DNA of 64,000 nucleotides from Raja brachyura (lineage: Eukaryota): assembly GCA_963514005.1 (NCBI GenBank), contig OY740794.1, forward strand, positions 13,826,001 through 13,890,000, in the 5' to 3' direction. Below are positions 1 through 64,000 of this stretch, piece after piece. The notes beneath the pieces are model-generated. The model saw only the letters and a list, made by a program, of their open reading frames with translations, searched no databases and was not told the DNA's origin. The position numbers and the translations under genes were made by a program. Position 1 is the stretch's first letter, and every line of letters begins with the position of its first letter.

Positions 1-87
1 AGGAAGAATAAAAGGTTGTGAGTTCAAGTTGTTCAGTAAGACCAGCTTAATTTATTTACAGAATCATTGTTCTTCTTGCCACGTGTC

Positions 88-535
88 CATCCATCACACG
101 GACCAGACTTCCCACCATTGACTCCATCTACCCTTCATGGTGTCTTGGAAGAAGAGCCAACATAATCAAAGACTTGTCCCATCCTGATCCCACTTCTTCT
201 CTCTGCTGCCAGAAGGTACAGAAGCTTGAAAGTGTGTACCACCAGAATCAGGAACAGCTTCTTCCCTTCTGTCATCAGGCTTCTGAACAGTCCTTCCATT
301 TGCTAGGGCACTGTCCAATTCACCTCTGCCCCAATGTGGACATTGGACTTTGTCTATGTAACTGATGCGCAACAATGCAGAGAACTATATACTGCACTCT
401 ATACCTTCCACTTTGATCCATCTACTGTACGAGTTTGACTTGATTGCATTTACGTATGATATATCTGATCTGTTTGGACAGCACACAAAATAAAGCTTTT
501 CACTGTACCTATACATATGACAATAATAATTCTGA
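88..535 (+). mobile_element. Rex1/Babar-type LINE 3' fragment (degenerate)
   Basis: Broken frame reads IIKDLSHP..SLL..RRYRSLKVCTTRIRNSFFPSVIRLLN, typical of Rex1/Babar ORF C-termini, followed by an AT-rich 3'UTR ending ...tgacaataa. Confidence 0.7.
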
Positions 536-671
536 AGCCAAAACCTAAAGCTAATGAGTTTTTAGGTACCCCTTCATCTCACAGACCATCCGGTCAAGCT
601 AATGTATCTCCAGTCCTTTGCTGCTGTTGGGTCTAAGCCATGAATCTCCTGACAATCAGGTGGACAGTTAG

Positions 672-923
672 TGTAGGAAGGAACTGCAGATGGTGGTTCA
701 GACATCAAATGCTGTAGTAACTAGCGAGTCAGGCAGCTTCTCTAGAGTAAAGGAATAGATGATGTCTTCGGAGAAGAAGGGTCCGACCCGAAACGTCGCC
801 TATTCCTTTTCTCCAGAGATGCTGCCTGACCCATGGAGTTACTACAGCATTTTGTATTTATCTTCGGTCTAAACCACCATCTGCAGTTCTTTCTGACACA
901 CTCCAGCATGTTATGTCCATCTT
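672..923. mobile_element. Fold-back Penelope-like terminal-repeat element with degenerate hammerhead core
   Basis: Inverted arms gtgtaggaaggaactgcagatg.../...catctgcagttctttctgacac; central gaagaagggtccgacccgaaacgtc; flanking direct repeat AGGTGGACA(G/A)TTAG at 658-671 and 924-937. Confidence 0.8.
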
Positions 924-1448
924 AGGTGGACAATTAGAACTGATACAGACAGGCTAGACTGAATGGTTTTCTTCTGTGTTTATGTTCAATGTAATTCTAT
1001 GAATATTGAACTCTACCGATTATCAACAAACTCAGCACTTGCTAACCATGTAATCATGTTTTTCTATGTAAAAACAGACTAACCATGAACTGAATTGTCA
1101 TTATTTCAAAACAAAGATTTAAATGTAAAAATTCTTAATCAAAACGTAATTGCTTTGTATATCTTGCATAAGCCTCAAAGGCTGCAATATGAATCTTACC
1201 TTATTGATTCTTCCAATGTTTGTTATTAATTACAGTGGATGGCCCGCTAATCAATAATGTACAAACCTGTGTACTTTAACAAAGAATTGAAATGGTCTTG
1301 CAACTGGTGATCAACATAATTAACAGGACTAGATTACCTTTATTTGCCTTCTCCTGTGCCCAATGTATACATTATTAATCATTAATAAGATAATGTTATT
1401 TATTAAGTTGAGCAATCTTTATATGGATTGCAACATTGATGAAAATTA

Positions 1449-1619
1449 AAGGGTGACATTTTGGCTCAAGACCTTTCTTCGGACTGAGTCTGAAGAAGCG
1501 TCTTGACCCGAAATATCACCCATTCCTTCTCTCCAGAGATGCTGCCTGTCCCATTGAGTTACTCCAGCATTTTGTGTCTATCCTCGGTTTAAACCAGCAT
1601 CTGCAGTTCCTTCCTACAC
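1449..1619 (+). mobile_element. Penelope-like terminal-repeat element with two inverted degenerate hammerhead motifs
   Basis: gggtgacattttggctcaagacctttcttcggac is inverted relative to gtctgaagaagcgtcttgacccgaaatatcaccc; 12-bp TSD TGATGAAAATTA at 1437-1448 and 1620-1631. Confidence 0.8.
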
Positions 1620-1667
1620 TGATGAAAATTATACTGACTTGACTGAGTATTGGGAACAATGTCATAC

Positions 1668-2450
1668 TGCCCAGTTAAGAATAAGAAGGCAGATTATTAT
1701 CTGAACAGGGTCAGATTAGGAAAAGGGGAGTTGAAACAAGACTTGGTTGTCCTTGTACATCGTCAATGAAAGTAAGCATGCAGGTACAGCAGGCAGTGAA
1801 GACAGCAAATGGCATGTTGGCCTTCCTAGCGAGAGGATTTGAGCAGCGGTGCAAGGAGGTCTTACTATAGTTGTACAGGACCCTGGTGAGACAACACCTG
1901 GAGTATTGTGTGCAGTTGTGGTCTCCTAATTTGTGGAAGAACATTCTTGCTATTTAGGGAGTGTAGCGTAGGTTCACCAGCTTAATACCCGGGATGGTGG
2001 GACTGACATATGAGGAAAAAACAGATCAACCGGCTTTGTATTCACTGGAATTTAGAAGGATGAGAGAGGATCTTATAGAAACATGTAAAATTCTTAAGGG
2101 ATTGGACAGGCTAGATGCAGGAAAAAAAATCCCTATGTTGGGGGAGTCCAGAACCAAGGGTCACAGTTTAAGAACGAGGGGTAGGTCATTTAGGAATGAG
2201 ATGAGGAAAAACGTTTTCACCCAGAGTTGTGAATCTGTGGAATTTTCTGCCACAGGAGGCAGTGGAGGCCAATTCACTGGATGTTTTCAAGAGATAGTTA
2301 GATATACTGTAGCTCTTAGGGCTAACGGAATCAAGGGATATGGGGTGAAAACAGGAAAGGGGTACTGATTTTGGATGATCAGCCATGATCATATTGAATG
2401 GTTGAAAGGGCCGAATGGCCTACTCCTGCACCGATTTTCTATGTTTCTAC
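1668..2450 (+). mobile_element. CR1 LINE 3' fragment (RT C-terminus and 3'UTR)
   Basis: LYRTLVRQHLEYCVQLWSP and LYSLEFRRMREDLIETCKILKGLD motifs; tail gatcagccatgatcatattgaatgg...ttctatgtttcta. Confidence 0.9.
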
Positions 2451-2741
2451 GTACGGCACACCAAAAGTAGAGCAAACCAAACTGCTTTATTGAATGGGGC
2501 CTGAAGTCACAGAAGGCACAGCATCACTAACAGTAAATGTGCTGGTTAACAGTATCTCCTCATTTGGCAGTGGGGCATTTCCACAAGTGCGTGGCTTGTC
2601 ATGCCAGTCAGAACATCAACTATTTTACTTGTAAACGCTACAGTGAATATGAATAGGGCATTCAAGGAATAATTAAAGGAGTGAAGGTACAGAGAGAAAT
2701 GTTGATATATGTTGTTTACCACAAACATTATGAGATCTAAA

Positions 2742-3650
2742 GGCGGCACTGTGGCATAGCAGTAGAGCTTAATGCCTTAAGGGCCTGTCCCACCAGCATG
2801 CAACACTATGCGATGAACGCGATCAAACTGGCAGCGGGGGCCACGCGGAGGTCGGGTGATCCCCTGTACAGGGCCATTCCCACCAGCATGCGCCAGCATG
2901 CGGCAAGCGCAACCAAACCGGCAGCAGGGGCCGCGCGGAGGTCGGGTGAGTGGCGCAACGCGGCGCAAAGTGAGGCGAACTTGGAGCGAAGTCCAAGGTA
3001 AGTTCGCCAGGACAGAGAGGGGCACACAGAGAGGGGCACCGAGGCACACACACACACAGGGCCACGAAGCCACACACATAGAGGGTCACGGAGGCACTTA
3101 CAAATAGGTTCACGGAGGCACGATGTCCGGGCGGTGTGTAAATGATGAGGCGACTGCGAGCCGACAAGCCGTTGCCGTGCGGAATTTTTGGACATAGTCG
3201 GTTTTTCGGAGCCCCACACAGTGTCGGGACGAACGCCGCACAATTCCGCACGACTCCGCCGATCGTAGTGGGACCGGCCCCGCAACGCCGGACGGCTCAA
3301 GCGACCACGTTAGGTCGCGCTAATCGCATAGAGTTGCATGCTGGTGGGACAGGCCCTTTAGAGACCTGGGTTTGATCTTGACTATAGGTGCTTGCATTTA
3401 CAGATTTTGTACATTCTCCCCGTGACCTGCATGGGTTTTCTCAGAGATCTTCAGTTTTCACCCACACTCCAAAAACGTACAGGTTTGTAGGTTAATTAGC
3501 TTTGTATAAAAGTAAAATTGTCCCTAGTGTGTGTAGACTAGTGCTGATGTGTGGGGATCGCTGGTCATTGTGTACTTCAGTGGGCTGAAGGGCCTGTTTC
3601 TCCTCTGTATCTCTGAGCTAAACTAAACAAAATTAAACGAAAGTAAACTA
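2742..3650 (+). mobile_element. HE1-type tRNA-derived V-SINE, split by a MITE at 2780-3357
   Basis: Head ggcggcactgtggcatagcagtagag resumes at 3361 with gagacctgggtttgat; V-domain-like core; CR1-like tail gggctgaagggcctgtttc and (ctaaa)n. Confidence 0.85.
2780..3357. mobile_element. Non-autonomous DNA transposon (PIF/Harbinger-like MITE), 578 bp
   Basis: TIR AGGGCCTGTCCCACCAGCATGCAAC / GTTGCATGCTGGTGGGACAGGCCCT; TTA duplicated at 2777-2779 and 3358-3360; GC-rich with internal subterminal repeats. Confidence 0.88.
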
Positions 3651-3761
3651 ACAATTATGTTAAATGGCATGGGACGCTTTGGTTTGTAAATCAATCAATC
3701 AAAAGTTATAAATTTAAAATCCCAATTGAAATACTGAAGGAATATGTGAGGCTTCTGAGGC

Positions 3762-3849
3762 TTTTTCCAATCCAATTTCTAGGTAACCGTGTCTTAATGA
3801 ACACACTGATTTGTTATGACATGGTTGCCTAGAAATTGGATTGGGAAGA
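3762..3849. repeat. 88-bp imperfect inverted repeat (hairpin)
   Basis: ttccaatccaatttctaggtaaccgtgtc pairs with gacatggttgcctagaaattggattggga. Confidence 0.9.
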
Positions 3850-3904
3850 TAAAACTCTTATGTTAGTTTATTTTACAAGTAAATCATACTTGATTCACTT
3901 GTTA

Positions 3905-4178
3905 AAAAAACGGGCCCTTTGGCCCACTGTGTCTGTTCCGCCCAGTGACCAGTGCACAACACCAGCATACTAGCACTATCCTACACACTTGGTACAATTT
4001 ACAATTTTTTCTGAAGCCAATTAACCTACAAACCCATGCGCCTTTGAAGTATGGGAGGAAACTGGAGCATCCAGGGAAAACCCACGTGGTCACGGCAAGA
4101 ATGTAAACGTCCATTCAGACAGCACCGGTAGTCAGGATTGAACCCGGGTCTCTGGCGCTCTAAAGCAGCAACTCTACT
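3905..4178 (-). mobile_element. HE1-type SINE
   Basis: Reverse complement of the SINE seen at 5123-5426 (gggccctttggccc...caattaacctacaaacc...gaacccgggtctctggcgc). Confidence 0.85.
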
Positions 4179-4184
4179 GACTCT

Positions 4185-4322
4185 TATAGATAGCGGAGCC
4201 AGGGGATATGGGCAGAAGGCAGGAACGGGGTACTGATTGGGGATGATCAGCCATGATCACATTGAATGGTGGTGCTGGATCGAAGGGCCGAATGACATAC
4301 TCCTGCACCTATTGTCTATTGT
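4185..4322 (+). mobile_element. CR1 LINE 3' tail
   Basis: GARGYGQKAGTGY* followed by gatgatcagccatgatcacattgaatgg...cctattgtctattgtc. Confidence 0.8.
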
Positions 4323-4397
4323 CACCATTGTGGTCAGCTATGAATTACACCACCATGGGTGACATATTTCCACCATAGATCACATATATTCTTCCGA

Positions 4398-4509
4398 TCT
4401 GAAAAGTCACCCATCCTTTTTCTCCAGAGATGCTGCCTGACCCGCCGAGTTACTCCAGCACTTTGTGTCTATCTTTGGTATAAACCAGCATCTGCAGTTC
4501 CTTCCTACC
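4398..4509 (+). mobile_element. Penelope-like terminal-repeat fragment
   Basis: gtcaccc...ctccagagatgctgcctgacccgccgagttactccagcac...catctgcagttccttccta matches other copies. Confidence 0.75.
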
Positions 4510-5122
4510 CATTTATGTTCTCACCCATGTTTTGGCAATTAGATAAACAACAGTCTTCACATGTACGGTATTTTTCGTGCCTAAAACACCAGAATTATTT
4601 TTTAAAGGGAAGAGTCCTTGGATACAGGAAAGAAATTGAGATATTGGGAAGACTAAGGAAATGTTCAGCAATTTACTGGAGGAACTCAGAGGGTCGAGTA
4701 GTATCTGTGGATGCAGTGGACTGGTGGCGTTTTGGGTCAGGGCACATCTTCATATCCAGTCCCAATGCAAAATTACGCCTGTGGTGGAGGCACATTGCAG
4801 TGAAGATGCCCGACGGTTAGCCTTTGATAACTGAGAGTAGAGTTTAGGGCAGGAACAAACATCACTAAGGGAAAGAGGATAAGAATGTAACACTAATGTA
4901 GATTTCTCCACCCCATCTACATCGAGTAAGTGGAACGTGGACCGAAAGGTGTAAACAAAATTAATTGGCGAGTGACAGTGCAAATAGTTGAAAGAGAACA
5001 TGCACCATTAATGTGCTTCACCGTGTGATGAGGAATCAGTTCTGCCAGTTCTGGATTATCTCAATGGTCTTGGCAGTGAGAACAGCATAGCAAAGAGAAT
5101 GCAGCTTCCTTGGTCAATGAGT

Positions 5123-5426
5123 GGCACGGTGGCGCATCGGTAGAGTTGCTGCCTTCAGGCGCCAGAGACCAGGGTTTGATCCTGCCCAGGGGTGCTATCT
5201 GTCGAGAGTTTGCACGTTATCCCTGTGACAGCGTGGGTTTTCCCTGGGTGCTCCGGTTTCCTCCCACACTCTAAAGACGTACAGGTTTGTAGGATAATTG
5301 GCTGAGTAAAATTGTAAATTGTCCCTAGTGTGTGTAGGAAAGTGTCAGTATGCGGGGATTGCTGGTCAGCGCAGACTCGGTGGGCTGAAGGGCCTGTTTC
5401 CTTGCTGTACCTCTACACTAAACTAG
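5123..5426 (+). mobile_element. HE1-type V-SINE, near full length
   Basis: A-box-like tggcgcatcggt, B-box-like ggtttgatcc, V-domain-like gggttttccctgggtgctccggtttcctcccaca, CR1-like tail. Confidence 0.9.
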
Positions 5427-6486
5427 AAAGGCAAGGCAAAGGTACGACAGAAACATATTTGAGCAATAGTTTGGAAGTTCAAGGGGGCAAATTTGTAAAT
5501 GGACCAGTTGTTGGAGTACATGCTCGGAACTGAATAGAAAAGTAAGATTATATGTTAGTGTTTACTCCAGGTAAGTAACTCAAAAACTGATAAGACTATT
5601 CCTTATAGGAAGATTTAAGATTTTTGCTAACCAACTTGATGCATAGGCTTGCCACTCATCTAGGAGTTGATGAGTCAGATATTTGGTCAATTTAACAACA
5701 AAGGTCAAAGGTCTAAGGTTAAAAGTAATTACAGGTGGAATCGCTAGTTTTCCAAAATGTAGCCCAGCATCATTCTTCCAGCTAATACATTGATAATACT
5801 TGTATTAAAGAATAAGAAACAGTATGTATAGTTAAAAGTAGGGGAAAAAAAGTATAAACCATTAAAGTATAGATTATAATTTCCTTGATTTGTGACCTCC
5901 TTTTAAGTAAATTGGTGTAAAATTGAACATGAGGGTTTGGCTAAATTGTGCGATTCGACAGATTAAACATTAAAAGAGACTGCCTGGACCTTAGCAGACA
6001 TCCCTGGAAGTGTCTTTTATCATGTCAGCAATTCCCCAGTGCACATCATTAGCAAAATGTCAGAAAGGTGTGAATAAGCTGTTTTTCCTGACCACTCCCA
6101 AAAGGAATTCAAGATAACAGTTAAGCAATGCAAACAAAGATCACAGCTGTCTGGAGGACAGTCCGCTCAGCTGCAGTGTTAGGTCTGTGACAATAAAGGC
6201 ATTAGTCATGAGCGTGTGCGTAATTCCGAAGAACTGGTAAAAGCTGGTAAAGTCGTTGAGTGACTCAGTAACGATCATCACTAAAGTGTGAGAAACAGGA
6301 AAAAGGGACATCCTTATCTGTTGCTACAAAAACTGATGAGACTTCAACTTCTTTCTTCAAAAACACCTTCCGGACATGAAAATGGCTACGTTTTCGTTGG
6401 CTATACTTGTGGAAAATTATCATGCTTTTATGGATTTCCCCTTATGGAATTACTTTGTCCACTGCATCAAAGATGTTAACCTCTAT

Positions 6487-7110
6487 GGATGTTGCCAGAA
6501 CTCGAGGACCTGAGCTATAGGGAGAGTTTGGGCAGGCCAGCATTTTTTACACAAAACCCAGGAGGCTGAGGTGTGATCTTATAGAGGTGCATAGAAGCAT
6601 GAGGGGAATAGATGGGGTGAATGTGCAGAATCTTTTACTGGGAATAGCGTAATCAAGAACCAGAGGGCATAGAGGTTTTAATAGGACACAAAGTGGAATG
6701 AATAGGTGACGTTTTGGGTCGGGACCCTTCTTCAGTCTGAAGATCTGAAGAAAAGTTCCTAACTGAAATTTCACCTATCAATGTTCTTCACAAATGCTGC
6801 CTGACCCGCTGAGTTACTCCAGCACTTTGTGCTTCTTCGTGTAAACCAGCATCTGCAATCCCTTGTTTCTAAGATTTAATAGGAACCTGAGGGGTGACTT
6901 TTTTAAACTCAAAGGGTGATGGGTATATGCAATGAGCTGCAGTGGAGCCAGGTAATATAACAGTGTTTAAAATACACTTGGACAGGAACATGGGTAGAAA
7001 ATATTTTGTAGAATGTGGGCACAAACAAATGGAACCAGCTTAGATGGGGCATCTAGGTTGGCATGGACAAGTTGGGCTGCAGGGCATGTTTTTGTGCTGT
7101 AACACTGTAC
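6487..7110 (+). mobile_element. CR1 LINE 3' fragment interrupted by a fold-back PLE-terminus element (~6683-6871)
   Basis: MLPELEDLSYRESLGR...RRLRCDLIEVHRSMRGID; CR1 sequence resumes at agatttaataggaacctgagggg; the insert has inverted ccttcttcag/ctgaaga motifs. Confidence 0.8.
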
Positions 7111-7444
7111 TAAAATAGTAGACGATGAATGTATCGTTACTTAGAAGGTTATGTATAGAGATATTTGCTTGGATAAGATATCTGAAGGAGACCATGGAAT
7201 CAAGCCACAGCAAGAGTTGTCTCTGGAAATAAAAGAATAATGGGCAACAAAGCCCCTTGTGTTCCAGATGCTACACTTGTAGCACTGTGTAAAATGCTGT
7301 CATTATTTTCACTATGATGACTTTGGGATAAGAAGTTGAGCTGTGTGATGCCTTGTGCAGGGAGTCTATCTCAGTCTGACAAGTGATTTATTAGTTTATT
7401 AAAATCTTCTACACAAGGATTCTCCTTTTTTTTTAAATAAAGGA

Positions 7445-7617
7445 AGAAAAGAGGGAGTTAGATGTGGCCCTTGTGGCTGAAGGGATCAGGGAGAGAAGGC
7501 AGGTACAGGATACTGAGTTGGATGATCAGCCATGATCATATTGAATGGCGGTGCAGGCTCGAAGGCCCGAATGACCTACTCCTGCACCTATTTTCTATGA
7601 TTCTATGATTCTATGAT
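7445..7617 (+). mobile_element. CR1 LINE 3' tail
   Basis: gagggagttagatgtggccc...gatgatcagccatgatcatattgaatggcgg...(ttctatga)3. Confidence 0.85.
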
Positions 7618-7774
7618 CACTGAAAAAAAAATCCTCTCTAAATAAAGTGAATCAGATGTTTAATGAATTGTAGTGACTAATCACTTCTAACATGTTTCAG
7701 GTTAGGGAATTTCTGCAACTGGCACGTTTGGTGGTCCCACAATCTGCACCCAAAACCAAACAAACTTTGGATTT

Positions 7775-7981
7775 GTGTACGAAGGAACTGCAGATTCGGG
7801 TTTAAACCAAAGATAGATGCAAAATGCTGGGGAGTAACTCAGTGGGACAGGCAGCATCTCTGGAGAGAAGGAATGGGTGACCTTTCGGGTCAAGTCCCTT
7901 CTCCAGACAGAAACATCACCCATTCCTTCTCTCCAGAGATGCTGCCTGTCCCAGTGAGTTACTCTCCAGCATTTTGTGTCT
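7775..7981. mobile_element. Fold-back PLE-terminus element
   Basis: Inverted arms around a degenerate ribozyme core; 12-bp TSD AACTTTGGATTT at 7763-7774 and 7982-7993. Confidence 0.82.
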
Positions 7982-8191
7982 AACTTTGGATTTATTTTCC
8001 CACAAGGTCCCACAAACTTATTTGCATTTCACTGGATATTGCATATCTACCGTGAACCAGGACAACTTAGCAATGCTGTATGATGGCATTATTTAAGGCA
8101 TCAAAGGCATTATTTAATATATTTATGATTTTGATTACTACAGCTGAAAATGGGTCCAATCATAGAAGGAAGTGTTTTCAATAGGTCACCA

Positions 8192-8306
8192 GAGATTGCG
8201 GAAGCTGGAATCTTGAGCAAGTCCTGGAGGAACTCAGCAGTCACCCAGTCCACCCATTCCACAGATGCTGCCTGACCTACTGAGTTCCTCCAGCACTTTG
8301 TGTTTT
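8192..8306. mobile_element. Short fold-back PLE-terminus remnant
   Basis: ctggaggaactcagcag ... ctactgagttcctccagcactttgtgt inverted pair. Confidence 0.6.
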
Positions 8307-8670
8307 TAATTCGATTGTCTCGCTCACTATATGCAAGGAACCTGGCTTCAAAGTGCAGAAAATATTTTAAAAACTATACAGAATCAATTACCAGTTTCCT
8401 TGTGCAAAGAATATACTTAAATATATATTTATGTACATTCAAAAGCTTTCAAAATGTTATTCTTGCACGTTATTAACAGATACTTCATTTTAAGATCTAC
8501 CTTGATAACCCACAGGGGTGCAGTGGTAGAGTTGCTGCCTTACAGCACCAGAGAACGGGGTTCGATCCTGACTGCGGGTGCTGTCTGTACGGAGTTTGTA
8601 TATTCTCCCTGTGACTCGGTGGGTTTTCTCCAGGTGCTCAGATTCCTCCCACATTCCAAAGACGAACAGG

Positions 8671-9262
8671 GGGTTACACAAAAAGCTGGAGAAACTCAGC
8701 TGGTGCAGCAGCATCTAAGGAGCGAAGGAGATAGGCGACGTTTCGGGTCGAGACCCTTCTTCAGACTGGTCAGGGATCAGGGAAACGAGAGATATAGACA
8801 GTGATGTGGAGAGATAAAGAACAATGAATGAAAGATATGCAAAATGTATCGATGATAAAGGAAACAGGCCATTGTAAGCTGTTTGTAGTGTGAAAATGAG
8901 AAGCTAGTGCGACTTGGGTGGGGGGGGGGGGAGATAGAGAGAGAAGGAATGCCAGGGCCAGAGGGCTGAGGGAGAGGTGGGAAGGGGAGGAGGCAGCCTG
9001 GGTTAACAGAATTGAGAAAATTCAATGTTTAAGCCCAGAGGATGCAGACTCCCCAAGCGGAATATGAGGTGCTGTTCCTCCAACTTGCGGTGTTGCTCAC
9101 TCTGGCCGTGGAGGAGGCCCAGGACCGAGAGGAGGTGTCCACGGATACGGAATGGGAGGGGGAGTTGAAGTGCTGAGCCACCGGGAGGTCGGGTTGGTTA
9201 TTGCGGACCGAGCGGAGGTGTTCGGCGAAACGATCGCCAAGCCTCCGCTTGGTCTCAAGCGG
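8671..9262 (-). mobile_element. 5'-truncated Penelope-like retroelement (GIY-YIG end plus 3' terminal repeat)
   Basis: Minus strand reads ETKRRLGDRFAEHLRSVRNNQPDLPVAQHFNSPSHS...RKLEEQHLIFRLGSLHPLGLNIEFS; 11-bp TSD AGACG(A/T)ACAGG at 8660-8670 and 9263-9273. Confidence 0.9.
8737..8764 (-). ncRNA. Minimal hammerhead ribozyme motif (PLE type)
   Basis: Minus strand CTGAAGA-A-GGGT CTCG ACCC-GAAA-CGTC: both catalytic boxes, stem II and a GUC cleavage triplet. Confidence 0.7.
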
Positions 9263-10787
9263 AGACGTACAGGTTTGTAAGTCAATTGTTTTTGGTAAAA
9301 ATTGGAAATAGTCCCTGGTGTGTTGGGTAGTGATAGTGTCGGGTCAGTGCAGACCCAGTTGGCCGATGTTTCCACACTGTATCTCTAAACTACAAAAAAA
9401 TGTTATGGTGAATAATCTGAATCTAGAATTTGCCTGCTTTTATGCGCAGCGACAACGTCCATCATGATTTAGGCTAGGCTAAAATATTGCAGAAACTTGA
9501 TTTGAACTAACGATACAGTGCTTACAATTGTGCAATCTTTTGCTATGCTGTGGCTTATTTTTTGCTGGGAGAACACATTCAATCGAATGGAAACCCTCCC
9601 TAGGCAGCCCAGGGCCTAAGCATGTGTTTTGTGCTTGTATGTGTGAGATCTCTGGCCTGGAAATACATTGTGCAAATATTAGCATAAGAATGCTTAAGGG
9701 ATTCATATGAAATTCCCTTGGCTGCTATTTATATAACCCACTTAGAATTAACAGATTACCATTTTCATTAGAGTATGAAACAGTGGAATTCAATACCAAC
9801 AAATTAACTATTCTTATGCTACTATTTATACATGGTAATTTCAAAGCTTCTGTTTATTAATAAACTGCTTAGAATAAAGACTCGTTGTCAGAATTAATAG
9901 GAATCATTGCAAAATTCCCACTTAAAAAAAGAGAACTAATGTCAAGACTCTCTCCATAAAGCGTGAAGCCATACTGTGCTCTATTAACATACAAATGCCT
10001 GTAGACTTTTGAATGAAATTCTTTTGTCCACTGTTTTCATGTAATGGTTAGCCTATGCAATCATCATGTAATGCAGTTTCATTGCATAACTTATATACAT
10101 TGAACGTGGTAACACATTCTACTACTTAACAAAACAAAAGGTACAAAAATGATCCATTGACACAAGAAGATTATTATCCTCATCTGGAAAAAAATACATG
10201 ATTAGGAAACTGAAGCTCAGCTTGGCAGCAATATTATTATCTACTCTCAGATTCTGCCACTGCCTCAGTGATCAATTTCAGGTCAGTTTCGGCCATCCAT
10301 CCATCAGGCCTACCATCACTCTGTACTTAACTTGATTTGCCAACAAAGCCATCAATAATTGCATTGCCGTAATAAAATAAAATCAACAGTTTAGAAAGAA
10401 AACTAATCAGAATAAGAACAAGCAGATCTCACAATGAATGGGTTGAGGGGAAAGAAATATTTTGTGTAATGCAGCTAAATTTTTTTTAAAAATTAAATCA
10501 TTCCTAAGCCCTATTTTCAATATAATCCCACCCAATGAAAAACAAATAAAGCATTCTAATAGATGAATGGTTCCTGGCTGTGGTATTCACGATAATTCAT
10601 TTCTTGCTTTTGTAATTTGGTCAGTTCTTTATACATAAACTACAAAATGTTCAGTTTATTTTGCCAGCGATATTTTTTATTATCTAATATTTTCTGCAGT
10701 TGTACTGCTGAACTTCTTCACATCTCTTTAAACGTCTGGTTTGCTGACTTTATATCATCTATTCCAACATTATCTTAATTGCAGGAA

Positions 10788-10898
10788 GGTACACAAAAAT
10801 GCTGGATAAACTCAGCGGGTGCATTTCTATGGAAATGTAGTTTCTCCAGCATTTTTGTGTACCTTCGATTTTCCAGCATCTGCAGTTCCTTCTTAAAC
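10788..10898. mobile_element. Fold-back PLE-terminus element without ribozyme core
   Basis: ggtacacaaaaatgctgga/tccagcatttttgtgtacc arms; exact 16-bp TSD ATCTTAATTGCAGGAA at 10772-10787 and 10899-10914. Confidence 0.85.
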
Positions 10899-12144
10899 AT
10901 CTTAATTGCAGGAATGAACTCTTAGAGTAAGTCACCCATTCCCATTTACCTGCTCGCCTAGTTTTGGCATCTAGCCCCCTCCTAGGTGAATCATTCCGGT
11001 TAATACAGTAAACCAGGCCTTGTCCGTGACTTGCTACGTATTTGTGGGGGTTTACGATTCTATTCATATATACATCAATATATTTTGCGTTCAGAAAGCT
11101 TCACCTTTCTTAGGTACGGTCCCTCCTCCCTTTCAAAGGCTTCACTGAAGCAATCCTGAGCAGAAGATATCCCTTTAGGATATGTTGTGAATCTATTGTT
11201 AACTCTTTCTACTGGATGAAGAGCAACGCCAAGCAAAATGACGTTACACATGGTGAAACCTAATAAACTGTGATAACCTTGTCTTTTCCATCTTTGCATG
11301 CAAGGAACAGTTATGTTTTGACAATGTTATCAACCTTTTCTGATCAATTCTGCTCTCCACCCATCTCAGCTTGCAAAACTGCAATGCTAACTCTGTTTCT
11401 TTCACCACAGATGCTGCCTGACCTGATGAGTATGTTCATGTTTTTCTGCTTTGCCTACGGGTTTCTAGATCTGCATTATCTTGCTTCATTATCATCTCCT
11501 ACATCTATTTCCTTTTCTACATCCTTGTCTACTTGCCCAAGGAAATGACGATTGGAATTTTAATCCACCTGCGACATCAAAGGGAAGGGTGAAGTCATGA
11601 ATGTTGATTTCTCTGACATTGTCCATCTTGCCTTATTCCACGGGAGAGACCCGTCTCAATTATATCCACCTTTATTTATCAAATGCACACAAACTGCCTC
11701 TACCAATAATTTCACTTGTCAGCTTGGTACATCCACATCTTTTGCAGTTCCCCTCTTCTATCCAATCATCCCCACTGCCATCATGCTATTAAACACCACA
11801 ATATCTAAATAAGTTCTGAACTACATAGACTTGGGGGCAATATTTTTGTCTTTTTGCACTGTTATTGTTTGTTTTATGTGTATGCCTGTATATATGTGTG
11901 TATACAATATAATAATTTTTTTTAAATCTATATATATTTATTTTTAGAACTTTGTATATTGTTTATAGGATACCATCTTCCATTTTCCATTGTGCTGCAA
12001 GTAAGGATTTTATCATTCTGTCTATGACATATGACAATGAAACACTTTTGACTATTAATGTTCAGCCCTTTGGTGACAGCATTGCATGATAGATTTGTTT
12101 CAATATGAGCTCTGCATATATTTTTGTGTACAGGTACAGTACAG

Positions 12145-21609: not shown

Positions 21610-24524
21610 TCGCAATCGATACTAAAATGATCCGACTTTAGATTTCGATTTTGGCCAATGTAACATTTGTTTTTTGCACGTAACTAATATGCTCATCTCG
21701 GCATTACTGTAAAAACAGTTGTGATTGTAACTGTGCGTGGGGAAATTCTTCTAACTTTCATGTGACTTTCCTGGGTCTGGGATTCCAAGTCTTAGTCCCC
21801 TTGTTCTGCGCCATTTGAGCGTGATGTCCTGACAGCAGTTCTGACCAGTTGTAACCGAAGGGTAAGCCAGAACAGTACCAGGACACTGGACGATAAGACC
21901 AAACAGCCAAGGAGAAACTGGACAATTAATTGACTGGGACATCGTGCACTGGGCTGAGTAATCCAGGAAATGACATTAATAACTTATACTGTGTAGTCAT
22001 GTTAATGAAAATAACTCGATCTGCGGCAACTTTTAAAAGGGGCAGTGGTCGGGAAGATTTAATTCATCATAAACTAAGGTGGGTCACCAAAGCATACACA
22101 CGCTAGCTTTTTTACACACGGACATTCAGAATCGATTCGATAGATAGACCTAATGACATTCGCATTGATATAAAGTAATCTACACACACCATCAGATAGA
22201 TGCGTGGACATATTCGCCGGGACAGAAATCCGCCCACAGACATGCACAGGCAAAAGCATATACGTACAAAGGAAACTGCACCCCTAAAGAGGCATTCACT
22301 TACATTCTGTTGCAATGCCCAACAGAATAATAACAGTGTCCCGTGTGACAATGTACCCCAGCCCCACATTTTCCTTCGAGGTCTTTGAATAGAGATGGTG
22401 AGTTTTGAATAGGGGGGTAGGTTATTACTTGGCTGTATCCCCTAAAGGAAAACATGGTTGTATACATGGTTGTATCCAGACCGGGCGAGAACACTGATGT
22501 TTTCTGCAGGAAACAAGTGTGCTGACACTTACTCAAGTGGCTCAGACATTGCAAGTGACCAGCTGGAATAGATTCGTGAATCTGTGCCTCTTAGGGGTCA
22601 AGGGCGGGGTGAACACCATGGTGGGATGAGTATAAAATAACCAACGACAAACTGGCAGTCAAACTTACACTACATTCAATGTTATTTTTCGTTGATTTCA
22701 ATTGAGGAGGATATGGATTTGGTGAAACCCGGCTGCTAATTTCCCGTTGCCAGTGTTGCTCTACCACCAAAGACAATTTTCACAACCCGTGGCTTTAGGA
22801 AACTGTAAAGAAATGTTAAAAAACTGGGGGGGAAAAGGACAGGCAAGAAATAAAGATGGGAACATGGAGTTTTTCCAAAGTGATTGGGGCATTTTATTGC
22901 CCTCGTCCTGAATAGTTGCATGGCTCACGGGCAGTGAATACAGTACCCACAGTATCGCCTCAGTGGTAATACATAACTGTTGTCTTAATATTGGAAACAT
23001 TTTAATAATGACCACCAAAAATAGGAGTCATGGACTCCTTTCCTAACAATCAAATGCAGGGGACTGAATTTTCCAGACATACCAATGGTCGATGGGGCAT
23101 ATTTGAGATGCCCTTTACATCAATGCATCAGGGAACCTGGTATCACCTCATATCTTTCAAGTTGCTTTTACTTCAACAATTATCAGACAAGGCGTCAATT
23201 GAGGGACAGTATGACGATATAAGAGTAAACAAGCTTTCGAGACACATGGAACAACTATATCAGAGATGAAATGCAAAACAAAAAGTACAGGAATAAATAA
23301 GTATCCATTCTCTCTCTCCTTTCAGAAGCTCTTATTGAAGTAAGCCCACTGTTCATGGACTCGTGTAACAAGATAAGGAGAAAAATGCAGACATGCAGAT
23401 AATTACACGTACGAAAATAACACAAAAAAACATGCACACACACCGAATTGCACCGACACCCTTAAACACATACATATTTAAAACATGATGAAATGTATAC
23501 TTAAGGAAAATAACTCCATTGCCTCTTTGAGCATGTTTTGAAGTTAATATAAATACAACTGAAGTAGTTATTTTCATACAAAATGTGATATTGGTACGTG
23601 TCATCTCCCCTTTAAAACGAACAAGGGTTTTTTTTTAAGAAGCTTTCCTCTATAAACAACGTCTTGGGGAGACATTTCCTGAAAAGGATTTTAGAACTGG
23701 AGAAGCCAGTAGTTCTGCAAAGCAATTTTTATGTCGGAGAGTGACAAACATAAATACTGTAGTTTTAAGATAGAGAATGTCCCAAGATATTTGATAGGAG
23801 GACTGAAATGAATGGATCGATACTGAACCATAAATCAAGGGGGAGGTGAAGGGCATGCATGAGAAAAAGCAAATTGCAGAGGTACAGGGGAATACATGGG
23901 GAATGGGGAGAACGGTAATGTGGCAGGGATTCTTCCCCTGCAAGCAGGCATGGGCCTGATGGACCAAATGGCCTGCTTCTGTTTTGTAGTATAAGATGAA
24001 AGGATAGATTAAGAGGGGCAACAGAAGGTTTGGCATAAAGGTGGGTTTGGAGAAAATACTTAAAATATAAAAGGAGGGGATGGCCAGGAGGGATTTGTGC
24101 TGAAATAGTTGCTAGAGTTTACAACATATCGTGAGTTAATGATGTGCATCAGAGGAATTAAAGGGTGATTCCATTGTGTGGGAGGAGGGGGTCGGAAGTA
24201 ACAAAAGGTGAATATCACCTTCTCCCCATTGGTCAATTATTTCCTTATCCCCTTTTAATTCTCTGCATCAGTGATCTTCCTTAATAGCATTCCTTGAATC
24301 TATTATGCCTTAGGTAAAAATGCTATGCCCAATTTCTCAGCTTCATCATCATGATTCCTAATTTTGCTCATGAGAGGTCACAGTTCTGCAGGATCTGCCC
24401 CTTCCAGTCTCTCCAACCTGGTGATGCTAGAATATCCAAACCCCTTCACCTGTCTACTCCAGCACCCTTCTTTACTTGAAGCACTCATTGTATGCCAGGC
24501 CATTCAGGGACATAGGGATTGCAG

Positions 24525-24905
24525 ATTACCTTCACTAAACAGTGTACACATTCACAAGAGGAATAGATCGGGTAGAAACACAGAATATCTTGCCCAGAGT
24601 TGGGGGAATCAGGAACCAGGGGCCTAAGGTTTAAGGTGAGAGGAGTAAAGATTTATTAGGAACCTGAGGGGTAACTTTTTGCACATAGAGGCTGATGGGT
24701 GTATGGAAGGTGCTGCCGGAGGAGGTAGTTGACACAGGTGCTATCGCAATGTTTATGAAACATTTGGATAGGTACATATATAAGACAGATTTAGGGGCGA
24801 TGTGGGCCAAATGCAGGCAGGTGGGACTAGTGCAGATGGGGCATGTTGATTGGTGTGGGCAAGTTGGGCCAAAGGGCCTGTTTCCACAATGTATGACTCT
24901 GTGAT
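24525..24905 (+). mobile_element. CR1 LINE 3' fragment
   Basis: MGVWKVLPEEVVDTGAIAMFMKHLDRY; tail gggccaaagggcctgtttccacaatgtatgactct. Confidence 0.8.
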
Positions 24906-24919
24906 CTACATCTATGATT

Positions 24920-25095
24920 TACACACTTGGGGCAAGCCACAGGGGACAATTAACCTATAAACCACTCATCTTTGGGATGTGGGAGAAAACTGGAGCATCC
25001 AGAGGAAACCCATGCTGTCCCAGGGAGACTGTGCAAACTCCACACCGACAGCACCTGAGGTCAGGATTGAACTCGGGTATCTGGTGCTGCGAGGC
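24920..25095 (-). mobile_element. HE1-type SINE fragment
   Basis: caattaacctataaacc...gggagaaaactggagcatcc...caggattgaactcggg. Confidence 0.7.
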
Positions 25096-25339
25096 TGAAT
25101 TTGTGTATATGGGCAAAAGGGTTAGTATGGAAGTGGTGGGTCGAAGGGACAATATTTGTGTCATGCAACTTCATCACTCTACTTGAATTTCAATTTCCCA
25201 CCTGCTATGGCAGGATTCAAATTCTTATCTGGATTAGCGGTCCAAACATTGAAACCATTTAAAAACATCTAGTACCTTTGAATGTGCCATTGGCCTTTAG
25301 TCCTAACCTAGTTCCAATCCCATTCGGTTTCTCAGTGTG

Positions 25340-25525
25340 CCAGGGAGCATCTGAGGAGGTTATGGATAGGCCACGTTTCGGGTCAGGACCCTTCTTCAGG
25401 GTGATCAGTCTGAAGAAGCCCCCCGTGCCAAAACATCACCTATCCATTCCTTCCACGGATGCTGCCCGGCCCATTGAGTATTCCAGCACATTTGCTCCAG
25501 ACTCCAGCATCTGTAGTTCCCTGTG
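25340..25525. mobile_element. Fold-back PLE-terminus element with inverted degenerate hammerheads
   Basis: cgtttcgggtcaggacccttcttcag followed by tcagtctgaagaag...aaacatcacctatcc. Confidence 0.72.
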
Positions 25526-25602
25526 TTAAGGGTTGATATCTAGTAATGCATTTTACGAGTATCTATTATAACTCTTGACATGATTCATTGAAAGGCACAT
25601 TA

Positions 25603-25760
25603 GTCATAGAGATACAGCATAGGAAACAGGCTGATCGGCCCAATTTGCCTACACCGACCAAAATGCCCCATCTGTACTAGTCCCGCCTGCCTGCGTTTGG
25701 CTCATACGCTTCCAAACCATTCCGACCCATGTACCTGTTCAAATGTCATTTAAATGGTGT
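25603..25760 (-). mobile_element. CR1 LINE 3' tail
   Basis: atacagcataggaaacaggc...ctagtcccgcctgcctgcgtttgg...catgtacctg. Confidence 0.75.
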
Positions 25761-26504
25761 CCAGTGTTGCAATTTTGAAAACAACACTGGCAATTTAATT
25801 ATTTTCCTCGGGGAAGATTTTGCTTGGGACAACATAGACAATTATTTGCATCCATAATTTCCAAAACCACAAAATTGTATTCACTTCTTCCCATCCGAAA
25901 AAAAATACGCCAAAGCTGACAATAAACTTCCTTTGCAATTTAAATGTATGAAATCCTGAAAAACAAATATTTCAATTCCAACAGGTGTAACAGCCCACTC
26001 CAGGAGGCGAGACGATTTTCGAGAAACAGGTGTGAGTTACCTGCCTTTGCTCACCCCCACTAACCCCAACCACCCTGTTGCTCTCCCGGCCCCGTGGTGA
26101 GTACCAAGAGATATCTCGTGGCTACTGGCTCTCCGGAATCGGATCCAATGAGTGCCAGGAGAAAATAAACCCCCGTGCTCTGCCAAAAGTAGTACTTCCC
26201 TTCCAGTAGCTAGTCGGTTAGAACCACACACAATAGTGCCGACCAAATTCTGAAGAGGCAACGCGATTGCAAACGAAAACGGCAGTAAACGTGCGCTCAC
26301 TTCATGAAGCTATCCACAAAATACACATCCCGACCCCAAACATCACCGACCACCTATAGAAATAGTGGGACTGTCACTGCGGCCATTTACACCTTCCTAA
26401 AGACACCGAATTTGATCAGATTCCTCGTCACATTCCACTCACTTATTAAATAAGACATAATTATGGAAATCACAATGACGCTGGGATTAAGGCTGTTTAT
26501 TAAA

Positions 26505-26507
<3 letters not shown>

Positions 26508-26536
<29 letters not shown>
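26508..26536. repeat. (TG)n microsatellite
   Basis: Directly visible. Confidence 0.95.
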
Positions 26537-26829
26537 CGTCAAACACCTGCTAAATACATTCACGTATGTTTCCCTAGAATTATAGCGTGTGCTTTGCCTG
26601 GGCCCTTGTATACCTCTCTGTGTAGTGTCTCTGAGACCGTGTATGTGATTGAATTTGTGATTCTGCCTCTGTGTACAATGTGTATGTAAATAGATACTAG
26701 ATGTGATTTCGAATGCTCGTGTATTAGGAATGCTAGTGTATTTAAATCTCATCTGTAATTTGAATGGTTGGTCTCTTAATTTTAGCCACTTCATTTCGAC
26801 TTTGATACGTGTGTGATTTGATTAAACTC

Positions 26830-27430
26830 GGATGAGTGGATCCAGCGACGCACACCAACATGACCTGGGTCTCCTGGGACTGATCTTGTCCTCTCATCCC
26901 GACTTTCAGCGGGCGCGGTTCCCGTGTTAATTTTCACGCATCCTCAACGAGTGATTTGTGTAAGATGAATGGTTTCAGTTCAACCAGAAAGGGAACTAAA
27001 AGCTCCCCCCCCCCTCCCCCCCCCCCCCCCCCCCATATCCCACCTCCCTCTGCTTTCTCGCAAACTTTCCGCAGTTCGCCGCAAGAGGATATTTTTTCAT
27101 TCGCCGTGCAAAAGAGGTGATTTGTTAATCGGAGCCGGGGAAGGAAAGCAGCGACCTGCGGCTCACGCGGAAATGTGAACCAACCCACGTCCCAGCGCCG
27201 GTTGACAAGACCGCTCGCTTTCCTTACACGCGGTGACTCGGTGCTTTAGAACCGTTGCCATGAAAAGATCAAAAACCAAAGTGTGAAGGTTTGACAGTGA
27301 GAATAGAGGAATTTAAGCGTCCGACCACTCTTTATTCAGACGGCCACCTCCTGTCTAAAGTTAAGCCGTGACCGCACTGACGGATAATAGTCACGACATG
27401 CCATAGAGTCCGTCTCGGGGCAGATGAAAA
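26830..27430. promoter_or_regulatory. CpG-rich island-like segment, probable enhancer or alternative promoter
   Basis: CpG-dense, poly-C tract at ~27005-27034, X-box-like GTTGCCATGAAA at ~27254; no TE similarity seen. Confidence 0.5.
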
Positions 27431-28449
27431 ATCTTGAGGTCAATATATTTGATAATATTTACATAACGTGGATTTTTTTTTCCATTAATAAAACGAAAGT
27501 AAAACAAAAACATTTGCTTTCAGGCTAGAATAAGGTTAACATTTGATTCGTTTTCCTCTTTTAAAATGAAAAATTGAATAACAAATTATATTTGTTAATA
27601 TATATATATATAGGTTTTGTGTGGCTGTGGACGCAAAGATCTGATATTGTACTAAGAGTAAGTGTACGCGCAATTATATGGGCCATGTGTGTAAAAGTTG
27701 TATAATTACCGTCTCTTTGCCCTAATTATTTACATGTGTACCGGCGTTTAATTAATGGAATCTGTTGTTGCAGCCACACAGCGGTGACTGGGAATCTGCT
27801 GTCTCAATTAATACATGTGTTTTAAACACCACTCGTGATGGACGGTGGAAAGAGTGCCAGTGTTCCACAATTCATAATGTACTGCATAGAGAGTTACGTG
27901 TGTGTGTGTGTGTGTCCCACCCCCTCTCTATCTAGTTGATTCAATGTATCAAACACTGTGGATCTGGACTCCAAACCCGGCGCTCCGGTCAAGAGGAAGC
28001 GATTCCCATTCGTAGGGGCTGCTGGAGGGAGTTCCAAGCCGCAGAATCTACGTTTAATTGCTCACATGTTACATGGTGAATAAGGCGCAGATATTTTGGG
28101 AGCCCCGAGTATAAAAACAACAATGAATCTCACTCAATGTGTGCATTCCCGTTGGCAACCAGGGCGACATTTTAATTTAAAAAATATTCACGGACATCGC
28201 TAACTAAATTGTAACGTTCACAATAACGTCCAACAACATTGGGCTGGTTAACTGTCTCCATCTCTCTGAAATTTCCCTCACTTCGCCCGAACGGTTTATT
28301 AGTAGAGTGGATACGAAAGTGGATGAAAATGGGGGAAATAGTTAACAAGAATAAGACTTTATTTAATCATGTTCGTTTCAAACGTTTCAGTTTGTGACTG
28401 TTTATAATAAAACAGATTAAATAAAATGTATTTGGGGTATGAAGCAGAA

Positions 28450-29300
28450 CGCGCAATTTGGCCGGGACCCCGTGTTTACAGTCTCACAAAACTGTTCCTC
28501 CAGTTGCTCTGACGGTATCTCCCGAGTCTGCTTGTTTCCGCGATTCTTCCCCCACCCCAAATATATTTGTTGGCTTCGCTTGTTGTGACGGCGTGATTTT
28601 GATTGCCATTAATCATTCTCACAATTACCAGAGCTCTCCGCGACTATACTTCATCAACTTTCTCCGTTCGCTTTATTAAAACGACACCTTCGCTGATTAG
28701 ACGCGACACGCCACGCTCAGGAACTGGGACCGATCGCTGTGTTCAATGGGAAACCAAATCGGAAACCAGAGCAAGTCTTTTTTTTTTATTAACCCGGGAT
28801 CTGTATTCACGTTTTAGACTCCTTATTACTTGAATTCGAAGGCTTTTTTTCTCCGAGGTTCCTCTCATTTTTTTGCTCTCCACTAATCCCTGCCGTGATT
28901 TTGGTTTCACGCCCCTACCCCCCCCCCCCCCCCCTCCCCGCCCGATCACTGTCAGAACGCACAGAAGGACAATTTTCGCTAATCGCTTATTCTAACTTCA
29001 AAACGTGAACGGAGACGGAGAGAGCAGTCGGGAGGTGGGTATCGGTGATCTGTTTATTCCTACACGTGGGAGAGGCTTTATAAAGACGTATTTCTAATCT
29101 TCCTCAAACTCTCGTAGCGGTTCCCAGTTCTCCATTCAGTATTTTTTTTTTTACCTGCTCCCACGTCCAGCCCGGTCGGCATCCTCAAATTCGGGATTGA
29201 TGTCCGGGAACTTTTCAGTCGGGGCTTTTGGATTGGACGAAAGGCTGACTTCGACATACCCAACGTCCCAACGTGCACTTAGAGACGGGGGAGGTTATGT
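28450..29300. promoter_or_regulatory. CpG-rich island-like segment
   Basis: CpG-dense, C-tract ending in a GC box (ccccgccc ~28936-28943), minus-strand donor CAG|GTAAAA at 29155/29154. Confidence 0.5.
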
Positions 29301-29861
29301 CAGTTTAAAACGCTGAGATATTAGATATTTATTAGTAATGAAAATGCCAGACACGGGATCACTTCACTGCTTTGTTTATCCCTTAGCTGAAACATTTTAA
29401 TTATAACTTACAAGAGAAATGCCAACTTTTAACCAAATCGCAGTTCAATGCCTAGAAAGATTCAAAAACAAAACTAAACTTTAGCCGTGCCGGAATGCGA
29501 ACTCAAGGAGAGAGAAATACAGACCTTAAATATAAATTGCCAATATAGCAGGTGTGGCATCATCTTTACACACTAGTTGGCTGCATTGGTGTCCCTATAC
29601 CAACTACACACGACCAACATCATACCGCGCCCGCCAAAGGCAAACTCTGCCACATTGTTGAGTTTAAGACCTTACTTTGTCAATGATGGTCCTAGAAACT
29701 GTTAGGGAGGAGACAATCCTGAAGCACATTTTCCTTTAATGGTTATTCAAATGGCGATTGCAGGGCGATGACCCGTATTGTTTTAGAAAGCTGATCAAAA
29801 GGCAGATAGACGGTCGGGTGGAAATCTCGGTTCATACAGTCTAATTAGTACACAATATGTA

Positions 29862-30240
29862 AATCAAGAGTCTAGAGTGTTTTATTGTCATATGTCCCAG
29901 ATGGAACAATGCAACTCTTACTTGCTGCAACACAACAGAATATGTAAACATAGTACACTGTGAACAATATGACAAACGAGAGGGGGGAAAAAAGTCCAGT
30001 GAGTATATATACACATACTCACAATTAAACACACACTTATATATATATATATACATACACAAAACGAACAATAGTAGTGCAATAATAATAATAACAATAA
30101 TAATAATCTATTGTAGTTCAGAGCTTATTTGAGGTAATAGTGTTTAATAGCCTGATGGCTGTGGGGAAGAAGCTGTTCCTGAACCTGGACGTTAAAGTTT
30201 TCAGGTTCCTGTACCTTCTTCCCTATGGCAGGGGTGAAAA
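29862..30240 (-). mobile_element. Rex1/Babar-type LINE 3' end
   Basis: Minus strand PLP*GRRYRNLKTLTSRFRNSFFPTAIRLLN plus 3'UTR ending gacatatgacaataaaacactc. Confidence 0.75.
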
Positions 30241-32381
30241 TGCAGATGAGATTTAATGTTGCAAATTATTTTGTTAGGTATCCGTCCTAATTGTGCATTA
30301 GATCAACAGTTTCCTCAAACACCCTGGGTGGATCGGAGATCTCTTCTGCCTGCCTGGGATTAACAACAATTTTAATCCAGGTGTTGTTCCACATTCCTTC
30401 AGACAAATGGAAAATACGGACTGCACACAATGACAATTCCAAATACAGGGTCAATACTATTTACAAAACGTGTTTAGAAACCTCTACTGCCATCAATTTA
30501 GCTGTAATATTTTGGTTATATAGGCAGGAAAGCCAGGACTTGCACATTTTCACTGCAAATCGTATTAATCCTTCGGCAATGCATACTGTCTCTTGAAACC
30601 AAACGGCCAACTCTTGAACACACGATGAAATATATATTTGAAAGTTAAATTACAACAGTTCGAACTCAAATGTTGAATTGTTGAATCCATTCATTATATT
30701 AGTGATATATATTTTTTTAAACTGCGACAGTTCACTAGCTCCACTCTATTTACAGCCAAGGTGTCCCAGTCCTTGGTTCCACTTCTCTTGTGTCTCGCTG
30801 TTTCGGTTGCATATCTCGCTTTAAACGCTTGACACCTCTTTCTTTGCAGAAGCCGTTCACATCGGCAGCCCTCAAAATGCAGCCATAACTACCGAACCAG
30901 CATACGTATATCCTCTGCTTTTCCACCCACCGACTTGCTTTGCGGCGAATAGATGAATTTTAAAGGTGATTGCCTTTTTCTAACGGGATAACATTAAGCT
31001 TGGAGGACACACAGTGTAACATTCGCACAGATCAGTGTAAGAATTCACTGCAGCAGTGAAACCGCATTGTGTTCAACATTACACATCATGAAATTTCATA
31101 CAAGCAATCGGCAGTTCTGAATTGAATGATTGGGACCAATTTACAAAGCCCCAGCCTGTTAACACCTGCAAAACACTAGATGTGGTATTTACACTTCGCA
31201 TATGAATCGAACGAGTTAAGTTATTTTCCCTAACAAATAAAAAAGCTTGCAGCCCGTTCAGAAGTAAAACAGTAGCCGGGTTTAACTATTGTTTGAAAGG
31301 GCACTACTTATCTAATGTTGAAGTAGAAACATTTCAGGACTTTTGACAGATTTTATGGGTTAAGTATGATCTCTATTCATCTGAAGAGTGCACGGTTTAA
31401 CTAAACACAATTTTTTAAACAGAATTTTGGATGGGCATCATTCCTACCGTTTCACCTGAAGGCTTTTTAAGATAGAGGATGATTTCTCGTTCAACTTGTA
31501 ACTTCAGTTGCAGTTACAAAAATCAAGATCCCCCTTCCTTCCATACCCTTTTACCCACCAACACAGTTGTGCACTGTGCTTCCCCCCCAAACACACACGC
31601 ATCCCCACCACCCCCCACCTCCACCCCCCAAAATAAAGTGGTCAATCAAACTCGTAACTTTACACGGAATGATTCTACTGCTAATGAAAGCTAGATGTGA
31701 TGTGAAAGCTGACAGGCTGACTGCAGTGGACAAGGCAGAGCATAGATCATCAGCATGTTTGCGCCCCTTTACAACTGTCCATCCAAGAAAGCGGAGTTCA
31801 CGGCAATTTAATACAAAACGTCCGCGGTGTTGCCACAGGATTTTTTAAATTCACTTCGTAACTTTTTTTGATTGTAGCAAATTGAAAGATGTATTTATCT
31901 TTGGCAAAAAAAAAGTCAATCTTTTTACTCCGAGCATGAAGGAGTTGGTATTACTCTAAGACAGATACTCCCTCAAGGATGTAAATGGATACCTCTTTTT
32001 TAAGGGTTACTTTCACAGGCTAACCGAGGGTAAAACAGGAGGTCTAGTGGTGGTCAGAACCCTTTCACATGTGTTGTGCTAATGGCTTCCCCGTGTCCAG
32101 GGTGCATTCCAACACATCATTAAGAACTTTCGTTTTATTTTCGTATATATATTATCAGTCGAGATTCAACGCCCTACATATTCTGTAGGCATCCGGGGGT
32201 TCCCTTGGAAGGGGCGACTGACTGAACGTGTTGAAGAACGGGCAGTTGCTCTTTCATCTAATAAAAGCAGACATTTGACTCGTGGGAAGAACATCATTTC
32301 ACTTGGCCTATCCGGCCTGATTTGTCTGATTCAGTTAATCCGTAAAGGTTGAAATGTGCTTTGCAAATGTATCATCTTGTT

Positions 32382-32442
<61 letters not shown>
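32382..32442. repeat. Compound (TG)n(AG)n microsatellite
   Basis: Directly visible. Confidence 0.95.
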
Positions 32443-32443
<1 letters not shown>

Positions 32444-35109
32444 AATAATGAAGATATATTTTATGTAGGAGTCTGGAATCCCTGATCTACAGCGAGTTGT
32501 CGTCGAAGGCTGATTACTACATCTAGCACAATTAATTAACACAAAAAAAAGCTTTATCTAGTAATCAGTTAAACATTTTCAAAATCTGTTCCTCCTTATT
32601 TAAATTTCATTTTTTTAAAACTAATGTCTACACGAGGTGTCACAAAAGCCAATAAAATAACCCCAGGATCGGAGTGAGAAGAGACAAACTCCCGCTGCAC
32701 TGCGGTGCCAACTTGAAACGAATTAATAGTCCTCAAGATGCTTAGCGGATAACTTAAACGAATTATATTGGAAACGACTACTGAATAATATTGAGAGCAG
32801 GAAAGACCATTTTACGTGCAAGTGTTTAGAAGGTGTCCAACATAAAGCGAAAAAAAATAACACATGTGTCAGGCCACTTTAGGGGAATGAAGGGCGAGGT
32901 ATCCATATTGCTTGTAATATTTCCTTTATCGAAGTAGTCTATACATTGATTTTTCCACCCTGAAATGACGTTTCTGCTTGCCAGGTAGGATTATATAGAA
33001 CGACTTTCAGCTCTTTCGTAGATTGAGGCACAGAGCCGAGAGACTGTTACATTCCGCCACAGTAAAACAGTTTTCTTGAAAAAGACAGAAGCCTTGCCGC
33101 TATGCCCTGCACTTCATAAATCACATCTTTATATGGACAAGGTCAGGGCACCTAACAGCTCAGACATAGGTCTTTGCAGAGTTTCTGCACACTAAGGCAT
33201 GTTTATTCTCCAGCACAGATCTCTGAGGAGCAGTCCAGCACGCCTCTAATTACTTTTGATTATTTTCATTTGTTGGGGGTCAGCCCTGCTTGCCAGGGTT
33301 GCTGCGGGCTGATTTACTACAAATTCCATGCCTTTGAGGGACCGAATGGTGTGTTTTTTAGAATTAGCACCGATTATTCTGCCTCCTTCTTGCGGTGTAC
33401 TGTAAACAGGAAACCAAGACGGGAGACTGTCCTTCAGGCAGACGCATAGCAGTTCCTCTCTTCGCATTTAATGAAGCAGAAAGCTTGATTATTTGACACC
33501 GGAGACGCACTAATAGAATATTGTGTTGTGCAGAAAGCGAGCTCGCTTCCAAACTCCAGAGAACAGCCCCTCCACTGTCAGTATACCAGAGCCTGACAGA
33601 TTTTTAATGTCATTAGCAACGGTTAGATTGTCAGGTCATCTTATTTATATTTGATGTGGTTTTGGCACATTAACGTCCTATTCCCCTCCCCGTTTCGTTG
33701 GACGATGAATATTTTACATCTATCATTTCTGTTATTCAATGCAAGAGTTTGAGCCGGGGGGGGGGGGGGGGGGATTGGGAGGGGAGTGGGTTCTTAAGTG
33801 AACACACAAATCACAGCGTATTTTTACTTTCTCCATTTAAAGCCGGGTGATTGAACGAGGATTCGCACTGTCTCAATTCCAGAAAACAGTGCTTCGTGTA
33901 AACCGATCACTTAGAAACACCATTATTCTCCGCCGAGGGCTGGACTCACGTTGATACACTCTTGTTTCTCTTGTTCCTCGAATGTAATTCTATGAAAGTT
34001 CCACTTTTTTTAAACAAACAACACCAAAAAGCCCTTTGGAGACCCTGCGTCGCTGAGCATTGTTGTCGAGCTATTACTCGCGAATACCACAATCAGGAGA
34101 GCGCTCGCTCCTTCACGGCCCCGCGGGTGGTACTTTCATACTCTCTGTTACTTTGGTTCACGATTGGAAAGGCACCACGAGGTTAGAACAGGGCCATTTC
34201 GGTTCAAACCCAGCCCGTACTGGGAGAAAGTGACCTCCTCGCTCGGACACTTGTTGGGGATTGTCAGCTCATGCCCTATGACTGGAGCTCAAAAGGTATC
34301 CAGGCCCTTCTGAGGGCTGAGGAGCATCGCAGCGGTTTACAGCACAACGAAGGCCGTTCGCGCCGCTGCATCCTGCTAGCTTGAGGAGGGGGTGGGAGTG
34401 GGGAGCTGTCCTACTTTAACCCACTTCTCAGTTCTTCATCCCAATCATTATGGGTTGCCATGAAGCCCATAACGCGGGCTACCGCCAGCCCACCGTTTAC
34501 GTGGGGGACATTGGGTTTCCTTCTATCACCTTCTTGGCCGTCGAGTTCTCGATCCCCGCAGGGCTCGATGCTTGTGTGGGATCCCTCCCCCCAGCCACGT
34601 ACTCCATGAGACCACCATCCCAACCTCCACCCCACCCCAAGCCCACCGACTGTGAGAAAGATCGCCATTGTATCAGCATCCCTGCCTTCACTCTTCTGCA
34701 GTAGGAGACTTCAATGGTTCCGAGCAAATTGGTACATAACTCATTCAATGCGACTTCCAACCGTGGCAATGTAGCTCAAAAAGCCAGCCCCAGGGCCACA
34801 CTTGATACATTTTCCCTGTGTCTGTGTGCCTGGGCATAGTAACAGAGGAATCTCACTGGGGCTTTATACAATCCATGTGATGTTGCCATTCCTTGCTCTG
34901 TTCACCATTCCTTGCGTTGTTTAATAAGCCAGCCACCAGGATATAACAATGCAGGGCCCTGATTGTTCTTTTCATTGCAAATCGTGTTAATGAAACATCT
35001 GCTAAATCAAGTTTGATTTTCACAAGCAATTCTTACTATATCAAGTGAAAGAACACCATTTGTTATCCTTTGCAAAGACCATTTTAGCTCAAGAGAACCT
35101 GATGAACTT

Positions 35110-35290
35110 GGATCATAGTACATAGGATCATAGTACATAGCTTGTCCCATTTGCCTGTATTTGGCCCCATATCTCACTAAATCTTTCTGATCCATGTATC
35201 TATCCAGGTGTCCTTTCAATGCTGTTTATGGCACACCTGCAAACTATCTCCTCTGGCAGCTCATTTCACATAGCCACCACCCTCTGTGTG
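35110..35290 (-). mobile_element. CR1 LINE 3' fragment
   Basis: TQRVVAM*NELPEEIV..KGHLDRYMDQKDLVRYG. Confidence 0.7.
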
Positions 35291-35344
35291 GTCCTTGCAA
35301 TAATCATTTATATGAGTGAAAAATATGCAAGGAAAGTGAGTGTT

Positions 35345-36325
35345 GGAACCAGGATAGAGTTCTCCTGGTCCTCACCTTTCACCCCACCAGCCTCCACATC
35401 TGATACATCATCTCCTGACATTTCCATCACTTCCACCATGATCCCACCACCAGTCACATCTTCCCAACTTCACTCCTTACCACCTTTTTTAAGAGACCCC
35501 CTCCCTCTGCGACTACTTGGTTCACTCATCCCTTCCCACCAAAACCAGCCCCTCCCCAAGTACTTAGCCCTGCTAGCAGAAGAGATGTAACACCTGTACC
35601 TACACCACCTCCCCCACATCCATCCAGGTAGACCAGCAGTCACTCTCGGTAAGACAGGGGGTTCACGCGACCTCTTCTAACCTCATCCACTGCATCCGGT
35701 GTTCCAGATGTAGACACCTATACATCAACGAGACTAAACCTAGACTCGGTGACCATTTTGCTGAACACCTATGCTTGGTCTGCCAAAGTCTGTTGTTTCT
35801 CCTTGTTGCTAACCATTTGAACACTTCTTCCCATTTCCATACCGACCTTTTGTCCTGGGCCTCCTCCATTGCCAGATTGAGGCCACACGCAATCTGGAGG
35901 AACAGCACTTCATATTCCACATGGGTAGTTTGAAATCCAACATTATTGATTGCAGGTAACTACAAATCTACCTCATTTTTTCTCCACCCCCACTTTCTCC
36001 CCATGTCTCTCCCCTGTGCCCCACCTGGACTTGCATTTAATTCATTTCCCCCTTCCCTTCCATCTACATTCATTGCTCGAGCTTCACAATCTACAACTTG
36101 TCTCACTTACCTTCTGTCTTTTCATCTCTGACCCTTGTCCAATCATCTGCCTGTCAAACCACCCCCCTCCCCCTTCACCAGTATCCACCTATTACCTGCT
36201 AGGCTTTGCCCTGTCCCATCTTTCTTCCGTCTTTCTCCCCTTCCACCTTACATTCAGTCAAAAGCTGGGTCCGCACCCGAAACGTCACCTATCCATGTTC
36301 TCTGGAGATGCTGCCTGATCCACTG
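35345..36325 (+). mobile_element. Degenerate Penelope-like element (GIY-YIG region plus 3' repeat)
   Basis: TSSNLIHCIRCSRCRHLYINETKPRLGDHFAEHL...NHLN...RNLEEQHFIFHMGSL; ends ccgaaacgtcacctatccatgttctctggagatgctgcc. Confidence 0.85.
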
Positions 36326-39300
36326 TTGTGTCTGTTTTTGAGTATTATATTCTGTAAAGCTATCTTTACTGAACTAACTCTGGTGTATATCAACTTCATT
36401 TGGCTGTGAGAAGGACATTAGTGCTGGCAAGCAACGGTGAAACATTCAACAATTGCAACTCAATATTTCCCAAGGTGGAATTCAGTTTATACATTAACGA
36501 TTAACACAAATCTATTAGCCATTCTTTTGACAATGTAAAATGGGGTTTGGCCATGTACCTCAGGAAATAGGCCTTGATCTGACAAGTAGAAATGGGGAGA
36601 TGAGAAACTTTATTTTCCTCCTACTAGGTGGCCATCTGCAATTATTTTGCCGTGACTGCGATATTTCTTTGGCTAAGCGATCTGTTGGGCACTTTTTAAA
36701 CTTACCTCTCAAGGTTAGCCACCAACGTAGCTGAGCTCACTACATACATAAGACTCCATATGGGTGGCCATCCTACAGCTCGGAATTGGCAGTATAATTC
36801 AAGTCAGTTAACTGCACATTGTAAGTCTAGGTAAGATTACAATTATCTGCCCATATGTATTATTGCAAATGTGCAGCATTTGGTGTGGGTGTTAAATATT
36901 GGCCAGTGTAATGTGGCACGAGGAAATAAAAGGGTATTTGATGTTAACTTCACACATCTTGATTTAGTTGAATTTTGGTTTATTTTAAGTTTAGTTTAAC
37001 TTGCTTCGTGTGGCAAGTTTTTGAAAGTGCAAACTGGCTGTGGCACAATGACGAAAATTGCCTCCGAGACACAAGAGAAGAGCACAAGAGACTGGATTGT
37101 GAAATTAATAGCACAAGGACTGAGGAGGAAGTATAAATTAGGCTGTCTGAATCAAGTGCAGAAAGACAATTAAAGGGAGTTTAACAAAGATTAGATTGGC
37201 AAAAGAGAGACAATACAGGGAGAAAAAAACGATTTTGAGTGTAAAGTAAATTTAGGTTCTTAACATCTCCCGTTATAAGTAAAACCAAAGGAATAGTATG
37301 CAACAGTTGTAATAACAAATTTTAGGCACTGTTCTTTGGCAACAATTAACACCCAGCACATTGTTAAAAGGTGACATAAATGGAAATGGACACAACTTAA
37401 CTTTCTGTGTTGTTTTGTTCATTTCTGCTCGGGAAACACTGAAACGTCACACCATTCAATCGCTAATACAGAAGGGAGTGGAGAGTGAGGGACACAAGTT
37501 TCATGAATGGGTGGATGGTGAAATGGAACATCGAGAAGAGCAACTTTTGAATAGTTCTGATTAACTGTGCATTTGCTCCTGTTGTAAGGTTGTTGGAAAC
37601 ATTTGCTGACAAATGGCAAGCTTCACTATCATCAAACAAGGGAGTTTGACTTATTGTCTCATCTATGTAGCAAATGTAGTTTGCAATTTGATGCAAATGC
37701 AATTTGAACCTCGTATATAAAAACAGAGAATACAAGATCCTATTTAACCCTTGTATAATATTACTTTAGCACATTCCCAAGCGCAAGACTTTGCAGAAAC
37801 AAACATGAAAGCGTTAGAATGAAAATCTAGAACTATAGAATATAAGTACCTATAAACATAGCAAAATGGCAAACACACAAAGAAGCTCCATGTACAGAGT
37901 AACAATATAGTGCTGTCATAACCATTGAATATTATTGAGCCTTGAAAAGGTTAATAAAACATGCAATTTTATCAAAACACCCAGTCCTGGGATGTCTTCA
38001 TAATCATATATAAATATGATAAAAACACTATGTTCTACTTGTATATCCTACTGAATTTGCTGAGGCAGGTTAGAGTTTCAAGGTAAGATATCAAACCATC
38101 TTTATTCAACCTAGTTCTGTGTGTGACACCCCCCCCCCCCCCTTCCTTCAATATGGTCAACACATAATTTCAGAGGCAATTGGGGATTGGCAATAAATGC
38201 TGACATTTCCAGTGACGTCTATATTTTGTGAACAAATTGAAAAATATTTTTAAAAGCATGCAGTATTCCTTGGAACTTCACTCAACTGGCTGTCTTTGCT
38301 GTGAGTGCTGAGTATGTGAGTGTCAGCAGGATATTTCTATGCTTCATCATCAAAGTTCCTATGCCCTCGTGGTCCCTTGATAGTCAGGTATATGCATTTG
38401 GCAGTAGGACCCCTGGCTGATTTCTGCCTCCCGAGCCCAGAGGAGCTCACGAGTCTACTTCTGCCACAGAGAGACCTACAATTAGAGCACTTATCAAAAC
38501 ATGGTGCTTTCTTTTATTCCGTTTATCAGTTGTAGTGGAGGCAAGGGTGGTGATAAGGGGAATGGCGATCTCCTAGTGAACAGTGGTGATCAGATGGCTC
38601 CCACAGCCCTGAATCAGAAGTGGTATTTGAAATATCGGAATTGCCTCACTGCATGTCATAGCAAAGCTATATTCACTGGAGTCCTGTTACAGCTTCTAAT
38701 CAACTAAGACACATGCATGTTTATTGCCTGCAACAGAGCTTTATTATTCTTTCACAAATAATCGTTATATTTGAATAAAGTGTTTGTATAATTTGAAACT
38801 GCATAACTGTTCTGTTTTTTTAAATTTATGTTATTCAGCAGAACACTTTTCTATGCTCACCCTGTATAATCTCCCTTAATCTATTGTCAATTATGTTAAA
38901 GATATTTTAAACGAAAATTGCATGACAAATTCCGATAGCTGTGGGAAATGAAATTCAACGAGGAATGCTACTGACCCAACGTTCTAATGTTCTCTCTCCT
39001 CTTCAAGGATACTAAATAACTACAGGTAGATATTTACAAGAACAGAACCCCCTGTGGAACTGCTCCCTGATTAGTTAGGTTGCAACAGTGGTAGTTTGCA
39101 ATGGCAGTACAAGCATTAATCTTTCTTCAATAACAATTGAAAACACAACTTCAAAACAAAAGATCCAAAACAATGAGCTTTTGACTTTTACAGCTGGACT
39201 GGAAGCCAGTAAATGCCTTTGTGTCCGTGCCACTGTTTGTCTCCCGATCCAAAACTAAATTTACTGTCCTATTTAATTGCCTTGGATCATGGCAATGCCA

Positions 39301-39499
39301 ATCCTTCCCCCTCCTCAAGACTTCCACCTTCCCTTCTATCAACCTCAACTTCACAGCTATCTATTATCCTGTGCTTCAATACACAATTTTTGTTTGAACA
39401 TTATATATTCAAAATCAAATATGATTTATATGTTTAAAAAATACACGGAGTCTACATTTGTATATATATCACAAAATGTATGAACGTATTATTTTTTAA

Positions 39500-40015
39500 A
39501 TAAATGTTAGACATCAGCTGGAGAATTTTGCCCAGTTTTAGACACTGTACTTCGGATAGGATGTTAATGCTTTAGATTTACTGGAGGAGTGGCAAGACAG
39601 AGGGATTCCAGTGATGTGAAAAGACTATGGAAGCTGGGATTATTCTCCAAGAGTACAGCAAGGTAAGAGGATATTTAGTGGAGGCATTCAACATTCATGA
39701 ATTTTATAGTGGTTATGGAGAGTGTTTCCGGCATCACCTTAAACGTGCATCCTGTGGTTTCTCATTATCCTGTCAATATTTAAGATGATTCATAAACAAA
39801 TAAACCAGACGGGAGATGAAGAAAATAAGCAGCAAGTTTTTATGACCTGGAATGCATTACGTGAAAATAAAAGTGAACATTCTTTCGCAAGGGAATCAAA
39901 TAAATACTGGATGGAAAGAAGATGTTTCTGGGATGGAGTAAGGGGATGGGATTGGCTCTTTAAAGAGTTGGCTGCAGTGATGATTATTTGACTGGGCTTT
40001 TATGCTGTATGATTG
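39500..40015 (+). mobile_element. Old CR1 LINE 3' fragment
   Basis: Diverged aagctgggattattctc...aagagtacagcaaggtaagaggatatttagtggaggcattcaac (KLGLFS..RGDL.E.F-like). Confidence 0.55.
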
Positions 40016-42147
40016 TAAAGTAAAGAAGATAAACGTCTATGTGTGTTTTATTTTGGATGGTGTACATAAGAATAGTGTCTGTTTTTGTTATGCAGTGGAG
40101 ATTGAACTGAACTATGCAAATGACCCACAGGATTTTACTCTATGTTCCTGCTTATGAGGCTGTGCTTTAACAGAATGTCTAGGAAGAGTGTTAACACTTT
40201 ACAGCCACCCTGCGTTCAATCATGGGTACATATGTAGACATGATAAGCAAGCATTGGATGCAAGACATTTGCCTAAAGACTTTAATTATAAGAATGCAAA
40301 GTGTGATTGTATATAATTAGGTATCTGAATCTAAAGATATTGCACATTCGGTTGCACACCAAAATGGAAAACTAATGGCAATATGTTTCATTTTTAGTTA
40401 AATTCTGTTTTTGTTCTTTATTGATACTTTTATGATGTTATTTTATTTTTTATAAAGGAGGGAATCTTCTTCCTTTTACTGATTAAATTATTTTAAATTA
40501 AGCATTTACATTGTTGATTTCAACAAATTTTTGTTTACATCTCATTTTGAATCATTATTTTATTCCAGCTTTGGCTTTGCTCTTCTCTCGTTTTCTGCCA
40601 AGCTCGGCTTCCTGTCCAAGAAATTTGGCACATGACCTTTGCCAGGGCTGAATTACTGGGTTAAAATGGAACGATGGCCAAGCAAGTTCTCCAAAGCAAT
40701 CAAACACTAAAGAGAACCACCCTGTACTGGGCCAGAGTTTCTTCCACTCCTTTTAGCTTAATACTTCTGAACAGCATTCTAAACACTGTGCTGACCTTAA
40801 CAATTAGCTATTCATTCTTGTGTTGCATGTATAAGAATATAGTTTCATGTGCTGATGGTAGAAGTGCTAGCAGTATTGAATATTGTATTAGTTTTCATAT
40901 ACGTGTTAATGCAAGTATTTATGTCCAATGCATGTAATACTTTTCTGAATTGATTGAAACCTTAATGAATATGTTGAACTAACAATAACTATCTTAATAA
41001 CATAATTATTAAATTACAATTATTTTTTTAATGAAATTGAAGAGTGATGAACAGTGTTATTTCCATAAATGAAATGATGTGAATTCCTTTTTCCTACACT
41101 CGGCATTATCTCACTACAATGAACCTCCAAATGATTTTCCAGGATTTTTATATTTGATTTTGTGGATGGAGAATCACACTAACCCTTTGCCCTTTCATAT
41201 CTGTACACACTTTCTCTCCTGGTGCAAGGCATGTCTTGTTCTGTGGGTGGAGCAGCAGTGCATATCCATCTGCTACCTGGACCATATACTACTGTGCATA
41301 TCCATACACTACATATATATCCACGTACTAGCCAGTGCAGGCAAATTCACACACTCTCACCTCCTCGCATCATCTGCTGTATGAGCCAAATCTCCACACA
41401 TCAAAGCCACTTCAAACTTTAAACTGTTCACAGATCAATTGCCTAAAATATATTTAATATATATAATCCTGTTGTTAGTTTACAATGTTTATGTTATATA
41501 TTTATGAAATTAAAAAAATCTATTCTATGCACAGCACAGGAAATTCATTATATTGCACTACACATTTAGCTTCATAACATCATACTCTTCCGCTAGTCAC
41601 TTTTTAACCAAACATTTAGCACTTTTATTTTGCTGTTACCATCTATAAAAAGATTACATGTTTATCCAGCTGCTCCATATTCTTTCTTGTATTTATAAAT
41701 AAATAAACAAATAAATAAATAAATAAAGGGAATAATATGATTTATAGCAAACGTCAAGAAGACCAGCCATTGTTTTCAGTCACTGTCGCAAACTTAGTTC
41801 CAGAGTCACTTACTCCATCCTGCCATCTAAGACGGAACCAGACTCTCCATCTCAGTACTATATATTTGCACCACCATCAAGGGTATACATTTGCAGTTTT
41901 GCAACAATAAGTGACACCACCCCTTTTAAAGGCATCTCCTGCTGAAACCCTCAGCTGTGCCATAGTTACTTCTTGGCTTAACTTAACTATATCAAATACT
42001 TCAAATCTCCTCTCTCATGTTTATTAACTTGAGATCATCTCATCTGTGAACATAATGACTTAATCACCCTGGCAGAGAATCCCATATCTCATGACTCTCT
42101 GAAATAAGAAATGTATCCTTATATATATCTTAAACATCCTTCACCTT

Positions 42148-42430
42148 TATACTTCAGGGATACAGCGCGGAAACAAGCCTTTCTGTCCACCGAGTCTGCG
42201 CCGACCAGCGATCACCCTAAACACTAGGGACAATTTACAATTTTTACAGAAGTCCATTAACCTACAAACCTGTACACCTTGGGGATGTGAGAAGAAACTG
42301 GAGCACCCGGAGAAAACCCACGCAGTCACAGGAAGAATGCACAAACTGTACGGACAGCTCACATTGTTAGCGCCGAACCTGGGTCTCTGGCACTGTAAGT
42401 TAGCGACTCAACTGCTGCACCAGTGTGCTG
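42148..42430 (-). mobile_element. HE1-type SINE
   Basis: gatacagcgcggaaacaagcc...cctgggtctctggcactgtaag. Confidence 0.85.
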
Positions 42431-42446
42431 CTCCTTGAGACTATTA

Positions 42447-42702
42447 AGGGCCTGTCCCACTTGGCGATTTTTTCGGCGACTGCCGGCGTCATTGACTGAT
42501 GTATCAGGGTTGCCGAAAGATTTAGAACATTTTGCAATCCAGCGGCAACAAAAAAATGTTGCGACACTTGAGGAAACACCGCGCGTCAATACGTCATCAC
42601 GCCACGTCACCGCCTCGTCACGCTGCGACTTTTTCGGTGACCTGATACGTCAGTCAATGATGCCGGCAGTCGCCGAAAAAATCGCCAAGTGAGACAGGCC
42701 CT
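42447..42702. mobile_element. PIF/Harbinger-like MITE, 256 bp, long TIRs
   Basis: ~62-bp TIRs AGGGCCTGTCCCACTTGGCGATTTTTTCGGCGACTGCCGGC...; TTA TSD at 42444-42446 and 42703-42705. Confidence 0.9.
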
Positions 42703-43237
42703 TTAAGCTCCCATAAAGATCTTATGTGGTCCAGAGGTCACTTTCTAAACTCGAAGGAGTATAGCCCAGTCTTCCCAATCTTGACTCATTAGGTTTTTTC
42801 ACCGTACTTAATGTCAATCTTATTAATTTTCTCTGCACTGCATCTCAGGGAAGCATTTCATTCTTTAAACAAGAGGACCCAAAGCATACAGAGTGGTCCC
42901 ACCGTGTCTCATCAACGTACAGTGAAGTTGCAGCAAAACATCCCTATATTTATTGCGTATTCCCCTTGCAGTAAAAATGAAACTAGAGAGATAATTCTCC
43001 ATGGAAAAGCAAGCTAAATTTGGTGGAATTAAATATCTAATTTTAGGTCATGTATCTCGATGTGGCCAGTGTGGATATGGTTGGGTAGTTCCCCTGTCAA
43101 TGCTGATTGGGGCCCACATCTCTGTAAGCAACTGAGATTGATTTTAAATGCATGCAAATAAAAACATTCTCTTTACAGTGTCCTTTGCTAGGTACAAGGC
43201 TAGCTTTGACTGAAGTGGAGAAGGCTTACATGTGAAT

Positions 43238-43580
43238 AGACATAGAAACACATACAAACATAGAAATTAGGTGCAGGAGTAGGCCATTCGGCCCTTCGAG
43301 CCTGCACCGCCATTCAATATGATCATGGCTGATCATCCAACTCAGTATCCCGTACCTGCCTTCTCTCCATACCCCCTGATCCCCTTAGCCACAAGGGCCA
43401 CATCTAACTCCCTCTTAAATATAGCCAATGAACTGGCCTCAACTACCCTCTGTGGCAGAGAGTTCCAGAGACCCACCACTCTCTGTGTGAAAAAAGTCCT
43501 TCTCATCTCAGTCCTAAAGGATTTCCCCCTTATCATTAAGCTGTGACCCCTTTTCCTGGACCTCCCCAACATCGGGAATG
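43238..43580 (-). mobile_element. Young CR1 LINE 3' end
   Basis: FPMLGRSRKRGHSLMIRGKSFRTEMRRTFFTQRVVGLWNSLPQRVVEA...GYGEKAGTGY* and (tttctatg)n-like tail. Confidence 0.92.
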
Positions 43581-44711
43581 TTGTTATGTTCAATAAAACA
43601 TGGAATTAAATTTGTCGTTTGGCGATTCTGAAAGAAGAAATAAAAAAATAAAAAATCTTTAAACGGTAGTATGCAGCTAGTAAAAAAGACTTCAATGCAG
43701 CTGAGGAGATATTTGTTGACTCGTGTGCAGCGGATAGAAGATTGTCATGTGTGTGCAGTCCTAAATGAGTGCTAATGGCACCCATTTGCACATGCCATCA
43801 GGTATTGACATCAGTAGGACTGAATTGGGCCAAATTGTGCTGGCTATTACCAGCAGTTCTGGTGATCATCCATTCAAACTGAAGTCCGCCCCTGATTTAG
43901 ACACTAGCGCTGCTAGTCTCTGCCTTGTTGACAGATTTGGAAGGCTGGGGATTTGCCTCTTGGTTCCTATGCCAGATCAGAGCTGGCCTGTGATCAGAAA
44001 CCCCATTGATTTCAGTAGGGATTCTAATCCTGCAGGTTAGAAGGCAAGGGAAGAGTGTGTTAGTTTTCAATTATTGTTATGGTTTTTAATTACTTGATTA
44101 TTTATTATTGAAATTTTCATGCTTTTAATTATATTATTTTTGTCAATTTAATTAAAAATAAATTTGCTTAATTTTATTTATTTTCAAATGACTCTGAAGA
44201 CTAGAAATGTAAAAATATTATCAAAGTCAGTCACAGTTTTGATCGAAGACAGGAGCCCTTCCTCCTGCTTTGCATTTTCTTTGGTTCAATAACAGGGTCT
44301 TCACCCAAACTGCACCTTTCAGTTCAGAGATGAGAAGGGCCCCCAAGGTCAGAGCCAGTGTGGGGGACAGAGACCAGCACAATCCTGCTCAATTATCGCA
44401 ATGGAGTGACAATGTGTTTACAACTGTGTACCTAAGGTGTATTTCATAAGTCTTACTAATCATTCAAAATACAGCAGACAGCAGCAATGTATAGGTTGAA
44501 GAAATATCCCATTATGAATTATGGCTGTTTTTGAGCTCCCAGCACAAACCACAGCAAGGACTGCACTGGGTTTAAGTTTGAAATGTGATTAAAGTACAAG
44601 TTGTGAAGTGAAACATGTAATTGCAAAATGAGAGGAAAGGTTTTGGAAGGGCAATGAGAGGGCGTGGCAGATGACTGTGTGGCTAAGTGTGACTCCACTG
44701 CCAAGTCAGGT

Positions 44712-45125
44712 CAAGTCGTGTTTGCAGTATGGTGAGAGATAGGTACAATGAAAATTCTGTTTGTAGCAGCATCACTGACACATGGAGTCAGACAACACAT
44801 ACAAACATAGTATAAATATATAACGCATAAATTACATGCAAATTCTATACAACAGATGGTTCTCAAGACAAGACATGAATGCCAAAAATACACAATTTGA
44901 AAAGAAGTTCATGGGTTGTTCAAGACATTTCTTGAGTTAAAACTACGGTTGTGCAGGTCAGTTCAAGAACCTCATAGTTGTAGAGTCATAGAGTAGGAAT
45001 GCAGCTGTGCCTGATCATGGTGATGTGGCACCTCAGGTTTCAGTACCTCCTGCGCGATGATAGCAGTGAGAAGAGGGCCTCACCCAGAAGGTGGGACTTA
45101 ATGATAGATGCTGCCTTCTTGTGGC
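44712..45125 (-). mobile_element. Rex1/Babar-type LINE 3' end (old)
   Basis: Minus strand SLLSSRRRY*NLRCHITMIRHSCIPT; 3'UTR similar to 29862-30240. Confidence 0.6.
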
Positions 45126-45172
45126 CATCTACAAATTCACTGGTACACCATTATCATTGAGTCAACATACAG

Positions 45173-45322
45173 TTGGGGTGGAAGATTGCAACCTTCAAGT
45201 AGTCTGCCCTGTTTTGACTAATGCAATCAACTCGACGTGCACAAACGGTAGGTCAAATAGAACAAGTTGTCCAACAACTTTAGGCTGTGCACGCCACACG
45301 AAAGAAGAAGAAGAAGAAGAAG
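45173..45322 (+). mobile_element. Unclassified 150-bp retroposed insert with (GAA)n tail
   Basis: Ends in aaa(gaa)7; flanked by AACA(T/C)ACAG at 45164-45172 and 45323-45331. Confidence 0.6.
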
Positions 45323-45439
45323 AACACACAGCTGAGAGGTAGAACACCTATTTGAAGACCATATACCTATTTACATTGGTGGGTCAGCAGTGAGTTAGCA
45401 GCTTCAAAATCCAGGGCATTTACATTTCCTATGACCTGT

Positions 45440-46435
45440 TCTGTTGCCAGCACATAGATGCAATTTTCTTCGAAGATTGAAGAGATTTTCTTCGAAGATT
45501 GAAGAGATTGAAGATGTCTCCAGCAATCTTCTACAGAGGCACTTTAGAAAGTAGCCTGACTGGCTGCACCATGGCCAGGTAGTGCAAGCATGATGCACAG
45601 GAACATAAGAGGCTGCGGAGAGCGGTGGACTCGGCCCAGTTCCATCGCGGGCACAGCTCTCCGCACCATCAAAAGCTTCCGCACTAGGTGCTGCCTGAAG
45701 GTCGCATCTTTCATCAAGAATCTGCAACATTCAGGTCAAGAGCTCTTTTCATTGCTACCGTTGGTTGGGCAGGAGGTACAGAAGCCTGCAGTGCAACACT
45801 ACCAGATTGAGGAACAGCTACTTCCTTAGAACCGACAGGATCTTGATCTGAGCTGCATAATCACTATCCTGCCTCAGTAACTGAACTCTATGGACCATTT
45901 GTTACACCATGGCAGACTTGTTTCTTTCAATTGTATCTGGCACCAATATCTTGTTTTTGACACTTATTTCCATTGCTTTTAGTATTTTTGTGTAATTTAT
46001 GTACAATGTATTACTTTTAGACCTTAGGCTTTATAGATACAGCGCAGATGCAGGCCCTTCGCCCCACCAAGTCTGCGCTGACCAGCGATCACCCCGTACA
46101 CTAGCACTATCCTACACACTTGGGACAATTTACTTTTTTTTAAAACCGAAGGCAATTAACCCACAAACCTGTATGCCTTTGGTCTGTGGGAGGAAGCTAG
46201 AGCACCCAGAGAAAACCCACACGGTCACAGGGAGAACGCACAAACTCTGTACAGACAGCACCCGTGGTCAGGATCGAACCCGGGTCTGGCGCTGTAAGAC
46301 AGCAACTCTACTGCTTCGCCACCGTGCAAATTATGCTTTTGCGTGTCATCCAAGTCTACATGCCTGTGATGCCGTTGCAAGTAAGATTTTCATTATAAAA
46401 ACAACTCACTGGCATTGTGCATATGAATAAATTCA
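45440..46435 (+). mobile_element. Rex1/Babar-type LINE 3' fragment with a SINE inserted in its 3'UTR
   Basis: FLRRLKR..FYRGTLESSLTGCTMA..RCCLKVASFIKNLQHSGQELFSLLP..RRYRSLQCNTTRLRNSYF. Confidence 0.75.
46020..46327 (-). mobile_element. HE1-type SINE, near full length
   Basis: gatacagcgcagatgcaggcccttcg...caactctactgcttcgccaccgtgc. Confidence 0.88.
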
Positions 46436-46448
46436 ACGATTCAACGGA

Positions 46449-46545
46449 GTCTGTAGAAGGATTTCGGCCCGAAACGTTGCCTATTTCCTTCGCTCCATAG
46501 ATGCTGCCGCACCCGCTGAGTTTCTCCAGCACTTTTGTCTACCTA
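46449..46545 (+). mobile_element. PLE-terminus fragment with variant hammerhead core
   Basis: gtctgtagaaggatttcggcccgaaacgttgcctatttccttcgctccatagatgctgc. Confidence 0.7.
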
Positions 46546-47979
46546 CAACATATATGGTACTGGGTAGCTCAATGAGATTGAAATGAATCTAGACCTGCAC
46601 TGACCAAGGCAGGGAGAATGAAAGGAGGGAATGGAGGCAATCATGGAATTGAATATTTGTGCAAAGGACATTTGTTTATTTCTACATTTATTACAACAGG
46701 AAAACAACTGGAACAGCTAGCCAGAGCTCTAGATAGTGTTCTACATACTGTACCTTTGAGATGTCCTTGATTTCCCCACTATTTGCAGCAACACTGCATT
46801 CCATGCTATTTATGAGAAAGATCTAAAGCACTCACTCTGAAACTGAAAATCAATGTTATGTGAACAATGCTCACAACAATACTGACAAAACAAATTTGGT
46901 CTGCAAGCAAAGGACATTTCATTCTGGTGGGGGCATGTCATACAAATTCATGGAGAGGACAAACTACTTTGTGGATGGATGCAAGCATCATCTTGAAAAT
47001 AACTTGCTACAATTAATGAGGTCATAGAGTTAAGGTTTGAAAGGATAGGGTTCACGATCATTATATGCATTGAATTTGAGTAATAATTAACTTTTGGCAA
47101 TCTGCAGTAGTGTGTGACAAGGTACTGGGTTTTGCAAAATGTAAAACATCAGAGCCCGAACTTTATAGTCTGGAGTCCAGGTTGCAAACAATAAAGAACT
47201 ATTCAAATCTTTTATTGTAACTCACAAGGTAATACAAGAGTTTGACTTGTTACTTGAATGTTTGAGCTGATAAATAACTTGCGCTGGATTATAAACAGAC
47301 GTGTCTATCTATGAGCACAAACATGGTCTAAAATGTAATGCTCTGCTTGCCACCATGTAAATGACTGCTTTGACTGATGGAACATCATAGGTATCCTTTC
47401 TTGGTTGGTAGTGAAGCGGGTCGAACGTGCTTTTTGAAATGCTGGCACATTTGGAGATCTCTGATGTATCCCAGAGTGAGTTATTTTCCACGGATCAGTG
47501 TGAACCTTGCTCAGTCATTAAAGTGAAACACAAATCAGTCTGGTCTTCTTCTATTTAATTTGGACAATGTGGATCTGGGGGTATCCAACGGGTACAATGG
47601 ACTTGACCTTGTTTGAAAGTAAGGGCGAGGCTAATGACACATATTGCACTGCTACATCAGGGGAGTGTTCAGCATGACTATCTGCAAGGTATTATTTTTC
47701 ACTTCCATGAGCGGCTCAAAATTATCATTCAACCATCTGCATCCCCGATTCATTGGATTGGCCAGGACACGATGCTGAATCTGACATTGTAGACACAGAA
47801 GGTAGTGCTGTCCACTCTGGTCTAAACACAATTTTGCAGAGCTACACATCTTCATTACTGCAAAGAACCTCTCTTCCACTCAAAGGTACATCTTACAAAT
47901 GCGCTGGCCTCTTCTTTACACTTTGGAAATTTTCTAAAAGCTTAGCTTAAAAACAAACAGAAATGATTGAGTTTATTGA

Positions 47980-48180
47980 AACACGGAACTGCAGATGCTA
48001 GTTTACAAAAAAATACAAAGCAGTGGAATAACTCTGAAGAAGGGTCTCGACCCGAAACGTCGCCTATCTCCTTCACTCCTTAGATGCTGCTGCACCCGCT
48101 GAGTTTCTCCAGCTTTTTGTGTAACCCTCGAATAACTCTGTGGGTCAGGTAGCATCCCAGGAGAACACAGATAGATGCAG
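47980..48180. mobile_element. Young PLE-terminus insert (48037-48129, +) nested in an older opposite-strand copy
   Basis: 11-bp TSD GAATAACTCTG at 48026-48036 and 48130-48140. Confidence 0.82.
48034..48061 (+). ncRNA. Minimal hammerhead ribozyme motif
   Basis: CTGAAGAAGGGTCTCGACCCGAAACGTC. Confidence 0.7.
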
Positions 48181-48831
48181 TTACCATCAAAACTTGTCAC
48201 ATATTTGTCAATTAAAGTAAAATAACAGGATAATATACAATTAGATTCATACTTAGGAAATACTTTGCTTGCATGCTTGGTGATTAAATTAAATATATAT
48301 TACACAGTTATATTACACATGAAAGATCTCGCAAGAGCAAAATACAAAGTGATAATGAGAGATATGAGCAGAGCAGTTAAAATATTTTTATCAAAAAGTT
48401 CAATTTAGATTTAGTTGAAATTCGTCAGTAAATATCACAGGACAAAATATTTGTGCTCAGATGGAATACTTTAGTAATGATTGCACTCCTCTCATTCGTC
48501 AATGCAATGAAGCACTGATTTTTCCAAAAATCTATTGGCGCTTGGTTATAATGAGTGACTTGCAAAAATGGTCAGTTCTATTATTGGATTTGTAACACAG
48601 AGAGTTATTACAGAAAGTTATTAAAAAGTAGCAGATTATTTATTTCCTGCATTTAACCATTGAACTAAAGAGCAACACAAAGCAGTTCACGTTATATATT
48701 GCATCAAAGTGTGCATTAACTCTGGTTAAGTTGGTGCTGAACATGAAAGGAAATCCATTAATGGAGCAAAACTGAGAAAATGTTAAAACCCTTTTTGCAC
48801 ATGTTTGGTTCACAAGGCCAACGCAAGATAA

Positions 48832-49355
48832 GGATAGACACAAAATGGTGGAGTAACTTAGCAGGACAGGTAGCATCTTTGGATAGAAGGAATGGTTGAT
48901 GTTTTGGGCTGAGACCCTTCTTCAGACTGAGCATCAGGATGAGAGGGTGTTACAGAGATAAGGAAGTGTAAGAGATCAAAAGAGATGGAGATCAAGGAAA
49001 AAGTAGACCATTGTTAGCTAAGAGAAGGTGACAACAAAGCAAACAGAGGTACAATGAGAACATGGATAGGTTACGTTTCAGGTTGGAACCTTTCTTCAGG
49101 CTCAACAACTGTTTCTGATAGTTTAGAAGGGAAAATAATAGCTGGAGGAAGATTGAAGTCTGAAGCGCCCCTGAAGCAGGCAACACCTTGTAGTAGAGTG
49201 GAATTGAAGCCACAGCCTAATTCAAGGTGTTAAAGAAGGGACTGCAGATGCTGGAGAATCGAGGGTACACAAAAAGCTGGAGAAACTCAGCGGGTGCAGC
49301 AGCATCTAAGGAGCGAAGGAGATAGGCGACGTTTCGGGTCGAGACCCTTCTTCAG
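48832..49355 (-). mobile_element. Tandem PLE 3' terminal-repeat fragments
   Basis: Three minus-strand copies at ~48832-49050, ~49055-49100 and 49227-49355; the last has an intact core. Confidence 0.78.
49328..49355 (-). ncRNA. Minimal hammerhead ribozyme motif, sense to MECOM
   Basis: Reverse complement of CTGAAGAAGGGTCTCGACCCGAAACGTC. Confidence 0.68.
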
Positions 49356-50986
49356 GTAATGCATGAGTTTGTGATACCAATGTTGCACTTTTAACACTTT
49401 CTCAGTTTTGCTCCTTTCTCCATCATTTACTGGATTTCCTGCTTCCTTTCAAGTTATGCAGCTTCCTCAGAGTATAATCATATTTTTTTTTATCAGGGAG
49501 AATAAATGGAAATATATTACTGCTAATTCAAAGATAACAAATTAATTTTTGTTTTGAAAATTTTCAAAAGAAAAACACCATTTGTTTTTCAGCTAATAAA
49601 TAGGGAATACTCATGAAAAGCCAGATCTAGGAGCTGCTTCATCAGCCAACTCTTTCAAGTGTACTTGAGTAGGTTCCTCCTCACTACAAGGTTCCTGGCT
49701 CACATGAAACTACACTCAATTCTGCAATGTAGACAGCTGACTTTTCATTTCCCACATTGCATACAACTTCCTTTTGTCATGAATTATTGGAACCAATTCT
49801 TAGTAAGTAGTTTACTGGAAAAAAACCTGTTATACCCTGGAGTAGAAGCTATCTGATTTAGTTATTATCCTGTATTCACAACAAAGGGAACTGTACAGAT
49901 CAAAGATTTTATTCAATTCAAAGGCTTAAAAGTTACTTGCTCAACTTCAGTAGAGATAATTTTCCTCAAATAAATACATTCATCAGCTCACTGCTCGATT
50001 GTAATCATGTATTGTCTTTCCACTGACTGGTAAGCATGAATTAAATGCATTACATTGTACCTCGGTACACATGACAATAAGCTGAACTCAAAACTTAACT
50101 CATTAAAACTACCTATATACACATACAATTAAATGTATTTGAGACAACCAAAAATGCATTCTGCCCTAACTGGAAATGAGAAGAATAGGACCACAGGAAG
50201 AGGAGCAGGGTGACATCTGACTAAAGCATCTCTCTTTATTGAAGCTGTTTTGGCAGGTAGGAGATGGATGGTCAATGAGTGGGTGGCACAAAGAACACAC
50301 CACAATCCGTGTCATTCACTGAAATCTCTCCTTTGTCCTCCAATTATAAAAGGAATATCAAACAGCGCAAATATGTTTGGATCTCCCAACTGCCACTGCA
50401 TCCCTTTGTGTTATCAGTTCCCCCATTTTGTGGATGCATTTACTTCCCATTGAAATACAGCACAGATTGGGACAGTTTAGGCCACAGCTCTCCTTCAAAT
50501 TCTAAATAGCTGACCTTCGTCAAAATTGTAATTACAATCTATCATATTGCCTGATTAAAATGAGGTGCAGAAACAAAAGCAAGCAAGCGGGGGAGGCAGG
50601 GTGTGGCATCAACAGCCATCGGTAATTCCATCCGCAACACCCAAGATCCCTTATAAGAGGTACGTTAAAATAAGGGTTCACTGTATGGCCCAACCTAAGT
50701 TGCAATATTACTTCCTGACATTTATGCTCAATGCCTTGGCAAGTGAAGGTAAATATAATTTCATGATCACTCTATCCACTTGTGTTGCTACTTCCATGGA
50801 ACAATGGATTTGCACCCCAAGATTCCCTATGTACAACAATAAAATATTAGTCAATAAAATCAATATGACCAATCAAATCAAACAATGCTGATTGATTGAA
50901 CAGTGAAGGCTCAGTTAGACATTTTTCTTAAACATTTACATGGTGATGTTTATTATTGCATATATTTGATTGTAACAAATATTATG

Positions 50987-51297
50987 GCTTGGTGGCGTAG
51001 CGGTAGAGTGCCATAATATTACAGTGCCAGAGACCCGGGTTCGATCCTGACCATGGGTTCGCTCTTTTCGGAGTTTGTACGTTCTGCCTGGGCTTTCTCT
51101 GACATCATCGGTTTCCTCCCACACTCCAAATATGTACAGGTTTGCTGGTTAATTGGCTTGGCTATAAATGTAAAATTGTTCCGGGTGTGTGTAGGGCAGT
51201 GTAAAGTGTATGTGCGGGCATTGATGGTCGGTGCAGACTCGGTGGGCTGATGGGCCTGTTTCCGGGCTGTATCTTTAAGGTAAACTAAACTAAACAA
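50987..51297 (+). mobile_element. HE1-type SINE, near full length
   Basis: ggtggcgtagcggtagag...ccgggttcgatcc (B box)...gggcctgtttcc...(ctaaa)n. Confidence 0.88.
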
Positions 51298-52018
51298 ATA
51301 TACACTCACTTCTAACACCTACGCAGTTGCAAATGGCAGAGGAATGTTAATCCTAATTTAAATACTTATCGTTTGCACTTGTGATGACAGTTCAGATCAT
51401 TAATTTGAAATGCCAACTGCGTTTCCTTCACTAGGTGCTACTTGACCGACTGATTATTTCCAGTATCTTCGGGCTTAATTTCTAGGGAAATAAATATCAA
51501 ATGTCAAGAAAGATAGTGTTGCAAAGTTTTACACAAAAGCAAATTTTGCAAGGATTTCGTTGGAGTATAGATCTGTAAACTGGTGAAGAAATCAAATGAT
51601 ATCATGTTACAACAGTCAGTAAAGTGAACAAGCAATGCTCTCCACTTTTCCAGATTATTCAACCACATAATCCTGAGATAGTGGAAACTGGAATTGTGTT
51701 TGGATTCTTCTCTGCATTTTTTTTGTTTCAAGTTGAGCTGGATTGATGGGACAAAAGTCTTCTCCCTTTTGTTATTCAGGTATGTTAAGAGCATAAAGCC
51801 TAGTGAAACTTCAACCCGGGTCTGCTGCTAGGTTGGCATATTTTGACTCTAAATTGCAATTTATTTACATAATATAAGGAAGATTATCAAGCAAACATCA
51901 GATTTAACCGATTCAGTGCCACTCTGGAGTATACCCGGGTTTTGGCAAATAGTGAAAAAAAAACTTGGTAGTGAACAGGTTAATGAGGCTTGGGTTAAAT
52001 GTTTTGGGGATTGCTTTA

Positions 52019-52657
52019 AGGGCCTGTCCCACATAAGCAATTTTTTTTGTGACTACAGGCGACGAGGCTGTCGCTACATGGTCGCGAGGTGACGCCTGTA
52101 TGGTTAGTCTCCTCAAGTCGCCTAAAGAGTGGTAACTTTTTTCTTGTCACCGCTGGATTTTGCAATGTTCAAAACCTTTCGGTGACTGTGGGCTTGATGT
52201 AGCTTGTCTTCTCCTGTCGTAGGTGCTGTCGAATGTTGTCGCCAGGATGACGCAGGTTGTCGCCAGGTGATGACCGGTGAATTCCATTGGCGACTACCTA
52301 CATCGACCTCCGTCAACTGGCGACAGGTACTGTCGACTGAATTATCTTCAGTTGTCTTCAGTTGTCGCCGACGGAGTCGTAGCTTGCCAGAGCTTGTGGT
52401 TTATATTGGTTGTCGTAGGTTGTCGCCTGTGTGGTCGTAGGTTGTTGTATGTGTCGTCATAGGTAGGTGTGTCGCAGGTGGACGTCCTGTCGCGAAGAAT
52501 TGGATCACCGTTTGTCGTAGCTTGACGTGGATTAGGTGGTAGGTTGTCGTAGACATTGTCGTAGGGGGTGTCCAGTGGCCGGTTTCCCGGTGCTCTGCTA
52601 CAACTGTGACTGTCGCCGGCAGCCGCCAAAAAAAATCACCTATGTGGGACAGGCCCT
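52019..52657. mobile_element. PIF/Harbinger-like MITE, 639 bp
   Basis: TIR AGGGCCTGTCCCACATA / TATGTGGGACAGGCCCT; TTA on the left, TCA on the right; interior built of many (t)gtcgt/gtcgc motifs. Confidence 0.87.
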
Positions 52658-52741
52658 TCACCCTGCAGCTTCAATCTAACCAATAGTATTTCTGCCTTGG
52701 GGATGCTTAGTTCAAAATGGAAACATCTTCTGACAGAAGAT

Positions 52742-52895
52742 TGGTCATAGATATGGTCATAAGTGATAGGAGCAGAATTAGGCCATTCGGCCCATCAAGT
52801 CTACTCCGCCATTCAATCATGGCTGATCAATCTCTCCCTCCTAACTCCATTCTCCTGCCTTCTCAACGTAACCTTTGACACCAGTACTAATCAAA
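52742..52895 (-). mobile_element. CR1 LINE 3' tail
   Basis: ggccattcggcccatcaagtctactccgccattcaatcatggctgatc. Confidence 0.8.
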
Positions 52896-53734
52896 CTGCA
52901 CCCTCAACTTGATGGGCATTTTTTTCCTCTCTAAATAAAACCAATTTCATTAAAATATGTGAAAACAAAATTATTTATCCAACATCAAATTTAAAAATCT
53001 GGACCTGGGAGTACTGATATCTATTTGTTTAACAGAAAGCGTAGGAATTAATTCTTAATTGATCATGCTAATGCACAGACCAGTAATAGATGCATGTTCA
53101 AATCCTCTGCCGGATTTTGATCTGCTCAAGTTGATGACAATAAACTGCATTTCTGTGGCAAAGTAATATGCTTGGTTGCTACTTTCTCACACAGTTGGCA
53201 AGCCAACTAAGAAATCATTTTTATCCCTAAATCTAACTTCAGTTGCATTAATTGCAGCATGGTATCAATTAAAAAATGAAACTACTGCCCTTGTGGATCA
53301 TGGAAGAAAACCGGTTAGGTTCAGATGGTTTTGGAGCTGCTACATTTCCAGAGATTTCCAAATAACAGGAATTATTCCATTTCAGTGCAGTCAAGAATGG
53401 AACATTTATCATTTATGATTATTTCTTTTGGATAGAATCAAGATGAAAATGGCCACAGCACTCAGGCAAATCCTAAAGTGTGCAAAGCAGGCTCAACTTT
53501 TCTAAAACATGCCAAATGCTTGAAAGCAGAATATGGGAGGTGCCCCATTTCTCTTGCTTCCATCTGCTCCAAGTGAGCATGGATAGTGGACATGATGCAG
53601 CGGCCACAAATCAAAGTCTGCCAAAACAGTGTCAAAAATGCTCACATATTTCCACATCTTCCAAACAGAGAGGATCAAATAATGTACTAGACTGACATGC
53701 TCAGCGGTACTTAGGATGGCACTGTGATGCAAAG

Positions 53735-54050
53735 CAGCACAGTAATGCAGCTAATAGAGCTGCTGTCTCTTACGCGAGAGATCCTGAACTTTGGTACTGG
53801 TTTTGATCCTGACCTTGGGTACTGTGGGCGTGGAGTTTTCGTGTTCTCCCGGTGACTGCATGGGTTTCCTCTGGGTGCTCCAGTTTCCCCCCACATCCCA
53901 AAAATGTGCAGTTTTCATCTCTGTAAATTGCCCAAAGTGTTGAAGGAATGGGATAGAAAGGGGGATAACATAGAACTAGCATGAACGGGCGATGATCGGT
54001 GGTCAGCATGGACTCGGTAGGCCGAAGGGCCTGTTTCCATTCTGTATCTT
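53735..54050 (+). mobile_element. HE1-type SINE (diverged)
   Basis: gcacagtaatgcagctaatagagctgctg...ggccgaagggcctgtttccattctgtat. Confidence 0.8.
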
Positions 54051-54189
54051 TCATTCCATCAATGAAACTTAGTGAAAGTAATGACAAGATAATAGATTTA
54101 AAGAACCCTACTCCTTCGCTGAAACCATGTGGGCAGAAAGGCAGATTTTCTATGAACAAATTACTGAGCAGACAGAAAATAAACTGCCA

Positions 54190-54409
54190 AAATGGAACAG
54201 GACAGGCAGCGTCTCTGGATAGAACGGGTGACATTTCGGGTCGAGACCCTTCAAGAACCGATATCTGCAGTTCCTTCCTACACATTTCAGAAGAAGGGTC
54301 TCGACCTGAAACATCACCCATTCTCTCCAGTCCTGCCTGTCCCGCTGAGTTACTCCAGTATGTTGTCTATCTTCGGTGTAAACCAGCATCTGCAGTTCCT
54401 TCCTACACA
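54190..54409. mobile_element. Fold-back PLE-terminus element
   Basis: gggtgacatttcgggtcgagaccctt followed by agaagaagggtctcgacctgaaacatcaccc...cttcctacac. Confidence 0.8.
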
Positions 54410-54957
54410 GTTTTTCATCTCTTGACATATGTTGCTAGATATTCCCATTTCAAGGTGTCCTTTTCTCTGTTCAGTTTCTCTGAAACTGCCTGTTTCTATA
54501 GTAATGGCTACTTGAGGCCTTTGGCACTTTGACATCTTTGGTTTGTATCCTACCACAAATATTCCCTCTGTCTTCCCCTTTTCGACTACTTAAAACCCAC
54601 TTGTTTTCTTACTTTAGATTCCGATAGAATTCCTTGCCCTGAAAAATTGATCAGTTCTCCCTCCTGACGTAGTGGGGTCTTTTGTATTTTCTGTTTTCGT
54701 GTTGCAAATGAAGACCGATTTGGCTTGAAATGTCAAACCAGTAATGCTTAAAAAAAATTATCTTACAGTCACAAACCCAAGCTTTTGTTCACTCAAATTA
54801 CTTCAGGGCAAAGGTCTTTGGCATATTTTATTCTTTTTGCATTTGGATTTTGTTCAGTTTCTTTTGCTCTATGTACAATGTGTCTGAAAACCAGTTCATC
54901 TGCAGTGCCTTATGATATGCGTATAATGTCACAATCTGGCTTCACAGCCTCCAGTAA

Positions 54958-55312
54958 AGCCCCTGTCCCACTGTACGAGGTAATACAAGAGTTCTCCCGG
55001 GTTTTCCCCTGATTCGAACTCGGAGAATATCCGTAGTCGGTCCGTAGGAGTTCGTGGATTTCTCGTCGCGGCTCATACGAGTAAAAAGTAACAATTTATT
55101 TCATCACAAGTATTTTTTTACTCGTGGACATTTTTTGCAGGGATGGAAAAACGTCACGAGTTTACCGAATGTCCTGAGTACCTACCGTTAGCATTACGAG
55201 CTGCTACGAGACATCCACAGGCTCCTACGGACCCACTACGGACATTGTCCGAGTTTGGATCAGGGGGAAACTCGGAAGAAATCTTGAATTACCTCGTACA
55301 GTGGGACAGGGG
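54958..55312. mobile_element. PIF/Harbinger-like MITE, ~355 bp
   Basis: TAA|AGCCCCTGTCCCACTGTACGAGGTAAT ... ATTACCTCGTACAGTGGGACAGGGG; the last 2 bp and the right TSD are missing. Confidence 0.82.
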
Positions 55313-55520
55313 AAGACGTACCAAATCAAAAGACAAAAAAAGTAAGTGTATCTTGAAAACATACACCACCACAAAGCATAAGAGGGAGCTCTGTCAATTC
55401 AGGAGAGCAACATGGGCTTTTGTCTTAAACTAGTACTGTGAGCATCTATTGAAAATTGGCTCTCATGTGTCCAGGTTAACACATTCCCAATAATTTAATG
55501 AGTCTGGATTACTCAAAAAA

Positions 55521-56436
55521 AGACACAAAGTATAGGAGTAACTCAGTGGGTCAGGCAGGATATCTGGAGAACTGGGATAGTTGATGTTTTGTGTCGGGAC
55601 CTTTCTTGGTATTGATTGTAGTAGTGGGGGAAAGCTGGAACTGATGTGGGGCAGGACAAAACCTGGCGAGGTGGATGGGCAACGGCTAGAGATGTGGCCA
55701 GTAGTGGGATCTCCAATGGGATCGCATCACTGGCCACATCTACACATCTCCATCCCTTTCTGCTTTCCACAGAGAATGCTCCCTCCATAACTCACTGGTC
55801 AATTCATCCCTTCCCACCCAAACCACCCCCTCCCTGGGTACTTTCCCCTGCAACCACAGGAAATGCAACACTTGTCCCTATACCTCCCCCCTCAACGCCA
55901 TCAAGGACCCAAGCATTCTTTCCAGGTGAGGCAGAGGTTCACCTGCACCTCCTCCAACCTTATCTATTGCATCCGCTGTTCTAAGTGTCAACTGCTCTAC
56001 ATTGGTGAGACCAAGCGCAGGCTCGGTGATCGCTTCGCTGAACACCTCTGATCAGTCCGTGTTAACCAACTTGATCGCCCGGTTGCTCAGCACTTCAACT
56101 CCCCCTCCCATTCCCAATCTGACCTTTCTGTCGTGGGCCTCCCCTATTGTGAGAGTGAGGCCCATCGCAAATTGGAGGAACAGCACCTCATATTTTGCTT
56201 GGGTTAGTTTACACCCCAGCGGTAGGAACATTGACTTCTCTAATTTTAGATAGCCCTTGCATCTCCCTCCTACCCCTCCCCCTTCCCAATTCTCCCACAA
56301 GTCTTACTGTCTCCGCCTACTTCCTTTCTTTTTCCCGTCCCCCCCCCCCGATGTCAGTCTGAAGAAGGGAATCGACCCGAAACGTCGCCTATTCCTTCTC
56401 TCCATAGATGCTGCCTCACCCGCTGAGTTCCTCCAA
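55521..56436 (+). mobile_element. Penelope-like element remnant: inverted 5' terminal repeat, GIY-YIG endonuclease pseudo-ORF, 3' repeat with hammerhead motif (56359-56386)
   Basis: KHSFQVRQRFTCTSSNLIYCIRCSKCQLLYIGETKRRLGDRFAEHL*SVR..PVAQHFNSPSHS..RKLEEQHLIF; internal stop at 56049-56051; minus-oriented repeat at 55521-55610. Confidence 0.9.
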
Positions 56437-57152
56437 GGTTTACAATATTCTGTACTGTAATAATACAAAGTATTTTGCAAAATGTGCCTGCACATCCAAA
56501 AATCAATATTACCAATACACACAAACACAATAGCTTAACATATGCTGGCACCTGGGAATGAAAGGCTCCTGAGAATCTCAGGCCTGTTATAACAAATATG
56601 TTCTTCCTCCTTGGCCTCCACCCACCCCCTCACTTCATGTGATAGAAGCACCATTATTGTCAAGAACAGCTTAGCACAGAATCTGTACCTCGATGGGAAG
56701 AATAATTTTACTATGTGGTTTGCCAAAGCATATACAGTAGCACGGTTAGATATACACCTGAACGTACAAAATGGCACTGACTTTTGTGACCAATAATCAT
56801 AAAAATATAATATTCTAGTAATTATCCTCAGAACTCATCTGCCATTGCAGCTTAAAATGTACTATAGGAAGCTCATGCTATATACAAGCCACATGCTGAG
56901 ATATATTTCATCGTAAACTTATTCAAGGCAGACCATGATAATTTAATCAGTCAGATGGAATTAATCCCAAGTCCTACGACCTAATTCTCCATTCACTTCC
57001 TTGTTATCCCATTCCACTCATCATAGTGTGCAGCCTGCCTTCTGCATTTCAACAAAACATATTGCTCAAGGTCTCTAATTCACCTGGCTGGTAGTCTTTG
57101 TTGAAATTATTATATTAGTTTTGACAACGACAGCATCCCTGATGTTCGCCTT

Positions 57153-57280
57153 ACAGGCAACAATGTGGAAATCATTAATACACCTTTCTTGGGTACCCAT
57201 ATGCCTAGCCAAACACGTTTATGGATAGACATATGGACATCCAAGAAAGGTGTATTAACAATTTCCATATTGTTGCCTGT
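57153..57280. repeat. 128-bp imperfect inverted repeat
   Basis: ACAGGCAACAATGTGGAAATCATTAATACACCTTTCTTGG... is mirrored by ...CCAAGAAAGGTGTATTAACAATTTCCATATTGTTGCCTGT. Confidence 0.9.
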
Positions 57281-57544
57281 GATCTGCACATACCCTATAT
57301 CCCTCCATCCACATGCCAATCCAAACATGTTTATGGATATGCAGAGAATGGAGGTTATGTGCAGATAGATAAGTGATGGTCTTAGCCTCTTGCTCGGTAC
57401 AGATATTGTGGGCCGAAGGGCCTGTTCTTGTGTGATACTCTTCTACGTTCTATGATCTTTCCACAAAATACATTGACAATCCTTACTGATTTTGTCATTC
57501 TTTTCCGTGGAGTTTAAATGTTGGGCTGTGATTCACAAAGACAT

Positions 57545-57865
57545 TAGTTTAGTTTTTAGTATATGGATACAGCGCGGAAACAGGCCCTTCAGCCCACCGG
57601 GTCTGCACCTACCAACAATCCCAATACACTAACACTATCCTACACACACGAGGGACATTTTTTAAAAACATTTATACCAAGTCAATTAACCTACAAACCA
57701 GTACGACTTTGGAGTGTGGGAGGAAACCGGAGATCTTGGAGAAAACCCGCGCAGTCACGGCAAGAAAGCACAAACTCCGTACAGACAGCACCTATTGTCA
57801 GGATCGAACCTGGGTCTCTGGGGCTGTAAGGCAGCAAGTCTACCGCTACGCCACCATGGTGCCCT
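57545..57865 (-). mobile_element. HE1-type SINE, near full length
   Basis: (ttagt)n gatacagcgcggaaacaggcccttc...ctaccgctacgccaccatggtgcc. Confidence 0.88.
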
Positions 57866-58572
57866 TCAATAGCGGCAACTTCAGTTGAGTTATGCTCGGT
57901 AGTGGGTTATGACTCCCATTGACAAATACCCCAACATTTTCAGCAAACCCTCATGGACGTCTGCCCACATGCAAGTTATAAATCAAGACTGAAAAGTCCC
58001 TACCAACTATTTAAAGAAGTCTCATGAACAAAACAGAATCGGCAGTGACCTCTAGAGTCAGCCTGGTATATATCTTTACTGTAAATCTGAATTCTGCAGA
58101 ACAGAGCCAAACTAATAAAACGTGATCATAACAGGAGGGTGGTACTGTGTTAGAGTCATACTGAAATATATTCCTTTCTTGACAATAACTGAACTGAGCT
58201 CTGATGAAGAGAATATTTCGCAAATAACGGGACGTTGGGTTTCATGTTATAATATTTCTAAAATGTAATTACATAATCAAAACTTATATTGATCTAAGTG
58301 CATACAACATATATATTACCAGTGGACCTGGGATTTTGAAACAATCATTTCATTCACACTGAATAGAATCCGAACAAGTCCAAAGCAGAAAAAGAAAGAT
58401 TCAATAAGATGGCATGATACTTTATCAGTCCGACAGAAAATAATCATGTCATCCTAATTTTAATTTGTTAAACATATCTAAAATAGCTGAGAACTCAATG
58501 GAGAGGCAAGGTAGGTGAGCTGCTCCTTTAATGGAGAGTGCAGATGAGATTTCACATTGGATTCAAATACAG

Positions 58573-58858
58573 AGTTTAGTGTAGTTCAAAGATACAGCGC
58601 AGAAACAGGCCCTTTGGCCCACCAAGCGCACGCCGACCCCTACACTAATACTATCCCACACACTAGGGACAGTTTACAAATTTACCCAGCCAATTAACCT
58701 ACAAACCTGCAAGCCTTTGGAATGTGAAAGGCAAGTGGAGCACCCGGAGAAAACCCACGCAGAAGGAACAAACTCCGTACAGACAGCACCTTTAGTCAGG
58801 ATCGAACCCAGGTCTCCGGCCCTGCAAGGCAGCAACTTTACTGCCTCGCAACCATGCT
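58573..58858 (-). mobile_element. HE1-type SINE
   Basis: gatacagcgcagaaacaggccctttggccc...caggatcgaacccaggtctc. Confidence 0.85.
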
Positions 58859-58899
58859 GAGCAAGTCAACTTTTTTTTTTACAAACCAGAAATATATAA

Positions 58900-58936
<37 letters not shown>

Positions 58937-59124
58937 ATCAGAACCTTTCAGAAGTGGCTGCACCACTTCAGTGAAGGGGTTTTGATTGGAACATTTAGCG
59001 ATGAGTGCTGTGGAAATAAAACTGTGGATGTAGGAATTCACTCTCATATATATGTGACGAGGGATGAGACGAGCTGCAAATACCCATCCATGACATCGGT
59101 ACAAATATACAATCCAAATTACAA

Positions 59125-59975
59125 AAAAAATAATGGAGTTGTGAATAGTAAGGAAAGTTGTCAAAGGATACAGCTGGGTAGAGATGAATTGGAAATATGG
59201 GCAGAAAAAATGGCAGATGGAGTTTAATCCGTAAAGTGTGAGATGGTGCACTTTTGCTGGTAAAATGGAAGTAGAAAATATACAGTTAATGGAAGGACTC
59301 TTTGTAGTATTGATATAAAGAGTGATCTTAGGATAAAGTCCATAGCTCACTGAAAGTGGCAACATAAGTAGATAGGGTGGTAAATAAAGTGTACAAACAG
59401 CATGCTTGTTTTCATTGGTCGGGCCAGTGAGCCTGCAAGTCGGGAAGCCATGTTGCAGCTGTATAAAACTTTTGTCAGGCCATATTTGGAGTAATGTTTG
59501 CCACATTACAGAAAGGTTGGGCAGTTTTTGGAGAGGGTGCAGAAGAGTTCAGCAGGATGTAGCCTGGATTAGAGAGTATTTGCTATAAAGGAGAGGTTGG
59601 ACAAACTTGGATTGTTTCCTCTAGAGTTTTGGAGGCTGTGAGGTTCCCTAACAGAAGTATATAAAATGTTGAGAGGCATACATAAGGTTGAGAGTTTATC
59701 TCAGGATTGAAATTTTAAGTGCTGAAGTATAGATTTAAGGAGTGAGGTGGGAAAGAGATGTGACAGGCAAGCTTTTTATTACACAGAGAGTGATAGGTCC
59801 CTATCAGGGAGAGTGGTGGAAGCGGATACGATAGTGACATTTAAGATGTAGTTAGGCAGGTACCCGAACAGGCAGGAAATTGAAGAATATGCAGGCAGAT
59901 GGCATTAGTTTCATTTGGCATCATGGTCAGCGCAGATGTCATAGATTAAAGGGCCTGTTCCTGTGCTCAGTTATG
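59125..59975 (+). mobile_element. CR1 LINE 3' fragment (degenerate RT C-terminus)
   Basis: GVVNSKESCQRIQ..WQMEFNP*KCEMVHF, LQLYKTFVRPYLE, ERLDKLGLFPLE. Confidence 0.85.
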
Positions 59976-60427
59976 ATAAAGTTTGTCTCAATATTAATTT
60001 GAGTTTGGTTGAGTCCTGGAACAGATGCCAGCAGCGGATGGAACCAGTGTCCCTGGCACCATGTTTGTGCAGTTGGCCGAGGACAACAGCTTTTGTCATC
60101 CTAACATCTAAATGGAGGGCATTGGTTTTCATCAAATACTGGACATTAGGGCAGCAGTGTGATTATTCGGAGACCATGGGGAAAATGCTGGCGAGATAGA
60201 ATTTAGCACTGAGAGTGTATGTGTTGATGCGACATTGTATAGATGGGAAAAATCAGATGTAAGAAAAGACTGAGTTGGTTCAGAGGCACAAAGGTCTAAA
60301 TTGACCTGCCATCATGATTCCTGATGAGACCGTTCAGATTTCAGAGACAGAGTCAAGTGGAAGCTGAGGTGGGGATTTCACCTTGCTCAAGACCATACCA
60401 TTATCCTTTCTCCTTTCATCAACCTTT

Positions 60428-60548
60428 CTGAAGAAGGACCCAAAACGTCACCCTTTCCTTCCCTCCAGAGATGCTGCTGTCCCGCTGAATTACTCCAGCA
60501 TTTTGTGTCTATCTTCAATGTAAACCAGCATCTGCAGTTCCTTCCTAC
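60428..60548 (+). mobile_element. PLE-terminus fragment with shortened hammerhead stem II
   Basis: ctgaagaaggacccaaaacgtcaccc...catctgcagttccttcctac. Confidence 0.75.
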
Positions 60549-61134
60549 TCATCCTTTTTCTTTCCTTCTTTCTATCCTAACTTTTAGCCCTATGAACATT
60601 CACTGGAATGCTGAAGTACACACACAAGAGGAAGGATTTCAAGTTCCTCTGCTTCTGAAAATACCAAGCGAGTTTTGAATGAAAGTCAGTGATAGTGTTG
60701 CCCCTCATTTTCCACCTTGTTGCTATTTGTTCGATACAATTCCTTGGCCTAGAATCGCTGCCCTTAAAAGGCAACTGGAAAAAAAGGGGCTATTTAGGAA
60801 CTAGATTGGTCCGCAAAAATAATGAAAACGACATCAACACATGTGTGTACTGGCCTTTAGTCCATACACTACACCTCCCATTATATCTCCCAGGTGGTTA
60901 TTCTGCACACACTGCTAGCTGTGTTTGTAAATAGCGTGAAGCATACTTATTGGCTCTTGTACATGCCATGTACAATACTGGAAGCAGCATAGGTTACACT
61001 TTTCTTTTATGTCCCCGGTGTTGAAGCTGTTATCTTAGCTCAGCATCCTATGCCATTCATTACAGTATTGGTACAGGATAAGGAAAAGCTCGCTTCTGAC
61101 CTTCCATTGGTAATCATTACCCTGCAGAGAAATA

Positions 61135-61310
61135 CCATAAGACCATAAGACATACAAGCAGAACTTGGCCATTCGGCCCATCGAGTCTGGTCCACCATTC
61201 GATAGTGACTGATCTATTTTTTCCCTCAACCCTATCCTCCTACCTTCTACCAGTAAATGTGGACACCTTTACTAGTCAAGAACATACCAATCTCCACTTT
61301 AAAAATACCA
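61135..61310 (-). mobile_element. CR1 LINE 3' tail
   Basis: (accataag)2 followed by ggccattcggcccatcgagtctggtccaccattc. Confidence 0.75.
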
Positions 61311-61771
61311 ACTCCATAGAAGAGAGGTGCTAGGGCCAAATGGACACTGTTGACTTCAGCTAGATGAGTGCACACAACAATGTCTTGTGCTACAATCATT
61401 TCATCTGAAGCTCTTCTTTAGGCGCTTGTTATTATTCAGATAGCAATTATTGATTGGACATGGCAAGGCCAAGGGGGATGTTCAAAAACGATGTAAATGA
61501 TAATAGCGGAATTATTAGTAACAACTCATGTCTGAAAGCTAAAAGAGGTAATGGTCTGAAATTGTTGATCTCATTGTTTGACCCCAAACTGCTAGACATG
61601 GACAAGTGCTGAACCTTAAGCCTTGTCAGGAGGCAGAGGACAGGGAGGCCAGAGTGATATTGGGGTGGAGAGCTGGAAAGGCAAAGGAATCTTAAGGCTA
61701 CATTTGCAGACTAAATGGCAAAGTTCTGCAAAATGTAATTAAAGTGCATGGAACTGAATTTATGAAGAGGA

Positions 61772-62010
61772 GTGTGTACGAGGGAACTGCAGAGGCTGGT
61801 TTACAGTGAAGAAAGACATAAAATGCTGGAGTAACTCAGCAGGATAGGCAGCATCTCTGGAGAAGAGGAATGGGTGACGTTTCAGTTCGAGGCTCTTCTT
61901 CAGAGGCGTACCATGCACAGCACTGCATGACACAAAAAGCTGGAGTAACTCAGCGGGACAGGCAGTATCTCTGGATAGAAGGAAGGGGTGACGTTTTGGG
62001 TCCTTCAGAA
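61772..62010 (-). mobile_element. Two tandem PLE-terminus fragments
   Basis: gtgtgtacgagggaactgcag...gggtgacgtttcagttcgaggctcttcttcag and gacacaaaaagctggagtaactcagcggg...gggtgacgttttgggtccttcag. Confidence 0.78.
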
Positions 62011-64000
62011 AGGATGATGAAAGGAGAAAGGACGATGGTATGATCTCTGGAGAGAATGTGCAATACCGCATTATTGCGCAAAAAGTCGGAGATGAATTTC
62101 TTGCTCAATATCTGACATGCAGGAACAATGCGGAGGGAGTGGTGCATCATTGGAAGTGCTTGGTTTCAGAGCGGCTAACTTGCACTATCATCTCCCCTTC
62201 CAGTTAAATGGAAGAGACCTTATGGGCCAGTGTAAAGAAAAGCGAGTGAGCTCCCTCTATGTTCTGGCCAAATTCACCAAGAGCTTTGTAGATTACCATT
62301 GCTATTTATAACATTGCAATTTACTTGAACATTTACAATTTCTCTGAAGCATTTGTCTACAACACCAGAGTGGTTACATTTTAAAGGTAATTAGTTGACT
62401 TCGAAGCGTGTTTATATATGTTGTGTGGTTGAGCGAATCTATACCAATGCCTGTTTTTTTTAAAACCACAGAAGTTGCTTGTTAATCGTCTGATGGGACC
62501 AAAATCTGAATAAAGTTCTGATGCAACCTTTTTAATCTAGGAAACGTTGATTTTGTTACCTGTAACACTTATTGACAACCACGTCTTCTGCTGCTAATTT
62601 TATCCTTAAGCTTTATTGTACCTAGCAGACTGGTTCACTGATTTGAACATTTGAAATGAAAAGAAATCTCGTTTTCTATTAAGTGAAACCACAACCAGTT
62701 ATTCTAATTGGCCTAACAATTACAGTATGGGCCTCAGGGGGAACTATTCCACAAATGTCTTCTCCCATTAGTGTCAACAGTTACACCAATCTGATTACAT
62801 CCACATCAAGGAGGAGCAATTCTCATTTTTCTATAATGATTACTTACCTCATTTAATCATTGGGAAAAATAAACAATTTAACTGTCAAAGTTAAACACTG
62901 GAGAAGATTCTAATCAACAAGATATTCACAAAGACTTCTTTGTCGTTAAATTCAATCGCATGAGTTTCAAATGAAAAGCGCAGAATTTGACTGAAAATTA
63001 TTTAAAACTTAGATAAGTATTTTAAAGCTATGGATTTATCAACAACTTTTGCAACCAAAAAAAAATTGCAATCTCTAAATAAGTTTTATTCACAAACATG
63101 CGGACGGACCAGCTACACGTTTATAGCATTTTAAAACGTTTTTAAAATTTAATTTTCCAGCACCCGACAATAGCAAACAGGAGAACAATTGTTAATATAT
63201 TTCCAAGATGATAACAATTTTAAAGGTTGGATGTGTTCCAGGCAGATTACCAAACCAAACTAATCAAACTCCTTGGGTAATTGTTTCATTATCAATTGAT
63301 CTAAACATAGTATTAACAGCTTACCAAAATATTTAGGGACAAATTACATAATCAAACTTTACCAATTTTAAGGACTTCCATGTCAAACTGATCCAAATGC
63401 CTCCACATTATGAACGGCATCTACAAATAAAATAACTCCAAAGCTACCAATAACTTGACACTAAAGGTTTCTGAACATAACAACTTTATCCACATTTACT
63501 CATTCCAAATGCAATAAAAAGTTTCATACTTTTAGGAATTATCAACTTCAGTATTAAAAAAATCAGTATTAATCACTATTCATTATGCACCCATTTACTC
63601 CAAGTTCATCAATAATCCACAACAAATATCACCAAACACCACATAAGAACAATATGGAAATATAAAAGCATCTTTGTTCAAAAGCATTTCACAGGGTATT
63701 AGTCTTGAATTGTAGTCACCCCTGATATTCAGACATAACAGGCATTTACACACAGCAAGTTCCTAAATACTACAAAAATATTTAAAAAACAGCTCATGTG
63801 ATTTGTTTATGTGGGTTGAGGGATCATTTCGGTAAATTTGTTATCATTTAATCTGGAAAAGACAATGGGTTTTGAAAAGGAAACACAATATTAGCAGTGG
63901 GGTTTAAGTTACTGCTAATGATGCTAAAATGACAAGACAGCAATTCTAAATTGAACCATCAATTCAAAATACTCCAAAAATGATTTTCAAATCCACATTG

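Follow-up and report, generated by a model that had tools for sequence, protein, structure and literature searches.

The short repeat scattered through this stretch of skate DNA is best explained, at a probability of roughly 80%, as a set of very short, probably dead-on-arrival insertions from several subfamilies of an elasmobranch EN+ Penelope-like element (PLE) of the Neptune/Nematis type. Its hammerhead motif would be a passenger of the copied region that did not make the insertion ends. The element itself is unremarkable. PLE termini that are truncated and inverted and carry minimal hammerheads have already been described, so PLE is the proper annotation for such copies, rather than MITE or a new ribozyme family.

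Census and identity of the repeat

The window comprised 64,000 nt of Raja brachyura (contig OY740794.1) and was searched in full with a repeat profile trained on 17 window copies (threshold E<0.01). The search found 37 segments, and none when the window was reversed or shuffled. Merging gave 25 loci totalling 3,233 bp, or 5.1% of the window; this coverage and copy density describe this one window and do not extrapolate to a share of the genome. The unit and its motifs were present as the initial annotation had claimed, and the repeat is real, but its estimate of about 20 copies was too low.

Copies were numbered from the hammerhead cut site (C17 = 0) in a hand-curated end table. Fifteen of the 37 segments ended 3' at +60..67 (site 1) and 16 at +98..103 (site 2), so that 31 of 37 ends fall on two sites some 38-40 nt apart. 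Past site 2, mean identity across 15 copies fell from 0.79 to 0.29. The two sites would correspond to the known PLE tail and RT-start signature.

On sequence evidence, the unit is a terminal repeat made up of pLTR and tail; it belongs to an elasmobranch GIY-YIG PLE with a Neptune/Nematis zinc-finger linker. Two GIY-YIG PLE remnants reported earlier, at 8671-9262 and 55521-56436, were both confirmed with the unit at their end. A third, absent from the earlier list, was found at about 35347-36344, and all three PLE bodies in the window end in the repeat unit:

8671..9262, minus strand: 5'-truncated PLE body with GIY-YIG fragment and pyrimidine-rich UTR, ending at site 1
35347..36344, plus strand: third PLE remnant, with C-terminal ORF part, UTR and decayed hammerhead
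55711..56436, plus strand: PLE body with CX4CxxC linker, GIY-YIG endonuclease with stop codons, UTR and hammerhead
55521..55672, minus strand: inverted terminal repeat of another subfamily, adjoining the 55711..56436 body

The adjoining inverted repeat may be a separate insertion. The 8671..9262 body carries an intact minimal hammerhead at 8737-8764, and the 55711..56436 body a minimal hammerhead at 56359-56386. The former has the same kind of target-site duplication (TSD) as the short copies (11 bp, one mismatch) and lies in a SINE-like repeat; removal of the insert and one TSD restored a repeat matching nine other window copies. Fragment 55911-56213 passes the Pfam GIY-YIG cut-off (24 bits against 22.6), and the CX4CxxC linker was found in the 55.85 kb reading frame; in passages of PMC8557442, a CX2-5CxxC zinc-finger linker before the endonuclease is diagnostic of the Neptune/Nematis clades. 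The best named matches of the endonuclease fragment were skate, ray and shark proteins (63-82% identity). An 889-aa relative bears RT and GIY-YIG, and of the relatives with RVT_1 and GIY-YIG one lies above the RT cut-off and one below. The PLE bodies here are truncated, the window contains no RT core, and only three of the 25 loci reach the ORF. The largest subfamily in the window has UTR-bearing copies and no ORF-bearing one.

Several copies in the window are old and have internal deletions. Those outside bodies and doublets were as follows:

4394..4509, plus strand: single copy without the 5' half of its hammerhead, ending at tail site 2
4669..4753, minus strand: decayed single copy (profile search)
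8239..8308, plus strand: decayed copy of a diverged subfamily (profile search)
11401..11488, plus strand: decayed copy without hammerhead (profile search)
17090..17242, minus strand: copy preceded by about 60 nt of UTR, minimal hammerhead intact at 17153-17180
20456..20572, minus strand: copy with about 25 nt of UTR and a mutated core
46446..46545, plus strand: single copy starting AGTCTG and ending at site 1
47985..48182, minus strand: older copy split by the nested insertion 48026..48140
48026..48140, plus strand: young single copy with 11-bp TSD, core intact, helix I cut off
48836..49101, minus strand: partial tandem of two UTR-bearing or decayed copies
49228..49355, minus strand: young single copy with tail, core intact, helix I cut off
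51407..51475, plus strand: doubtful weak copy, E 5.6e-4 (profile search)
60390..60548, plus strand: copy deleted in helix II, its upstream sequence of about 40 nt in common with the 61930-62050 copy
61775..62050, minus strand: head-to-tail pair of 61930-62050 (helix II deleted, site 1) and 61775-61904 (site 2) with a 25-nt spacer

The short copies at 48034 and 49355 (48026..48140 and 49228..49355) are 98% identical to the 8671-9262 terminus. In a low-resolution tree of 89 columns, with only two of 21 branches starred, the short label needs at least three changes on starred branches, and short copies formed a single group in 0% of bootstrap trees. No clade of their own, as proposed for a separate family, was seen; short copies interleave with ORF-bearing ones, and this window tree recovered no independent non-autonomous PLE lineage apart from them. 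The earlier alternative, that these are 5' truncation-inversion products of PLE, gains support from the interleaving, the PLE-type 3' ends and the single-template arms of the doublets described below.

Insertion ends, target-site duplications and doublets

A direct-repeat score of at least 10 was obtained at seven of 25 loci, compared with five of 598 random position pairs; at 18 of the 25 no strong TSD was found. TSDs were 10-16 bp long and 69% AT (58% in the window). All six TSDs previously claimed were recovered in place and at the same lengths, five exactly and that at 658/924 with one mismatch. Short head-to-head doublets account for eight of the 25 loci, and six of these eight are flanked by TSDs (no strand assigned):

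658..937: doublet of arms 673-770 (minus) and 773-901 (plus) followed by a further 22 nt of the unit at 902-923, TSD 658-671/924-937
1437..1631: doublet of a short arm 1449-1487 (minus) and a full arm 1487-1619 (plus), TSD 12 bp
6677..6884: doublet joined at a TCAG-T-CTGA palindrome, 10-bp TSD 6677-6686/6875-6884
7763..7993: doublet of 7775-7908 (minus) to site 2 and 7910-7981 (plus) to site 1, TSD 12 bp
10772..10914: doublet of tail-region arms without hammerhead sequence, outer ends at site 1 and site 2, TSD 16 bp
12283..12478: doublet without the 5' half of the core, one outer end at site 2 and the other at site 1, TSD 14 bp
25331..25524: old doublet, TSD not detected
54170..54409: doublet with an additional tail fragment (54256-54284) where the arms meet, TSD not detected

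The doublets had been described as long hairpins, and the two that were folded bore this out (z = -17.5 for 7775-7981; z = -13.2 for 672-923). Arms are unequal and junctions vary between loci. The six doublets with TSDs have 12 outer ends, of which 11 coincide with site 1 or site 2; four of these six doublets have one end at each site. Variants private within the window were common to both arms in three of the eight doublets, namely two variants at 658..937, a 2-nt insertion at 7763..7993 and a 5-nt deletion at 54170..54409. Thus, both arms derive from one template.

The 5' ends were also clustered. Fifteen of 37 fell at -33..-22, the start of the hammerhead core (P<=0.0002 in every null tried), adjoining a conserved YAG|T. 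Counted per locus, the pile-up held 11 of 25 (median P 0.003, 90th percentile 0.023). The remaining 5' ends are scattered from +75 to -850: 10 of 37 segments continue past the cut site by 50 to 850 nt on its upstream side, and another 12 begin downstream of -22. Breakpoints are thus not random. The pile-up is unexplained and counts against plain truncation, which predicts random 5' ends. The initial annotation had set random breakpoints, as truncation products, against fixed ones, as an independent family. This either/or test is too simple, since strong clustering at both ends goes together with interleaving among ORF-bearing copies.

Routes to short insertions

We propose that insertion begins with a staggered cut of 10-16 nt in moderately AT-rich DNA, recorded in the TSDs and presumably made by the GIY-YIG endonuclease. 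Copying would then start within the element RNA at about +63 or +101, positions at which copies end and to which a starting role is assigned from the Anolis element. Synthesis of cDNA then mostly halts within 30-130 nt, most commonly near -28, as the 5' ends of the copies show. In the eight of 25 loci that carry a second copy of the same template joined head-to-head, synthesis of a second cDNA most likely begins on the other cut strand, from the start site not used by the first, with microhomology joining the two; fold-back of the cDNA is the alternative for this step.

Fold-back self-priming, which competes only with this last step, is a candidate at clearly less than even odds. The 3' end of the first cDNA would anneal to itself, for example at the -28 TCAG-T-CTGA palindrome, and self-copy, the second outer end being set by template switch or endonuclease resolution. 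The private variants shared by doublet arms and the 6686 junction centred on the palindrome are consistent with it, asymmetric junctions with 1-3 nt of microhomology fit it as well as they fit annealing, and passages of PMC3846280 propose self-priming for palindromic PLE junctions. However, it leaves unexplained why second-arm ends lie on site 1 or site 2 in five of six TSD-flanked doublets, given that site 1 also ends TSD-bearing single copies (8671, 48037), and why single copies also stop at -28.

Tentatively, with perhaps one chance in a few, the -28 pile-up marks a real end or junction of the element's RNA: either transcription begins at TCAGT or, as in D. virilis Penelope, a pLTR intron has its 3' splice site there. 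If so, RT from an internal tail site near the mRNA 5' end would yield a fixed 90- or 130-nt product resembling retroviral strong-stop DNA, which would normally jump to the pLTR at the RNA 3' end. Short copies would be failed jumps, doublets would arise when a dimeric enzyme primes one such product from each cut strand, and elasmobranch genomes would hold a large fossil record of PLE-cycle intermediates.

It is unlikely that some of the copies descend from short non-autonomous sources, namely SINE-like pLTR derivatives whose transcription starts at about -30 and which PLE protein mobilises in trans, a route that needs no ribozyme cleavage. In its favour, both ends of copies cluster, and TCAGT just upstream of the core approximates an initiator consensus. 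The 60428 and 62011 copies, which have a common helix II deletion and unusual upstream sequence but different tail sites, could reflect such a source copy. Non-autonomous PLE derivatives exist in Chlamydomonas, according to passages of PMC8557442. Nevertheless, short copies interleave with ORF-bearing ones, their 5' ends form a continuum, and the two deletion copies lie 1.4 kb apart, where local duplication is possible. The Anolis template, moreover, requires the first 172 nt of ORF past the RT start, which the short inserts lack.

The motif bears on a further proposal, that of a retrozyme-like family whose RNA is excised by dimeric hammerheads, circularised and reinserted. The family sequence has CUGANGA, an unpaired base before helix II, G10.1-C11.1 and a palindromic CG at helix III, features of a minimal type-I hammerhead in passages of PMC4209133. 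"Hammerhead-bearing" is true of the family sequence, but most copies fail: a minimal-hammerhead descriptor was passed by six of 37 segments (0.42 expected from shuffles) and by none of the eight short doublets. An Rfam search gave no hammerhead match at E<=1. In helix II, 81% of cells are paired; covariation is weak, with nine of 500 shuffles as high. The hammerhead at 17153-17180 has a helix II of 4 bp and a helix I of 2 bp; the two short copies whose core is intact have a helix I of 1 bp, truncation having removed its 5' strand.

Excision by dimeric hammerheads is therefore very improbable, even with a proper type-I motif and a preprint reporting such families as pLTR-derived and present in one chondrichthyan genome (bioRxiv 10.64898/2026.07.22.740005). 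Of 17 tandem-repeat rows in the window, not one is this unit, and two intact motifs never occur together in a head-to-tail pair. None of 37 3' ends lies within 2 nt of the cut site and none of 37 5' ends at -1..+3. Flanks beyond the tail are unrelated, with no common permuted junction, and a transcript through a folded doublet would pair most of the unit with the antisense arm. Together with the interleaving and the absence of an own clade, these findings largely refute a separate ribozyme-processed family for this window.

MITE-type DNA transposons, or long insertions eroded by deletion, are scarcely credible: palindromic doublets and old copies with internal deletions would suit them, but variable 10-16 bp TSDs directly flank both ends, so these inserts were this size on arrival, arms are unequal with junctions that differ by locus, and the sequence is the terminus of GIY-YIG bodies. 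Where a TSD flanks the locus this reading is rejected; among the 18 loci lacking one, some may have been eroded.

For the question of how PLE pLTRs, tails and inverted copies arise (PMC11167929 and passages of PMC8557442), the value of the short insertions lies in their TSD-bounded form, outer ends on both putative RT start sites, single-template arms and 5' hotspot; their recurrent end points are a usable clue to PLE copying. Genome-wide counts could separate two-strand priming from fold-back and test for an RNA end immediately preceding the hammerhead. Small RNAs might also arise from the hairpin doublets.

Comparison with known elements

Non-LTR retrozymes, as described in parts of PMC7229834 and bioRxiv 10.64898/2026.07.22.740005, are likewise non-coding and pLTR-related with a type-I motif. 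They form head-to-tail arrays with a complete ribozyme per unit and circular RNA, whereas the skate copies occur singly or head-to-head, most of them without a complete motif. Assignment to this class was rejected, there being no arrays, no complete motif per unit, and no bounding by cut sites or circle permutation. LTR retrozymes, defined by a type III hammerhead in LTRs and a 4-bp TSD, are ruled out by the type-I topology and the 10-16 bp TSDs.

Metazoan PLE hammerheads (PMC4209133, in part) agree with the skate motif in their core, in the unpaired base before helix II, in G10.1-C11.1, in a palindromic 15.2-16.2 and in having no loop 3. Most are scattered single copies of truncated PLEs, and motif pairs occur on opposite strands 100-700 bp apart. 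The skate motif differs in its 4-bp helix II and a helix I of only 2 bp; the latter matches the D. virilis variant, in which an intron runs up to the 5' edge of helix I. Cartilaginous fish are not named for PLE hammerheads in those passages.

Neptune/Nematis EN+ PLEs, in the relevant passages of PMC8557442 and PMC3846280, share the C-terminal GIY-YIG, CX2-5CxxC linker, terminal-repeat hammerhead, optional and often one-sided 30-40 bp tail, head-to-head inverted 5'-truncated copy, TSDs and nesting into another copy. By comparison, most skate insertions are only 90-250 bp, TSDs are 10-16 bp rather than the 8-10 bp of rotifer PLE examples, and 5' ends pile up at a single place, a feature not described in those passages.

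Poseidon_Ac (PAc) of Anolis carolinensis (PMC11167929) belongs to another clade, Poseidon; its ORF starts within the hammerhead, whereas the skate ORF start was not located, and the biochemistry comes from PAc. In PAc, two RT start sites bound a 30-40 bp tail, both target strands are cleaved and extended, and hammerhead mutants still insert. The skate copies are alike in having two fixed 3' ends past the hammerhead that bound a tail, AT-leaning targets, and ends unrelated to the ribozyme cut site.

The repeat unit and its genomic setting

The repeat unit was identified as the 3' terminus of three Penelope-like element (PLE) remnants in the window, hereafter bodies. The following features were examined:

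8671-9262: PLE body ending in the unit
~35347-36344: third PLE body ending in the unit
55711-56436: PLE body ending in the unit
55911-56213: endonuclease fragment
14765-14899, minus strand: exon, coding intact

Five open frames initially gave no GIY-YIG match in Pfam; the read-through fragment at 55.9 kb, when scanned, passed the Pfam GIY-YIG cut-off. This fragment is preceded by a CX4CxxC motif, diagnostic of the Neptune and Nematis clades (PMC8557442). Relatives of the fragment carry reverse transcriptase (RT) and GIY-YIG domains in one protein. An RT core was not found in the window, and a search for full-length relatives recovered only distant proteins, most of them unnamed (≤56% identity). 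We put at roughly 0.8 the probability that the short fold-back repeats are truncated, inverted short insertions of a Neptune/Nematis-type PLE.

The best named matches of the endonuclease fragment were from Leucoraja, Mobula, Rhincodon and Heptranchias (63-82% identity), identifying the window as elasmobranch DNA. The exon matched the MECOM PR domain (E 1.9e-20) and was one residue shorter than the matched stretch of the solved chain; its presence places the repeats inside or beside MECOM. Possible promoters or first exons are the GC-rich regions at about 17.4-19 kb and 26-29 kb.

A profile made from 17 window copies detected 37 segments of the unit in the window, with no match once the window was reversed or shuffled. 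These segments merged into 25 loci, occupying 5.1% of the window. All six target site duplications (TSDs) of 11-16 bp reported in the initial annotation were correct, and a direct-repeat score of at least 10 was obtained at 7 of 25 loci compared with 5 of 598 random pairs. An eighth TSD, around the 8671-9262 body, scored 8 and was confirmed: without the insert, the flanks rejoin into a SINE-like repeat that has nine other matching copies. Direct-repeat scoring at the ends of the remaining loci revealed no convincing TSD. The copy at 48026-48140 is young and nested in an older opposite-strand copy of the unit, with a TSD overlapping the first bases of the insert. A literature search of mainly open-access papers found no published description of the elasmobranch repeat or of the 5' end hotspot described below; a repeat this abundant has probably already been catalogued.

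Other repeats were also observed. A near-perfect 136-nt palindrome at 57150-57285 (z -15), unrelated to the PLE unit, is probably a MITE-like fold-back; Rfam miRNA matches at this site fall below gathering score. One short terminal inverted repeat bounds the elements at 2781-3356, 42448-42701 and 52020-52656, which lie beside TAA/TTA and have unrelated interiors, and by eye an identical repeat bounds a fourth at ~54960-55310; all four resemble PIF/Harbinger-type MITEs. Many SINE-like copies and LINE-like RT fragments (e.g., 5125-5420, 46030-46330 and 12850-13750) presumably belong to the shark and ray pair known as HE1/HER1 or to a CR1-type pair.

Hammerhead features of the unit

The family sequence displayed the features of a minimal type-I hammerhead as listed in PMC4209133. 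Across 18 aligned copies, helix II was paired in 81% of cells and covariation was weak. Helix I comprised 2 bp (pair one in 17/17 copies, pair two in 9/17); a longer helix was ruled out by the third (1/16) and fourth (3/12) pairs. A strict descriptor yielded six matches compared with 0.42 expected by chance. Bodies accounted for two of them, copies that were UTR-bearing or decayed for two more, and young short copies in which truncation leaves a 1-bp helix I for the last two. None fell in the short doublets, loci in which two arms are joined head-to-head. An Rfam scan of the window detected no hammerhead at E≤1, and four Rfam matches were rejected as hairpin look-alikes, each below its gathering score. 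The hammerhead was the minimum-energy fold of none of six monomers, and a search for the core in bacterial and archaeal genomes returned 0 loci. RNAalifold analysis of 10 arms recovered a single 8-bp stem, located in the tail region; it shows no compensatory change and so is not evidence of selection.

Two further structures were noted. In the copy at 49228-49358 (-), a predicted 10-bp pairing between the hammerhead core and the tail end closes the whole unit (z -2.9); only 5-6 bp of such pairing are possible in other subfamilies. The pairing might inactivate the ribozyme or present the RT start. Three copies belonging to one subfamily (17180, 20548 and 48925, all minus strand) carry a small hairpin, CTGA-NNN-TYAG, immediately before the core, with a constant stem and a variable loop.

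Termini of the copies

Ends were taken from a hand-curated table and counted from the predicted hammerhead cut site. The 5' ends clustered near the start of the core (-27), with 15 of 37 at -33 to -22, ten farther upstream and twelve downstream. This hotspot was significant under all nulls tried (P≤0.0002), and also when each locus contributed a single segment (median P 0.003, 90th percentile 0.023). One candidate explanation is a splice junction before the core. Six UTR-bearing copies from three subfamilies have, directly before the core, a tract rich in pyrimidines that ends in YAG|T; four others lack it. Comparably, Drosophila virilis has an intron whose 3' boundary coincides with the 5' edge of a 2-bp helix I (PMC4209133) and which starts 46 nt past the transcription start (PMC2377424). 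A search for a short exon shared upstream of the -28 ends was negative: the 25 nt preceding four single copies matched nothing convincing elsewhere in the window. Anchored extension of short copies into UTR-bearing copies remained at or near shuffle level, except for the copy at 25408 (14 vs 7). The other candidates are an initiator at TCAGT, which resembles the initiator consensus, and the TCAG-T-CTGA palindrome. A bolder and less likely reading takes the short copies as intermediates that were left stranded and would mark where the element's RNA begins at its 5' end.

The 3' ends fell mostly at two sites, with 15 of 37 at +60 to +67 (site 1), 16 at +98 to +103 (site 2) and six elsewhere. Twenty-one ends did not reach site 2, and 15 of these lay inside one 8-nt window (null mean 4.9). 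Since the profile model also stops at site 2, the sharpness of this site was checked separately; beyond it, identity among 15 copies drops from 0.79 to 0.29. The stretch between sites 1 and 2 is the PLE tail; in an Anolis element, the tail spans the interval that separates two internal sites of RT initiation (PMC11167929). By eye, the TSD at 12465-12478 resembles the element's own continuation past site 1 (7/9 bases), and the copies at 6686 and 10785 show 2-3 nt overlaps. Some target-template pairing may contribute to priming, in contrast to the in vitro report.

Origin of the short copies and doublets

The initial annotation had proposed a separate, retrozyme-like family, with truncation and inversion as the alternative. 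The short copies formed a single group in 0% of bootstraps of a 24-row tree, and its starred branches required at least three changes of the short label. The tree was weak overall (89 columns; 2/21 branches starred; 13 of 37 segments omitted as too short or partial). Two short copies (48034 and 49355) were 98% identical to the terminus of the 8671-9262 body. These findings argue against a separate family, and truncation-inversion is the best reading. The copies at 60428 and 62011 count against this reading: both have a deletion in helix II, and they share an unusual upstream sequence of ~40 nt. A non-autonomous source copy or a local duplication could account for this resemblance. Retrozymes are a very improbable identity: non-LTR retrozymes are defined (PMC7229834; preprint 10.64898/2026.07.22.740005) by tandem units with complete ribozymes, whereas the window held no tandem array of the unit and none of the 37 3' ends lay within 2 nt of the cut site. 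The chondrichthyan retrozyme families of that preprint may be related to the unit.

Short head-to-head doublets made up eight of the 25 loci, and two that were folded gave z scores of -17.5 and -13.2. In the six TSD-flanked doublets, 11 of 12 outer ends lay on sites 1 or 2, and site 1 was paired with site 2 in four. Three of the eight carried variants confined to their own two arms, implying one template for both arms or later homogenisation. Doublet junctions fit two-strand priming and cDNA fold-back alike; two-strand priming is favoured because site 1 also ends single copies. Additional short fragments of the unit at 902-923 and 54256-54284, which lie at an outer end or a junction, resemble abortive starts followed by re-initiation.

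In the Anolis element, cleavage and extension involve both strands of the target, and insertion persists in hammerhead mutants (PMC11167929). An inverted copy lying alongside and a tail present on one side only are features already described for PLEs (PMC8557442, PMC3846280 and PMC8969392).
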